Assembly: GCA_963847625.1 (NCBI GenBank)
Contig: CAWKAR010000013.1
Span: forward strand, 96,001-160,000
Reading direction: 5' to 3'
DNA length: 64,000 bases
Source of the DNA: a candidate division FCPU426 bacterium
GTDB lineage: Bacteria; Oederibacteriota; Muellerivitia; Muellerivitales; Muellerivitaceae
How positions within the stretch are numbered: the first letter of the stretch is position 1; every line of letters starts with the position of its first letter. The notes beneath the pieces were generated by a model that was given only the letters and a program-made list of their open reading frames with translations, ran no database searches and had not been told where the DNA came from. A program made the position numbers and the translations under genes. Positions 1 through 64,000 of this stretch are shown piece after piece.

Positions 1-199
1 CCACCATGTCCCACTTGTTCCAACCCCCGATGCTGGCTGTCTGCGAGTACATGACCTCGATGTAAATGATCTGCATGCCGAGCCAAAGGACCTCGGTCAC
101 GAGCCGGACAAGGAAATTCACCTTGAACTGCATCTCCCGCACCAGGCAGTTCTTCATCATCAGCACGGTCAGTTTTAAATAACGCCTCAGTATCGCCAT
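1..199 (-). CDS. ABC-2 type (DUF990-like) exporter permease, 5' part; runs off the window edge
   Basis: Manual translation from ATG at 199: MAILRRYLKLTVLMMKNCLVREMQFKVNFLVRLVTEVLW...GGWNKWDM. Third gene of the ATPase-permease-permease operon. Confidence 0.8.
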   Translation of the reverse strand, partial: MAILRRYLKLTVLMMKNCLVREMQFKVNFLVRLVTEVLWLGMQIIYIEVMYSQTASIGGWNKWDMV

Positions 200-235
200 G
201 CGACGTTTCCTTTATTCATGAATTCATAATTCAAA

Positions 236-405
236 ATCACACCTGTCCCAAATAAACCTAGCCACGGATGCATGGGATTCATGGGATTTAACAAACACAA
301 ATATTTAAAGCCTTTTTTCTTAGCCCAATCTAAATGTATCCCCTGAATCCGTGGCTAAGAAGGGTTTGCCTTAGCAGTTCATTCATAATTCAAAATTTAA
401 AATTC
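236..405. repeat. Dispersed repeat family A (MITE/REP-like): CACACCTGTCCCAAATA leader plus a ~99 bp core with imperfect ~20 bp terminal inverted repeats
   Basis: Core 259-357: TAGCCACGGATGCATGGGAT ... ATCCCCTGAATCCGTGGCTA. Other copies at 1311-1592, 34651-34775, 35408-35635, 41050-41365 and 42423-42560. Confidence 0.85.
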
Positions 406-419
406 AAAATTGTTTTTTT

Positions 420-1277
420 CTATCCCCCGACCGCCGAGTAACGTTTCATTCCCGCCTTCCAGGTAAGCCGGCAAAAGAGGAAAAAGGCCCCCACCCACAA
501 GAACCCGATTCCCAGTAATGGGAGCAGTTTGTCCGCAGGAACCTTGCCCAGCAGGATCATGCATGGCCAATATCCTTCATAACCGAAAGGCGAATAATTG
601 AGAAATGGCAGGAGGGAAAGGGGCATGAGGTTTAAGGGAATCAGGTGTCCGGACAGGAAAAACTCGATGGTCATCACGACGAACAGGAAGGTGGAGATTT
701 CCAGGAACCAGAAAGCCAGGTTGCCGATCAAAAAGCTGAACAGCATCCCGATCCAAAAGCATATGACGAGGGAAACCACGAAAGCCGCCCATTCCAAGAG
801 CGTGGGAATGTGGCTGAAGTAATGCCGCATGAGGAAAAAAATGGGGGGGAAGGTGAAAAGCGCCACGTACCAGAAAACCACCTTGTGGGCCAGCCGGTAC
901 ATGATCTGGTAACCCAGGTAGCTCATGGGCCGGATGAGGTAGCGGTTGAGCAGGCCGTCCTTGATATCCAGGTTGATATCCCTGGCCATGCCCGGCATGC
1001 TGGAAAATCCCCTGGCAATGTACATGAAAGCGTAATAGGCCACCATGTCCTCGTAGCTCATGCCCCGGATATTGGAAGGGGCCCCGCCCAACTTACGGGA
1101 CTGGTAGATGGCGTACCAGAGGAACAGCGTGGTGACCAGGGGGAGGAAGCGGAAGATGGCCCCGAATATATAGTTGGCGCGGTAAACCATATCCTCCTGG
1201 GTACGGGTGGATAGGATCACCCAGTACTTATGGAGGGGGGATTTGGGTTTGTTTTCACTCAACGTCATTTCCGGCAT
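420..1277 (-). CDS. ABC-2 family transporter permease (DUF990-like)
   Basis: 285 aa, multi-TM, 'DIKDGLLNRYLIRP' and 'FLSGHLIPL' motifs, next to an ABC ATPase. Confidence 0.85.
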   Translation of the reverse strand: MPEMTLSENKPKSPLHKYWVILSTRTQEDMVYRANYIFGAIFRFLPLVTTLFLWYAIYQSRKLGGAPSNIRGMSYEDMVAYYAFMYIARGFSSMPGMARDINLDIKDGLLNRYLIRPMSYLGYQIMYRLAHKVVFWYVALFTFPPIFFLMRHYFSHIPTLLEWAAFVVSLVICFWIGMLFSFLIGNLAFWFLEISTFLFVVMTIEFFLSGHLIPLNLMPLSLLPFLNYSPFGYEGYWPCMILLGKVPADKLLPLLGIGFLWVGAFFLFCRLTWKAGMKRYSAVGG

Positions 1278-1310
1278 CTAAAATCCTTTTTCAAAACATT
1301 CCAAAAATCT

Positions 1311-1592
1311 CTAGCCACAGATGTGCCGATTCACCATAAAACAAATATTGAAATCGGTACGATACCAGCCCCCCGAAAAGCTTCATCGAGGGCTGGCATG
1401 CATGGGATTCATGGGATTTGCTTAAAATTAAAAATTTAACATCACACCTGTCCCAAATAAACCTAGCCACGGATGCATGGGATAGATGGGATTTGCGTAA
1501 AATTAAAAATTTAAAATTTAGCATTTAAAATTCATTCATGTTTTTCATGAATGCTTTAGCCATCCGAGTGCATCCCCTGAATCCGTAGCCAA
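1311..1592. repeat. Repeat family A, compound copy carrying a double-hairpin insert at 1322-1400
   Basis: Same inverted repeats and leader as 236-405; intergenic inside the ABC operon. Confidence 0.85.
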
Positions 1593-1612
1593 GATTATGA
1601 GTTGTGGTACTT

Positions 1613-2596
1613 TTACTTATCGCTTCCCTTAAACACCTTCTCAATCACTTCCTCGATGGGCACTTCCTCGATGTTGATGTCGTCCACGTCGAAACGGTTC
1701 AGGATTTCGTTGGAGGCTTGTTTTACCTGTTCCCGCAACACCTTCAAGACCGCCTTGTGCCGGGTGTGCTCCAAGACCGTGCCCAAGGATGACAACTGCT
1801 CCGCCGTTACCCCGCCGTCCTCAAAGGTGACAGTAATAAGCTTGGATTGGGAGAACTGCTCCACCACGTCGTCCAGGCGGCCGTCAAAAATCTTTTTCCC
1901 GTGGTTGATGACGATGACCCGGTCGCAAAGGGCCTGGATGTCGTTCATGTAATGGCTGGTCAAAAGGATCGTGGTCTTGGTCCGGCGGTTGTAGTCGCGG
2001 ATGAACTCCCGGATGTTCTTCTGGGCCACCACGTCCAGCCCGATGGTGGGCTCGTCCAGGAACAACACCCGGGGCCGGTGCAGGAGGGAGGCGATCAGCT
2101 CGAATTTCATGCGCTCGCCGAGCGAAAGCTCGCGCACCATGATCCCCAGGAGCTTTTTCACTTGGAGCAGTTCGGTCATCTCATCCAGGACCTTCTTATA
2201 GTCATCGTCTTCCACGCCGTAGATTTCCTTGTTCAGGAAAAGGGATTCCTGGGCCGGCAGGTCCCACCAAAGCTGGTTTTTTTGGCCCATGACCAGGGCG
2301 AATTGCCGCCGGTACTCGTTCTTGCGTTCCGAGGGAATGAAGCCCAGGACCCGGGCTTCCCCGGTGGTCGGAAAAAGGATGCCGGAAAGCATCTTGAGGG
2401 TGGTGGTCTTCCCCGCCCCGTTGGGGCCCAAAAACCCCACCAGTTCCCCCTCGGCGATGGAAAAGCTCACCCCGTCCACCGCCCTCACCTCGGTGAATTT
2501 GCGGTTGAAAAGCCCCTTAAAAGCCCCGCCCAGGCCCGGCAGGCGTTTCTGGGTTCGGTAGATCTTGGACAGGTCCTTCACTTCAATCATGGGCAT
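1613..2596 (-). CDS. ABC transporter ATP-binding protein
   Basis: Walker A GPNGAGKT, signature LSLGE, Walker B LFLDEP. Start moved to MPMIEV (2596). Confidence 0.93.
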   Translation of the reverse strand: MPMIEVKDLSKIYRTQKRLPGLGGAFKGLFNRKFTEVRAVDGVSFSIAEGELVGFLGPNGAGKTTTLKMLSGILFPTTGEARVLGFIPSERKNEYRRQFALVMGQKNQLWWDLPAQESLFLNKEIYGVEDDDYKKVLDEMTELLQVKKLLGIMVRELSLGERMKFELIASLLHRPRVLFLDEPTIGLDVVAQKNIREFIRDYNRRTKTTILLTSHYMNDIQALCDRVIVINHGKKIFDGRLDDVVEQFSQSKLITVTFEDGGVTAEQLSSLGTVLEHTRHKAVLKVLREQVKQASNEILNRFDVDDINIEEVPIEEVIEKVFKGSDK

Positions 2597-2727
2597 GGGC
2601 TTGATATCTCTCGTTTGATTTTGTAGCTTCGCGAAGTAGTTATTATAGGAACCGCATCGGAAAGATTCCAACTGCCAGAACCGAATTATTTCAACGCCAG
2701 ACCAAAGCGCAAAGTTTAAAAATAAGA

Positions 2728-3010
2728 TATCCCTTTACAACAAGTAAAAGAAAAAGGGCATGGAACCGCCGATCAAATCCGATGTCCTGCATCTCCATAA
2801 AGGAGTTAATGGATTGCGGGACTATACCACTTTCATTTGAAATTCTTTCAATAGTGAAGTGGCATGTGCCAATCTAACATGAAAATATTTTGAGATTGGT
2901 ACTATACCAGCCACATTGAATATTTATGGAAGGCTGGCATGGACGCCGATAAGCTAGAGTAAGTCTTAATCTATAAGCCCTCATCGGCGTTAATCGGCCG
3001 TTATCCACGA
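2728..3010. repeat. Dispersed repeat family B (ACCGCCGATCAAATCCGATGGACGCCGAT...ATCGGCG) with two tandem double-hairpin inserts (2783-2941)
   Basis: Matches the reverse complement of 12808-12900 once the insert is removed; another copy ends at 32000-32085. Confidence 0.8.
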
Positions 3011-3721
3011 TAAAAAAATTGTTTACGTCGATCCCCAAAAAAAATGAATAAAATGCTCGTCCTTCCCTGATATGTCATAACCCGACGGTTACGATTCATC
3101 CCAGAGAGCATCAAAAGAGTTAAAATAAGGCCCACTTAAAGAGGATGGTTGGCCGGTTTGTCCCCAACCCGCGGACCAATTAAATTTGGATAGAATATTT
3201 TTGTAAAGTCATTCAAAGAGTGGTTATGACGAAAAATTTAAGAGAACGCATAAAATTAAAATATGCAAAAGTCGGAATTATATTATTTGGCGTTTTAGAA
3301 ATCATTTTCGCTATAGCCCTGATTTCGGCGCTTATATATGCATCAAGCTTTTTTGATAAAATCCAAAATTATGAAAAGTCGATAAATATTTGGTCTCAAT
3401 TCACAATTGTTATTTTTTGGATAATTGTTTTAATTTGGCTTGGTATTGGAACTTTCCAAATAAAATTATGGGCACGATCAATATGTTTAGCACTTTCTTG
3501 GATCTCATTAGTAGAGGGATCACTTCGGATTTGTACGAGAATTGTTTATGATTATTTTGTTTTCCATTTCAAGACAATTTATGAAGGAGTATTAATTACA
3601 CCAGAGGCTTATTGGACAGAGCTTGGGATCAGAATTATTTCCTCCATACTTTTACTGACCTTTCCCCCGAAAACTGATCCAAAAATATGTTAGTTTTGGA
3701 TTATAGATCGGGAGGGGAAAG

Positions 3722-3991
3722 ATGGCAAAGAAACGGTTTTTATCTGAGCAGATAGTGGCTATTCTCCGCGAGGCGGAGAAAGCTCCCGCCGTTGAGGAAG
3801 TTCTCCGAAAGCATGGCATTTCCGAGCAGACTTACTACCGCTGGAAACGCATGTACGGAAGCCTTGGAGTTTCCGAAGTCCACCGCATCAAACAGCTGGA
3901 AGAAGAAAACCGGAAACTCAAGCAGTTAGCGGGTGATCAGGCCCTGGCTATTCAGGTTCTCCAAGAGCACATAAAAAAAAAGGGGTATTGA
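3722..3991 (+). CDS. IS3 transposase OrfA (HTH)
   Basis: 'KHGISEQTYYRWKRMYG...LEEENRKLK' typical of OrfA; A9G slippery run near 3973-3982 before the orfB overlap. Confidence 0.92.
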   Translation: MAKKRFLSEQIVAILREAEKAPAVEEVLRKHGISEQTYYRWKRMYGSLGVSEVHRIKQLEEENRKLKQLAGDQALAIQVLQEHIKKKGY

Positions 3992-4818
3992 TCGAGGAGC
4001 AAAAAGGCATGGTGGAAGCCCTGAAGGCTCAGGAAGTACCGGAAAGACGAGCCTGTGATGTTCTTGGGGTAAATCGATCGAGTTTTCGATATGAGGCCCA
4101 GCCAGAAGATCCGTTGAACCAGGTGATCCTGCAGGAAATGGTTAAGTTAGCGCAAAGAAACCGACGTTTCGGAAGCCCTCGGATGTTGTGGATGTTGGAA
4201 CGCAGAGGCCTTGATGTGAATCACAAGCGGGTGGAGAGGCTCTACCAGGTAGCAGGGCTTCAATTACCGCGCAGGAGACCCAGGAAGAAGAGGGTTCCGA
4301 CGGAATGGAGAAGGCCCCACCCGGCTTTGGGTTCCAACGAGGTGTGGACGATGGACTTCGTGCATGACCTGACATGGTTCGGGGGAAAGGTGAAGTTTTT
4401 GACGGTGTTGGATGAAGGATTTAGGGAATGCTTGGAGATCCGGGCGGAGAAGCGAATGAGAAGCCGGGACGTGCTGGAGACGCTGGACGAGTTGATGACG
4501 GAGTACGGGACACCAAAGTGCCTGCGGGTGGACAACGGGCCAGAGTTCGTGGCGAAAGAACTGAGGAACTGGCTTGAGGAGAAGGGCGTAGAGGTGCTAT
4601 ATATCGAACCAGGGAGTCCATGGCAGAATGGATTCATCGAAAGTTTCAACGGAAAGTTTAGGGATGAGTGCCTGAACCAAGAAATTTTTCTTTCAAAAGC
4701 GGAGGCCCAGGTAGTCGTGGATTGGTGGAGGCAGGTGTATAACTGGCAGAGACCGCACAGCAGTTTGGGGGGAAAAACCCCAATGGAAGCAAAGGCCGAA
4801 AAGTTGGGCCTTAACTAA
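3988..4818 (+). CDS. IS3 transposase OrfB (DDE integrase core), probably fused to OrfA by -1 frameshift
   Basis: WTMDF, VDNGPEF, PGSPWQNGFIESFNGKFRDE, RPHSSLG motifs. Confidence 0.95.
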   Translation: MIEEQKGMVEALKAQEVPERRACDVLGVNRSSFRYEAQPEDPLNQVILQEMVKLAQRNRRFGSPRMLWMLERRGLDVNHKRVERLYQVAGLQLPRRRPRKKRVPTEWRRPHPALGSNEVWTMDFVHDLTWFGGKVKFLTVLDEGFRECLEIRAEKRMRSRDVLETLDELMTEYGTPKCLRVDNGPEFVAKELRNWLEEKGVEVLYIEPGSPWQNGFIESFNGKFRDECLNQEIFLSKAEAQVVVDWWRQVYNWQRPHSSLGGKTPMEAKAEKLGLN

Positions 4819-5505
4819 CTTAAATTTGGATCAAACATTGGGGGAAGGTCATTACCGTTAATAGTTATCCTATTTTATAGGAATAAATATGTTACAGCGG
4901 CATTCAAAAGCAAAGATTCTAAAATCCCATGGACTGACAAAATCCCATTTTTGGTTCTAATCTTAAGTCTGCTTTTGATCGAAAAGATAATTGGAATTCT
5001 TTTTAGCAACCCATTTACATCTGGTTTGCACCTCTTTTTCGGACACCAAACTTCAAATCTTTATTGGGGTCTTTTCAAAAGCGCGGATGTATTTTTCCTG
5101 CTTTATTTAGCATACGGTGTTTATCAACAAAAGGTTTCTGCTTGGCGGCTTGTAAACGCACGCTATTTTTTATCGCTATTGTCTTGGGTTATAGGTTATT
5201 CCCACGAAAATTACTTAAAAATTTATGAAAATCTTGGTTATTCACAGGAAAAGGCAAATGAATATCTAAGAGGAATTTTTATTGAAAATTACATGATTAG
5301 TTGGTTAATCATCCTTGCAACCATTGGATATTTTTGGTACGTCCGAAAATATTTTTACCCCTCTAAGATGAACAACAGAAAAAATTCGTATAAAAGAACT
5401 TCAATATGGAAATTATGGAATAAACGCCTCAGACATTTGACGGTTTAAACTCTAATTACCTCAAATTTGCGGTCGAAAATCGTCCAGAGTGGGGAGAGAT
5501 AAAGG

Positions 5506-5787
5506 ATGAAGCTTCAATTATCGGTTGCCTGGAAAGTTCGAATTGGTTTTCTTTGTTTTTTTGTAGGAAGCTATGTTTTAAGTAATTTAAGAGCATATGG
5601 TTTTATCGACTCTACAATTTTAGGTGTTGCCGTTGCTGTGTTGACAGGTGTGAGTTTCTTTCCAATCGCAAGATTAAAATGTCCATATTGCAAAGAACCG
5701 TTACCCGGAAAATTTGCAAATCCGGCAATATATGTCTTTCCGGGTCAAAAATGTCCTAAATGTGGTAAGAGGCTAGATGAATCATAA
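5506..5787 (+). CDS. Small membrane protein with C-terminal zinc ribbon
   Basis: Two hydrophobic segments, CPYC...CPKC, AAGG ribosome-binding site. Confidence 0.6.
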   Translation: MKLQLSVAWKVRIGFLCFFVGSYVLSNLRAYGFIDSTILGVAVAVLTGVSFFPIARLKCPYCKEPLPGKFANPAIYVFPGQKCPKCGKRLDES

Positions 5788-5851
5788 AGGAGTAAAAAAA
5801 GATTTGGATTTTAACTGCGGCTATATGGCTCTGTGGTAAAGTCTTCTAATT

Positions 5852-6490
5852 ATGCCCAATCAAAATACAAACAAAATTATCAAGGAACTCAAGCGGCTCT
5901 ACCCCGACACGGGGAGTTTCCTGAAATACCAAACCCCTTTCCAATACCTCTGCGCGGTCATCCTCTCGGCGCAATGCACCGACGCCAGGGTGAATTTGGT
6001 GGCGCCTCATCTTCACAAGGCCTTACCCACCCCCGAGAAAATGGCGAAGGCCAAACTGAAGGACGTTGAAAAGATCATCAAATCCACCGGGTTCTACCAC
6101 AACAAGGCCAAGAACCTGATTGGATGCGCCCAGGCGTTGTTGAGGCTATATCAAGGCAAGATTCCTAAAACCATCGAGGAATTCGTGAAGATCCCGGGTG
6201 TGGGCCGCAAGACCGCCAATGTGGTGCTGGGGGAAATTTACGGCATCGCGGAAGGCGTCACGGTGGACACCCACGTCATCCGGCTTTCCAACCGGTTGGG
6301 ATTCACCCGGTACCAGGACGCCGTCAAAATCGAGGTGGATTTGATGAAGGCGATCCCGAAGGAAGAATGGATCCCTTTTTCCCACCGGCTGATCCAACAC
6401 GGCCGGAAGGTCTGCGACGCCCGCAAACCCTTGTGCGCGGTTTGCACCCTGAGCCAGTGGTGCCCCTCCGCGACGAAATTCATGAGCTGA
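5852..6490 (+). CDS. nth: Endonuclease III
   Basis: ILSAQCTD, HhH motif PGVGRKTAN, VDTHV, 4Fe-4S motif CxxxxxxCxxCxxxxxC. Confidence 0.95.
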   Translation: MPNQNTNKIIKELKRLYPDTGSFLKYQTPFQYLCAVILSAQCTDARVNLVAPHLHKALPTPEKMAKAKLKDVEKIIKSTGFYHNKAKNLIGCAQALLRLYQGKIPKTIEEFVKIPGVGRKTANVVLGEIYGIAEGVTVDTHVIRLSNRLGFTRYQDAVKIEVDLMKAIPKEEWIPFSHRLIQHGRKVCDARKPLCAVCTLSQWCPSATKFMS

Positions 6491-6601
6491 ACAGGCATTC
6501 AGTTCAGGACAACTTGTGCTTATAACCCGGAAAACCAGCGATATACACCGCACCCGATGAAGTATTCCCCGGGCCGTCGGTTCTAAAATAAAATCCAAAA
6601 T

Positions 6602-6640
6602 AAAAAAGCCCCCCAGCCGAAAGGCCGGGGGGCATATTTT
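6602..6640. terminator. Intrinsic terminator between convergent nth and OMP genes
   Basis: AAAAAA-GCCCCCCAGCC-GAAA-GGCCGGGGGGC. Confidence 0.75.
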
Positions 6641-6656
6641 TACCAACGAGACCGCG

Positions 6657-7244
6657 TCACTTGAAGTTATAACCCACCGCAAGGTCAAATCCGAGGGTGG
6701 ACTGATTCAGGGAACCGTTATATTTCCCGATGTCGCTCAGGCCCCCGTCGACCCGGAATTCCGCGCGGAAATGATCGACATCCACACCGATACCCCCGAT
6801 GAGGCTTCCATCCACCCCGTTAACATCGTCTTTGACGTCAGTAGATTGGCCGTTTACTGTTTGGGTCGCGCCCAACAGGAAGTTGGGGGCGGCGCCGAGA
6901 ACTACGTAAAGTTTCGCCTCGCTTTTTGGGGTGATATAAGCCCTGAACAGGAGTGGGATCTGGAGGTAGTCTATTTCGTTCGTGGCACCGCTCTCGGAAT
7001 CCCCCTTCTGGATGTATGTCATCTCGGTCCCAAGGGAGAAGCTGTTGTCGTTGAAAGGGAAATCCACGAAAAATCCGCCGAGCAAACCCGCCTTCATGTC
7101 ACCGGATTGGGATTCATCTCCGCCGCTGGTGATGATGTTGTACATCGCCAGTCCAGCTTTGAGCCCCACATTCACCCTGTATTCATCGGCGATTGCCGGA
7201 ACAGCCATCATCACGGCCGCTAATAGGAAAAGAACCTTCTTCAT
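6657..7244 (-). CDS. Outer-membrane beta-barrel (porin-family, OMP_b-brl_2-like) protein
   Basis: Signal peptide MKKVLFLLAAVMMAVPAIA, 'GLKAGL', 'YIQKG', 'DYLQIPLL', aromatic C-terminus GYNFK. Confidence 0.8.
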   Translation of the reverse strand: MKKVLFLLAAVMMAVPAIADEYRVNVGLKAGLAMYNIITSGGDESQSGDMKAGLLGGFFVDFPFNDNSFSLGTEMTYIQKGDSESGATNEIDYLQIPLLFRAYITPKSEAKLYVVLGAAPNFLLGATQTVNGQSTDVKDDVNGVDGSLIGGIGVDVDHFRAEFRVDGGLSDIGKYNGSLNQSTLGFDLAVGYNFK

Positions 7245-7368
7245 ATTTCGCACCCTCCAGAATGGAATGTACTGATAAACAATAATCACGAACATCAACA
7301 TTTATCTTAAGCGTGGTCCTACATATCTGACAGCATAAAAGGGGCTACGCGGGGTAAACAGTTTCCAA

Positions 7369-7465
7369 GGCCAAAAACCCATATGTGGTGTTTGTACCTT
7401 GAGCCAGTGGTGCCCTTCAGCGACGAAATTCAATAACTGATTAGGTCTTAACTTCAGGATAAATT
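7369..7465 (+). pseudogene. Duplicated 3' tip of nth plus a short stretch of its downstream flank
   Basis: Encodes KPICGVCTLSQWCPSATKFNN* versus nth KPLCAVCTLSQWCPSATKFMS*. Confidence 0.85.
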
Positions 7466-7541
7466 TCCTAACTTCAGTTATACAAAGTACAGCCTCAAGC
7501 ATCCCTGGAATCCTTCAAATTCCCCAAGGAAGGAAAGTCTT

Positions 7542-9170
7542 TTAGGGTTTCTTCCGGTAAACCAGCAGTTCCACCCGCCGATTCTTGGCCTGCCCCTCAG
7601 GCGTGGCGTTGGAGACAATGGGCCTTTCAGCCCCGAAACCCGCCACTCGTAGGAATTTTGGTTTCACCCCATCACGCACCAGGCCGTCCCGGGCAGCCCG
7701 GGCCCGGGCCAGGGAAAGTTCCCGGTTGGTTGTGAATTTCGATTCTTTCAGGTCCCGGTTGTCCGTATGGCCCGCCACGAGAATGAGACATCCGGGATAT
7801 TTCGCGAAAATCGTCCGGGCGGCCTCAGCCAAGCGTTCACGGTCGCTCCCGGTAAGCTCGTCGGTCCCCGAATCGAATTGAAGATTCTCCGAAACGTTTA
7901 AACTCTCCCAACCCGGTATTTCAGGCGGGGCTTCCTTGGCCAGAAAACTAAGGGGTTCCGACCGGCCCTTCCCTTCCTCCCCTTGTTTCACTTCCAACCA
8001 GGCCCGGTATTGGTCCTGGCCCACTAAAAAGCCTTGTGGATTTTCCCCGTCCCAGGCGAAACCCTCCGGGGGAGCCCCTTGGCCCGATTGGGCCCAAACT
8101 CTCGTTCCCTTGGAATCCTCGATCCATGCTTTCCATTCGCGGACCCCTTCCCGGTCCTGGATATCATCGGCTATTTTCAGGGATTGGGCACCCAGGATGA
8201 ACTCCGATGGCGCGGTTAGGTCCACCCGGGTTGCCGGACCCTTCCCGCCGAAATCCAGGCCCAGCGCAATTTGATGGGTCGTCCCCAAATCCCCCAGGGT
8301 CGTGAGGGCATAATCCAATTTCCAATCCATGTATTTGACCCCCACCCCCAAGGCCAACCCCGACAAGCCATCCAGGGAACCGGTGTCGGCGAAACGGTAT
8401 CCCGCCCGAATGGCCAGGTTGCGGATGAGCCAATATTCCCCTCCCATCCCCAAACTGGAAGATCCCCCAACGAGGGGCAAGGATTCCTCTAGGGATAGGT
8501 CGAGGCTTCCCTCACCCGTTTGTTTTCCGCGGTCCAGCCGGTAATCAGCCCCCAGCCTGAGGCGCATGGGCAGGTCAGCCCCGTCCAGGGAACCGCCCAG
8601 GTCGTTGACCGAGCCCTGGAGCGATAAACCGGTTCCCGGCAACCGGTATAGGAGTCCCGCGTCGAAGGCGGCGGCCTGGCCTGAACTGGTTTGGATCGTG
8701 TCATAAAGGAAACGGGCCGCCACGCCGGCCTCAAGGTTGGGGGAAAGGCAACGGGCGTAGCCGGCGGCAAGGTTGAGGCCCATGGGGGAATAAGTCCCGT
8801 CGGAAAAGGGCAGTCCTCCCGTGACAACGTAACGGTTTACCGTGCCGAAACCCATGGCGTCCCCGCCCAGCGCGAGCACCGAACCGTCGCCCAGGGGCTG
8901 GGCCCACGCCAGGTGGGACAGGGAAAGGTCCTGGACCCAGAAACTTTGGGAAAGGGAGACCTGGGGGCCGTCCAATTGGGCCAAGCCCGCGGGGTTCAGG
9001 TCCAATGAATCCGCTCCGGCAAAGGCGGACCCTGACCCCCCCATGGCCGATTCCCGGACGCCAGGTGAAATTTTAAGCCAGGAGGCCCCGGGATCCGCGG
9101 CCCCTGCCGCAGGGGGGAGCAGGGCCCAAACGCCAAGGAGGAGGGCGGCCGACGCTATTTTCATTTTCAT
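7542..9170 (-). CDS. PorV/PorQ-like beta-barrel fused to an Ig-like segment and a C-terminal OmpA peptidoglycan-binding domain
   Basis: 'GVRESAMGG...NPAGLA', 'GGEYW...AIRAGY', 'LDYA', OmpA motifs GHTD / LSLARA / KNRRVE. Start MKMKIAS overlaps the upstream stop (ATGA). Confidence 0.8.
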
Positions 9171-12100
9171 GGCGCCACCACGACTTTCTGCCAAACCGTG
9201 GACGTCCTGCCGCCGGCGTAAGTAAGCTTGAGCCGGACGAGGTAAAGGCCCGGTTGGAGGTCCTGGGTATCCCGGCAAGCGGCCGTCCCGCCCGTGAAAT
9301 CCTGGTGGGCTACGGACTCTCCGACGGTGTTGAAAAAGTCCCATTGGCTGGAAAGAAGGGGTGAATCGGGATAAAGGCAAAGGTCCTGCCCGCGGGACAC
9401 GGGCACCGGCGCTAAGACCGCCTTGCCCAGGCCGGACAAAGCCTGCGTCAACGTGGAAGTTGCCGTTTCGGTGGGGCTTGGTGTGGCGGTATAGGTTGAA
9501 GTTTGGGTGGGTGTGCCGGTTGGCGTATTGGTTGCGGTTGATGTAGCCGTGGGTGTAAACGTCGGGGTAAAAGTATTGGTGGGTGTGGCCGTAGGGGTGT
9601 TGGTCTGTGTATTGGTTGGGGTATTGGTTGCGGTTGAAGTTGTTGTCGGTGTAAAGGTCGGGATAAAAGTATCGGTTGGGGTGGCGGTTGGCGTGTCGGT
9701 CGGCGTATCCGTCGGAGTCAAGGTGGGAGTATTGGTTGGAGTATCAGTAGGCGTAAAAGTGGGGGTGTCGGTATTGGTGTTCGTGGGTGTATTCGTGGCG
9801 GAATTAGTCGGCGTGGGGGTTGACGTAGCAGTACTGGTTGGCGTATCCGTCGGCGTATCCGTCGGTGTGCTGGTAGAGGTTGGAGTTGGCGTATTCGTAG
9901 GCGTATTGGTTATTGTTGGCGTGGCCGTGTTGGTCGGTGTGTTCGTCGGCGTAAAGGTAGATGTACTGGTTCCCGTGGAAGTGGGAGTGGGGGTTGGGAA
10001 AAATAACCTACAAACAAAAGCGTCCTCACTCCCCCCGCCATTAGCCGTCTGATAGGCACCGTTGGTCGTGGGAAAATTGGTGGCAGTAGTTCCACCCGTC
10101 ACATAAACCTTCCCCGATCCATCTAGTGCGATGCCATAGGGCGTATCCGCGGTGCCCAGGTAGGTGGAATAGGCCAGGGCGCTACCTGACACATTCAGTT
10201 TTGTCACGAAAACACCCCCGGTAGCCGTCTGATAGGCCCCGCTGGTTATAGGAAAATTACCACCGGTGTTTCCCGTCACATAAGCGTTTCCCAGCCCATC
10301 CACCGTGATTCCTCTGCCATAAGCCGTAGTACCGCTCCCCCCCAGGAAGGTTGAATAAACCAGATCGCTCACACCACCACCGGCTGGATTAAGTTTCGCC
10401 ACAAAAGCGTCAGTGCCGCTGGGACAAACCGACTGAAAGGCCCCGCTGGTCGTAGGAAAACCACATGAAGTATCGCCTGTCACATAAACGTTCCCCAATC
10501 CATCCACCGCGATGGCTTTGCCAAAGTCGGCATTAATCCCTCCCAGATAGGTCGAGTAGATCAAATCGCTCGCTCCGCTGCCCGCCGGATTCAGTTTCGC
10601 CATAAAAGCGTCATCGCCGCCACCGTGGTTAACCGTTTGATAGGCTCCACTGGTTTTGGGAAAATCCGTTGAAGATGTATATCCAGTCACATACGCGTTC
10701 CCAGAACCATCCAAAGCGATGGCATAGCCATAATCTGTCCCAGTCCCGCCTAGATCGGTCGAGTAGACCAGGTCGCTCGCTCCGCCACCCGCCGGATTCA
10801 GTTTCGCCACAAAAACGTTTCGCAAACCGTGATTAACCGTTTGATAGGCACCAGTGGTCGTGGGAAAAATTCCCCCAGAATCGCCAACCAAATAAGCATT
10901 TCCCGAGCTATCGACCGCAATACCCCTGCCCAGATTAGTTCCGTTCGCGCCCAGATAAGTCGAATAGACCAGCGATCCAGAGGAATTCAGCTTCGCCATA
11001 AAAGCGTCATCAGTGCCGCCGAAAGTTGACTGATAGGCCCCACTGGTAGTAGGAAAATTTGTTGATACGGTATCGCCCGTCACATAAGCGTTCCCCGATC
11101 CATCCACAGCGATGCCATAGCCATAATCATCACCGCTACCGCCCAGATAAGTCGCGTAGACTAAATCGCTCGCTCCGCCGCCCGCCGGATTCAATTTCGC
11201 CACAAAAACGTCATAAGCGCCGCCGAAAACCGTCTGAGAGGCCCCGCTGGTCATGGGAAAATTCGTTGAAGAAGTATTGCCGATAACATAAATGTTCCCT
11301 GACCCATCCACCGTGATTCCATTGCCGATATCTGCTCCGCTCCCGCCCAGGTAGGTCGAATAATCCAGGAACGGGTCGATCACCAGGGGTATAGCCTTGT
11401 CATAGGAGCCCACCTCAAAGCAGATGCGTTGGTCATGGCCCATCACGTACCGGCCTTCCACCTTGGTTTTAACTATTGTCCATTTTCCATTCTCGATTCC
11501 CTTTCGTTCCTGGTACATCACCGGCGCCTTAAAGGCCACATCACCTTGTGCCATCCGGAAAACCAGGTTTCCGTTTCCATCCAATTGGGCTCTTGCCGCG
11601 CCCTCGCAGGTGAGCCCGATCATTTTGGGGTCCGCCCCGGGCGCCACCACGAAGTCGTACTCCAACTTTCTTTGGTTGCCGTAATACACCATGTCAATTC
11701 CGGGATAAACTTGTTTCATCCTCACTTTGGCGTATTGGGCCACGCCGGTGCGCCACTTGGAAGAATTGTTGCCAAGGAAATAACTGCTTTCGCCTTCCGC
11801 TTTTTCCATCCCCTGGAAAACTGCCTTGCGGTTGCCGCCGGCCAGTCTCAAGCGCAAAACCTCAGGCCTCTCCAATGGATGTGCGCAATGAGAGGCTTCG
11901 GGTTTTCTAATTTTCTCCCGGATCTTGGATTCGCGCCGGTTCATCACGAAAACCGCTTCGGCGGGCGTAATAAAGAGGGTATAGCCGCTTCCCCTGGAAA
12001 TGAATTTGACTTGGGGATCAGCCTGTCCTGAGCCCGTCGAACGGATTTGGCCCACATTGGGCTCGAACCAAAGGGGAAGATTGACATAGGATTGAAAAAA

Positions 12101-12235
12101 TCCGGCCTTGGCTTTTTCTTGAAGGGGGGGGGCAAGATTGGCTGGCTTCGGCGTAACCGCCTTAAAGCCGATTGAGGCGTACATCAAGAACGAAAAAAAT
12201 ATGATCCCAAACCTGGAAATTATTTTCATATTCAT
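9167..12235 (-). CDS. Secreted SBBP beta-propeller repeat protein with long Thr/Pro linker and C-terminal sorting-like domain
   Basis: FEPNVGQ / YPGID / LEYDF N-terminal domain, about 8 '[21 protein letters not shown]' repeats, ~180 aa T/P tract, C-terminus 'PVP...PGLYLVRL...KVVVAP'. Confidence 0.85.
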
Positions 12236-12506
12236 ATTCGCCCTCTCATTTACAGTCATAAGATCTATCAAACAGAAATAAGTTCTCCGGCAAACACTAA
12301 AAAATTTAGTTTCTCCGGATATTAAACGCGGCAACATTTAATAACAGGTCAATTAACCATTCAACATAAATACACAACAATTTTCCATTAATAGGTTCCG
12401 GGGTGTTAATCGGTTTACAAATAACGTATGGGACCAGAAAAAGATAAGGTAAAAACTTAAATCAACTTTTTTAGTTCCCTGGCGGCCCATCCATCAGAAA
12501 CTCATT

Positions 12507-12740
12507 GGGGAGGGGATCACGGTGGACACGCATGTCATCCGGCTTTCCAACCGGCTGGGATTCACCAAGCACCAGGACGCCGTCAAAATCGAGGTGGATT
12601 TGATGAAGGCGATTCCGAAGGAAGAATGGACCCCTTTTTCACACCGGCTGATCCAACACGGCCGGAAGGTCTGCGACGCCCGCAAACCCTTGTGCGCGGT
12701 ATGCACCCTGAATCAGTGGTGCCCCTCCGCCCCAAAATAA
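12507..12740 (+). pseudogene. Second duplicated 3' third of nth
   Basis: EGITVDTHVIRLSNRLGFTKHQDAVKIEVDLMKAIPKEEW...CPSAPK*, near-identical to 6250-6480. Confidence 0.92.
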
Positions 12741-13144
12741 TAATTTTTGGCGAATATCCCTTTGAAATAAGTAAACAAGAAAATTAGATTCGATAGTCAA
12801 ACCATTTAACCGCCGATAACGGCCGATTGACGCCGATATCGGCTTATAGTTCAAAGCGTTTTCAAACTTATCGGCGTCCATCGGATTTGATCGGCGGTTT
12901 AACCTTATTTAATTACTTATCTAAAGGGGATAATCGCTTAATTTTTGGCGAATATCCCTTTGAAATAAGTAAACAAGAAAATTAGATTCGATAGTCAAAC
13001 CATTTAACCGCCGATAACGGCCGATTGACGCCGATATCGGCTTATAGTTCAAAGCGTTTTCAAACTTATCGGCGTCCATCGGATTTGATCGGCGGTTTAA
13101 CCTTATTTAATTACTTATCTAAAGGGGATAATCGCTTAATTTTT
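12741..13144. repeat. Two tandem 198 bp copies, each containing a family-B inverted-repeat element inside outer TATCCCTTT...AAAGGGATA repeats
   Basis: Copies start at 12741 and 12939; the only difference I noticed is one G in a homopolymer. Confidence 0.92.
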
Positions 13145-13169
13145 GAAGAAACTCCCTAAAAAGAAGTGC

Positions 13170-13274
13170 GGTTGGCGGGAAAACAGAAAAAGCGGCCGGC
13201 GGGGATGAATAAGCGGTTTCAATGGTCGCGGCATTTGGAAAATATTAATAAATGATGATTGACCCCATTTACAC
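13170..13274. repeat. Direct repeat, partner at 17301-17410
   Basis: Shared ATGAATAAGCGGTTTCAATGGTCGCGGCATTTGGAAA and downstream TGACCC(C/T)ATTTACACT. Confidence 0.85.
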
Positions 13275-13317
13275 TAATTAGGCTTTTTTCTTCATCCTTC
13301 ACTTCTCAACTTTCACC

Positions 13318-13370
13318 TGTCCACCCTCACTGATCCTCTTTGCGGTAAGAGGATCTCCCCATCGTGGACA
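13318..13370 (-). repeat. TGTCCAC...GTGGACA bubble-hairpin site (family C)
   Basis: 7 bp outer stem, internal loop, 9 bp inner stem GATCCTCTT/AAGAGGATC; near-identical copy at 16721-16772. Confidence 0.85.
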
Positions 13371-13422
13371 GCTAACAACTCTGAAATTGCCTATAAAGAT
13401 CGAATAATTCCGGGTTTTCAAT

Positions 13423-16400
13423 TTACCGGCCGGAGATCTTGGCTTCTTCCGATTCAACACTCGCCAAGCGCGCCGCATGCGCCTTCTTTTTCTCGAACCG
13501 CGCCATCACGCTGTAAAAGCACGGCACCACATAAAGCGTGAGCAGGGTCGAAAAGACCACGCCGCCGATGACCGCGATGGCCATGGGGTTGCGGCTTTCC
13601 GCGTCCGGGCCCAAGGCCAGGGCGGCGGGAACGGCGCCCGCGATGGTGGCCACCGAGGTCATCAGGATGGGCCGCAAGGCGGATGGGACAGGCCGTCAGG
13701 AGGGCCTTGCGGACGGATTCCTCCCCCTTTTCCCGTACCTGGTTCGTGAAATCCACCAGCAGGATCGAGTTCTTCTTGACGATCCCCATGAGCAGGATCA
13801 GGCCGATGACGCTGTAGATGTTGATGGACTGGTGGGTGGCCAACAGGGCCATGAGCGCGCCGGAGACGCTGAAAAGGGAAGGGCCATGAGCACCGAGAGC
13901 GGGTCGATGAAGCTGTTGAACTGGCGAAGCCAGCACCATGTAGGCCACGACGATGCCGAGCATCAGCACCCAGAAGAGGCTCTGGAGGGACTCGGTGAAT
14001 GTCTGCGAGCTCCCGGTCAGGGTGATGTGATAGTCCGGCGGCAGGATGCGCTTGGCGATGTCCTGGGCGGCCTGCAGGGCCTTTTGCTGGGACTCCCCCG
14101 CCTTGACGTTGGCGTAAACCGTGATGGACCGTTCCCGGTTGCTGCGCCAGATCGCCACCATGGACTGCTTATTCCTCCATGGTGACCAGGTCGGAAAGGG
14201 GGACCAGTTCGCCCCGGTTGTTCCGCACAAACAGGCTGTTCACCTTGGTGCGCGGGTCTTCGTTGCTCTCTTCCAGTTTCAGGCGGATGTCGTAACGGTG
14301 GCCGCCTTTCTCATAGGTGCCGACCAGGACGCCGCCGATCATGGCCTCCATGATCTGGGAGATGCTGGCGATGCTCACCCCGCGTTCGGACGCCTTTTTG
14401 CGGTCGGGCACCACGTGCAGTTCGGGCTGGCCCAGGGCATAATTGGTGTCCAGGTCGGTGACCAGGCCGGTCTTTTCCAGCTCCGTCCATTATTTGTTTG
14501 CGAATAATCCGCCAGCTTGTCCCAATCCGGCCCCTGGACCGTGAACTCCACCGGGAAACCCCGGGAGGCGGTAAAAGCCTTGGTGGAAAGGTCCTGGATC
14601 ACCGCGCTGCACGTCGGGGATCTTGTTGAACTGCTTCCGGCAGACGCCCATGAATTCCTGCTGGCTCAGTTCGTGCCCCACGGTCGGATCGATTCCCGCG
14701 CTTGCCCCGGTCCTTCATCGTGACCAGCACGAACCGCTGTTGGAGTCGCCGGGAGAACCTCCCCCGACCTGCAGGACGTAGCGGTCCACCTCGGGCTTCG
14801 GGACGCGAGGAATTTCTCGACCTCGCTGAATTTCTGGTCCGAATAGGTCAGGCGCCGAGCCAACCGGGGTCTTGAGCCGGACATTGAACCGGCTCTGGTC
14901 CTCGGGAGGGATGAATTCCTTGTTGAGACACCAAAAAGCCGAGAAGCTCAAGGCGAAGAGCGATCAGCGCCGCGACGAATCACCTTCCAGCGGTGGTTCA
15001 AGGCCGTCGCCAAGCGACTCCGCGTAAAACATCGCTCGTCTTGTCCATGAGCCATTCCATCCCCTTGCCGAACCGGGTCGTCCGTTTTCCGATATCCACG
15101 AACTGCGAACAGCGCATGGGGGTCAGGGTCAGGGCTTCCAGAAGGGACAGCAGCACGGCCACCGTGATGGTCACCCCGAACTGGAAGAAGAATTTCCCGA
15201 TCACGCCGCTCATGAAGGCCACCGGCAGGAAGATCGCCACGATGGAGATGGTGGCGGCCATGGCGGCGAAGGTGATTTCCCTGGACCCGGCCAGGGCCGC
15301 CAGGATCCTGTTCTTGCCCTTTTCCTGGTGGCGGATGATGTTTTCCAGCACCATGATGGCGTCATCCACCACGATGCCGATGGAAAGGCTGAGGCCCAGC
15401 AGGGTAAAGGTGTTCAGGGTGAACCCGGCGAAATAGAGCACGATGAAGGTGCCGACGACCGAGGTCGGGATCGCCAGCAGAACGTTCAGGGTGGATGTCC
15501 AGGAACCCAGGAACATCCAGCAGACCAGCGCGGTCAAAAGGGCCGAGAGCAGCAGCGTGAAGTTCCAGCTCGTGGACCGCTTGTTCGATATAGCGGGTGC
15601 TGTCGAAGTTGACAGCTCAGCTTCATGCCCTCGGGCAAGCCCTTTCTGGACCTCCGCGACCTTGGCCCGGACGGCTTTGGCCACCGCGACGGCGTTGGAC
15701 CCGCGCTGCTTGAGGATGTTCAGCGCGACGCCAGGGGTCCCCATGGCGCGGCTGATCCTCAAGGCGTCGGCCATGCCTTCCTCGATCCGCGCGACTTGAT
15801 TCAGGTGGATGCGGGATATAGTTCGGCTGCCCGCCGCGCTGGTTGATGACCAGGTCGCCGAATTCCTCGATGGTTTTGGCTTCGCCCATGGTCCGGACAT
15901 TCAATTGCCGCTTTCCCTCCTCCAACTGGCCCGCGGGGGATTCCAGGTGCTCGTTCTGGATCGTGTTGATGACGTCATTGACCGAAAGCGCGTAGCGGTT
16001 GAGCGCCTTGCTCATCCACCCAGATGCGCAGGTTGGGGTCGCGGTAACCGCCCAGGGTAATGTCGCCGACTCCCGCCACCGTGGAGAACTGGTCCTTGAT
16101 GCGGTCATTGCGTAAGGACATCAGGTCCTTGAGGGGATACTTATCGCTCTCCAGGGTCAGCAGCATGATCGGCTGGTCCTCGGGATTGGATTTGCGGATG
16201 GTCGGCGAGGTGATTTCCTTGGGAAGTTTCTGCAGGACGGAGGCGACTTTGGCCTGGACGTCCTGGACCGCGAGGTCGATATCGCGGTTGAGCTCGAATT
16301 CGATCGTCACGGTTCCTTCGCTGTCTTCCGACTCGGAGGTGACGCTGCGGATGCTCTGGATGCTCATCACCGCGTCCTCGACGATATCGACGATGGAGGT

Positions 16401-16580
16401 TTCGATGACCTCCGGGGCCGCCCCTTCCAGGCGGATATTGACGGAAACCACGGGATAGTCCACGTCCGGAAGCTGGCTGATCCCCATGCGCATGAAGGAG
16501 ATCCCGCCGAATACGATGAGCCCGGCCATGAGCATCCAGGCAAAGACGGGCCGTTTGATGGAAATTTCGGAAAGATTCAA
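13423..16580 (-). pseudogene. AcrB/AcrD/AcrF-family RND efflux permease, multiply frameshifted (true pseudogene or sequence errors)
   Basis: MNLSEISIKRPVFA, GIVVDDAIMVLENI, GIVKKNSILLVD, RPILMT motifs spread over about 10 ORF pieces in shifting frames. Confidence 0.9.
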
Positions 16581-16720
16581 GGTTTACCCCAATAGGTTTT
16601 GGACGGAAAATCATAACATAATGGAGCGGATTTGATTCGAACCATCGGCACTATAGATTGGATTATGGAATCAGGCTTTTGGGGGAGACAGGCCAAAGAC
16701 GGAAAACCTTAAAAAGGATC

Positions 16721-16772
16721 GTCCAACCTCACTGATCCTCTTTGCGGTAAGAGGATCTCCCCATCTTGGACA
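16721..16772 (-). repeat. Family C hairpin site
   Basis: Starts 2 nt after the dinB-family stop codon; direct repeat of 13318-13370. Confidence 0.85.
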
Positions 16773-16774
16773 AA

Positions 16775-17230
16775 TTATTCCCGGACATACAATATGAAAT
16801 CGGTGGCCGGGGGGGTTCCGCCTGATTTCTTAATCAAACTTGCGATCTGCCCCCTGTGGTAGGGGCCGTGAGTGACCGAATGAGTCAATATGTCGGAAAG
16901 AAGGGTTTCATGATCCGCGCCTTTGAAGTCCTTATAGGCGATCTTTTCCGATAGTTTCCCCTCCGACAGGCCGACAAAAAAGGTTTGGAATTTCGACTTT
17001 ATTTCCCCGCTCAATTTTCGGCATTCCGGGGCGGATAGCGCCTGATTCGCGGGCGGAACGAAACCAACGGAAGGTAACCGCGATAGCCAAACAGCCTTGG
17101 CTATAAGAATATTGCCCAATTTCTTAAGGGCCTCCTCAGGCGGCGAAGGCATCGATTCCAAGGCACCTAAAATCTTTTCATTGGCCCAATCATCGTATTC
17201 GAATAACTTTTTAAAATAGGCGGTATCCAT
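16775..17230 (-). CDS. DinB family protein
   Basis: 'LFEYDDWAN', 'DILTHSVTHGPYHRGQIA', 'PPATDF' pattern. Confidence 0.85.
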   Translation of the reverse strand: MDTAYFKKLFEYDDWANEKILGALESMPSPPEEALKKLGNILIAKAVWLSRLPSVGFVPPANQALSAPECRKLSGEIKSKFQTFFVGLSEGKLSEKIAYKDFKGADHETLLSDILTHSVTHGPYHRGQIASLIKKSGGTPPATDFILYVRE

Positions 17231-17477
17231 GTTTTTTGCCTTTTTGAGAATGTTTCTTTTTAAAGAGGTTACCAACCATTATTTTACCGTTTTAAGAAAA
17301 ATGGCGGGAATTCTTTGAAAATCCGGCCCCGACCGGCGGAAATGAATAAGCGGTTTCAATGGTCGCGGCATTTGGAAAATTAATAATTGTTAACTGACCC
17401 TATTTACACTTGCTGATTTTCTTTTTTCAGGCCTGACCCCGCGCATGACCCCGCGCACGTCATGGACAGTAAGCCCT

Positions 17478-17681
17478 TCATGCTCCCATTTTATTTGCGA
17501 TCAGGATAATGACTGCGAGTAAGGCGAGAATCGAGAGACCAATCCAGCCCAAGTCAAAATAAAATATTCCAATGAGATCGAGGATTCCGATGAAAAGAAT
17601 TGTGTATGGTAGTTTTCTACTACCGTTTATGAAACTAAGCGAGACCCCAATCAACCAAGCGGCTATTGCGAACCAAATCAT
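17478..17681 (-). CDS. Small hydrophobic hypothetical protein
   Basis: MIWFAIAAW...; GGGGAGG ribosome-binding site supplied by the family C half-site at 17691-17706. Confidence 0.55.
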   Translation of the reverse strand: MIWFAIAAWLIGVSLSFINGSRKLPYTILFIGILDLIGIFYFDLGWIGLSILALLAVIILIANKMGA

Positions 17682-17709
17682 TTGTATTGCCTCCCCATCG
17701 TGGACAATT

Positions 17710-17964
17710 TTATTTCTGTAAAAAAATGGAATCCTTGCGCTTTTGAATGAACCGCTCGACCACAAACTTTATAGAGAAAGAAACGATAGAGCTCACGATG
17801 AAGCACAGCAAGATTTCCGCCAAAAGGGCCAATGAGTGGTAGTGGATAGGAAAAACCATACCGTCCAAGGCCCAAAAAACAATGACGAAAACAAGGAAGA
17901 AAGAGAAACAGAACAACCGGTGATTGTACTTGAAATCCAGTGGAACCCCTCCGCCTCCCGGCAT
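17710..17964 (-). CDS. Small membrane hypothetical protein
   Basis: MPGGGGVPLDFKYNHRLF..., two TM segments; GGGAGG ribosome-binding site from the half-site at 17971-17986. Confidence 0.5.
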   Translation of the reverse strand: MPGGGGVPLDFKYNHRLFCFSFFLVFVIVFWALDGMVFPIHYHSLALLAEILLCFIVSSIVSFSIKFVVERFIQKRKDSIFLQK

Positions 17965-18039
17965 TTTTCCCTCCCTATCGTAGACAGCCCTAACCCACAT
18001 CAAAAAAATCGGGTCCAGGGCCCCATTGTCCATTTTCCT

Positions 18040-18091
18040 TGTCCACGATCCCTGCAACAAGCCGGGGGCTTGATGCTCCCCGTCGTGGACA
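18040..18091 (-). repeat. Family C hairpin site
   Basis: TGTCCACGA/TCGTGGACA outer stem, inner GCAACAAGC-CGGGG-GCTTGATGC. Confidence 0.85.
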
Positions 18092-18109
18092 GCCTCCAAA
18101 CATACTTTC

Positions 18110-19774
18110 CTAGGGTTTGACGGAATATTTTTGCTGGTTCGCCGGCACGTACCAACGTTCAGGATGAAAACCGATGCCGTTGCGGTTGGCCAAAAGCCCC
18201 TTGAAACGCTTATGTACCGCCGGCAGGGCGTGACGAGCGAAAAGGAAGGTAGCCGCCACGTCATCCGCCATGATCTTGTGGATGCGGTGATAAATCTTGG
18301 CCCTTTTGGCAAGGTCCAGTGTCTCCTGCCCCTGCACCAACAGGCGGTCCACGGTTTTATTCTGGTAGCACACCCAGTTGAACTGGTGCTCGCCCATCTG
18401 GGAGGAATGCCAAGAATCGTAACAGTCGGGTTCGGGGCTGCCTATATATCCCATCACCATGGCGTCGTATTTGCGTTTATTGATGTATTCGTTCACCATG
18501 GTCGTCCATTCCATGACTTGCGGCTGGCAGTCGATCCCGACCTGTTTCAACTCCTGTTTCACGATGGCCGCGATGCGTTCATAGCAGACATCGCCCTGGA
18601 TGGTGAGCAGCTTGAAGGCAAAGGGGGTGTCTTTACCGTTAATCGTCGTATGAAGAAGCCCATCCGCCCCGGGCTTCCAACCGGCCTTTTTCAGCAGGGC
18701 CTTGGCCTCCTCGGGGTCGAAAGGTAGCTGTTTCACATCCTTGTTATAGGCCCAGGATTGGGGCAAGAAGGGCCCCGTAGTGAGGTTTCCCAGGCCGTAA
18801 ACCACGTTCTGGAGGAGGGCCTGGCGGTCGATAGCCATCGTAAGGGCCCGGCGGACCTGGACGTCCTTGAAAAGAGGGTTGCCCAAGTTCCAACCGATAA
18901 ATTCGTAAAGAAACTGGTCCGTCTGGTACTTGTTGTAATAGTCGGTGAACTTGGGCGTATCGGCATCGCGGGCGTATTGATCGGGCGTCAGACCTAAAAA
19001 GCCCCAGGCCCCCATGGCGTCGATTTCACCCTTCAGGAGGCTCAAGAAAATCGAGGACTGGTCAGGAATGATTCGTAGGACGTAACGGCGGATATGCGGC
19101 TTTCCCTCCCAATAATCGGGATTGGCTTCCAACACGATCTGCTGGGCTTTCTTCCATTCCACGATCTTATAGGGACCGGTGCCGATGGGGTGCCGGTTGA
19201 AATCGCACTTGTTGAAATCCTTTCGGAGCTGACCGTCCTTGTCAACCAGGAGGTGCTTGGGGAGTATGGCCCAAAAGTTATTGGCCAGCGCCGGCGCGAA
19301 GGCCTTTTTATAGATCACTTTGACCTTGTAGGGGCTCATGATCTCGACGTTCTGGATGTACCGGTAATCGGCGGCCCCAGGCGAGTTGACCGACGGGTCA
19401 GCGGTGGCCTTCCAGGTAAAGACCACGTCCTCGGCGGTCATTTCCACCCCGTCGTGGAATTTGACGCCCTTGCGCAAGTAAAAAGTGATGACCTTGCCGT
19501 CCTTGGAGACGGTCCATTTTTTGGCCAGGCAGGGTTCCAGTTCATTGTTTTCGTTGAAGCGCAGGAGGCCGTTGAAAACGAGGTTGTCGAGGTACCCTTC
19601 GGTGGCTTCTTCCGTCAGAACGGGATTCAGGGTTTTGGCATCCATGTTGGTGGCCTCAATGAGGGTGTCCCCATCGGCTACGGGGCCGTCCTGGGAATAG
19701 ATTTTGGGGTCTTTCTTACCAAAGCCGGCTGCCAGGAATAGAACCAGAATGAAAAATATTGATTTGCGAAACAT
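18110..19774 (-). CDS. Peptide ABC transporter substrate-binding protein (family 5, AppA-like)
   Basis: 'LRKGVKFHDG..MTAEDVVFT', 'PIGTGPYK', 'VRRALTMAIDR'. Confidence 0.92.
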   Translation of the reverse strand: MFRKSIFFILVLFLAAGFGKKDPKIYSQDGPVADGDTLIEATNMDAKTLNPVLTEEATEGYLDNLVFNGLLRFNENNELEPCLAKKWTVSKDGKVITFYLRKGVKFHDGVEMTAEDVVFTWKATADPSVNSPGAADYRYIQNVEIMSPYKVKVIYKKAFAPALANNFWAILPKHLLVDKDGQLRKDFNKCDFNRHPIGTGPYKIVEWKKAQQIVLEANPDYWEGKPHIRRYVLRIIPDQSSIFLSLLKGEIDAMGAWGFLGLTPDQYARDADTPKFTDYYNKYQTDQFLYEFIGWNLGNPLFKDVQVRRALTMAIDRQALLQNVVYGLGNLTTGPFLPQSWAYNKDVKQLPFDPEEAKALLKKAGWKPGADGLLHTTINGKDTPFAFKLLTIQGDVCYERIAAIVKQELKQVGIDCQPQVMEWTTMVNEYINKRKYDAMVMGYIGSPEPDCYDSWHSSQMGEHQFNWVCYQNKTVDRLLVQGQETLDLAKRAKIYHRIHKIMADDVAATFLFARHALPAVHKRFKGLLANRNGIGFHPERWYVPANQQKYSVKP

Positions 19775-19864
19775 AAAACCCCCTTTTTACTTTTATTTCA
19801 ACACAATATGATTTGTTGTACATTTTATTATATCTACCACGGACGCCCCGAAAAGCAAAAAACC

Positions 19865-20203
19865 CATCCATCAACCACACCTGCCGTGAGCCCACAAGGC
19901 GAATGGCAAGATTTGGTTGTGCCAACTGCCGTAAGCAGTTGGTACAAGTTGATGGGTGATGAATGGCAATGTCTTACAAATGGTCTTATCAATGCCATTC
20001 CATGAACCATTTGTGCTGTCGGGCGAATTACCCGACCATTTGCATAAGCAAATGATATTTACCCTTCACTTAACCCCAAGTTAAGTGAAGAAGGTTGATA
20101 ATGCCAATTGAAAATCAATTGGTATAAAGCGGGGGGAATTGGCTTAAAGGCCTAAAGTGACGAATGTTCCCTGCACCAAGCTGGGGGCTTGGTGCCTGAC
20201 CCC
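19865..20203. repeat. Modular hairpin-string element (family D), longest copy
   Basis: At least 7 stem-loops, ending GGCCTAAAGTG...CTGACCCC; partial copies at 21303-21365, 22761-22868, 24688-24775 and 28797-28908. Confidence 0.75.
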
Positions 20204-20218
20204 CTTTTTCCCGTTTGT

Positions 20219-20632
20219 TTATGGCACAAAATCCCGGATAAATTCCGTGGGGCTTAATATTTGTATCCCCCTAAAGTTCTTGAGCGGCTGAAGATGCTTT
20301 TTGTCGCCTGAAACAAGGAAATGGGCTTTGCCGGAAAGGGCGCATTCCAGGATACGGTTGTCGCTTTCATCCTCCCGGATCACCTCCAAAACATGCCGGG
20401 TCTTGACCACTTCCGCCACGGCCAAAAGGCTTTGCCTGACCGATTCGAGCCTTTCCGAATCGAAATGGAATTTCGCCCGGAGAACCCCCGATAACTCATC
20501 CAATATAAAATCGGATAAAAGTAATGTGATCTTATCGGCCGCGGCCAAGTCCAGGATTTTTGAGGGGTGATGCCCAGGAAGAATGAAATGGGAAACCAGG
20601 ATGTTGGTATCCACAGCCACCCGGAATTTCAA
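20219..20632 (-). CDS. PIN-domain toxin (VapC-like)
   Basis: 'VAVDTNILVS', 'DESDNRILECA', 'LVSGDK' PIN acidic motifs. Confidence 0.9.
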   Translation of the reverse strand: MKFRVAVDTNILVSHFILPGHHPSKILDLAAADKITLLLSDFILDELSGVLRAKFHFDSERLESVRQSLLAVAEVVKTRHVLEVIREDESDNRILECALSGKAHFLVSGDKKHLQPLKNFRGIQILSPTEFIRDFVP

Positions 20633-20874
20633 CGTTTTTTCCGGCGGTAGTCGTGGACCACCCGGTCCACGTCGCTTTCATTCCGGATACCCAGGCTTTG
20701 GGCTTGCTTGGCGCCGAATTCCCGCAAACTCTCCCACTGCTTCATGGCGTAATACTTCCCCACCGCCTCATTGACCACCTCGCTGCGGCTTTTATTCTCC
20801 GCCTTGGCCAGTTCGCCGGCCTGCTTGATAGTCTCCGGAGAAAGGGAAAAACTCGCGACAACGGATCTTTTCAT
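20629..20874 (-). CDS. Ribbon-helix-helix (CopG-like) antitoxin
   Basis: 'SFSLSPE...AKAENKSRSEVVNEAV'; overlaps the toxin start by 4 nt. Confidence 0.82.
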   Translation of the reverse strand: MKRSVVASFSLSPETIKQAGELAKAENKSRSEVVNEAVGKYYAMKQWESLREFGAKQAQSLGIRNESDVDRVVHDYRRKKR

Positions 20875-20898
20875 ATCGCCCCCCTGTATTTAATAGAA

Positions 20899-20918
20899 TA
20901 TTAATAATTTATTAATAA
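20899..20918. promoter_or_regulatory. Palindromic candidate operator of the RHH-PIN module
   Basis: TATTAATAA-TT-TTATTAATA about 25 bp upstream of the antitoxin start. Confidence 0.45.
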
Positions 20919-21133
20919 CATTTCAAATACATTTTTCTTTTTCTTCCGGGCCATCAAGCAGACCCCTTTGCCAACCCCGCATTCCCTCAACAAGGTTGTC
21001 GCCGTTTGGCGACAACATAGGGAGAGACCGGAGGAATTTAAATCGAATGGGGAGAGGCTTAAGGGATTGAACACCAAGTTCTAAAAAATTAAGGGATTAA
21101 GGACTTAGCGGGAAAAACCCGGCGGAAGAGGCA

Positions 21134-21281
21134 TTGGCGGGGGGGTGGATTTATTCGTGCAAATGAAAATGGCGATGGATTTCGAGACGACGGCCGAAAG
21201 CAACGCGTCCAAAGGCAAGTTTTATTCCGACAATCCCATCATCCTATTTCCCATAGAGATCGGGGCGAATTGTCGTTTCTA
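21134..21281 (+). pseudogene. 3' fragment of an outer-membrane beta-barrel gene (copy 1)
   Basis: DLFVQMKMAMDFETTAESNASKGKFYSDNPIILFPIEIGANCRF*, homologous to 24535-24683. Confidence 0.85.
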
Positions 21282-21423
21282 GCAGGGAAGGAAATATCTT
21301 AGAACTCTAAAATGACGAATGTTCCCTATCGCACGCTGTGGGGCGGGCGTTTAGGCCCCTTTTTCGTTACCCCAAGGTCAGCGGCCGGCCAGGGTCATTT
21401 ACCTTCCCAGACCCGTGCTTCTT

Positions 21424-22212
21424 TTACCAGGTGTTCTGGGTCACAACCCCATTGCCGCCGTTATAAGAGGCACCCCCAAGTCCGGTCCCACCATTCGCAT
21501 TCGGCGTTCCGGAATAAGTATTGGAGGTATGGCTGGTTAACAGGATGATTCCGCCCCCGCCCCCTGGGCCCGTACCTGAGTTGGACCCTAAAGCCTCGAC
21601 CGTCCCGTTTCCAGTGATGGTATCGGCTTTGACGTAAACAGTCCCGCCGGCCCCTCCGGAACCGCTTGCCAATCCGCCGTTCATGCTGATGAATCCGTTC
21701 AAGGTGGCCGGACCGCTTGTGACGTTAACCCTGAAAAGAGCCCCCCCGGTCGCGCCATTCGACCCGCTTCCCATGGTCGCGGGGGCTGTGGCAACATCAT
21801 TGGCAGGCCCAAAAGTGCCCGAGCAGGTGCCATCCTCGTCTTCCCCCCCGTAACCCCCGTGACCCGCCCCCGCGCCACAGGAACTAATAAGCGCCCCAGG
21901 CCCCTGGGAGAGGCCGTAGCCCAAACCATCCCCAATGATCGAGGACCCCGACGCCAGGTTGAAATACTGCAGGACGTCCAGGGTGACCGCCCCGTTGATG
22001 ACTAGCGTCGCGCCGGATTGAAGGTTGACGTAACTGTACTTGTAATCCCCCGTGGTGAGCGTGGTAGACCCGGACGACAAATTCAGCGGCGTCGGGGTCG
22101 CGGTGGGTTTAGGGCTGGCCGGGGAACTGTTCGAACAGCCGGTAAAAGTGAGAAATCCCATCCCCAACAAAGCGTTAAAAGCCAGGATCCATGCCAATAG
22201 GCGTAAATTCAT
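21424..22212 (-). CDS. Gly-rich putative lipoprotein (adhesin-like G-rich repeats)
   Basis: Lipobox FTGC; 'GAGHGGYGG', 'SGGAGGTV', 'GGGGGII' repeats. Confidence 0.7.
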   Translation of the reverse strand: MNLRLLAWILAFNALLGMGFLTFTGCSNSSPASPKPTATPTPLNLSSGSTTLTTGDYKYSYVNLQSGATLVINGAVTLDVLQYFNLASGSSIIGDGLGYGLSQGPGALISSCGAGAGHGGYGGEDEDGTCSGTFGPANDVATAPATMGSGSNGATGGALFRVNVTSGPATLNGFISMNGGLASGSGGAGGTVYVKADTITGNGTVEALGSNSGTGPGGGGGIILLTSHTSNTYSGTPNANGGTGLGGASYNGGNGVVTQNTW

Positions 22213-22600
22213 AAAAGTCTCCCCTTTATTCTTCAGGAATTTTCCTTCTGTTTCTATTTTCGCGAGAAACGGCCGGCCGCCGAAACGGACTTAACCAGCA
22301 GAGTTCCCCACGGGGGTAAGTGTGGGGTTTCATGGAAATGGAATCAAGGCTGGGAGGGTAAAAAGAAAAGAATGTGGTATCCGCCAGTAACCTAGTCAAA
22401 CCGTTTAACCTTGGGGTATGAATGACCCGGTCGGATCACATGCAGGAAACTGAACTAATGAAAAAAAACCCCACCCTACAAAAGTGGAATGGGGTTTGAT
22501 CGGCCCCGGCGAGCGGGCCTATTGGCCGGCATTGCCGTACCTAAAGGTACATAAACAAAAATTCGCGGGATAAAGCCAGATACCAATCCAACCCTTTTTA

Positions 22601-22630
22601 TTATGTTGTCGCCGATTGGCGACAACATAA
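22601..22630. repeat. Palindrome with perfect 13 bp arms; related copy at 20995-21019
   Basis: TTATGTTGTCGCC-GATT-GGCGACAACATAA. Confidence 0.8.
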
Positions 22631-22981
22631 TGAGAGACGAAGATGATTTAAGCCGAAGATATAAAAGCTATAGCTGGAGTGACTATTAGCAGATTAAAGC
22701 TTGAGGAAAAAGCTAATCGGCTTCGCCAAGCATTAGAGGGTTTTCGCGGGATTTGCCGATCACTTAACCACCAGTTAAGTGATAATGCTTGGCAATGCCA
22801 ATTGAAAAACAATTGGTATAAAGCAGGGGGATTCAACGGCCTAAAGTAAAATGTTGGCCAGACTCCGGATTTCGTAAGTGCTAAAAAAGTATATGAAGAA
22901 CGGCATATAAGGTATTATGCGCCGGTATTTTGGCGGGTGACTTTCCGCGCCAATTGAACAATCCCAAGTGGAAAGGTTACA

Positions 22982-23648
22982 TATGAAAAAAAGACTGGTT
23001 GCCGCCTGTTTGACGGTCGCTTTGTTCGGAACTTGCTGCGCGATAGGCTGGGCGTTGGATAAAAAAGGGAAGATGGAGCGGAAAGAGGAAAAGCCCAGCC
23101 CCCAATTAAGGAAGCTTTTATCGGAATATGAAAGGATCAAAAAGAAGCTGCCGACCTTGCCGCCAGCCGACCAATGGCCGGCCTATAAACCCAGTAAGAA
23201 AGGCACGGTCCCGTATGAATTGTGCGCCTGCGACGGTTTCGTCCCTCCGATGATGGTGATGACCTTGTCCGATATGAAGGGGCGTATTCTCGCGCAAACC
23301 TCTACACTTGAATCCGGTTACTGTATTTCGGTGAATATCAACCCCGCGAACTATCCCGGTCCCAATCCGGTGACCTTACTAGTGGAAACCTATTCCGCGG
23401 AACCTTGCCCATTGGCCGCCATAGACACGAGCATCGTCATTGATAATGGAGGAATCACCCCCATCGGAGTTTATGACCGCCCTTACCAGGACCCTCGAAC
23501 CAGTTTCCGGACCTTTGATTTTATTTGGCCATCCAAATTAAGGGCGGGTGGGGATTCCCAAATCATGGGGCAAGTCGTAAACCAAGCGGGGTGGTTGTCT
23601 AAAGCGGTTGGTATCCATTGCCATTGGCTGGATCCCATGGGCCACTGA
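22982..23648 (+). CDS. Secreted hypothetical protein
   Basis: Signal peptide MKKRLVAACLTVALFG..., ~221 aa open frame; ATG near 22983. Confidence 0.6.
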
Positions 23649-23763
23649 TACAACCTAGGTTCCGTTATTAAAAACGGCTCATCTATTTACGAAAAGTCAT
23701 AAATCATGCCTGACCCCGTTTACATTTCCGACAGGCAGGCCACCCCTTCCGACAGGGCTACCT

Positions 23764-24146
23764 TGGAACTCCGGAACTAGCCCGGAATTCGGGAACTAGC
23801 CCGGAACTCCGGAACTGGCCCGGAACTTCGGAACTGCCCGGAACTCCGAAACTGCCCGGAACCCCGGAACTAGCCCGGAACCCCGGAACTAACCCGGAAC
23901 CTCGGAACTGCCCGGAACCCCGGGAACCACGAGAACTGCGGGAACCACAGGAACCCCGGGAACTGCGGGAACTCAGGAACCACGGGAACCCGGGAACTAC
24001 GGGAACTCGGGAATCCAGGAACCACAGGAACTCAGGAACCCGGGAACTCTGGAACCACAGGAACCACGGGAACCACGGGAACTCGGGAACTACGGGAACC
24101 ACGGGAACTCGGGAACCACGGGAACTACGGGAACTCGGGAACTCGG
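23764..24146. repeat. Low-complexity tandem tract of 8-11 bp GGAACY-based units
   Basis: About 40 units such as GGAACCACG, GGAACTCG, GGAACTAGCCC. Confidence 0.92.
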
Positions 24147-24170
24147 GGGTCCTAGTGGCAGGTTTCGGGA

Positions 24171-24683
24171 GTGCAAGGCGGGGAGGTTTTGCCCGCCAGC
24201 AGTGACGCGGTTTCGCATTTAAACGCGGGTTCTTGCGGCGATATCCAGGCGGGTTATGCTTTCCCGGGAAACTTTTCTCTAAGCTTGGAGTACGGCATCG
24301 GGAGTTTCTCCTTTAAAAACCTTCCCTCAAGTATGTCCGCGAATCTGTCCCACAATCCCCTGGAGATCGTGGCCCAATATGATTGCCCGATCGGGGCCGG
24401 ATTTTACCCCTTTGTCCTGCTGGGTGCCGAAATCGCGATGGATTCATTAAGCATGACCCCCGCACCCCCAGCGAGTGCGGTTACGAACTGGACTAATCCC
24501 GAGTTAGACCCCGGCATCGGTATTGGTTTTAATTTGGCGGGGGGCTTGGATGTATTCGTGCAAATGAAAATGGCGATGGATTTCGAGACGCCGGCCCAAA
24601 GCAATGCGTCAAAAGGCAAGCTTTATTCCGACAACCCTATCCTGCTGTTTCCAGTCGAAGCCGGCGTCAATTATTGCTTTTAG
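24171..24683 (+). pseudogene. 5'-truncated outer-membrane beta-barrel gene (copy 2, longest)
   Basis: Amphipathic beta-strands, C-terminal GVNYCF; no signal peptide; the frame is closed by a stop next to the GGAAC tract. Confidence 0.75.
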
Positions 24684-24799
24684 AAGTCTTATTGAAAAGC
24701 AATTGGTATGCGGGATGTTCAAGGCGGGAGCAGGATGGGAAATGGCTAAAATCTAAAGTGTTGTGTTTTCCCAGAGCCCAAAGATATCTTCGCTTAAAA

Positions 24800-25090
24800 C
24801 TACCGGGTATAAGCGTCTTTTCGCGGATCGAACGCGATCATGGTAACTATCTTATCCGTCTCATCGATTTCATAAAAAAACCGCCAGGAGCCAATCCTAT
24901 ATCGCCAAGTTTCCGGTTTCCAATCGCGCAATTTTTTTATATTAGGGCCGAAATGCGGTTGGTTTTTAAGCCACGGATAAACATAAGTGCTTAGTTTTTC
25001 CCTGAATTTATGGCGGATGGATTCCGGGAGTTTTTCCATGTCCTCGTAGAATATGGCGGTTTCAAATAGGCGGTAGTTCCCCGGATTCAA
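24800..25090 (-). CDS. RelE/ParE-family toxin
   Basis: 'PHFGPNIKKL...TWRYRIGSWRFFYEID...RKDAY'. Confidence 0.88.
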   Translation of the reverse strand: MNPGNYRLFETAIFYEDMEKLPESIRHKFREKLSTYVYPWLKNQPHFGPNIKKLRDWKPETWRYRIGSWRFFYEIDETDKIVTMIAFDPRKDAYTR

Positions 25091-25329
25091 TCCACGAACC
25101 GCCCTTGTTTCTTGCGGGCAGCCTTGGAACCAGCCTTCAGCCTGGATACTAAAGCCGGATTGTTCCTGATTTCAGCCATTTCAGCCTCAGACACCATGGC
25201 GCATTCCCGTAAATGCCGTTTGGCGGCAGTTTCAATCAAATTCGCCAAGGGTCGATTGTCCGCCTCGGCGTAATTCCGAAAAAGCTCATAATCCAGGTCG
25301 GAAAGACGAAGAGTAATGGTTTTAGGCAT
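25087..25329 (-). CDS. CopG/RHH-type antitoxin
   Basis: 'KTITLRLSD...AEADNRPLANLIETAA'; overlaps the toxin start. Confidence 0.8.
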   Translation of the reverse strand: MPKTITLRLSDLDYELFRNYAEADNRPLANLIETAAKRHLRECAMVSEAEMAEIRNNPALVSRLKAGSKAARKKQGRFVD

Positions 25330-25618
25330 AATCATTCCTTTTCTTTCTTATTTATTCATTATTATTCTATCGTACTGGCGGAAAAATTTAAAGGGATAAA
25401 TCCAATGCGCCCCATGGGCGTGCCTGTGGGGCTTCTTAGCCTGAAAACAGGATGGAAAAAGGGGCCTCAGCCGGGCTGGCTGGAAGAACTCAATTTAAAA
25501 CATTGCGGTGAGTTCATCGAACCGTTCATCATTCAAAATTCATAATTCGGGCGCACCGGCAGTTGTCAAACAATTTAATGGTTCGAATGAGGCCACGAAT
25601 GAAGAACTCACTTCAATT

Positions 25619-25718
25619 CATGCCAGCCTTCCATAAAGCTAATTGTGAGGCTGGTATAGTACAAATTTCACCCAATTAACCGGCCACAGGCCGGGAATAA
25701 AGATGTGAATTTGCACAT
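25619..25718 (-). repeat. Double-hairpin unit (family E), reverse orientation
   Basis: Reverse complement reads ATGTGCAAATT...AATTTGTAC-TAT-ACCAGCC...GGCTGGCATG. Confidence 0.75.
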
Positions 25719-25772
25719 AATTAAAAATTCAAAATTCAAAATTCGGGCGCGCTAGCGCCCGTCAGGGTTCGT

Positions 25773-26936
25773 TCACCCTAACCCCGCGCCCAAGTCCCGG
25801 CCCGGGTGAAGCTGGAGAAGAAACTCATCGCAGGGCAGGCAGAGGATTTTTCCTTTTTTAAGCCGGTCCTTGCCCCTGTACAGGAATAAACCCTTGGCCT
25901 CCGGGTAATCCTCCAGGAACGCCTTGAGGGGCCTCAATTCCTCATCCCTGATTTTCCCGGTGTTCTTCACCTCGATGCCCCAGAACCCCCCCGGGCCGTA
26001 AACCACGAAATCCACCTCGGTTCCGGAATGGGTCCTCCAGAAAGACAACGTGTGCTTGCCCCCGCCATAGGCGGCCCAGGCCCTGATATGCTGGGCCACG
26101 AGGCCCTCCAACGCCGGGCCTTCCGCCTCCGCGGCGCGGTCCAGGGGACCGGCCGGGCGCAAGGACCGGAAAACGCCGGCGTCGAAAAAATAGAACTTCG
26201 GGCGGGTGGAAAGGCCCCGCTTGGCCCGCTTGGAAAAGACCGGAATGGTGAAGGAAAGCAATAGGTCCCCGAGGATATCCAGGTAACCCTCGACGGTTTT
26301 ACGCTCGACGCCGCAATCGCGGGCCACGTTGCTGAGGTTCAGCACCGTGGCGTGGGAGAACGATATGGATTCCAAAAACCTCGAAAAATTCCCGATGTTC
26401 CGGACCAGGCCCTCTTGTTGGACTTCCTCCCTCACGTACAAGGCGGCGTAGGCCCGCAAGGTCTCGTCCGGTTTGGCCGCGCCCATGACCAGCGGAATAA
26501 GCCCTTGCTGAAGGGCGGTCCCCAGGTCGAAATTCCCGCCCAACTCGGCGGCCATGAATGGGTGCATGGTTTGAAGGGCCGCCCTCCCGGCCAGGAGATC
26601 CGACCCGGTGCGTTTAAGCTTCCGGGCGCTGGAACCGGTCAGGATAAAACGGTGCCCCCCTTTTTTTTCGATTAAGGAATGGACCATGGGAAGAAGCTCG
26701 GGGATTTTTTGGACCTCATCCACGATAAAGGTTGTTGGTTTGGCATGGGCCCCGACGAGTTCACCCAGCCGCTCAGGGTGGGTTTGGTGCAGGCGGAGGG
26801 TTTCGGGATCCAGGAGGTCCAGGTATACCGCGGCGGGGAACATTCTCCGGATCCAGGTGGATTTTCCCGTGCCCCGGGGGCCGAATAGGAAAAAGCTGGC
26901 GGCGGGAGGTTTTAAAAATCTGGGAATCGGTTCCAT
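25773..26936 (-). CDS. AAA+ ATPase (AAA_14) with DUF4143 domain
   Basis: GPRGTGKST, IVDEVQK, LTGSS, LAGRA, KFYFFDAG, EVDFV, IEVK. Real start MEPIPR (26936); the upstream ORF extension is repeat-derived. Confidence 0.9.
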   Translation of the reverse strand: MEPIPRFLKPPAASFFLFGPRGTGKSTWIRRMFPAAVYLDLLDPETLRLHQTHPERLGELVGAHAKPTTFIVDEVQKIPELLPMVHSLIEKKGGHRFILTGSSARKLKRTGSDLLAGRAALQTMHPFMAAELGGNFDLGTALQQGLIPLVMGAAKPDETLRAYAALYVREEVQQEGLVRNIGNFSRFLESISFSHATVLNLSNVARDCGVERKTVEGYLDILGDLLLSFTIPVFSKRAKRGLSTRPKFYFFDAGVFRSLRPAGPLDRAAEAEGPALEGLVAQHIRAWAAYGGGKHTLSFWRTHSGTEVDFVVYGPGGFWGIEVKNTGKIRDEELRPLKAFLEDYPEAKGLFLYRGKDRLKKGKILCLPCDEFLLQLHPGRDLGAGLG

Positions 26937-27348
26937 ATCTAGTCCAAATTTGGAATTAGTACTTCCATATTTTATCACCTTCCCGGGAAGAAACCATACT
27001 GAAATCCCTGAAAAACCAAAAAAGCGGCCAACAGGAGTTCGACCCCATACCGATTTCTTCTTTAGAAGCCTAAAAGAGATCGGCATAGTCCCCCGGGCTG
27101 CGCCGTAGGCGCTGCGGTAAGTCGGCCATGCCGACGGTACTTCCGCCCCATGCCGGTAGGCGGCATACCCCATGCCAGTAGGTGGTAAGCCAGTAAGCCC
27201 AGTCTTCCGACAGGGGTACCTTTCCGACAGGCAGGCCACCCCTTCCGACATGGCTACCTTGGAACTCTGGAACCGGCCTGGAACCACTGCAACTCGGGAA
27301 TCCAGGAACCCTGGAACTCTGGAACCCGAGAACTGCCCGAGAACCCGA

Positions 27349-27850
27349 GAACTGGCCACCCGAGGCCACAAGCCGAGGGTGATGCTTGCCAGTGCAGATT
27401 CAAATGAAATCTGTGCCCGAGAACTAGCCGAGAACCCGAGAACTACCCGAGAACCCGAGTACTGCCCGAGAACTGGCCACCCGAGGCCACAAGCCGAGGG
27501 TGATGCTTGCCAGTGCAGATTTAAATGAAATCTGTGCCCGAGAACTAGCCGAGAACCCGAGAACTACCCGAGAACCCAAGAATTGCCCGGGATCCCGAGA
27601 ACTACCCGAGAACCCGAGAACTAGCCGAGAACTGGCCACCCGAGGCCACAAGCCGAGGGTGATGCTTGCCAGTGCAGATTTAAATGAAATCTGTGCCCGA
27701 GTACTGCCCGGGATCCCGAGAACTACCCGAGAACCCGAGAACTAGCCGAGAACTGGCCACCCGAGGCCACAAGCCGAGGGTGATGCTTGCCAGTGCAGAT
27801 TTAAATGAAATCTGTGCCCGAGAACTACCCGAGAACCCGAGAACTGGCCG
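27349..27850. repeat. Four copies of a ~72 bp constant unit separated by 49/87/49 bp spacers made of GAACCCGA-type microrepeats
   Basis: Units start at 27349, 27470, 27629 and 27750; each contains the hairpin CAGATTT-AAATG-AAATCTG. Confidence 0.92.
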
Positions 27851-27854
27851 GGAA

Positions 27855-28017
27855 CCCGGTGAAAGCCGGTAAAGTCGGTGAAGCCAGTGAAAGCCGGTGA
27901 AAGTCGGTGAACCCGATAAGGACGGTAAGCCGGTAAGCCGGGCGGTAAGCCCAACAATAAGCGGTAAGGGCGGTAAGCCAGAAAGCCGGTAAGCCAGGCG
28001 GTAAGCCGGGGCGGTAA
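27855..28017. repeat. Low-complexity CGGTAAGC / CGGTGAA tract
   Basis: Tandem degenerate 8-11 bp units. Confidence 0.8.
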
Positions 28018-28199
28018 AACCTTCGTCCTGCTGGGCGCCGGAATCGCAATGGATTCATTAAGTATGACCCCCGCGCCCCCGGCGGAGGAACGGCCTGCAT
28101 GTTATCTAATTCGGGCACGTCAGTGCCCGTTACGGTGCGTGTGATCTGACCCCTTGTTCATTTTGTTGGACATTGTTCTCTTTTTATTTTTACCTGTTT

Positions 28200-28466
28200 T
28201 TATTCGTAATGAGTCCACATTCGGATGATCTTGATGGTCCTGCTTTCTTTCAGGATCTGGTAAACCAGCCGATGGTGGATATTGATTCTGCGGGAATAAG
28301 CTCCGTCCAAGTCGCCGACCAACTTCTCAAAGGAGGGGGGCTGCCGGTAGGGGTCTTGCGCCAATAAATCCAAGAGATTTTCGACTTTGGACCTCAAGCC
28401 CGCCGCCGAGACTTTCTTGGCGTCTTTCAAAGCTTGTTTGGTATATCGAAGCTGCCAATTCACCAT
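28200..28466 (-). CDS. yoeB: Txe/YoeB-family toxin
   Basis: 'EKLVGDLDGAYSRRINIHHRLVYQI...MWTHYE'. Confidence 0.92.
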   Translation of the reverse strand: MVNWQLRYTKQALKDAKKVSAAGLRSKVENLLDLLAQDPYRQPPSFEKLVGDLDGAYSRRINIHHRLVYQILKESRTIKIIRMWTHYE

Positions 28467-28702
28467 TGGATCTTTTGGGCTAGTTTTGACACGGGCGTCT
28501 TCAGCCCTTTGCGGATGGATTCACGCATCCCGGGGATGGACAAAAGAAAGAGGGTTTCCTGAATGGCCTTCCAGTCTTCCTCGGAAACGAGGATCCCATT
28601 GTTTCTTTTACCGGTGATTTGGACCGGCTCATGGTTTTTCGCGGTCTGATCCAGCAACTTGTACAAATTGGCCCGTGCCAAGCTGGCAGTCAAAGTAGTC
28701 AT
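28460..28702 (-). CDS. yefM: Phd/YefM-family antitoxin
   Basis: 'ARANLYKLLD...HEPVQITGKR...EEDWKAIQETLFLLSIPGMRESI'; start MTTLTAS with GGAGG ribosome-binding site. Confidence 0.92.
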   Translation of the reverse strand: MTTLTASLARANLYKLLDQTAKNHEPVQITGKRNNGILVSEEDWKAIQETLFLLSIPGMRESIRKGLKTPVSKLAQKIQW

Positions 28703-28718
28703 GTTGTCCTCCCTCCAT

Positions 28719-28740
28719 AACGTACCATATTGCGTACGTT
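28719..28740. promoter_or_regulatory. Candidate YefM operator palindrome
   Basis: AACGTAC-N8-GTACGTT directly upstream of yefM; GTAC cores are typical of YefM operators. Confidence 0.6.
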
Positions 28741-29219
28741 TTGTCATTCCGAATAATACCAGGGGGTTTGAACCCCAGAAATTCGCGGGATTTGCCCATC
28801 CATCAATCACAAGTTGATGGATGAAGATTGGCAATGTCATTTGCATAAACAAATGATAAAAGCAGGTGGGTTCAACGGCCTAAAGTGTTGAATGGTGGCC
28901 TGACCCCCTTTTTTTGCGAACTGGACTAATCCCGAGTTGAACCCTGGTATCGGTCTGGGATTCAAATTGGCGGGGGGCTTGGATTTATTCGTACAAATGA
29001 AAATGGCGATGGATTTCGAGACGACGGCCCAAAGCAACGCGTCAAAAGGCGAGCTTTATTCCGACAACCCTATACTATTTTTCCCAATCCAAGCCGGCGC
29101 GAATTACCATTTCTAGGCGTGGGGCAGACCCTTATTTCCTGACCGCAAAATATTACGTATTCTATAATCAATAGGCCCCTTTTTTTCGATGACCTTTTTT
29201 TCATTTATATTCAGGGAAG

Positions 29220-29719
29220 TCATTTAGAATCCACAGTTATTTTCATATTTGTCACTGTATTCAATAATTTTTTATTTAACTGTATAAGATTTTCATCAAA
29301 AATTTTTAAATGATTGGTAAAGTTCGACATTGATTCCATATTAATCCGATAATTTTCTCTACTTTTAATAATTTGTAACCTCTGAAAAAGTCGGCTTATC
29401 GCCAACTTTTTCAGCAATCATTGAAGGTAACCCCACGATTTCCCGCGGAAATCTTTGGGGTCGAAACCTCTGTTGGTCGCTTTTTTTGTTTTTCAGAGGT
29501 TTCAATTTCATTTATATTTTCAATTTCCAATGATGTATTTCTAAGATTAATAAACATTTCCGGTTTTTCCAAATAATAACTCGACAAATATATTTTCGCC
29601 AAATCAAAAAAACCCGTTTTAAGTAGTACAAGGGGAAATACAGATGCTTGGTTTTTTGATAAAAATCCTAATTCTTCTATCAACATAGTTTGATTTTTAT
29701 TAATTATTTCAAAGTCACT
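29220..29719 (-). pseudogene. AT-rich gene remnant(s) cut at the 5' side by IS3 copy 2
   Basis: Two short low-GC ORFs (29411-29686, 29220-29417) next to the IS end. Confidence 0.4.
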
Positions 29720-29752
29720 TGACCTTCCCCCAATGTTTGATCCAAATTTAAG

Positions 29753-30583
29753 TTAGTTAAGGCCCAACTTTTCGGCCTTTGCTTCCATTGGGGTTTTTCC
29801 CCCCAAACTGCTGTGCGGTCTCTGCCAGTTATACACCTGCCTCCACCAATCCACGACTACCTGGGCCTCCGCTTTTGAAAGAAAAATTTCTTGGTTCAGG
29901 CACTCATCCCTAAACTTTCCGTTGAAACTTTCGATGAATCCATTCTGCCATGGACTCCCTGGTTCGATATATAGCACCTCTACGCCCTTCTCCTCAAGCC
30001 AGTTCCTCAGTTCTTTCGCCACGAACTCTGGCCCGTTGTCCACCCGCAGGCACTTTGGTGTCCCGTACTCCGTCATCAACTCGTCCAGCGTCTCCAGCAC
30101 GTCCCGGCTTCTCATTCGCTTCTCCGCCCGGATCTCCAAGCATTCCCTAAATCCTTCATCCAACACCGTCAAAAACTTCACCTTTCCCCCGAACCATGTC
30201 AGGTCATGCACGAAGTCCATCGTCCACACCTCGTTGGAACCCAAAGCCGGGTGGGGCCTTCTCCATTCCGTCGGAACCCTCTTCTTCCTGGGTCTCCTGC
30301 GCGGTAATTGAAGCCCTGCTACCTGGTAGAGCCTCTCCACCCGCTTGTGATTCACATCAAGGCCTCTGCGTTCCAACATCCACAACATCCGAGGGCTTCC
30401 GAAACGTCGGTTTCTTTGCGCTAACTTAACCATTTCCTGCAGGATCACCTGGTTCAACGGATCTTCTGGCTGGGCCTCATATCGAAAACTCGATCGATTT
30501 ACCCCAAGAACATCACAGGCTCGTCTTTCCGGTACTTCCTGAGCCTTCAGGGCTTCCACCATGCCTTTTTGCTCCTCGATCAA
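29753..30583 (-). CDS. IS3 transposase OrfB
   Basis: Protein identical to 3988-4818. Confidence 0.95.
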   Translation of the reverse strand: MIEEQKGMVEALKAQEVPERRACDVLGVNRSSFRYEAQPEDPLNQVILQEMVKLAQRNRRFGSPRMLWMLERRGLDVNHKRVERLYQVAGLQLPRRRPRKKRVPTEWRRPHPALGSNEVWTMDFVHDLTWFGGKVKFLTVLDEGFRECLEIRAEKRMRSRDVLETLDELMTEYGTPKCLRVDNGPEFVAKELRNWLEEKGVEVLYIEPGSPWQNGFIESFNGKFRDECLNQEIFLSKAEAQVVVDWWRQVYNWQRPHSSLGGKTPMEAKAEKLGLN

Positions 30584-30849
30584 TACCCCTTTTTTTTTAT
30601 GTGCTCTTGGAGAACCTGAATAGCCAGGGCCTGATCACCCGCTAACTGCTTGAGTTTCCGGTTTTCTTCTTCCAGCTGTTTGATGCGGTGGACTTCGGAA
30701 ACTCCAAGGCTTCCGTACATGCGTTTCCAGCGGTAGTAAGTCTGCTCGGAAATGCCATGCTTTCGGAGAACTTCCTCAACGGCGGGAGCTTTCTCCGCCT
30801 CGCGGAGAATAGCCACTATCTGCTCAGATAAAAACCGTTTCTTTGCCAT
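30580..30849 (-). CDS. IS3 transposase OrfA
   Basis: Protein identical to 3722-3991. Confidence 0.92.
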   Translation of the reverse strand: MAKKRFLSEQIVAILREAEKAPAVEEVLRKHGISEQTYYRWKRMYGSLGVSEVHRIKQLEEENRKLKQLAGDQALAIQVLQEHIKKKGY

Positions 30850-30915
30850 CTTTCCCCTCCCGATCTATAATCCAAAACTAACATATTTTTGGATCAGTTT
30901 TCGGGGGAAAGGTCA

Positions 30916-31505
30916 AGGTTACGGTCTTCCTTGACTGGTTTGGCGCGGCGAATGGCACGGACCCGGTGCTCAAGGCCGGTATTGCCCATTTCTGGTTCGT
31001 GACCATCCATCCGTTTGAGGATGGCAACGGCCGCATCAGCAGGGCGATAGCCGACATGGCGCTGGCACGGGCCGAGGATACGATTGAACGGTTTTACAGC
31101 ATGTCCACGCAAATCGAAGCTGAAAAAAAACAGTATTACTCGAACTTGGAGCAAAGCCAGAAGGGCGGAATGGATATAACCCCGTGGCTGGAGTGGTTCT
31201 TGGGTTGCCTCGGACGCGCCATCGCGGGATCGGAAGATAGTCTCGCGGGCGTCCTACGTAAAGCGAAAGTTTGGGAACGCGTCAACCGCCAGTCACCGGT
31301 AAACGAGAGACAGCGCAAGGTGATCAATCGGCTGCTGGATGGTTTTGAGGGTAAACTCTCCACGTCAAAATACGCCAAGCTTGCCCAATGTTCTGGTGAC
31401 ACGGCATTGAGGGATATTAAATTTTTGCTTGACCGGGGCATTCTCATCCAAGACGAGGGCGGAGGCCGGTCTACGAGTTACCGTTTGGCGGAGCCGGAAG
31501 AATAG
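30916..31505 (+). pseudogene. 5'-truncated Fic-family protein with C-terminal HTH
   Basis: Fic motif HPFEDGNGRISR; the frame continues upstream (VTVFLDWFGAANGTDPVLKAG) to the IS end. Confidence 0.88.
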
Positions 31506-31795
31506 CCCATGCCATCCAACCACAATGCCACTTTTCCCGATTGTATCCATTAACTAAGGTGACTATACCTTCACGACACGTCAAGGGACGACCCTTCGGG
31601 TCGCCACTTGGGCGGAGCATGAACCCCGCCCAAGTACACGGCTAGGCCCCCAGGCAAACCCGGGGCCTTGGCGGCCGGTAAAGAAATTTTTTCCGCGGAC
31701 AACGACCGACGTGCTCCGCACGCGCCGATAACGGCTTAAAGTTTAGGGGCTTATATAGTTAACTTCCTCGACGAAAAGTAAAGATGTAGTTAGGT

Positions 31796-31952
31796 GTCAT
31801 TGTGAGGAGCGTCTTTCATTGGTTTTAGCGACAAAGCAACCTCAGTTAATGGGTATTAATACGCCGTCAAATTTGACTTGCCTGTTCCTTTAAGACGAAA
31901 ACCACCCATGAACTTTGGTTGCTTCGTCACAAAGTTCGTTCCTCGCAATGAC
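31796..31952. repeat. REP/RPE-like inverted pair GTCATTGTGAGGAGCG...GCGACAAAGCAACC / GGTTGCTTCGTCAC...TTCCTCGCAATGAC
   Basis: About 45 bp imperfect inverted arms around a ~75 bp spacer, nested within a family-B element. Confidence 0.7.
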
Positions 31953-32116
31953 AAATAAACCCTCCAGCAAAAGGGAGTTAAGTAAGTAAATCCCATAGTT
32001 TAAGGCTCTCTCAAACTTATCGGCGTCCATCGGATTTGATCGGCGGTTACATGTCTTTTTGCTTTTATTTGTTGTAAAGGGATACTTTCTTGCTGAAACA
32101 TGGAAAAATAGCCGGC

Positions 32117-34582
32117 ATGAATCCAATACCCCTGGTTCCCCTCCCCATCGATCCCTTGTTGCCTGGGATCGTCAAGGAACTGGAAAAACAGGTCTCCGCC
32201 GTCGTCACGGCCGAACCGGGGGCCGGTAAGACCACCCGGGTTCCTCCCGCCCTGCTGTCGGCCGGTTTTGCCAAGGACAAGGAAATCTGGGTCCTCCAGC
32301 CCCGAAGGATCGCGGCCAAGCTGGCCGCGGCGCGGGTAGCCGGCGAGCTGGGGGAGGAAATCGGGGAGAGGGTCGGATACCAGTTCCGCTTCGAGAAACG
32401 CCTTTCCCCCCGGACCCGCCTGAGATACCTCACGGATGGAATGCTCATGCCCCTGGCCCAGTCCGACCCCGCCCTCTCCAAGGTGGCGGCGGTCGTCCTG
32501 GATGAGTTCCACGAGCGCAGTCTCGCCCTGGACCTGGGGCTGGGCTGGCTGAAAAAACTCCAGGCGGGGCCGCGTCCCGACCTTCGCATCCTGGTCATGA
32601 GCGCCACCCTGGACGCCGGCCCGCTCTCGGAATACCTTTCCGGGTGCCGGGTTTTCAACAGCCTGGGCAAGCTCTTTCCCGTGGATATCCAATACCATCC
32701 CTACCCCCAGGAACGGGACCTTTCCCTGAAGGTGCGGTCCGCCGTGAAGCAACTCACCTCGGGCGGAACCCAGGGAACCATCCTGGTATTCCTGCCGGGC
32801 CAGGGGGAAATCAACCGTTGCAAGCAAGCCCTTCAAAAAGATTCCCTGGAAGTCTGCCCCCTCTACGGCGGCCTTTCCATGGAAGAACAGCAAAAAGCCC
32901 TGGAGCCCTCCAAGGGGACCAAGGTCATCCTCTCGACCAACCTGGCGGAGACTTCCTTGACCGTCCAGGGCGTGACGGCGGTGGTGGATTCGGGCCTCAC
33001 CCGTCAATCCCGGGTCTCACCCTGGTCGGGCCTGGAAAGCCTGGTGACGGTTCCCTCCAGCCAGGCCTCCGCGGCCCAGAGGGCGGGCCGGGCCGGACGC
33101 CTCCAGGCGGGCGTCTGCCTGCGCCTTTACTCCAAGCTCGATTTCGACCACAGGCCGGCGTTCGACCTGCCGGAGCTGCAACGCTCGGACCTGGCCAAGC
33201 CGATCCTGGACCTGAAGTCCTTCGGCGCGGATAGCCTGGAAAGTTTTCCCTGGTTCCAAAAGCCATCCTCTTCCCTGCTGGAATCCTCCCAGGCCCTGCT
33301 CCAAGGCATGGGCGCCATGGGTAAAGACGGCAAACTGACCCAACTGGGCGCAAGAATGGCCCATATGTCCCTCCATCCCCGCCTTTCCAAGTTCCTCATG
33401 GAGGCCGAGGAACTCTCTCCCAAAGATACCCGCACGCTCCGTTCCGCCTGCCGGTTGGCCGCCCTCATCAGCGGTGAAAAAGCGGAGTCGGAGGACTTGT
33501 TGGAAGAGTTGAAAAGATATAAACCCAGTTACGAGTCCCAACGGTTGGAGGAACAACTGGCCGGGCTGTTAAAGCTGGATGCCCGGAAGGGCCCTGGAAA
33601 TTCCGGCCCTATCGATACGGCGGTCCTGGCCAAAAGCCTGCTTTCGGCTTTTCCGGACCGGGTGGCCCTGGTCCGCGCCGGCCAATCGTCGGCGACCCGC
33701 CATTCCGCGGGGAGCAAGCGGGAACTCCTGCTATGCGGGGGAGGCACGGCCGTCGCGGGCGACAGCTCCCTGACGCGGCATCACGGGCTTTTCGTTGTGA
33801 TCGAGGCCCAGGAAACCACCCATGGCACCCAAGCCCAGGTGCAAGCCCGGTCCCTTTGCCCCATCGAGATGGACTGGCTTCTCGACCTGTTCCCGCAAAA
33901 CCTTTCCGAGGAGCAAACCCTCGAGTGGAACGAAAAATCCAAACGCGTGGAAGGCTTCAAGCGCCTGAAGTATTTCCAACTGGTCTTGGACGAGAAACCC
34001 CTGGCGCCCGGCGATTTCGGCCCCGAAGCCGCTTCCCTTTTATTGAAGGAAGCCCTCTCGGCAGGACCCCAGGCCTATTGCGACCCGGAGGAACTGGAAA
34101 TGTTGTTGAACCGCGCGCGTTTCGTCGCGGGCAGGGCCAAGGATTTCCCATTGATCACTGAGGAAAACATTAAGAGCACATTAAAGGATTTATGCCAGGG
34201 TTGCCGGAGCCTGGAGGATTTGAAAGAAGCCGGTTTGGTGGCGGCCTTGAAGGCGGGCCTTTCCCCCCAGGACCGGTCCCTTTTTGAAAATCTGGCCCCG
34301 GAGCATTTGACCCTTCCCTCGGGCCGGAAACTCATCCTCCATTATGAGGAAGGCAAACCGCCCTGGGGGGAATCCCGCATCCAGGATTTTTTCGGGATGA
34401 AAAAAGGCCCGGCGGTGGCGGGGGGCAAGGTGCCGGTGGTGCTTCACCTTCTCTCGCCCGCCAAGCGCCCGGTCCAGGTGACCAGCGACCTGGCGGGGTT
34501 CTGGGAAAAACACTATCCCCAGGTCCGAAAGGAATTGTCCCGGCGGTATCCCCGGCACAAATGGCCGGAAAACCCGGGGTAA
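32117..34582 (+). CDS. hrpB: ATP-dependent RNA helicase HrpB
   Basis: AEPGAGKTT, QPRRIAA, DEFH, MSAT, STNLAETSLT, QRAGRAGR, C-terminal QVTSDLAGFW...RYPRHKWP. Confidence 0.95.
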   Translation: MNPIPLVPLPIDPLLPGIVKELEKQVSAVVTAEPGAGKTTRVPPALLSAGFAKDKEIWVLQPRRIAAKLAAARVAGELGEEIGERVGYQFRFEKRLSPRTRLRYLTDGMLMPLAQSDPALSKVAAVVLDEFHERSLALDLGLGWLKKLQAGPRPDLRILVMSATLDAGPLSEYLSGCRVFNSLGKLFPVDIQYHPYPQERDLSLKVRSAVKQLTSGGTQGTILVFLPGQGEINRCKQALQKDSLEVCPLYGGLSMEEQQKALEPSKGTKVILSTNLAETSLTVQGVTAVVDSGLTRQSRVSPWSGLESLVTVPSSQASAAQRAGRAGRLQAGVCLRLYSKLDFDHRPAFDLPELQRSDLAKPILDLKSFGADSLESFPWFQKPSSSLLESSQALLQGMGAMGKDGKLTQLGARMAHMSLHPRLSKFLMEAEELSPKDTRTLRSACRLAALISGEKAESEDLLEELKRYKPSYESQRLEEQLAGLLKLDARKGPGNSGPIDTAVLAKSLLSAFPDRVALVRAGQSSATRHSAGSKRELLLCGGGTAVAGDSSLTRHHGLFVVIEAQETTHGTQAQVQARSLCPIEMDWLLDLFPQNLSEEQTLEWNEKSKRVEGFKRLKYFQLVLDEKPLAPGDFGPEAASLLLKEALSAGPQAYCDPEELEMLLNRARFVAGRAKDFPLITEENIKSTLKDLCQGCRSLEDLKEAGLVAALKAGLSPQDRSLFENLAPEHLTLPSGRKLILHYEEGKPPWGESRIQDFFGMKKGPAVAGGKVPVVLHLLSPAKRPVQVTSDLAGFWEKHYPQVRKELSRRYPRHKWPENPG

Positions 34583-34650
34583 TTCTTTAAAATGCGATTT
34601 TAAATGTTGAATGTTGAAATCTAAAAGGCGTTAAGTAAAAACCAAGTCCT

Positions 34651-34775
34651 TTGCCACGGATTCAGGGGATTCATTTAGATGGCCAAAACCAATTCCTAAC
34701 ACCTCACTACTAATTGTTTTTATATCCCATATATCCCATGCATCCGTGGCTAAGTTTATTTTGGGTAGGTGTGAC
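34651..34775. repeat. Repeat family A copy (reverse orientation)
   Basis: GCCACGGATTCAGGGGAT...ATCCCATGCATCCGTGGCTA...TTTGGGTAGGTGTG. Confidence 0.85.
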
Positions 34776-34840
34776 TTAAATTTATAATTTTCTGTATTTC
34801 GATTTTTTTCCCCTTAAAATGCGGCACGGAGGTTTGAAAA

Positions 34841-35410
34841 ATGGACAAGAAACTTTTGGAGAATTTGGGGCCCCTGGCCCCCCTGCCCGGCATTTGGGAA
34901 GGGCAAACCGGGGATGACATCGCGCCCTCCGACGACCGGGGGACCGAGAACAACAAGTACCGGGAAAGGATGACCTTCGAGCCCCTTCCTCCCGTCCAAA
35001 ACCACGAGCAAATGATGTACGGCCTGCGTTACCTGACCCAGGCTTGGCGCTTGGGTGAGGCGGACCCCTTCCACGACGAAGTGGGCTATTGGCTGTGGGA
35101 GGAAAAGAAAGGCATGATCCTGAAATGCGTTATGGTTCCCCGCGGGGTAGGTCTGATCGCCTCAGGCAAGGCGAAGCCGGACGCCAAGATTTTCAAGTTG
35201 TCCGCCATGGCGGGGAGCCCCTATGGGATCGTCGAAACCCCGTTCTTGAGCGAGGAATTCCAAACGGTGGGATTCGATTTGGAAATGAACATCCAAGAAC
35301 CCCGCATCCTGACTTACAAACAAGTGACCAGCCTCAGGATTAAGGGCCAGGACAGCGTTTTCGAGCACAAGGACCAAAACACGCTGAAATTTATCCGGCC
35401 GGTGGAATGA
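34841..35410 (+). CDS. FABP/nitrobindin-like (DUF1794) beta-barrel protein
   Basis: 'LGPLAPLPGIWEG..G.D', 'FHDEVGYWLW', 'FEHKDQNTL'. Confidence 0.78.
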   Translation: MDKKLLENLGPLAPLPGIWEGQTGDDIAPSDDRGTENNKYRERMTFEPLPPVQNHEQMMYGLRYLTQAWRLGEADPFHDEVGYWLWEEKKGMILKCVMVPRGVGLIASGKAKPDAKIFKLSAMAGSPYGIVETPFLSEEFQTVGFDLEMNIQEPRILTYKQVTSLRIKGQDSVFEHKDQNTLKFIRPVE

Positions 35411-35635
35411 ACGGCTAAGGCAAACCCTTCTTAGCCACAGATGCAGGGGATGCATGACATTCCAAAAAACCAGGAATGAATTATGAATGAACTGCCAAGG
35501 CAAACCCTTCTTAGCCACAGATGCAGGGGATGCAATTAGATGGCCGAAGAAAAGAGGCTTTAAATATTTATGTGTTTATTAAATCCCATGAATCCCATGC
35601 ATCCGTGGCTAAAGTCTATTTTGGACAGGTGTGAA
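35408..35635. repeat. Repeat family A copy (reverse) with a duplicated end
   Basis: Two AAGGCAAACCCTTCTTAGCCACAGATGCAGGGGATGCA ends; near mirror image of 41200-41350. Confidence 0.88.
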
Positions 35636-35700
35636 ATTAAACCATAATTGTTAATTCAAAATTAATCATTCTAACAACAGGCAGGTTATGAAAACCCCAA

Positions 35701-36270
35701 TTGGCATATTCAATGCGCGACTCTAATAACATTCATATCCCAAAGGAGACCACGCATCGTCTGGCCCGGAAGGCCTTGTTCGCGTTCCTTTTGATCTTCC
35801 TCATCGCGCGGATTGACGTATTCCTCATCATGTCCGGTTGGATACCCAATATGTATTTCTTCCTGAAGGGGACCCATGTCCACCACCTGAATTACGGCAT
35901 TTTCCTGCTGTCTTTTGTGGGAGGTTACAGCGTGTTTCAGCGGCCTACGGGAAGGGCGGCTGAAATCACCGCCTTTTTTTACGGAGTGGCCCTCGCCCTC
36001 ACATTCGACGAGTTCGGAATGTGGTTGCACCTGGGCGGCAGTTATTGGCAAAGGGTGAGCGTGGACGCCGTCATCGTGGTCGCGGCCCTGATCGGGCTGT
36101 TGGCGTACGCGCGGACCATTAAGCGTTTCGAAGCCAGGCATCTCTGGTCTTTCATCGCCCTGGCGGTTTTCCTGGTTGTTTTCGCGATTGTATTAACCCA
36201 CGCAGGAAACAAAATCGGCGATACGGTGGGCCCGAAACTCCAGGAACTGGAAGCCTCTTCCTCGCCCTGA
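35701..36270 (+). CDS. Integral membrane hypothetical protein
   Basis: About 5 TM segments with 'HVHHLNYGI' and 'LTFDEF' motifs. Confidence 0.75.
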   Translation: MAYSMRDSNNIHIPKETTHRLARKALFAFLLIFLIARIDVFLIMSGWIPNMYFFLKGTHVHHLNYGIFLLSFVGGYSVFQRPTGRAAEITAFFYGVALALTFDEFGMWLHLGGSYWQRVSVDAVIVVAALIGLLAYARTIKRFEARHLWSFIALAVFLVVFAIVLTHAGNKIGDTVGPKLQELEASSSP

Positions 36271-36423
36271 AGCTTCGTATCAGGCAGTGTGTGTAGCTCT
36301 ATTTATTGTTAACTCATTCAGAGACCCGTCCCCGTCGTGAAAAAATAAAATTATTCTATACCCAACCTTGTCCCCTCCGTAGACAACCTACTTCATTAGA
36401 GCTTAAAAGATAAAGTTATGTGA

Positions 36424-38586
36424 CTACATCTCCATCACAATAGCGTCGTAGTATTTCAGGGAAGGGACCTGTATCTTCATTGTCTTGCCGTCGTATTCAA
36501 AGGGAAGTTTCTGTGCTCCCTTGAAATCAGGTGAGACCATGTAAACCTTCGACGGTTTTTTGTCCGTTTCCAAGGACGCCTTGAATCCACCCAACGGTTC
36601 GATCTTCCCGTCGTAATTGTGGTTGACCAGGTGAAGGACCAGACGTTTGGGCTTATCCTGGGCCATCAAGTTTAAGGATATGTTTTTTTCTTCGACCGTA
36701 ACAGGTTGAGGGGCGTATTCATTATGGTGGTATAAATCCGCATGGTTCTTGTAGTACAGAACATAATCCTTGGTGAAATCCAGCATCCCCAGGTCCTGTG
36801 CACTCGGGCCTGCGTCCGTCGTTTCCAGGTGAAAGGCATAATAACAACCTGCGGCATAGGCTTCGGCGGCGTAGATCTGCCAGAAATCCTTCTTTTGTTC
36901 TAGCGGCAAGGCGCAATAGTTATTGATCGCTTCGTTGGTGAAATCCAGGAAGAACACCAGGGGCACCTTGCCGGAGGTTTGTTGGCTTCTTCGGTTCATT
37001 ATTTTATAGGCGTCCATGAGCGGCTTGTCGCCCCTCAATGAGCCTTTCTCGACCGGCACATAATCGTACCCCGACCAGTCGCTGATACCGTCGCCCTTGT
37101 CGCAATTGGGGGTATAGATGCCCAAGCTGTTGAAGTCCGCGTAAGGCATGATGCCGTTGTCGGTGACCAGCAGCTTCTTCCCGTATTTTTCCAGGGCGTA
37201 ACGCCGGAGTTCGTCAATGATTTCCTTGTAGTATTTCGGGATATAGGTGCCGGTGAAGGTGTCGGAAAGGTACATCCGGTTGCCGATGACTTTTCCCCAC
37301 TCCTTAGCCAGGGGGTTGGATGGGCTGAGGACGCATTTTCCACCCCAATTGTTTTCGGTCCAGCCGTTCTTTTGCAGGTAGTTCCGGTAGTTGAAGTTCC
37401 TTTTCAGATCCTCCGGCGGGACATCCCTTTTGAGGATGTTGTCGTCCGTCATCTTGAACTCGCTTTTCCAATCGGCTGCCTGGTACTGGGGGTATTTGGC
37501 AAGGAGATAGCGGTTGAAATCCGCGATCGAGGCGTCCTCGTATCCCTCGTTGTTGGTCCAATTCCGCTGGGGGCCTCCCAGATAGGGCGAGTTGGGCTCA
37601 TCAAAGTGGATACCGTCGGCGCCGCCGTCGATCTGGATCTTGCAGATGTCGGTGATGTATTTGCGGTAGAGGGGGTTGGCCAGCGAGCCGCGGTATTGGT
37701 CGGGTCCGATGCCGAGACCCTGGTCGGCCCAAGGCACCAACTCGCCGTTTGCGTCCCGGGTTGCCATGTCGCGGAACTGCGCCTCATCCTTGAACTCCTG
37801 TTTCTGGATGACCGTGGTCATGCCGCCCATATAGAGGATCCCGGCGTGATGGCTGGCCTTGACCGCGTCAAAGTTGTAATCCTCCGGATGGTTGCCGTTC
37901 GTCCCCCATTTAATGACGGACCGGTCATTGATGTCGGCTTTTACCTCGCAGATCCAGGGGTTGTTCTCCTTCAGCGTCTGCTGGCCGTAAACGTAAACGG
38001 TTAGGCGGTTGATGTCTGTGTCCAGCTTCCGGTCCTCCAAGCCCAGGAGTGCGGTTTTCAGCGGCTTTTGAGTGACATCCTTGAGCGTGACGTGGGCGAG
38101 GGTGACGCGGCCCGGCGCGGTGAACAAGAACTGGAACATCGCCGCCTCATCGGTGGGATTGGTCATGGTGAAGGTGTATGTGTACTTTGTCATTTTTTGG
38201 CTGAGCGGGAAACTCCTCATCTTGGAGTAGGCGGTCCAGGGTTCCTTGCCCAGTTGCACCTGGGATATCAGGGTGAAGGTCTGGTCGGCTTTCGCCTCGA
38301 AGGATGCCTCATAGGATCGGCCGTACTCAATCCTCACGTCCGGCTGTAGGCACCCGATCGACCAGGGGGACCCGAGCGTGTCGATCCGAATCTCGGCGGC
38401 CCCGTCACGGACGGTAAATTCACCCGTAGTACCTGGATGAGTCCAGAAATTCCAACCTTGGGTCCCTTGGCTGAAATCGCCGTTCTGGAGCATGTTATTC
38501 CCTTGGGAAGGGGGAGCGGCGGACAGGAAAAGCGATAAGGAAAACATCGTCAGCACACATACACCGGTTTTGAAAAAACGTCCCAT
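36424..38586 (-). CDS. Secreted protein: CBM4/9-like domain plus putative glycoside-hydrolase catalytic domain
   Basis: Signal peptide, 'NMLQNGDFS..WNFW...YEASFEAKA' CBM pattern, 'GADGIHFDEP' TIM-barrel-like motif. Confidence 0.65.
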   Translation of the reverse strand: MGRFFKTGVCVLTMFSLSLFLSAAPPSQGNNMLQNGDFSQGTQGWNFWTHPGTTGEFTVRDGAAEIRIDTLGSPWSIGCLQPDVRIEYGRSYEASFEAKADQTFTLISQVQLGKEPWTAYSKMRSFPLSQKMTKYTYTFTMTNPTDEAAMFQFLFTAPGRVTLAHVTLKDVTQKPLKTALLGLEDRKLDTDINRLTVYVYGQQTLKENNPWICEVKADINDRSVIKWGTNGNHPEDYNFDAVKASHHAGILYMGGMTTVIQKQEFKDEAQFRDMATRDANGELVPWADQGLGIGPDQYRGSLANPLYRKYITDICKIQIDGGADGIHFDEPNSPYLGGPQRNWTNNEGYEDASIADFNRYLLAKYPQYQAADWKSEFKMTDDNILKRDVPPEDLKRNFNYRNYLQKNGWTENNWGGKCVLSPSNPLAKEWGKVIGNRMYLSDTFTGTYIPKYYKEIIDELRRYALEKYGKKLLVTDNGIMPYADFNSLGIYTPNCDKGDGISDWSGYDYVPVEKGSLRGDKPLMDAYKIMNRRSQQTSGKVPLVFFLDFTNEAINNYCALPLEQKKDFWQIYAAEAYAAGCYYAFHLETTDAGPSAQDLGMLDFTKDYVLYYKNHADLYHHNEYAPQPVTVEEKNISLNLMAQDKPKRLVLHLVNHNYDGKIEPLGGFKASLETDKKPSKVYMVSPDFKGAQKLPFEYDGKTMKIQVPSLKYYDAIVMEM

Positions 38587-38784
38587 ATCGATGCCTCCCA
38601 GTGGCTTCTTTTAAACAGGGTGTCCCAGCCTTCATAAACCCCGGCTGAAATCACACTTATTGGACGAAACCGGATTTCGGAAGTGTCGTGAATAGAACGA
38701 GGTTTTTTAAAAAATGGATTTACTCAAATGACCTTGCCCAGCTAAGGAGGCGAATAATTTGCGCTTCACACTTCTGCCGTTACC

Positions 38785-38860
38785 TGTCCACGACCCCTGC
38801 AACAAGCCGGGGGCGGCAACGAACCATCGCTGCGGTGCGATGGTTTCCCCATCGTGGACA
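38785..38860 (-). repeat. Family C hairpin site (long variant)
   Basis: TGTCCACGA...TCGTGGACA, 2 nt after the stop of ORF 38863-39045. Confidence 0.85.
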
Positions 38861-38862
38861 AC

Positions 38863-39045
38863 TTAATCAGGTTTTCTTTTACGTAGACTCTTTACATTAT
38901 CTATGTAATCGCCAAATTTAAACCGGCCTGTGATAGAAACCATTCCCATGCCGAATGATAAATATAAGAAACTTAAACAAAATAAAATCCTAAACCAAAG
39001 TTGGCTATGAAATCCTTTACTCATTCCCGCCCAATTGGGCAACAC
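38863..39045 (-). CDS. Small AT-rich hydrophobic hypothetical protein
   Basis: One TM segment; stop abuts a family C site. Confidence 0.35.
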   Translation of the reverse strand: MLPNWAGMSKGFHSQLWFRILFCLSFLYLSFGMGMVSITGRFKFGDYIDNVKSLRKRKPD

Positions 39046-39092
39046 CCTTTACTCTTCTACTCAGTTGTTCACGACGGGTCCCCATTATTCTC

Positions 39093-40874
39093 CTACTTTA
39101 AAACCACCGGCAATTGAAGCCCGTCCTTGGCCAGACGCGCCGGGATTGTCGCGGTCTTGGAACCCTTGGTCACCGTCACCTCGTAATCCCCCAGGAAACC
39201 CCGCGTTTGATAGGAACCCTGGTCGTCCGTCTCGCCATCGGCGTTGGTCCACCAGTCCTTCAGGACCAGGTCCTCATAGGCCCGGCCCGACGGCTTTTCG
39301 GTCCAATCCTTGTGGAAGAGCGGCGCCTTCGATTGCCAATGGGCCCCGTCCCAGAATCCCCACATTAAAAATCCGTTGGTCGAGGGATGGCTGAAAACAG
39401 CGGTTAAGAAGTCCTTCAGGAACTGGGCGTCCAATTGGCCGTCCGTAATGTTCGTATCGTATTCGGTGATTTCAACGGGCAATCCATGGGCCCCGAGCTG
39501 GTCCAGGGTCTTGAGCAACGCGGGGATGGACCAGGGGGAATTGCCCACGTGGCCCTGCAAGCCGATTCCGCCCAAGGGCGCGCCGGCTTTAAGAAGGTAC
39601 CCAATGATTTTGTCGTAGGCGTCCAGGTGTCCCGTGGAATCCGGGCTGGGGTAGTCGTTCACGAAGAGGACCGCTTTCGGGTCCGCCTCCCGGGCCGTCT
39701 TGTACCAGGTGACCATGGCGCTATCCCCCAACAGGTCCGTCAACTGGTGCTCCGGGACCGGTTCGTTGACCACGTCCCACTCCGCCAGCTGTCCCTTCAT
39801 GGTGCCGCCCACGTCCTTGATCCGGCTTTCGATTTTATCCTCCAGGGCCTTGGGATCGCCCGCCAGCGGCTTCACGTCGGCCGGGATGTAGCGCCAGGTA
39901 CCCCAAACCATGTTGTGGCCCCTCACCTCGAACTTCCGCTGGGAAAGCCACTTCATCGCCCCCTCCACGTATTCGCGTTTCCAGTAACCGCTGTTGGAGG
40001 CTCCCTCTTCCCAGGGCCCCCATTTCAGGTCGTTCTCGAAAACCACCTTGTTGAAAAGCCTCGCGACCTCCTTTTGGTAACGGTCGTTGTCGATATCCTC
40101 CGTCGCCAGGTCCTTCGCCACCACGGCCGCGCCGAAGCCGAAAGCGTGGCGTTTCATGCGCACCGACACCTTCGCGCCCGGCAAGGGATTCCCCTTGCCG
40201 TCTTTCACGGTCACGGTCAAGTCACCCTTGCGGATCTTCTCGATGCGTTCCCGCGCTTCCTTGCGCCAGGGCGCGTCGGCCTCCTCGCCTTCATAGGTCA
40301 GCTTGGTCTGGGGCAGGTCCCCGACTTTCACCTGGGTGCCGTAGTTCGTCACTTTGAGGCCGGCCAGTTCGAAGACTTGCGGGTGATATCCCATGCGGAA
40401 GCAAATATGGGATTTTCCCCCGTCCAAATCTTCCGCGATGGTGAAGGGAATTGAAAATTTTCTCCATTTCGGCCCGGCTGAAAGGGTGTAGCTGACGGAT
40501 TTCGTCCAGGGGTCGCCCATGCGCTCGAAGACGAACTCGCTGGAGGCCTCGCCGCTTTCCACGCTGGTCTGGGCGGCCCGCATCCAGAATTCGGCCAATA
40601 CCACGTCGCCGGCCTTCACCGCCACCGGGATGGGGGCCTCCACCTGTACGTCCCAAACATTGGTGGTGGCTACCAGGGTGGTGAGTTTGATGGCTTCCTT
40701 GAAGGTCTGGCCCTCCGCCGGAACCAGCTCGGCGGTTCCCTTTTCCTTGTTCGTGATGTTTAAAACCTCGATGCCCGGCTTGGAAAAGAGGTCTTGGCCC
40801 CCGGGAGGGGCCGTCTGGGCGAATAAAGAGGCGGGAAACAGCAGGATGAAACTAACAATGAAATTTTTAAGCAT
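39093..40874 (-). CDS. GH10 endo-1,4-beta-xylanase with N-terminal CBM-like domain
   Basis: ENDLKW, RGHNMVW, WDVVNEP (acid/base), GIGLQGH, ITEYD (nucleophile), WGFWD; signal peptide MLKNFIV. Confidence 0.92.
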   Translation of the reverse strand: MLKNFIVSFILLFPASLFAQTAPPGGQDLFSKPGIEVLNITNKEKGTAELVPAEGQTFKEAIKLTTLVATTNVWDVQVEAPIPVAVKAGDVVLAEFWMRAAQTSVESGEASSEFVFERMGDPWTKSVSYTLSAGPKWRKFSIPFTIAEDLDGGKSHICFRMGYHPQVFELAGLKVTNYGTQVKVGDLPQTKLTYEGEEADAPWRKEARERIEKIRKGDLTVTVKDGKGNPLPGAKVSVRMKRHAFGFGAAVVAKDLATEDIDNDRYQKEVARLFNKVVFENDLKWGPWEEGASNSGYWKREYVEGAMKWLSQRKFEVRGHNMVWGTWRYIPADVKPLAGDPKALEDKIESRIKDVGGTMKGQLAEWDVVNEPVPEHQLTDLLGDSAMVTWYKTAREADPKAVLFVNDYPSPDSTGHLDAYDKIIGYLLKAGAPLGGIGLQGHVGNSPWSIPALLKTLDQLGAHGLPVEITEYDTNITDGQLDAQFLKDFLTAVFSHPSTNGFLMWGFWDGAHWQSKAPLFHKDWTEKPSGRAYEDLVLKDWWTNADGETDDQGSYQTRGFLGDYEVTVTKGSKTATIPARLAKDGLQLPVVLK

Positions 40875-41049
40875 GGGGAAAGTTTCCTTTTTATTTGGGA
40901 TTTGCGGCATGAACAACGATCACGCTCATAGCCCTCAAAGGGGCCATGATTCATGGCCAGCAACCGCCATGATCATAAGGTTTTACGCGGATAATGGAAT
41001 TAAAAAATCAAAAGTGGAAATGCAAGCCAAGCCGGTATTTATTTCAAGT

Positions 41050-41365
41050 CACACCTGTCTAAAATAATATCTAGCCGCGGATGTGCCGATTCACATTAAG
41101 ACAGTTAAAGAAATCGGTACGATACCAGCCTCATTAAAAGAATTATTGATGGCTGGCATGCATGGGATATATGGGATTTGCTTAAAATTAAAAATTTAAC
41201 ATCACACCTATCCCAAATAAACCTAGCCACGGATGCATGGGATTCATTGGATTTAACAAACACAAATATTTAAAGCCTCTTTTCTTCGGCCATCTAAATG
41301 CATCCCCTGCATCTGTGGCTAAGAAGGGTTTGCCTTAGCAGTTCATTCATAATTCAAAATTTAGA
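41050..41365. repeat. Repeat family A compound copy with double-hairpin insert (41082-41160)
   Basis: Composite of the 1311-1490 and 236-405 arrangements. Confidence 0.88.
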
Positions 41366-41369
41366 ATTG

Positions 41370-42422
41370 CCGAATTCACGGAGTAAGTGCAACACTTCGC
41401 CGGAAGACTTCCGCCGGAGTTTTAAAGCCCAAACATTTCCTGGGCCTGTTATTGAGCCATCTTTCTATGGTCCTGAATTCTTTGAAGGACACTTTAGCAA
41501 GATCAGTCTTTTTAGGCAAATGGCGGCGGACAAGACCGATAGTATTTTCCACCGTACCTTTTTCCCAACTGTGGAAAGGGGCGCAGAAAAAGGATTTTGT
41601 ACCAAGCACGTGGTTGGTTTCCAAGTGGTTGGTGTTTTCGGTTCCGTTGTCATAGGTCAGACTCAGGCGGGCGTCTTGAGGGAAGCGGCATAAAGCGCGG
41701 TTGAGGCTATGACTCATTTGGCGAGCGGTCTTTCGTTTGAGCTTTCCCAACTTGGAAAAACGGCTTTGACGCTCGACGAGAGCCCGCATAGCCACTTTAC
41801 TCTGACGAGAGACCATGGTGTCGGTTTCCCAATGGCCGAATTGCTTGCGTTGATTGGCGATCTCGGAGCGCTTATCGATGGAAACACGGCCTGGGATATG
41901 GTTTTTGGCGTGCTTACGGCTATGGCCAAATGAGAATCGTCGCCGGTGGTGTCGAACTAGGCAAGGAATCAGCTCAGTGGCTTCAGCATAAACCCACTGA
42001 TAGATAGCTTCAGGACCAATGGTTTGCTTAGGCCGTAGGTGACCTAATCGACCTGAAATGAGTTCTGGAGACCAGCCTCGTTTCAATTGACGACGGACGT
42101 AGGCACGAATTCGTTTTGTTTTCAGGCGTAAACGGCGTGCTCGTTGTTGGTTGCGGTCAACATACCGTTGATGGGCTCGATGAGAAAGATAATAACCAGA
42201 ACGGATAGGGGGAGCATTGCGCTTGAGTTCCCTGGAGAGGGTGGAAGGAGACCTCTTCAAGGCGCGTGAAATTGCTCGAAGGCTAAGACCCTTTCCTTTC
42301 AAGACGGATAAATGATCTCTTTCTTCAACGCTTAAATGCTTGTATTTCTTTTTCATAGCCGCATATCCTATTCATGCGGCCTTCTTCAGACACTAAGTGT
42401 TGCACTTACTTATGGAACTCGG
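41370..42422 (-). mobile_element. IS30-family insertion sequence
   Basis: Inverted repeats CCGAATTCACGGAGTAAGTGCAACACTT / AAGTGTTGCACTTACTTATGGAACTCGG around a single transposase. Confidence 0.88.
41376..42356 (-). CDS. IS30-family transposase
   Basis: 'YKHLSVEER', 'STLSRELKRN', GHWETDT, TYDNGTE, WEKGTVEN, NNRPRKCLGFKTP. Confidence 0.95.
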   Translation of the reverse strand: MKKKYKHLSVEERDHLSVLKGKGLSLRAISRALKRSPSTLSRELKRNAPPIRSGYYLSHRAHQRYVDRNQQRARRLRLKTKRIRAYVRRQLKRGWSPELISGRLGHLRPKQTIGPEAIYQWVYAEATELIPCLVRHHRRRFSFGHSRKHAKNHIPGRVSIDKRSEIANQRKQFGHWETDTMVSRQSKVAMRALVERQSRFSKLGKLKRKTARQMSHSLNRALCRFPQDARLSLTYDNGTENTNHLETNHVLGTKSFFCAPFHSWEKGTVENTIGLVRRHLPKKTDLAKVSFKEFRTIERWLNNRPRKCLGFKTPAEVFRRSVALTP

Positions 42423-42560
42423 GATTCATAATTCATTCCTGGTTTTTTGGAATGTCATGCATCCCCTGAATCTGTGCCGATCATCTATAAAAATTATTGG
42501 AGATCGGTACGATACCACCTTCCTTATAATCTTTATTGAAAGGTGGCATGTGGCCAAGGA
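42423..42560. repeat. Continuation of the family A copy beyond IS30, with double-hairpin insert (42473-42550)
   Basis: ATTCATAATTCATTCCTGGTTTTTTGGAATGTCATGCATCCCCTG matches the reverse complement of 35443-35488. Confidence 0.82.
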
Positions 42561-42647
42561 CTAGGTTTTGCTTAATGCCTTTTAGAATAAAAAAATCTAA
42601 ATTTTATTTATCTTTGTTACCTGGATTTTGTTTAATTTGGACGGTTA

Positions 42648-42833
42648 TTATTTCAAGTGATTAATTTTGGTCTCGATGTATTTAATGCTGTTATGAATCG
42701 TGTTTAAATCAGGAGCCCATGAAATGACCGCCCCGCAATCCGTGCAATAAATAAAATAGCCGTTATTCCCGTTTTGCTGGTTGCTGTAAGTCGAGAAACT
42801 TGTTTTTTTGCATCTCGGACAATTCGGCGCCAT
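42648..42833 (-). CDS. Small zinc-ribbon protein
   Basis: CPRC...CTDCG; GGGG ribosome-binding site. Confidence 0.55.
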   Translation of the reverse strand: MAPNCPRCKKTSFSTYSNQQNGNNGYFIYCTDCGAVISWAPDLNTIHNSIKYIETKINHLK

Positions 42834-43191
42834 GTTTTACCCCCGGATAGATTGAATTCCTCAAGCGTGTTTAATTATTTTTCGTTGAGTTGTTGCCATT
42901 CATCATAATCTAAAACCGTCAATAAGAGTTCACCCTTTAGGAGTTCTGATCATTTAGTGGTAAGTATCTGCCATGTAAACAATTCCGTAAGAATCAACCG
43001 CGTCTTTCACAGACTGTTTGAATGACGCGGCCGTCCCCGTCCCGTTGGCGCCTTCAAAAAAACGATTAAATAAAGATGAGGGCATGCATGCCGGAATGCT
43101 TTAAAAGGGCTTTTCGACAAGCCCTATAATCCGTTAAGTGGTAGAATTTTCACGTCCAATACTAATGGTCCGATTATCCAAGGAGGGATTT

Positions 43192-44358
43192 ATGCGATGG
43201 GTTTTGATAGTCACCCTCTTGGAGTCAGTTGTTTTTCTTTCAGTGAGTTGCAATACCAAATACACCGTCACAGCCCTCCCCCCTTTTCCAACCCCAACCC
43301 TTTCACCCACCCCCACGTTTACCGCAACACCCCCCGCAGGGGCGTTCACCCAAACCCCTACCCCGACGAATACCTGTACCCCGACCGTAACACCCACCCC
43401 GACTAATACCTATACCCAGACCTTGGTCCCGACGCGCAACGCGAACCACACGCCCTTTCCGGGCGCCACGTCCACACCTACCCCGACGATTACCGTGACA
43501 CAACCTGCTTGGACGCCCACCCTATCGCCTACGGCTTTCCCCACGGCTTCCTGGTCGTTGTCCGTTAGCTTCGGCCAACAAGGCACGGATGGAATCAACG
43601 GCGATTTTCAGGATCCCATGGGGATCGCTGTCGGGGCCGGTTTCATCGCCGTCAGTGATCAACCCGCATCAGCCATCGGGAATGTCCAAGTGTTCAGCGA
43701 CAACGGACAATATCTCTACAACATTCCGGCCAATCAACCCTGGGGATTGGCCCTGGATTCCTACGGGGAACTTTATGTCGCCGATTTAGGTACTTTCCAA
43801 GTCACCGGTTACTACCTCAGCATGACCGGTTACACCCAGGACTATACATGGACAGGCCAAGGAAGCGTGGCCGGCCCTATTTGCGTCAAGATCGACGCGA
43901 ACGGAAATTTGGTCGTCGGGGATTATTATGGGGCCAAAGTAGTGAACCTTTCCTGGGACAACGATTCCGTCCTGAACCAGAGCAGTGGAAGCGTAACCGT
44001 TTGGCCGCTGGACTTGGCGCTTGATCCCGGCGGGAATATTTATGTGACGGACTATAACAGTCACGGAATCCTCGACTTCAATTCTAACTACGTTTATCAA
44101 AGCGGTTTTACCGGGTCGACTTGGGCTTCGCCTGCGTCGCAATTAGGAGTGCCCTGGAGCGTCGGGGTGGACTCCCAGGGAAACCTTTTCATTTCGGACA
44201 ATGCGGATAGCCGTGTGGTTTACGCCACTCCCCAAGGGAATTACCTGGGGCAACTGGATGGATTTTGCTCCCCGGTTTATTTGACGCTGGACTCATCCGA
44301 TGACTTGTATGTGGTCGACAACGCATATTGTTACCGGGTGGACGAATTTAAAAAATAA
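43192..44358 (+). CDS. Putative lipoprotein with Thr/Pro linker and NHL-repeat beta-propeller (paralog 1)
   Basis: SVSC lipobox-like motif, 'FQDPMGIAV', 'PWSVGVDSQGNLFISD' repeats; AGGAGG ribosome-binding site. Confidence 0.82.
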   Translation: MRWVLIVTLLESVVFLSVSCNTKYTVTALPPFPTPTLSPTPTFTATPPAGAFTQTPTPTNTCTPTVTPTPTNTYTQTLVPTRNANHTPFPGATSTPTPTITVTQPAWTPTLSPTAFPTASWSLSVSFGQQGTDGINGDFQDPMGIAVGAGFIAVSDQPASAIGNVQVFSDNGQYLYNIPANQPWGLALDSYGELYVADLGTFQVTGYYLSMTGYTQDYTWTGQGSVAGPICVKIDANGNLVVGDYYGAKVVNLSWDNDSVLNQSSGSVTVWPLDLALDPGGNIYVTDYNSHGILDFNSNYVYQSGFTGSTWASPASQLGVPWSVGVDSQGNLFISDNADSRVVYATPQGNYLGQLDGFCSPVYLTLDSSDDLYVVDNAYCYRVDEFKK

Positions 44359-44480
44359 AGGGAATACACATGAAAAAAATTATCTCTATCACAAAGGGCT
44401 TTTCGGTAAACCCTATGGTTCGTTAAGTGGTAGAATTTTCATGCTAAATACCGACGGTGCGTTTGTCTAAGGAGGGGTTT

Positions 44481-45557
44481 ATGCGATGGATATTATTATT
44501 TGTCATTTTGGGTTCGGCCGTTTTTATTTCAATGTGCTGTAGCAGTTCCACCTCTACCGCGCCGCGGACTCCCGCAACCCCGACCGTGACCCCTACTCCG
44601 ACTAATACCTATACCCCAACCTTGGTTCCGACCCGCAACGCGAACCACACGCCCGTGCCGGGCGCAACGTCCACTCCTACCCCCACAATTACCGCAACAC
44701 CTCCTTCTTGGACACCCACCCTAACGCCTACGGCTTTCCCCACGGCTTCCTGGTCGTTGTCTGTTAGCTTCGGCCAACAAGGCACGGATGGAATGAACGG
44801 TGATTTCCAGGATCCCATGGGGATCGCTGTCGGGGCCGGTTTCATCGCCGTCAGTGATCAACCCGCATCAGCCATCGGGAATGTCCAAGTGTTCAGCGAC
44901 AACGGACAATATCTCTACAACATTCCGGCCAATATCCCCTGGGGAATGACGATCGATTCCTACGGGGAGCTTTATGTCGCAGATCGAGGCGTTTCAGACA
45001 TTAGAGGCTACTACCTTACCCGCACGGGCTATACCTTGGATTACACCTGGACCGGCCAGGGAACCGTCGTCCATCCCTTGAGTGTTAAGATTGACGCCCA
45101 TGGGAATCTGGTCGTGCCCGATGCAGATGGAACTATTTACAACCTTTCCTGGGTCGACGATTCCATCCTGAGGCAAACCACCGGAAACCCCACGACGGTT
45201 ACAGCGATTGACGTTGCGTATGACGCGGCTGGAAATATCTATGCCGCGGATTACCAAAGTAAAGGGATCGTCAAATACGACGCCAACTACGCTTATCAAT
45301 ACGGCTTTACCGGTTCGGCTTGGGGATCTGCCGTATCGCAATTGGGCGACCCTTGGAGCGTTGCAGTGGACTCGCAGGGAAACCTTTTTATTTCCGACAA
45401 TTTGGATTCCAGAGTTGTTTATGCCACGCCCCAGGGAAATTACTTGGGGGAACTCGATAACTTTTGCGCCCCAACGTTTTTGGCGCTGGATTCAGCCGAT
45501 GACTTGTACGTGGTCGACTACGCGTTTTGCTATCGAGTGGATGAATTCAAAAAATAA
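44481..45557 (+). CDS. Putative lipoprotein with Thr/Pro linker and NHL repeats (paralog 2)
   Basis: Colinear with paralog 1, same C-terminus YRVDEFKK. Confidence 0.82.
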   Translation: MRWILLFVILGSAVFISMCCSSSTSTAPRTPATPTVTPTPTNTYTPTLVPTRNANHTPVPGATSTPTPTITATPPSWTPTLTPTAFPTASWSLSVSFGQQGTDGMNGDFQDPMGIAVGAGFIAVSDQPASAIGNVQVFSDNGQYLYNIPANIPWGMTIDSYGELYVADRGVSDIRGYYLTRTGYTLDYTWTGQGTVVHPLSVKIDAHGNLVVPDADGTIYNLSWVDDSILRQTTGNPTTVTAIDVAYDAAGNIYAADYQSKGIVKYDANYAYQYGFTGSAWGSAVSQLGDPWSVAVDSQGNLFISDNLDSRVVYATPQGNYLGELDNFCAPTFLALDSADDLYVVDYAFCYRVDEFKK

Positions 45558-45568
45558 AGGAGATACTC

Positions 45569-45760
45569 ATGAAAAAAATCCTCGCTATCGTGATGATTTC
45601 ATTTTTTGCCGTTTCATCCGGATGGGCCCAGATTCACCGGAACCATACCCGGCCCCCATATCAGGGGCAAAAGAAGGTCTCCAAATCCGTCCGAATGCCG
45701 GTTCCGCGTTCCGGGGTCGCAAGGGGGACTGGACCCAAAAGTCACATCATCGTCCGCTGA
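45569..45760 (+). CDS. Small secreted basic protein
   Basis: AAGGAG ribosome-binding site, signal peptide MKKILAIVMISFFAVSSGWA. Confidence 0.6.
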   Translation: MKKILAIVMISFFAVSSGWAQIHRNHTRPPYQGQKKVSKSVRMPVPRSGVARGTGPKSHIIVR

Positions 45761-45840
45761 CCTTTTCCCGATCTTTTAAATACTCCGGGCCGCCGAGAAA
45801 TGATGAGCGTTCTGTTGTTTGAAACCTTAAAATAAAGGCC

Positions 45841-47940
45841 ATGATTCTCCCCCGCTCCACGGACAATCCCTATCCGAACCCCTGGTATTCCTTTCTGGCC
45901 TTTCTCACCACGTTCTCCCTTCTTTCTTACGTCCCCCTTTGCTTTCAAACTCAAATCACTCTGGTAATCTTGGGTCTATTCGTGCCCTGGCTGGTTCTCA
46001 GCCGAAAAGCGGCATTAAAGCGTGAAAAGTCTCTACTCCTCCAGGAGAGCTTCCTCCCCCCCGCAGCTTGGGTCGCTCTGGTCCTAGCCGCCGCCCTATT
46101 CATCCGGTTTTGGCGTTTGACCTCCCTTTCGGTCTGGCCTATGCCCGATGACGGCCTTTACTCCTATTACGCCTTGTCCCTCATTCGGGAATGGCGGTGG
46201 AAATTTTTCTTCAGCTACACGCAGGTACCGCCCCTTACGGACTGGCTCCTGGCTCTTTTCTACAAGATCATTCCACCCTCCCTTTTTTCCCTCCGGCTGT
46301 TCCCTGCCCTCTTTTCCGTCTTGACGGTCCTGGTGGGCTGGGTGGGGGCGCGTAAAATCTTCCCGCCTTCCACGGCCTTTTTCCTCCTGTTTTTCTGTGC
46401 CTTCAACTTCACCTTCCTTTACCCAGCCCAATTCACCTTTTGGGCCTTTCTGGTTCTTTTTTTCACCGTGGGGGCGCTGGCCTCTTTGGGCCTTTGCGCC
46501 GACAAAAGCCTGACAGGAACCAGGAGCGCCCTCCTACTGGGTACGGTCACGGGCCTGGGTTTCTTCACGGGCGTCTCCTGGCCCGTGGTGGCTCTCTCGA
46601 TTTCCATAGCCGCTTTTTGCGTCTATGGCCGGAAACGACGAAAGGACTTGTGGGTTTTTCTCGCGTTCCTTTCGATAGGTATCATCCTTTTTGCCGTTAC
46701 GGCTCTTCGGGAAGGTTATGGCTCTCACATGCGGGCCGTCGCGATCCCAGTCGCGTCTTGGGCCCTCTTCATGGGAGAAGCCCTTAAAAAACTAGCCTCC
46801 CTCCTCTGGTATTCCCCCGACCCCGCCACATACGGCCCCCTTTGGGGCGGCATGCTGGACCCCGTGGCCGGCGCCTTCTTTCTCGCGGGTTTGGCGGCCT
46901 GCTGGAGGCGAAGGCGGGAACCTTTCCATGCTTGGCTTCTCCTATCCTTGGGGCTTTTCCTCCTGCCGGGCCTGGTTGCGAGTAGGTTCGAAATATTCCG
47001 GAACGTCCAGGTCTTCGCGATCCTGGCCCTGATATCAGCACTGGGTTTCCAGGAACTTTGGCGCGCCTGGCCCCTGAAAAACCCGGCGGCCCGGGGTTGG
47101 GCTTTGGCGCTTCTCATGGCGGTATCGGCTTCCTTGAGCTTTTTACATTTAAACGGCCCCTATCACCGCCTGTGGGGAACGCCGGGCCCCTTCTGGAAGA
47201 ACATTAAATCGGTGGAACTTTACGAGGCTTACAACATCCTCAAAACAATCCAAAAGGAAAGCGGGCCAGGTGCCGTACTGGCGGATCTCAGGCCAGACCC
47301 CAGCGACGTGACCTTGGCCACCGCTGTTTATTCTTTCGACGCGGCTAGCAACCCCGGGATCCCCTGGAAGGATGTCCGATGGGTTGCCGTCCTGGCTAAC
47401 GCCAACTACAAGCCTTTCCTGGAGTCCCGTTTCCCCTCAGGCCGGTGGCACTGGTTGAACAAGGAAGGGGCCACGTACAACCAATACTGGATGCTGGGCA
47501 TCATCCCCCTGGACGCCTCCAACGAAATGGACCTGGCCCGGTGGATGGAGGCCGAGCGGGGTTTCCAGCCTTTCACGGATGAGCTTCTGGAATCCTTCAA
47601 ACCTTCTGTCCGCGCCGGGCTGGAGGGCAAATTGCTTTCGCTTTATCCCTTCATGCGGGGCGACCCCTTCCTGGAATCCTGCTTCTGGGAAAAAAAGATA
47701 TACCTGGCCAAGATGGATGGAAATGATGGAAAAGTGTTGGAGGCCGTTCAACAGGGATTAAGCCGCGGCTATCCCCTGCCCCAACTTTTCAACGACGAAG
47801 GGGTGCTATTGGAACGGCAGGGCCGTTATGAAGAAGCCCGGAAGGCCTTCAAGAAGGCGCTTCGGGCGCCTGTAAACATCACCCCCGCGAAGGAAAACCT
47901 GGAACCCCTCGAGCAAAAATTTTCAGGCGAGACGAAATAA
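45841..47940 (+). CDS. GT-C fold (ArnT/PMT-like) membrane glycosyltransferase with C-terminal TPR
   Basis: 'ALFIRFWRL....PDDG', 'SLFSLRLFPALFS', many TM segments, TPR-like tail. Confidence 0.65.
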   Translation: MILPRSTDNPYPNPWYSFLAFLTTFSLLSYVPLCFQTQITLVILGLFVPWLVLSRKAALKREKSLLLQESFLPPAAWVALVLAAALFIRFWRLTSLSVWPMPDDGLYSYYALSLIREWRWKFFFSYTQVPPLTDWLLALFYKIIPPSLFSLRLFPALFSVLTVLVGWVGARKIFPPSTAFFLLFFCAFNFTFLYPAQFTFWAFLVLFFTVGALASLGLCADKSLTGTRSALLLGTVTGLGFFTGVSWPVVALSISIAAFCVYGRKRRKDLWVFLAFLSIGIILFAVTALREGYGSHMRAVAIPVASWALFMGEALKKLASLLWYSPDPATYGPLWGGMLDPVAGAFFLAGLAACWRRRREPFHAWLLLSLGLFLLPGLVASRFEIFRNVQVFAILALISALGFQELWRAWPLKNPAARGWALALLMAVSASLSFLHLNGPYHRLWGTPGPFWKNIKSVELYEAYNILKTIQKESGPGAVLADLRPDPSDVTLATAVYSFDAASNPGIPWKDVRWVAVLANANYKPFLESRFPSGRWHWLNKEGATYNQYWMLGIIPLDASNEMDLARWMEAERGFQPFTDELLESFKPSVRAGLEGKLLSLYPFMRGDPFLESCFWEKKIYLAKMDGNDGKVLEAVQQGLSRGYPLPQLFNDEGVLLERQGRYEEARKAFKKALRAPVNITPAKENLEPLEQKFSGETK

Positions 47941-48008
47941 ACCAGGGACTTTACGTTGGAATGCCCTTCACACAACCCTTTTCAACGAAACGGTATTTTT
48001 AATAAAAG

Positions 48009-48041
48009 AAAAGCCCCGCCGTTAATAAACCGTGGGGCTTT
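48009..48041. terminator. Bidirectional intrinsic terminator
   Basis: AAAAGCCCC...GGGGCTTT between convergent genes. Confidence 0.65.
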
Positions 48042-48076
48042 GTATTTTTCGGTCTGTTTTTAATCTCTTTCCGCAA

Positions 48077-49594
48077 TTAGAAAAAAACTGAAATTTGGAT
48101 TCCCGCGATTGGACCCCCTAAATCAATTTCCAACGGTTTGGAACCCGCGGGGACATTGGAACCCGGCAGAAGGGGAGGCTGATTCCCATTCGGGACGGGG
48201 AGTAATAATTGGCCATTGGAAACGGGAGTGATGACATTACCCGCTGAGGTCGGGATAACTTCCAATTCGGTTGTTTGGCCGGCGCCCACCGCTGAATTGC
48301 TGCTGTTCGTGGCTTGGAATGAATTCCCGCTGGCGAATTGGTAACCCGCGAAGGGTGAAATGACGAATGTATCCCCCAAATGCCAATCCAACCCCAGGGA
48401 AATCTGCCCTCCCGCCGCTGTTCCGGTAAAAGTACCGGAAGCAGAGTAAGCGTTGATAAGCGTGGGGATCGTGACCCCGGCTGAATAAGCGATGTTGATG
48501 GGAACGATCATGGCACCCGCTGAGATGAAAGGCTGAAAATCTCCCGATCCAAGCAGGTACCTCAGGTTCAAGCCCGCCGAAATTGCGGTGATATCGTAGG
48601 AATCCGTTACGGTTAAACCGTTATTATCGTGGGTGTTGTCGCTCACGGTTCCAACGGGAATCACGGCGAGGGGAATCCCGATTTCAAAATTGGGGCTCAC
48701 CCGGTAGACGGGCTCGAACCCGATGCGGGCGGCGCCCGATGGAACCGATCCGCTGTAAGATATTGTGGGATCGATGGACTGTGCCAAGGTGACTTCATTG
48801 GTGACGGATTGGGCATTCGTATTGAAGTCGGCCAGGCTTAAAAGAAGGATAGACGGCTGGAGACGAATACCGAATTTCTTGGGCGGGTGCGACACTGCCG
48901 GCTGGCTTTGACCCGCAGGTCCGGCGGCGATCTGGGCGTCCACCCATTGCTGGTCTTCCGGGGCTAGTCTCGCCTTCAATTGGCCGACGTAATTTCCAAC
49001 CGAAGGATTGGGTTTAAGCTTGTTGGAAATCCCCAAGGCCACAGCCGCATCCTTCATGTCCCCCGCCTGCATCTGGGCCGCGCCCAGATAATAATAAGCT
49101 GTGGAATCACTCGGGTTTTCCTGAACGGCTTTCTGGAACAAGGGAATTGCCGGGGTATATTGCTGCTGTTGGAAGAGGGCTATGCCCTGGGAAAAGGAAT
49201 TGGCGGTTGGCGCACTTGCTGCTGCAGGAGCCGTTGCTGCCCCCGCCGCCGCGGGAGCGGTCGTCCCCACTTTGGCCTTCAAAGCCTGGATCATTGAAGC
49301 CAGCTGGGGATTGGGCTGAATGGCTTGGACCTTTTGGTAATCAGCAAGGGCCTGCTGGTATTGGCCTTGGGCGTAATAGCAGTTGGCCCGCCCCTGGAGG
49401 GCCGCCGCGTTGTTGGGATCCAGGCTTACGGCCGCGTTGAAATATTGGATGGCTTGCGGATAGTTTTGGGCGTTATAAAGCTGGAGCCCGGCGTTGTAAT
49501 AATCCGCGGCGGTAGCGCCAAGGGCCTTTGTTCCTAACCCGAATATCGAAGAAGTAAGACACAGCCAGACGACAACCCACGCTTGCTTTTTCAT
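48077..49594 (-). CDS. TPR-repeat protein with C-terminal outer-membrane beta-barrel
   Basis: Signal peptide, two TPR clusters, amphipathic strands, terminal Phe (ISVFF). Confidence 0.75.
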   Translation of the reverse strand: MKKQAWVVVWLCLTSSIFGLGTKALGATAADYYNAGLQLYNAQNYPQAIQYFNAAVSLDPNNAAALQGRANCYYAQGQYQQALADYQKVQAIQPNPQLASMIQALKAKVGTTAPAAAGAATAPAAASAPTANSFSQGIALFQQQQYTPAIPLFQKAVQENPSDSTAYYYLGAAQMQAGDMKDAAVALGISNKLKPNPSVGNYVGQLKARLAPEDQQWVDAQIAAGPAGQSQPAVSHPPKKFGIRLQPSILLLSLADFNTNAQSVTNEVTLAQSIDPTISYSGSVPSGAARIGFEPVYRVSPNFEIGIPLAVIPVGTVSDNTHDNNGLTVTDSYDITAISAGLNLRYLLGSGDFQPFISAGAMIVPINIAYSAGVTIPTLINAYSASGTFTGTAAGGQISLGLDWHLGDTFVISPFAGYQFASGNSFQATNSSNSAVGAGQTTELEVIPTSAGNVITPVSNGQLLLPVPNGNQPPLLPGSNVPAGSKPLEIDLGGPIAGIQISVFF

Positions 49595-49907
49595 AACCTT
49601 CCTTTCAAAGAAAATTCCCCTTCTTCGGGGTTAATTTACGGCGTATTGAAATAATTGTAACTTGCATCGAAGCTATGGGTGACACAGGATTGACCGCATT
49701 GGTCTTTTGGCCGACCAGTGGAATGGCTAATAGAAGTCCGGAAGCAATTCCAAATAAAAAAACCGATTCGTTTATACATGGCATCCTCAACCGGCCGCAA
49801 CTACCGAATAATCTTAATCCGCCTATCCCGAATTAAAAAGGAAAATATAGGATTACTTCTTAGCAATCCGGAATTTCTTAGAAAATCCTTCCCGCCATGA
49901 TATTGGT

Positions 49908-49945
49908 AAAAAAAAGCCCCTCCGATTTTAAAATCGCGGGGCTTT
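49908..49945 (-). terminator. Intrinsic terminator of satP
   Basis: AAGCCCC...GGGGCTT stem followed by a U-tract on the minus strand. Confidence 0.65.
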
Positions 49946-49987
49946 ATATCTAACCATTACAGAGGCTGTCGTGAATTTCGAGGACGA

Positions 49988-50587
49988 TTATTTTTTCACG
50001 GGACAGATCGGCCAGACCACCCGGCCGTAAACCTCGTTCAATACTTGTGCCAAGCCCGTATAGATGGCCGAGGCGCCGCAGACGATGCCCACGTATCCAG
50101 CCGCCTGGCCGATGCCCTCGCTGCCGGTGGCCTTCTCTACCGCCAGCATGAAGAATAAAAGAGTCAACGAACCAAACACGAACTGAAGGGCTCGGTTGAG
50201 CCTGAGGGTGCCGATGTACATGACCAGGGTGAAGATACCCCACATCGCGAGGTAAGCCGCCATGGAAGTCCCACTGGGCCCTTCCCAACCCAGGAAAGTA
50301 AGCTTGGGGAGAGTCAAAAGTGCCACCAGTGACAGCCAGAACAACCCGTACGACGTGAATGCGGTGGCTCCGAAGGTGTTGTTCTTCTTCCATTCCATGA
50401 TGCCGGCGATCACCTGGGCCAATCCTCCATAAAAGATGCCCATGGCCAGGATAGTAGAATCCAGTTTGTAGAATCCCGCGTTGTGGAAATTCAGCAGTAC
50501 CGTGGTCATGCCGAAGCCAAGAAGCCCCAAGGGCGCCGGGTTGGCCGTATTATCCACCAGCTTCATTGTCTCATTTTCCCCGCTCAT
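49988..50587 (-). CDS. satP: Acetate/succinate transporter, GPR1/FUN34/YaaH family
   Basis: ANPAPLGL signature, 'FYGGLAQ', '[12 protein letters not shown]'. Confidence 0.93.
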
Positions 50588-50875
50588 ATTTTCTCCTTCC
50601 GAATTGTCGGCCGGCCCTTGACGACAGCAGGCCCTTAAGATGAAACGGCTATGTTGTCAACAGACATGGCGGATGATACTCCGGGTCTTGAATTCCGGCA
50701 AGCCGGTAAATTACGCGATAGAGTCAGGGTTTCCTGCGGAATAATATTTATTTCAATTCAACTTCCCAATAAATGTCTTGCGTTCCTTTAAATGGCGACT
50801 AAAGCCTTCTAAAACCTATTTGAATGTCGGCTTTTTGTAGTGTGGACCGGTGAGTTCATCGTTTAGAATAAGGAT

Positions 50876-51811
50876 ATGAATAAAAACTTTTTTTCAATAT
50901 TTTCACCAGTATTCATATTCGCGATCGCTGTGGGAATAGCCTCGGCCTCGGGGGGCGGTTCACAAGCGCCGAAACCCTTCCAACTCCCCCCGCAATACGT
51001 TCTGGAAAAAATTCAGGGTACCGTTCTGATTCTATCCAAGGGTACCAAAAAACCGGAACCAGCCGAGTTGGAGGAAACAGTCCAAGGGGGAGATGAAATC
51101 ATCACGCGGTCCGGTTCCGAAGCATCCCTGACCTTGAACGAAACCACCATGTTCCACCTATCGCCTGACAGCCATGTGAAGGTGGCCGAGCTAACCCGTA
51201 ATACCCCCGTCAATTTCATCACTAGGCTGGAGCTGGCCGCCGGTAAGATCCTCGCCCAAGTCGAGAAGCTGGGAAAAAGTCATTCCGTATTCGAGATCGA
51301 AGCGGGTGGCGTGGTCTGCGGGGTCCGCGGAACCGCCTTTGAGGTCCAAAAAGATGATTCGTCGATCCAAACCACTACCTTTGAGGGTGTGGTGGAAATG
51401 CGGAAAGGCGGCCTGAAACAGCTTATTTCGGCAAACCATCACGCGGAATTTTCCCGCGGGCAGAATGTCTTCCAGCTCCAACGGACGCTGACCGAACGGG
51501 AGAAGGCGCAGTTTGAAAACTGGCAAAAGCTGCAGGATCTCGTCAGTCGCAGGCAGATAGAACGCGCGGCCTTACTGAAAAACTATGATACCCTTCCCCA
51601 GGACGAGCAAACCCGTATCTGGCAAAAAGTCCAACAAGTCAAAGGAAAAGACCGCCTGAAAGCATTGCGTCAGATTTTGCAGGAGAAAAATCTTCAAAAA
51701 CGCAACCAAACCAAGGAGCAGGCCGCCTTGGAAAGGGCCCAATCCCTGAAAGACCTCCAACATACCCGTCAACAAGCCCAGGAACAACGCGAGTTAGAGG
51801 AAAAGAAGTAG
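50876..51811 (+). CDS. FecR-domain protein
   Basis: Signal/TM segment, 'GDEIIT', 'VCGVRGTAFEV', 'FEGVVEM'. Confidence 0.8.
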   Translation: MNKNFFSIFSPVFIFAIAVGIASASGGGSQAPKPFQLPPQYVLEKIQGTVLILSKGTKKPEPAELEETVQGGDEIITRSGSEASLTLNETTMFHLSPDSHVKVAELTRNTPVNFITRLELAAGKILAQVEKLGKSHSVFEIEAGGVVCGVRGTAFEVQKDDSSIQTTTFEGVVEMRKGGLKQLISANHHAEFSRGQNVFQLQRTLTEREKAQFENWQKLQDLVSRRQIERAALLKNYDTLPQDEQTRIWQKVQQVKGKDRLKALRQILQEKNLQKRNQTKEQAALERAQSLKDLQHTRQQAQEQRELEEKK

Positions 51812-51861
51812 CGGACTGTAAGGCTAATTATCCCTTTAATATCCTGCTGACCCCAGAAAAC

Positions 51862-51897
51862 AAAAAAACCTCCGGTTGTTAGACCAGAGGTTTTTTT
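51862..51897. terminator. Bidirectional intrinsic terminator
   Basis: AAAAAAACCTC...GAGGTTTTTTT. Confidence 0.75.
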
Positions 51898-51909
51898 GCT
51901 GCTTTTCTT

Positions 51910-52215
51910 TTACTTGCTGACCTTTACGGTCTGGCCATAGACCGACACCCAACTCGTGATGATGTTTAATAAGCAATCCACGAAAGACATTTGGGACGTT
52001 ACGGTATAATTGTTCGTCAAGTTGTTCTCCAGCGCCATTTTCTCCCCGTCCACCTTGTTCAAGGGAATCAATCCCCACAGAATATACCACTCCCGGTTGG
52101 TAGCGACGGTTTGGCCCGAGCCCCCGTTCCCGACCGTATGGTTAAGGGTGAAGCAACCCGAAAGGGACATAGATAAAAAACCGGCGCAAAATAAAAGGCG
52201 AATGGCTTTTTTCAT
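51910..52215 (-). CDS. Bor-family lipoprotein
   Basis: Lipobox LSGC, 'WYILWGLIPL', 'SFVDCLLNIIT'. Confidence 0.75.
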   Translation of the reverse strand: MKKAIRLLFCAGFLSMSLSGCFTLNHTVGNGGSGQTVATNREWYILWGLIPLNKVDGEKMALENNLTNNYTVTSQMSFVDCLLNIITSWVSVYGQTVKVSK

Positions 52216-52299
52216 GGAATGCTCCTTAAGGAATCTAAGATCATCAAAGCTGAATGGATTATAACCATTCCCGGGCGGGTGGGGTTAGGAAATCAGGTT

Positions 52300-52896
52300 C
52301 TAAAGAGATGGCCATTCCAAGGAGGCGATGGAGCCCTCAAGAGCCCGCGCCAATAAATGGTATCGATTCGGGGAAACGGAGAACGCCAATTGAAGGAAGG
52401 AACCGGGCTGGTCGAATACCAATAATTGGAGAACGATGGTGTCTTTATTTTGGGCGAGTACCTGCAGGCAGTGGTACTGGTTGAACCGGAAAAGGTCGCT
52501 TCCGATGATCCGGCCCAGGCCGGATTTCCGGATCGTCCCAAGATAATCCCCCCGAAAGCGGCTGAGGCTTTCGATCGTTAGGTCCCTGGGCCCACCTTCC
52601 AGGAGGCCAATCGTCAGGAAATCCCCGGTTTTGGGATCCTCAAACCGGGCGGCATATTGAAGGGCTTTCGCTCCCTTGCCAGCAGGCCGTTGTTTCCAAC
52701 CCGCGGGTGGTCGGATGGAATAAAAAGCTTCCTTTTGGGAGAATTTCTTTCCGAGCATCGGGTCGTCCGCCGTCACTCCCCTCACATTCATGAAATCAAT
52801 GGTTCGCCGGATATCTCCCGCGAAACAGGGGTAATGGATAAGAAACGCAATAAAAAGGGAAAGAGGTAAAAATCGCAAAGTGTGTCGCATGGTCAA
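52300..52896 (-). CDS. Secreted hypothetical protein
   Basis: Signal peptide, 'YSIRPPAGW' (PsbP-like pattern). Confidence 0.6.
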   Translation of the reverse strand: MTMRHTLRFLPLSLFIAFLIHYPCFAGDIRRTIDFMNVRGVTADDPMLGKKFSQKEAFYSIRPPAGWKQRPAGKGAKALQYAARFEDPKTGDFLTIGLLEGGPRDLTIESLSRFRGDYLGTIRKSGLGRIIGSDLFRFNQYHCLQVLAQNKDTIVLQLLVFDQPGSFLQLAFSVSPNRYHLLARALEGSIASLEWPSL

Positions 52897-53203
52897 TCCA
52901 ATCTACTTGAATTCATTGCCACCCGCAAAGGGAAATGAACCTTTGCATATCTTTCGAGGTTCAAGAATTTCCGCGCTTTTTGGCGCGGTGATTACCTTGC
53001 GCCGAATCCGCATTTTACAGTAAATCTATCAATGAGCGATTAAGGCATTTATCATATTCATCAGGAAAACTTTCGGCTATATTCATACGCCAACGCGGAA
53101 GCCAAACCCGGTTTTACTGATGGCTGATAAGGTGAGTTTCCAATTTAATTGAAGTGCGTGGGAGAGAACGCAAAAGGTTTAAGATCCTGAAAGGAGTTTA
53201 GAC

Positions 53204-54478
53204 ATGGGCAAGATCAATTCAGTACAAGGGATGGAAATTCTGGATTCCAGGGGTAACCCGACTGTTCGGGTAAAGGTAGAACTGGAAGGATGCGTATCGG
53301 TGAGCGCGTCGGTTCCCTCGGGCGCTTCCACAGGCGAAAACGAGGCCGTGGAGTTGCGCGACGGCGACAAAAAACGCTATGGCGGAAAAGGCGTCCTGAA
53401 AGCCGTCGAGAACGTCAACAAGGTCCTCGCGCCCGCATTGAAGGGCCTGGAATCGGGAAACCAGGCGGTACTGGATAAGCTCATGATCGGTCTGGACGGC
53501 ACCCCGAATAAGGGTAAGTTGGGGGCCAACGCCATCCTTGGCTGTTCCATGGCGATCGCCCGAGCGTCCGCGGAAGAAGCAGGCGTTCCCCTCTATTCTT
53601 ACCTGGGCGGGGTCGGCGCCACCCGGCTTCCTGTCCCCATGATGAACATCATCAACGGCGGCAAACACGCGGACAACAGCGTGGACCTGCAGGAATTCAT
53701 GGCCATGCCCATTGGGGCTCCCACCTTCGCGGAAGCTCTCCGTTACGGGGCCGAAACCTTTCACACCTTGAAGAACATCCTACACAAGAGAAACTACTCC
53801 ACAGCTGTGGGCGATGAGGGCGGTTTTGCGCCTAACCTGAAGAGCAACGAGGAAGCAGTCGAGGTGATCGTGCAGGCCATTGAGGCCGCCGGTTATAAAC
53901 CGGGCAAGGACGTGGTTATCGCCCTGGACCCCGCTGCCAGTTCCTTTTTTGAGAACGGAGCCTATGTTCTTTCCAAGTCCGGCCAGGGCAAAAAAACCAG
54001 CAAGGAAATGACTGATCTTTACAAGACCTGGATTGAGAAATACCCCATTTTTTCCATTGAGGACGGCTTGGCCGAAAACGACTGGGCGGGTTTTAAGGAA
54101 CATACGGCGATCCTTGGTGACAAGATCCAAATCGTGGGTGACGATCTTTATGTCACCAACACGAAGTTCGTCGTCCGCGGCATCAAGGAAAAATCAACCA
54201 ATGCCGTCCTGATAAAGCTCAACCAGATCGGGACGGTCACGGAAACAGTCGATACAATCCAGCTTTGCCGCAAGGCAGGGTGGGGTTATGTCATCTCGCA
54301 CCGTTCAGGCGAAACCGAGGACGCCTTCATGGCCGATTTTGCCGTGGCCATGGGCGGGGGCCAGATCAAGACAGGTTCCGCATGCCGGAGCGAGCGAATT
54401 GCCAAATACAATCGCTTGCTGGAGATCGAGAAGGAACTGGGGAAAGCGGCCTTGTTCAGCAACCCATTCGCGAAATAA
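53204..54478 (+). CDS. eno: Enolase
   Basis: [38 protein letters not shown]. Confidence 0.98.
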
Positions 54479-54501
54479 CAAACCTAACTTTACTGTAAAA
54501 C

Positions 54502-54535
54502 AAAAGGCCCCCGGATTTAACCGGGGGCCTTTTTT
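54502..54535. terminator. Bidirectional intrinsic terminator (eno/greA)
   Basis: AAAAGGCCCCCGG-ATTTAA-CCGGGGGCCTTTTTT. Confidence 0.88.
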
Positions 54536-54606
54536 ATTAACCCGCATTCTTTAAACTCTTCGAGTTCACTTCCTTCCGCGAAATTAGCAGGAAAATGAAA
54601 GCAAGT

Positions 54607-55086
54607 TCAACCCACCGCAACCTCAATCTTCAGGATTTCGTACTGCAAAAGTCCGGCCGGTACCTGGATATCCACCTTCTCACCGACCTTCTTACCGATC
54701 ATTCCCTTGGCGATCGGGGTCCGTATGGAAATTTTGTTCTGGGCAAAATCGGCTTCTTCTTCCCCCACCAACCTGTAAATTTCCCGGCCATTTGTTTTAA
54801 GATCCCGTACGGTTACGGCACAACCGATCGAGACATGCTCCCCGGTGATATTCTCGTTCTCCAAGATCCTGACGCGGGACAGCTTATCTTCCAGCTCACG
54901 GATGCGGGCCTCCAACAAACCCTGTTCCTGTTTGGCGGCATCGTACTCGGCGTTTTCCGAGAGGTCGCCATGGGCCCGAGCTTCCTCTAGAGCCTTGGCG
55001 ATCTGGGGCCTGCGGACGGTCTTGAGACGGTTCAACTCTCCCTGGAGCTTATCACGTGTGGCGCTTGAAACTAAAAAATCGGACAT
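54607..55086 (-). CDS. greA: Transcription elongation factor GreA
   Basis: ARAHGDLSENAEYDAAK, ISIRTPIA. Confidence 0.96.
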   Translation of the reverse strand: MSDFLVSSATRDKLQGELNRLKTVRRPQIAKALEEARAHGDLSENAEYDAAKQEQGLLEARIRELEDKLSRVRILENENITGEHVSIGCAVTVRDLKTNGREIYRLVGEEEADFAQNKISIRTPIAKGMIGKKVGEKVDIQVPAGLLQYEILKIEVAVG

Positions 55087-55204
55087 TCTTCTTCTCCTGA
55101 TTGAATTTGCCCCGGGACGGGGCGACGGGTGAAACGTCTGGTCGGCTAGAACCGCCTCTCACTTTCGCAGGTGCGGTACCATACCAGCCCAAGATTATCA
55201 TCTT

Positions 55205-55681
55205 TTACATCCGGCTTGGCGTTTCAAACCTTTCCTTTTGACATTTCTGGCACAACCCGTAAAGCATCATCCGATGAGAATTGATCTTGAAACCGTATTT
55301 CCGGCCAACCTGCTCCTGAAGCTCCTCAATCTGGGGATTCAGGAATTCGATATAAGAACCACATTGGGTGCAAATCATATGGTCATGGTGATCCCGCTTG
55401 AAGTCGGGCTCGTACTTGAACCTTCCATCGCCGAAATCCAGCTCACGGGCAAAACCGCAGCCGGTCAAGTGTTTCAAGGTTCGGTATACGGTCGCAAAAC
55501 CCATATGAGGTTTCTTAGCTTTGGCTTTTTTAAAAAGTTCTTCCGCCGAGATATGCCCCCGCTGAGCGAGAAAGGTTTCCAGGAGCAATTCTCTTTGGTC
55601 GGTCAGCTTCAGTCCCTTTTCTCTCAAATATCGCCTGAAAACCTCATGTTCCCGGCTTTCCGGCTTGGCGGTATCTCTCAT
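55205..55681 (-). CDS. fur: Fur-family transcriptional regulator
   Basis: ATVYRTL, HHDHMICTQCG, CQKC. Confidence 0.92.
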   Translation of the reverse strand: MRDTAKPESREHEVFRRYLREKGLKLTDQRELLLETFLAQRGHISAEELFKKAKAKKPHMGFATVYRTLKHLTGCGFARELDFGDGRFKYEPDFKRDHHDHMICTQCGSYIEFLNPQIEELQEQVGRKYGFKINSHRMMLYGLCQKCQKERFETPSRM

Positions 55682-55727
55682 ACCGGGCTCCTTATGGAAT
55701 TTGAGGTACCCTGACGATGGGAAAACC

Positions 55728-56162
55728 TTAATTGAGCATGACAGGCATCAGAACATTCGACCGGACGACGTGCTGGAAAGCGCCGGCGATATTATCCGTT
55801 ACATCGCTTAGCGTTTGAAGGAAATCATCCTCAACATCGCGATTTTCAACCAAGAAGGAGGTTTTTAACAAAACCACCAGCTGTCCTTTGATGACCCTGG
55901 AAACCTTAACCATTTCGTTTCGGAAGTAATCAGGGTGGTCTTTCCGCACTCGTTTTGCAAGCATTTGCCGTCCGAATTTTTTTTGTTTCACCGAAATGGA
56001 GGCGATCATTTGGCCCAAGTGGCTTTCCAGAATGGCCCGATCGACATGCTGGCCATGGACAAGACGCTCTATCACGACCTCTAAATAGGGAACATGGGTG
56101 AAAAGATCACGATACAACTCCAAAAAACATTCCTTAACGTCGGGTTCCTGCGTAGGACCCAT
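55728..56162 (-). CDS. Hypothetical protein
   Basis: 144 aa ORF with GGGGG ribosome-binding site, co-oriented with neighbours. Confidence 0.6.
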   Translation of the reverse strand: MGPTQEPDVKECFLELYRDLFTHVPYLEVVIERLVHGQHVDRAILESHLGQMIASISVKQKKFGRQMLAKRVRKDHPDYFRNEMVKVSRVIKGQLVVLLKTSFLVENRDVEDDFLQTLSDVTDNIAGAFQHVVRSNVLMPVMLN

Positions 56163-56251
56163 GAATACCCCCGATATTCGTTTAAGAAATTATACTGCTT
56201 TTGGATTTTAAAAAAAAGCAAACGTCTTTTCGTCTCAAGAAAAAGCACACT

Positions 56252-56776
56252 TTAAATTTTCTCTTTTAAAAGTTTGTCGACAGCGGCCTCAAAATCCGCA
56301 AAAGGGTGCGCACCGACAAAGGTCATGGCCACCTTTCCGTTTTTATCGATCAAAAAGGTGGTCGGAATGGGCCGAATACCGTAACTTTGTATGGTTTCCA
56401 CTGCGGCTAAACCCATCGGATAGTTGATGTTAAACGAAGCCATGAATTTATCGAAATAATCTTTCGATTTGTTGTCGTTCACCTCTACCGACAAACCTAA
56501 AAGTTCAAGTCCTTGGGCGTGGTATTGGTCATAGAGTTTGACCAGGTCAGGTAGTTCCATCCGGCACGGTCCGCACCAAGTAGCCCAAAAATCAAGGATA
56601 ATGACTTTTCCCTTGAGTTTTTCAAGTGTCAAGTTTTCCGAGGGGGCATTAAAAAATGTGGCTTTGATCTCAGGCGGAGTTTGCCGTTTTTCGGCCGGAA
56701 TTAATTCCACGTTCGGACGGGATCCGCAGGCAATAGCGCAAAAAACCAAAAACAAAAAAATAAATATTTTTCTCAT
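56252..56776 (-). CDS. TlpA-family thiol-disulfide oxidoreductase (lipoprotein)
   Basis: DFWATWCGPC, IPTTFLIDK. Confidence 0.92.
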   Translation of the reverse strand: MRKIFIFLFLVFCAIACGSRPNVELIPAEKRQTPPEIKATFFNAPSENLTLEKLKGKVIILDFWATWCGPCRMELPDLVKLYDQYHAQGLELLGLSVEVNDNKSKDYFDKFMASFNINYPMGLAAVETIQSYGIRPIPTTFLIDKNGKVAMTFVGAHPFADFEAAVDKLLKEKI

Positions 56777-56887
56777 AAAATTTGCCTACCCCATTTCCAT
56801 TGTCCGCGGTCTCAGCGGTGGAGCCCTCCGGACATTCATCCATAATCGGGGCAGGCACTGCCGGTTACTATTTCTAAAATTAGCTCT

Positions 56888-57610
56888 TTAAAAAAAACCC
56901 ATATATTGAATACGCACGATCCTGGAAAAAAGCCCGGACCGGTTGATATCCCTGAAATCCACCCCAACCCTCAAGGGTTTATCCACATTAAAAAGGATAT
57001 TGCCGTTGAATTGCCAGTCATCATTTAAGATTTTGTCCAATTCCAAATTGAGCGCCAGGGGAGGGGCCAGGGCGAAGGAAGTCCCAAAAAAGGCGCCCAA
57101 GTCGCGGCTAGTTTTGAAATCGTTAAAAGATACAACATTCATACCACCATTCAATTGAATATAGCCTGCGTGGGGGAATTCCTTGCTGGCGGCCAAGTAA
57201 AGCCCCTTTTGAGTGCCGGGATAAAACCGGCCTTCCGCCTCGGATCCGTATCCCCGATCATCCCAACCCAATGCCATGGCAAGGGGGGTGGATTTCTCGT
57301 CCAAGAACCGGAACTTTAAGGCCAGTCGCGGTGTTTGAATCTGGATATCCCCCGAGCCTATCATGTTGGTGCCATTGGCGGAAAAGCCGAACATGAACAT
57401 ATCCTTGAATCCGACATTTCCCCGCAGGAAAAGCCCGCCGTTCTCGTAAATGCGGGTGACCAGGTCATAACCCCCGTGCATCAATGTGTAGGCTGTAGGA
57501 GCCTCCACCATCTCGTAATTGGTCGGGGGTGAGACGTCTTCACCCTTGGCCCAAAGACCGGAGATGCCAAGGAATAAAAGGAATATGAGTGAAAGTATTA
57601 TTCTTTTAAT
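56888..57610 (-). CDS. Outer-membrane beta-barrel protein (YjbH-like); probable ATT start
   Basis: 'APTAYTL', beta-strands, terminal Phe; signal peptide encoded in frame upstream of the ORF-track start. Confidence 0.7.
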   Translation of the reverse strand: MKRIILSLIFLLFLGISGLWAKGEDVSPPTNYEMVEAPTAYTLMHGGYDLVTRIYENGGLFLRGNVGFKDMFMFGFSANGTNMIGSGDIQIQTPRLALKFRFLDEKSTPLAMALGWDDRGYGSEAEGRFYPGTQKGLYLAASKEFPHAGYIQLNGGMNVVSFNDFKTSRDLGAFFGTSFALAPPLALNLELDKILNDDWQFNGNILFNVDKPLRVGVDFRDINRSGLFSRIVRIQYMGFF

Positions 57611-57708
57611 GGAAGACCTCCTTTGAGGTCAATTGTAGGATGAATGAACCCAATGTCAATCCAGGAAACATTATCCATAAAAGGCAAAAGCGGTATGACG
57701 CGTTTCGT

Positions 57709-58512
57709 TTAATATTTTTCGATCAACACTTTTTTCACTTTATGGATATTGCGGCCCAAAAATCTTTGCGCATGCTCCCGGAATTTTCTGGAAAGATCGC
57801 TGACATAATATGTTTCGCCTCCGTGGCCCGAAATCTCGATGCCGTGGGCTTCCAGATTTCGCCGCAGACTGCGAGCGGTTTCATCCGCCGAGTCGACTAT
57901 CTTGACTTTTTTTCCCACAATTTTGGAAAAAGTCCGTTTTAAAAGCGGGTAGTGGGTGCAGCCTAAAAGCAGGGTGTCAATGCCTGCCTTCAAGAGAGGA
58001 GCGAGGTATTCCTTCGAGATGGTTTCCGTAACAGGCCCTGACAGTTTGCCTTCTTCCACCAGCGGCACGAATAAGGGGCATGATCGCGCCATGACACGGG
58101 CCCCCGGCATCAGCTCCAAAATGGCCTTTGGGTAGGCCCCGGAAAATATGGTCCCCTCCGTGCCGATGACCCCGATTTTCCCGCTCCTCGTCGCTGCCAC
58201 CGCCGCGGCCGCGCCGGGCATGATCACTTCCAAGATCGGGATATCAAACTCCTTACGCAGGTCCTTGACGGCCCAAGCCGAGGAGGTGTTGCAGGCTACG
58301 ACCACCGCCTTGACCCTCTCCCGCTTCAGAAGAAATCGTATGATCTGGCGAGCATAACGGAGGATGGTATCCCTGCTTTTTGAACCGTACGGAATTCGGG
58401 CGGTATCCCCAAAATATGCGAGTTTCTCCCTAGGCAACTCTTTCCGGATGGCCCGAACAACGGTCAGACCACCGAGTCCCGAGTCGAATATACCGATAGG
58501 ACGGTTTTTCAT
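57709..58512 (-). CDS. murI: Glutamate racemase
   Basis: IFDSGLGGLTV, PYGSKS, VACNT, LGCTHYP. Confidence 0.97.
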   Translation of the reverse strand: MKNRPIGIFDSGLGGLTVVRAIRKELPREKLAYFGDTARIPYGSKSRDTILRYARQIIRFLLKRERVKAVVVACNTSSAWAVKDLRKEFDIPILEVIMPGAAAAVAATRSGKIGVIGTEGTIFSGAYPKAILELMPGARVMARSCPLFVPLVEEGKLSGPVTETISKEYLAPLLKAGIDTLLLGCTHYPLLKRTFSKIVGKKVKIVDSADETARSLRRNLEAHGIEISGHGGETYYVSDLSRKFREHAQRFLGRNIHKVKKVLIEKY

Positions 58513-58597
58513 GAATTCGGCCTGTGGATAAATGCAGATATTTGCAAAGACATTGAGTTATTTTTCACTGATTAAACCGAAACAAGTTTGGTAACAT

Positions 58598-60202
58598 TTA
58601 GGTGTTTTTCTTTCTTTTTTTTACTCCAAAAGAACCGCCATCCTTGAGAAGTTTATAGTCGATGGAATCAACAAGAGCCTCCCACGAGGCCTCGATGATG
58701 TTTTCTGATACGCCCACTGTGTTCCAGGAATTCTTTTCGTCTCCGCTTTCGATTAAAACCCGCACCTTGGCAGCAGTACCTTCCTTGGCGTCCAGAACCC
58801 GGACTTTGAAATCCGTCAGCCGGACTTTGCCTAGAGAAGGATAGAATTTCACGAGTGCCTTGCGCAAAGCCTGGTCAAGCGCATTAACGGGTCCGTCCCC
58901 TTCTCCCACGGTGTTCTCCAGGATGCCATTCACCTTGAGTTTGATGGTAGCTTCCGAAATCAACTTTCCGTCTCCCCGGTTTTCATCGATCACCCGAAAA
59001 CCCACCAGATCAAAGAAATGATGGTGGTGTCCCAAAGCTTTTTTCAAGAGAATCTCGAATGAAGCTTCCGCTTCCTCGAACTGGTAGCCTTCGTTCTCCA
59101 ATTTTTTTATCCGGTCGATGACCGCCCGCGCTTCGGGCGCCCCCTTTTTCAAGTGGATGCGTTTGTCCAATGCCTTATGGTGCAAGACCGCAAGGCCAGC
59201 CTGATCAGACATGAGGATGTTGCGGTCATTCCCAACGGCGGCCGGGTCAATATGCTCGTAGCTTTTTGTGGCTTTACGAACCGCCGAGATATGCACTCCG
59301 GCCTTGTGGGTAAAAGCGCTCTTGCTCACGTAAGGCGCATTCTCGCGCGGGTGCATGTTGCAGATCTCATCCACCTGGCGGGATGATTCAGTGAGTTTTT
59401 CCAGGTGGAGAGGCCGGACAAAATCCAGTTTCGCCTTGAGCGCCAAGGCCGGGATCAGGGAGGTCAGGTTTGCGTTTCCACATCGCTCCCCATAGCCGTT
59501 CAGGCACCCTTGGACCTGCGTCACCCCGGCCGAAACCGCAGCCAAGCTATTTGCCACCCCTAGGTCACCGTCATTGTGGCAATGGATACCTAATTCCGAT
59601 CCTGGAAACTTCCTTTGTGCCGCGCTCGTGGCCGATCGAACTTCCTCTGGGAGGGCACCCCCGTTGGTGTCGCATAAAACCAGGCAATCGGCGCCTCCCT
59701 TCAGGGCCGCCTCGAGGCACCTCAGGGCGTAATCGGGATTGGATTTGTACCCGTCAAAAAAATGCTCGGCATCATAAAAAACTTTTTCGAAACGCGGTTT
59801 CAGAAATTTTAAGGAATCATAAATAATCTCAAGGTTTTCCTCCCGCGAAACTTTGAGAGTATGGTCTACGTGAAAATCCCAGCTCTTTCCGAATAGGGTA
59901 GCCGTGGAAACGCCGGATTTTATCAAGCCCAGAAGGCCGGGATCCTTGGAGGCCCGGTTTTTAGCCCTACGGGTCATCCCGAAAACAGCTACTTTCGAGT
60001 TATGAAATTTGATCTTTTTCACTTCCTGAAAAAAAACGTCATCCTTGGGGTTGGCGCCAGGCCAGCCCCCCTCGATGTAATGAACGCCCAACTCATCTAA
60101 AATTCGCGCCAAGCGAAGCTTGTCCTGAACCGAAAGAGTGATTCCCCGGGTTTGAGGCCCTTCCCTTAAAAGAGCGTCGTAAATTACAATTTTTTTGTCC
60201 AC
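58598..60202 (-). CDS. cimA: Citramalate synthase (LeuA-family)
   Basis: IEGGWPGANPKD, DAEHFFDG, LCDTNGG, HCHND, GERCGN, C-terminal regulatory domain. Confidence 0.9.
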   Translation of the reverse strand: MDKKIVIYDALLREGPQTRGITLSVQDKLRLARILDELGVHYIEGGWPGANPKDDVFFQEVKKIKFHNSKVAVFGMTRRAKNRASKDPGLLGLIKSGVSTATLFGKSWDFHVDHTLKVSREENLEIIYDSLKFLKPRFEKVFYDAEHFFDGYKSNPDYALRCLEAALKGGADCLVLCDTNGGALPEEVRSATSAAQRKFPGSELGIHCHNDGDLGVANSLAAVSAGVTQVQGCLNGYGERCGNANLTSLIPALALKAKLDFVRPLHLEKLTESSRQVDEICNMHPRENAPYVSKSAFTHKAGVHISAVRKATKSYEHIDPAAVGNDRNILMSDQAGLAVLHHKALDKRIHLKKGAPEARAVIDRIKKLENEGYQFEEAEASFEILLKKALGHHHHFFDLVGFRVIDENRGDGKLISEATIKLKVNGILENTVGEGDGPVNALDQALRKALVKFYPSLGKVRLTDFKVRVLDAKEGTAAKVRVLIESGDEKNSWNTVGVSENIIEASWEALVDSIDYKLLKDGGSFGVKKRKKNT

Positions 60203-60275
60203 TGTCTTATCCTCAAATCAAAACTTAAAAACCTACTATCGAAAAAATCAAGTTTCATCATTTCAAAATTAAGTT

Positions 60276-61511
60276 TTATCTCCGTTCGCTGGTGGGTTTT
60301 TTCCCAAGCTTGAACTTGTCGTGGATGGCTTGGACAGCCTTGGCCACGTCCTTCTGGTCGATGACCACGGAGATTTTTATCTCCGAGGTGGAAATCATCT
60401 GTATATTCACTCCGTTCTGAGCCAGTGCTTGAAACATCTTGGCCGCGACCCCCGAGTGTGACCTCATACCTACGCCGACCACCGAAACCTTGGCGATGTT
60501 CTCGTCGTAAAGCACTCCGGCCGGCTTGAGGGTTTTCGAGATCTCGTTTACGACTCTCATGGTTTTCTTGAGTTCCGAGCAGTCCACGGTGAAAGACATA
60601 TCCGAGTGACCCTTTTCCCCGATGTTTTGGATGATCATGTCCACGTTGACTTCGGCGTTCCCCAATTTTGAAAATAGCGTGGAGGCGATCCCCGGCCGGT
60701 CGGGCACTCCCCGGACAGTCACCTTGGCCTCGTTTTTATTGTAGGTCACCCCGCTGATGACCACTTTTTCCATGGCTTTTGTTTCCTGCATAACAAATGT
60801 TCCTTCCTTTTCATTGAATGTGGGGCGTACATGGATCTTGATGTGAAAATTCTTCGCGAACTCCACCGAACGGGCGTTCAGAACCTGCGCCCCCGCGCTG
60901 GCCATCTCTAGCATTTCATCGTAGCTCACGGCGGAAAGTTTTCGAGCGTCCTTCACGATGGAAGGATTAGCCGTGAATATGCCATCCACGTCCTTGTAAA
61001 ACTCGCAAACATCCGCTTTCAGTGCCCCGGCGATAGCCACCGCTGTCAGATCGCTCCCCCCCCTCCCCAGGGTGGTGATTTCGTGTTCTTTGTTCTCGCC
61101 CTGGAATCCTGCCACGATGACCACCTTGCCCAACCTGAGCGCAGAGCGGATTTTAGAATCCCCCACCCTCACAATCCGGGCCTTGGTGTGCACATCGTCG
61201 GTGACAATGCCCACCTGTGGACCGGTGAAGGAAATGGCGTCACAGCCGAGGCTATTAAGAGCGATGGAAAGAAGCGCGATGGACTGCTGCTCGCCGGTGG
61301 CCAAGAGGACATCCATTTCCCTTTCGTCGGGGATGTCGGTAAGCTTATGAGCCATGGAAATGAGATCGTCCGTGGTGTCTCCTGGAGCCGAAACCACCAC
61401 GACAACATCGTGGCCTCTCTTGCGGTTCCTGGCGATTCTTCTGGCCACTTCCATCATCTTGGAGGCGTCAGCAACCGATGAACCTCCGTATTTTTGCACG
61501 ATTAAAGCCAT
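60276..61511 (-). CDS. lysC: Aspartate kinase
   Basis: QKYGGSSV, TTLGRGGSD, two ACT domains, STSEIKIS. Confidence 0.96.
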   Translation of the reverse strand: MALIVQKYGGSSVADASKMMEVARRIARNRKRGHDVVVVVSAPGDTTDDLISMAHKLTDIPDEREMDVLLATGEQQSIALLSIALNSLGCDAISFTGPQVGIVTDDVHTKARIVRVGDSKIRSALRLGKVVIVAGFQGENKEHEITTLGRGGSDLTAVAIAGALKADVCEFYKDVDGIFTANPSIVKDARKLSAVSYDEMLEMASAGAQVLNARSVEFAKNFHIKIHVRPTFNEKEGTFVMQETKAMEKVVISGVTYNKNEAKVTVRGVPDRPGIASTLFSKLGNAEVNVDMIIQNIGEKGHSDMSFTVDCSELKKTMRVVNEISKTLKPAGVLYDENIAKVSVVGVGMRSHSGVAAKMFQALAQNGVNIQMISTSEIKISVVIDQKDVAKAVQAIHDKFKLGKKPTSERR

Positions 61512-61602
61512 AGTTCACCTTTAGCGAATTGATCATTCAACAATCTATTGAGCGTCGATAGGCGTAAATTTCCGAGCCGTGAAAATAGCAACTATTCTAA
61601 AT

Positions 61603-62664
61603 TCAAAATTTTAGGGCTCCTAGTATTTCGCCCATCTCTGGTTTTACTACCTGCGGTTTCTCGCTAAGGGCAACCGCGCGGTCGGGGTCTTTCAAACCGT
61701 GACCCGTCAGGGTGCAGACGATACGCCTTTGTCCATCTGAGAAATAACCATCCCGGTTCTTCTTAATCACCCCAGCCAGGGACGCCGCCGAAGCCGGTTC
61801 GCAAAAGAGACCCTCTAGGGACGCTAGCATCCGGTAAGCTTCCAGGATCTCCTCGTCGGTCACCGCCTCGATGACCCCTTTCGACTCGTCTCGGGCTTCC
61901 TCGGCCCTTTTCCAGGAAAAAGGATTACCGATCTTAATGGCGGTCGCGATGGTCTCGGGCCGTTCAATCACGCGTTTGTTCACAATGGGTGCTGCGCCCG
62001 CAGCCTGGAAGCCGCACATGCGGGGCAACCCTTGGGCAAAACCCTTTTCTCGGTATTCCCGGTAGCCCATCCAATAGGCGGTGATATTACCAGCGTTCCC
62101 CACCGGGATGCAGTGGTACTCGGGAGCGTCACCCAGAACGTCCACGATTTCAAAAGCAGCTGTTTTCTGACCCTGGAGACGGAATGGGTTGTTCGAGTTT
62201 ACCATGGTCACGGGGTGCTTCTCCGCCAATTCGCGGGTGAGTTTCAGGGCCTCGTCGAAACTACCCTCCACTGCCACCACCTTGGCGCCGTAAATCATGG
62301 ACTGGGCCAGTTTTCCCAAGGCAATGGACCCATGTGGGAGAAATACCGCGCAAGAGATGCCAGCGTGGGCAGCATAGGCGGCGGCCGAAGCCGATGTATT
62401 ACCCGTGGAGGCGCATACGACGACCTTCGCACCCTCCTCCATGGCCTTGGACATGGCCATGGTCATCCCCCGGTCCTTGAAAGACCCGGTGGGATTCATT
62501 CCTTCGAACTTAAAAAACAGTTTGAGCCCGTTTCCCAGCTTTTCCGAGATCCGCTTGGCGAAAAAGAGAGGAGTCCCCCCTTCCAGGAGCGTGACAATGG
62601 GTGTTTTGGGGGTAACCGGCAAGAAGGACCGGTATTGCTCAATAACGCCTTTCCAGTGGGCCAT
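61603..62664 (-). CDS. thrC: Threonine synthase
   Basis: [13 protein letters not shown] lysine, CASTGNT, PVGNAGN, TGHGLKD. Confidence 0.96.
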
Positions 62665-62665
62665 A

Positions 62666-63985
62666 CTACTCGCCCCGATCCATCCGGATCAGGAGAGTTT
62701 CCTCCTGGATAAAAGGAAGGCCGTTGATCTTCTTCAAGGCTTCCTGGACGTTTTTCTCCAGGGCCTCGTAAGTCACAATCACGACCGGCACTTTATCGCC
62801 CTTCTTTTGCTCCTTCTGGATGACCGAAGCGATGGAAATCTGGTGTTCCCCCAGGATACGAGAAATCGCCGAAAGCACTCCCACCTGATCCAAAACCGAG
62901 AATTTGAGGTAATAGCGGGATTTAACGTCGCCTATTTTCCGGATGCGCTTGATCTGGGAATCGTCGTTCACAAACCAGCAGTTGGATGTTTCGCCCGCCA
63001 CGTTATCGTGGATGCTCCGGCTTACGTATATCAGGTCACTCATGACGCCCGAAGCCGTGGGCCTTTGGCCGGCGCCTAACCCGTAATACATGGTCGTTCC
63101 AATGAAATCTCCGGTCACCAGGACGCCGTTGTACTCTCCGTCGACTTTAGCCAGCAAGTGGTCCTCTGGGATGAGGGTGGGATGCACTCGCACTTCCAAC
63201 TCGTCCCCCTCCACTTCGGCAATGGCGAGTAGTTTTACGACCCGGCCGAACTCCTCCCGGGCGAACTCAATGTCCTGAAACGTGATTTTTTCAATTCCTT
63301 CCACGTAGATGTCCTCGGCTGAGACGCGTTTGGAGAAAGCCAGCGAGGCCAGGATGGATAGTTTATGGGCCGCGTCCATGCCGCTGATGTCTAGCGTCGG
63401 GTCGGCTTCGGCTAGGCCCTTTTTCTGGGCTAGAAGCAGGGCTTCCTTAAATGACTTTTTTTCCTCGGTCATCTTTTGAAGAATGAAATTGGTGGTACCG
63501 TTCAGGATGCCGTAGATGGAGGTGATGTTGTTGGCCGCCAGGCCGTCATTGATGGCTTGGATAACGGGAACTCCGCTACAGACCGAGGCCTCGAAATAGA
63601 TGTCCACTTTGTGCTGGCGCGCGGTCTGGATGATCTCGTCCCAATAGGTTGAAAGCATGGCCTTATTAGCGGTGACGATGTGCTTACCTCGGCGCATGGC
63701 GTCTAATAAAAAAGATCGCGCCGGTTCCAGGCCGCCGATGAGCTCCAAAACGATATCGATCTCGGGATCGGTGACGATCTCGTCGTAATTCGTGGACATC
63801 ATTCCCTCGGGCAAGATGACTTCCCGAGGCCGGGTAATATCCTTATCCACTATCTTCTTGATACGCAAACCCGCGCCGATCTTTGCTTCGATAAGAGGGC
63901 GATTTTTTTCCAGCAGGCGGTACACTCCCTGCCCTATGGTCCCAAAGCCGATCATACCGATTTGAATTACCGACTTATCAGCCAT
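62666..63985 (-). CDS. hom: Homoserine dehydrogenase
   Basis: [28 protein letters not shown]-terminal ACT domain. Confidence 0.96.
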
Positions 63986-64000
63986 TCTTCGCTCCTCAAA

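Follow-up and report, generated by a model that had tools for sequence, protein, structure and literature searches.

In REP systems, the dinucleotide at which cleavage occurs is set by a foot lying 5′ of the hairpin, as described in the available parts of three accounts (PMC8266576, PMC3116915, 10.1101/2021.07.10.451892). TnpA-Mb picks the dinucleotide CA through foot bases T2 and G4 while skipping base 3, and an altered foot leads to an altered site; in the available text of that source, foot-based retargeting is demonstrated only in vitro and for one REP system (PMC8266576). The accessible portions of further sources describe hairpin recognition and guide-selected single-strand cleavage for the ends of IS200/IS605 elements and their derivatives (10.1101/279083), and the motif GGGGWSAS in TIRYT repeats (PMC3733652). 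The copying of REPs and REPINs and their choice of targets are still open questions, and the element analyzed here bears on both.

That element is a double-hairpin unit recognized in a preliminary description of a 64-kb stretch of DNA (hereafter, the window) from the genome of a candidate division FCPU426 bacterium (the source genome). Our analysis shows that the unit is a genuine mobile element, belonging to a single uncultured bacterial family, in which a central three-base foot covaries with the flanking dinucleotide.

Results

Unit family and fold

All six units put forward in the preliminary description are present with their stems at the positions claimed (Table 1), except that the reverse-strand copy ends at 25717 instead of 25718. 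The tandem pair (2783-2941) also occupies the orthologous site in genome G001, and the whole repeat cluster around the unit at 1322 is missing from its orthologous G001 site. No paired hairpin 1 was found for the possible seventh, partial unit. The short palindrome inside the reverse-strand unit looks like the hairpins beside IS200-type genes (compare locus L014), a resemblance only.

Table 1. Units, parts of a representative unit and empty sites in the window
Feature	Position	Strand	Remarks
Unit including both flanking TG; foot CGA	1322..1400	+	in a host repeat that separates the genes of an ABC ATPase and a permease
Unit, tandem pair member 1, one TG in common with next	2783..2866	+	subfamily with hairpin 1 base TCCT/GGGA
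Unit, tandem pair member 2; foot CTA	2865..2941	+	
Unit with lengthened first loop	25619..25717	-	TG to TG
Short GC-rich palindrome inside first loop of unit 25619	25680..25695	-	
Unit; foot CGA	41082..41160	+	
Left core dinucleotide TG of unit 41082	41082..41083	+	covaries with foot
Hairpin 1 of unit 41082, variable family-wide	41084..41119	+	puts left TG beside foot
Central foot C-N-A of unit 41082, middle base free	41120..41122	+	putative guide
Hairpin 2 of unit 41082, conserved family-wide	41123..41158	+	base TACC/GGCA, A-C mismatch
Right core dinucleotide TG of unit 41082	41159..41160	+	ATG when read with the A before
Unit; foot CGA	42473..42550	+	
Empty host site, TG at 269-270	263..276	+	G001 ortholog filled
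Empty host site, same repeat as 263..276	1468..1481	+	
Empty host site, same repeat as 263..276	41228..41241	+	
Empty host site, same repeat as 263..276	35594..35607	-	
Empty host site, same repeat as 263..276	34735..34748	-	
Empty form of tandem-pair site	32022..32033	-	also 12873-12884 and 13071-13082
Empty form of unit 42473 site	41311..41319	+	also 35434-35442 and 35514-35522, minus strand
Possible seventh, partial unit	27045..27090 (limits approximate)	-	CTA foot and hairpin-2 variant, TG at end; weak HMM score 9.7

These copies belong to a dispersed family with a unit of about 77 letters, which has 73 strict copies in the source genome, against none in each of three shuffles, and 155 loci detected by HMM. 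Its distribution is restricted to one bacterial family. Scans of viral sequences returned 0 and 6 matches, all six by chance, BLAST of plasmids and phages found no unit, and Rfam gave no match at the gathering score within the window. At least three true units were present among the 100 loci listed in a contig scan with a loose pattern. The family is not described in the literature searched, of which the main texts were covered; repeat lists in supplements could include it.

Both hairpins form on every strand tested (10 folds, z from -2.1 to -5.5), and the stem covariation initially reported was borne out across 79 aligned units, with 10 of 18 pairs changing on both sides, a value reached by none of 500 shuffles; slid-alignment controls gave only 1-3 such pairs. 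An alternative fold joining the outer ends was rejected because hairpin 1 stays paired in variants. The G-T mismatch said to be kept in hairpin 1 is not invariant, TCCC/GGGA, TCCT/AGGA and CACC/GGTG occurring as alternative bases, unit 2783 being a case in point; an A-C mismatch, at which the base of hairpin 2 starts, is kept more consistently (78/79 aligned units). Only hairpin 2 and the central foot are constant across the family; the sequence of hairpin 1 is free, and identical second hairpins accompany unrelated first ones. The portrayal of the unit as an inverted doublet of one palindrome holds for the main subfamily only and does not extend to the whole family. Its loops, thought to be largely unrelated between copies, are partly conserved, with CCATAA (at most one mismatch) in 138/243 first hairpins and TTATGG in 167/243 second hairpins. 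The strand asymmetry of the unit showed no tie to gene direction or GC skew.

Mobility and host context

The mobility of the unit is supported by its precise gain or loss together with one dinucleotide, in agreement with its earlier characterization as non-autonomous, structure-defined and mobile. All four empty-site words quoted for the window were found there, and a tally of filled versus empty sites for 73 units yielded 58 one-core, one two-core and two no-core empty sites. Orthologous filled and empty pairs differ by precisely the unit plus one TG. The guaB start carries a unit in G003 and is empty in G076, with identical flanks; the dnaE start is filled in G019 and G021 and empty in G024. 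Head-to-tail arrays of 7 and 8 units with single cores in common are present in G001.

The units do not always sit at TG, nor always inside other repeats, as had been maintained: the flanks are TG/TG in 56 of 73 cases, CG/CG in 7, TA/TA in 4 and other in 6, and units also lie in unique DNA, start codons among them. Only two flanking positions are conserved around units. Repeated context surrounds 58/73 units, compared to 38/150 random intergenic TG sites, and unit subtypes follow particular host repeats; in one such repeat, units fill the TG allele but never the TT allele (54 empty). Spread with host repeats probably accounts for some of the copies. A unit that enters an ATG restores this codon at its far end, which shows how such an element can persist at essential genes. 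Some units give gene starts a new ATG together with a word resembling a Shine-Dalgarno sequence, those at dnaE being kept across genera, and a long reading frame is opened by only 23 of 332 units. Excision was not seen in one low-share contig set, an uninformative result.

Foot-core coupling

In three genera, the central trinucleotide and the dinucleotide on the flanks vary together, C-N-A accompanying TG, C-N-G accompanying CG and T-N-A accompanying TA, an observation that is new here. The foot C-N-A, which reads T-N-G on the opposite strand, has a free middle base. It matches the right core by pairing in 220 of 243 units (some 23 rows being discordant or false), both flanks have changed to match in 13 of the 18 units whose foot is C-N-G or T-N-A, and core-foot columns rank among the top mutual-information pairs. 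Among the matches listed, non-TG hairpins from six genomes and two further genera were concordant in 13 cases and discordant in 5, as counted by eye. Units with changed cores are grouped by descent, needing 8 parsimony changes where shuffling needed 12.8 on average, and independent core changes are therefore few; the TA-type units of the source genome constitute one lineage. The dinucleotide site is apparently chosen by pairing with the foot, and the geometry is the same as that described for cleavage-site choice by a REP foot (PMC8266576).

Search for the moving enzyme

Movement had been attributed to an HUH/Y1 enzyme or a tyrosine recombinase. The HUH/Y1 attribution gains support from the covariation of foot and core, and its tyrosine counterpart is unsupported because no integron integrase passes the cut-off in 31 family genomes. 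No active Y1, IS110 or tyrosine-recombinase gene flanked by units was found, as had been sought; none of the active Y1 genes carries units on its flanks in REPtron fashion, and the full-length ones examined have their own GGGGTCAG-type ends. A search of the source genome for the Y1, tyrosine, serine and IS110 families identified no cognate enzyme. Intact Y1 genes in this genome are of TIRYT type only, and a local Y1 profile run on all six frames returned three known genes and one fragment, and nothing more.

Y1 genes occur in 10/13 unit-positive and 19/28 unit-negative genomes, G021 and G019 (98-99% complete) contain units and no Y1 match, and genome size confounds the count correlation (rho 0.38). 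TG is found two bases beyond 37 of 68 TIRYT ends, which are not independent, and some units lie in hairpins joined to TIRYT-type ends. In addition, a single-copy gene encoding a Y1-fold protein is present in 29/30 other family genomes and in 0/68 outside the family. This family-specific protein has neither the HUH histidines nor the tyrosine helix, and no units were found on the flanks of its gene. The TIRYT transposases, encoded on contigs C39, C24 and C22 of G000, and the small Y1-fold protein (G000 C31:8494-8781) are leads in the search for the moving enzyme.

No enzyme recurs among the ORFs adjoining units in the source genome, in 107 metagenome loci and in G001 and G016 regions. A 596-residue neighbor was rejected as an AraC regulator, and a 583-residue one had no Pfam match. 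Where two units face each other in G011, G072 and G073, they enclose ordinary genes, and no gene-carrying version of the unit was present among 304 TG-type hairpin-2 copies. Y2/ISCR (IS91) transposases were detected in 0/5 and 0/31 genomes, in a search whose controls were also silent.

Discussion

The best reading of these results, and on balance a probable one, is that the unit is REP-like and is mobilized as a single strand by a Y1/HUH enzyme acting in trans, a mechanism that we infer since no enzyme was identified. The non-autonomous unit, laid out as core dinucleotide, variable hairpin, three-base foot, conserved hairpin and core dinucleotide, would move as folded single-stranded DNA. A Y1/HUH transposase encoded elsewhere would bind the conserved hairpin, and foot bases 1 and 3 would pair with the dinucleotide, the middle base looped out, setting both cleavage sites and the target. 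Excision would generate a small circle carrying one core, which on entering any matching dinucleotide that is exposed would leave a core on each side; the role of hairpin 1 may be mainly to place the far core beside the foot. Against an HUH enzyme, known TnpA ends are cut farther from the hairpin, whereas the predicted cleavage of the unit falls inside the stem extension. It is also conceivable, if improbable, that two proteins form a self-guided system in which a domesticated, non-catalytic Y1-fold protein attaches to the conserved hairpin and brings in an active TIRYT enzyme to cut the foot-specified dinucleotide. The unit would then amount to a minimal insertion cassette that is retargeted naturally and has one hairpin free for cargo, able to land on start codons and rebuild them.

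Among other enzymes, a tyrosine recombinase could act on the unit as an attC-like folded single-strand site, with core and foot forming the crossover duplex around one extrahelical base. The unit fits the logic of attC sites, which fold with a looped-out base and favor structure over sequence; core-foot pairing is supported on both sides, the source genome has 18 tyrosine-recombinase matches, and an element with three recombinases has sites with a 5-6 letter word in common with the unit. This reading is nevertheless unlikely, as integron integrases exceed the cut-off in 0/31 family genomes (incomplete assemblies), the unit has no attC consensus and no adjoining recombinase (the nearest good half-unit lies 3.7 kb off), its orientation relative to neighboring genes is not shared (26 sense versus 38 antisense) and its targets have just two letters in common. 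Contig C3 was considered as an integron array and dropped, given the lack of genome-wide orientation bias. We deem very unlikely a module moved at a two-base core by an IS110-family recombinase, like the free ssr9 modules of ISPpu9, which in the available text carry the same dinucleotide at each end, share it when in tandem and insert in REPs (10.1101/2025.01.17.633520). The source genome contains 14 IS110 matches and the unit has a core dinucleotide on each side, but the ends of the three IS110 types in this genome are unlike the unit (best common word of 8 letters, judged chance-level), one bridge RNA would not permit such diverse targets, and foot-core coupling internal to the DNA is not expected.

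Dispensing with a dedicated enzyme, the unit might spread with host repeats and by slippage or template switching, and covary through hairpin-templated correction. The ties of subtypes to particular host repeats, the frequency of repeated context and the inheritance of the tandem pair with G001 speak for such a process, which exact insertions in unique DNA at the guaB and dnaE starts, the retention of a mismatch and a looped-out base beside covarying pairs, and the association of one hairpin 2 with unrelated first hairpins make distinctly unlikely. With its two-base direct repeat and its inverted ends of 4-5 bp, the unit could formally be a double-strand element of a serine transposase (IS607-like) or of a DDE transposase with a 2-bp duplication. 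This is extremely improbable: all five resolvase matches appear to be large serine integrases or fragments and none is near a unit end, unit ends are absent from the 30 largest repeat groups of the source genome, and internal covariation would be left unexplained. We give equally little credence to a structured RNA or regulatory leader with incidental mobility; the new gene starts and the conservation of those at dnaE would suit it, and the absence of strand bias relative to genes, the lack of an Rfam match and the rarity of opened frames oppose it.

The unit offers a small testable substrate in which three foot-core pairs occur naturally, the ends are fixed, the empty sites are exact and hairpin 1 is free. 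If its enzyme is found, the unit would be a 77-base guided insertion element; without it, the unit is a well-defined, lineage-specific repeat family.

Integron attC sites resemble the unit in their folded strand, extrahelical base and precedence of structure over sequence. Their hallmark RYYYAAC and GTTRRRY boxes are absent from the unit alignment, there is no integron integrase and there are no oriented cassette arrays, and the unit travels without cargo. The free ssr9 modules of ISPpu9 are similar in having the same dinucleotide at each end, in sharing it when in tandem and in inserting in repeats, but their sequence-specific target and the ends they have in common with the parent IS are not seen for the unit. 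TIRYT/TIRtron Y1 transposases (subclass 2.1) are present in the lineage of the unit and their ends are often followed by TG, but the unit alignment lacks the GGGGWSAS motif. Unlike IS200/IS605 elements, the unit has a two-base instead of a four- or five-base site and a single foot at its center where those elements have separate guides at their ends, and no autonomous version was found. The unit is like REP/BIME and REPIN sequences in being a short intergenic hairpin repeat with many copies, clusters and arrays and long persistence in one lineage. It has in common with REPs the selection of a dinucleotide by foot pairing, as seen from covariation only, and differs from them in that its hairpin foot bears no GTAG (or GGAG/CGTC) tag. 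It is set apart from REPINs by its large AT-rich loops, by one three-base foot common to two hairpins and by the coexistence of natural foot-core variants with fixed ends, and from REPIN-RAYT systems in that no unit-flanked RAYT was found. The unit works like a REPIN, yet it lacks defining features of the REPIN class.

Structure and distribution of the unit

All six copies of the ~77-base unit in the window are present as originally described, and the fold (hairpin 1, a foot of three central bases, hairpin 2) formed on the strands tested, with z of -2.1 to -5.5 over 10 folds. A strict pattern detects 73 copies in the 4.43-Mb source genome against 0 in three shuffles, an HMM search of the same genome recovers 155 loci, and only 10 of 153 units lie inside long ORFs. 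The reported stem covariation was borne out in 79 aligned units, picked by loop lengths 27-28 and 28, with both sides changed in 10 of 18 pairs, a count reached by 0 of 500 shuffles; slid controls gave 1-3 pairs.

The full pattern was detected in 13 of the 41 related genomes, every one from a single family, and hairpin 2 plus foot in 29 of the 30 other family genomes, where a lone match could have arisen by chance; of 68 genomes outside the family, 29 gave 1-5 matches to hairpin 2 plus foot, those listed not being hairpins. A metagenome scan returned 107 loci with 110 distinct pattern matches, and a true unit is found in one named record, a Candidatus Firestonebacteria MAG (L102). Searches of viral, phage and plasmid sequences found no true units, and a search of article text found no description of the unit family.

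The preliminary description read the unit as a doublet of one hairpin, with a conserved G-T mismatch at its base and loops largely unrelated between copies. Both hairpins have a common base motif in the source genome and the relatives nearest to it, which gives the unit the look of a doublet, but this layout fails across the family: hairpin 2 is constant, whereas hairpin 1 can be any stem starting directly after the left TG and ending directly before the foot (about 15 to 58 bases, sequences unrelated), and its G-T pair is therefore not invariant. Under a strict rule hairpin 1 is paired in 255 of 304 TG-type hairpin-2 copies versus 96 of 1117 shifted controls, the other 49 copies mostly showing, by eye, a bulged hairpin 1. 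Of the 79 aligned units, 78 retain the A-C mismatch of hairpin 2, which is flipped to G-T in some copies beyond that alignment, and the loops do retain short motifs. In longer, four-hairpin versions the standard hairpins are separated by an additional pair of hairpins, with TG flanks where checked, and several units have in their first loop an inserted GC-rich palindrome that resembles IS200/IS605-type hairpins.

Foot-core coupling

Insertion had been described as always at a TG. Among the 73 strict copies, the flanking dinucleotides (cores) are TG/TG in 56, CG/CG in 7, TA/TA in 4 and other in 6, and the two change together. The foot covaries with them, C-N-A going with TG, C-N-G with CG and T-N-A with TA, and foot and core columns are, alongside the stems, among the highest-scoring column pairs for mutual information. 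Foot and right core pair in 220 of 243 distinct units, foot and left core in 219, and both flanks are altered to match in 13 of 18 changed-foot units. Changed types are grouped by descent (parsimony requires 8 changes, versus 12.8 when shuffled, on a tree built from very short sequences) and thus reflect few events. They recur in other genera: among the matches listed (~150 of about 1100), at least 7 TA-type and at least 6 CG-type hairpins were counted by eye, in six genomes and two other genera, with at least 5 discordant. One host repeat has a TT allele that is never filled (54 empty).

Mobility and insertion sites

Removal of a unit plus one TG had been described as regenerating an empty site for the units in the window. 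Genome-wide, flanks joined with one core have a counterpart elsewhere in 58 of the 73 strict copies, including a few tandem junctions that are not empty hosts, as against 1 of 73 with two cores and 2 of 73 with none; among random intergenic TG sites the corresponding figure was 38 of 150. The host repeats themselves are built as mosaics from near-tandem words of 7 and 9 bases, and in many of these each period includes a TG.

Orthologous comparisons provide cleaner evidence of mobility. The empty site at window 263-276 is filled in the related genome G001, which shares the tandem pair at window 2783-2941 and wholly lacks the cluster at window 1322. At guaB, flanks in G003 and G076 are identical and the difference is a unit plus one TG, the site being empty in G000 (the source genome), G019 and G024 as well; dnaE, with three orthologues resolved, is filled in G019 and G021 and empty in G024. 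Two G001 arrays, one of seven units in two variants and one of eight identical copies, have one TG common to each junction.

Since A-TG closes the unit, one that inserts at an ATG puts another ATG at its far end, commonly preceded by a purine-rich word. Starts at which units have inserted exactly on the ATG include those of guaB, dnaE and a thiamine-binding protein; at dnaE two genera share the insertion, which has a TATAAT word a few bases upstream of the first ATG. Among 332 units, 23 have a long frame running from the terminal ATG, some of these frames being spurious; they include 6 of 23 in a five-genome set. Such regeneration may explain the survival of units at essential genes.

Locations of units, associated genes and other features (C, contigs; L, fetched loci)
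Feature	Location	Remark
Units at ATG start codons	L366:1501-1544, L365:1501-1544, L309, L356, L361, L362, L369	
Four-hairpin versions	G000 C57:102943-103085, C63:92912-93050, C21:16369, 19749, 25108; L260:7368-7510	
First-loop palindrome	window 25680-25695; G000 C60:57660, C3:149116	
Mosaic host repeats	window 190-420, 1400-1620, 34700-35650, 41160-41370	
TIRYT loci with inverted ends	L001-L003, L018-L043, L332-L351	
583- and 512-residue unit neighbours	G000 C3:26082-27833 and C37:144-1682	
Small Y1-fold protein	G000:C31:8494-8781 (L410:2983-3324)	
Three-recombinase element	G000:C20:38768-42101	long inverted ends
AcrB-family gene	window 13454-16600	appears fragmented; separate parts of PF00873 are matched by two ORFs
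GC-rich tandem repeats	window 23761-24164 and 27224-27978	9- to 19-base; sequences related

Candidate enzymes

No cognate enzyme was identified in this genome, its relatives or metagenome neighbourhoods, and no recurring enzyme was found among unit neighbours. The three Y1 genes of this genome and the full-length ones analysed from relatives carry GGGGTCAG-type inverted ends and are of the TIRYT class. TG stands two bases outside 37 of 68 TIRYT ends, the cases being non-independent, and some units are located in hairpins attached to TIRYT-type ends; we treat this link as a lead only. Y1 gene presence does not separate carriers from non-carriers of the unit. One IS110 type is inserted directly beside TIRYT inverted ends (both sides in L003), two related proteins with no Pfam match each adjoin a unit, and the three-recombinase element is presumably RIT-like.

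Unexpectedly, a small Y1-fold protein (about 105-125 residues) is encoded by a single-copy gene in 29 of the family's 30 other genomes, and none of 68 genomes outside the family has it. It is conserved at about 50% identity and mostly keeps to one conserved locus; the match in G012 is weak. Its predicted model (pLDDT 81.6) matches ISDra2 and IS608 transposases at E about 1e-6; structure comparison gave Z 13.1, rmsd 4.1 and 109 aligned against ISDra2/IS608-type transposases and Z 9.1 against a REP transposase. The intact proteins closest to it are RAYT-type. Its HUH motif reads P-D-R-V-E, without the HUH histidines, and the chain stops short of the helix bearing the catalytic tyrosine, which rules the protein out as the cutter; it looks like a domesticated dead transposase. 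No units flank its gene, one of many family-specific genes, which is retained even where a genome has no more than one unit-like match; its link to the unit is conjectural. Often nearby are what we take to be lipoyl synthase-like, sulfonate ABC-like and nicotinamidase-like genes.

Proposed mechanism and relation to known systems

Of the two enzymes originally proposed to act in trans, HUH/Y1 or tyrosine recombinase, we lean towards the former. A Y1/HUH protein would bind hairpin 2 on the putative active single strand, the foot would pair with the core, cutting at both cores would release a circle with one core, and that circle would insert at another matching dinucleotide. Movement of this kind would explain the apparent two-base duplication, the single cores at array junctions, the loose choice of targets and the tie between foot and core. 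The fold, the family, its mobility and the coupling are observed, and from them the enzyme class, the strand and the circle are inferred.

AttC-like recombination by a tyrosine recombinase seems unlikely, and 0 integron integrases scored over the cut-off in 31 genomes. Units occur preferentially in repeats, to some extent because whole filled repeats get copied, and passive spread with host repeats surely contributes; as the principal explanation it is a little less plausible than tyrosine recombination. Mobilization by an IS110 module is more doubtful again, and neither IS110 ends nor other multicopy elements of this genome match the unit. Serine or DDE transposition is very improbable, as is a primary role as RNA. 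The direction of units follows neither that of the genes beside them (26 sense, 38 antisense, p 0.17) nor GC skew (40 to 45), and Rfam gave no match in the window.

By the tag and cognate-gene tests of membership the unit falls outside the REP/REPIN sequences, but it works in the manner of one. According to PMC8266576, a REP transposase selects CA via foot bases 2 and 4 and can be retargeted when these are changed; the foot of the unit has the same geometry as the REP foot of that account, on either strand.
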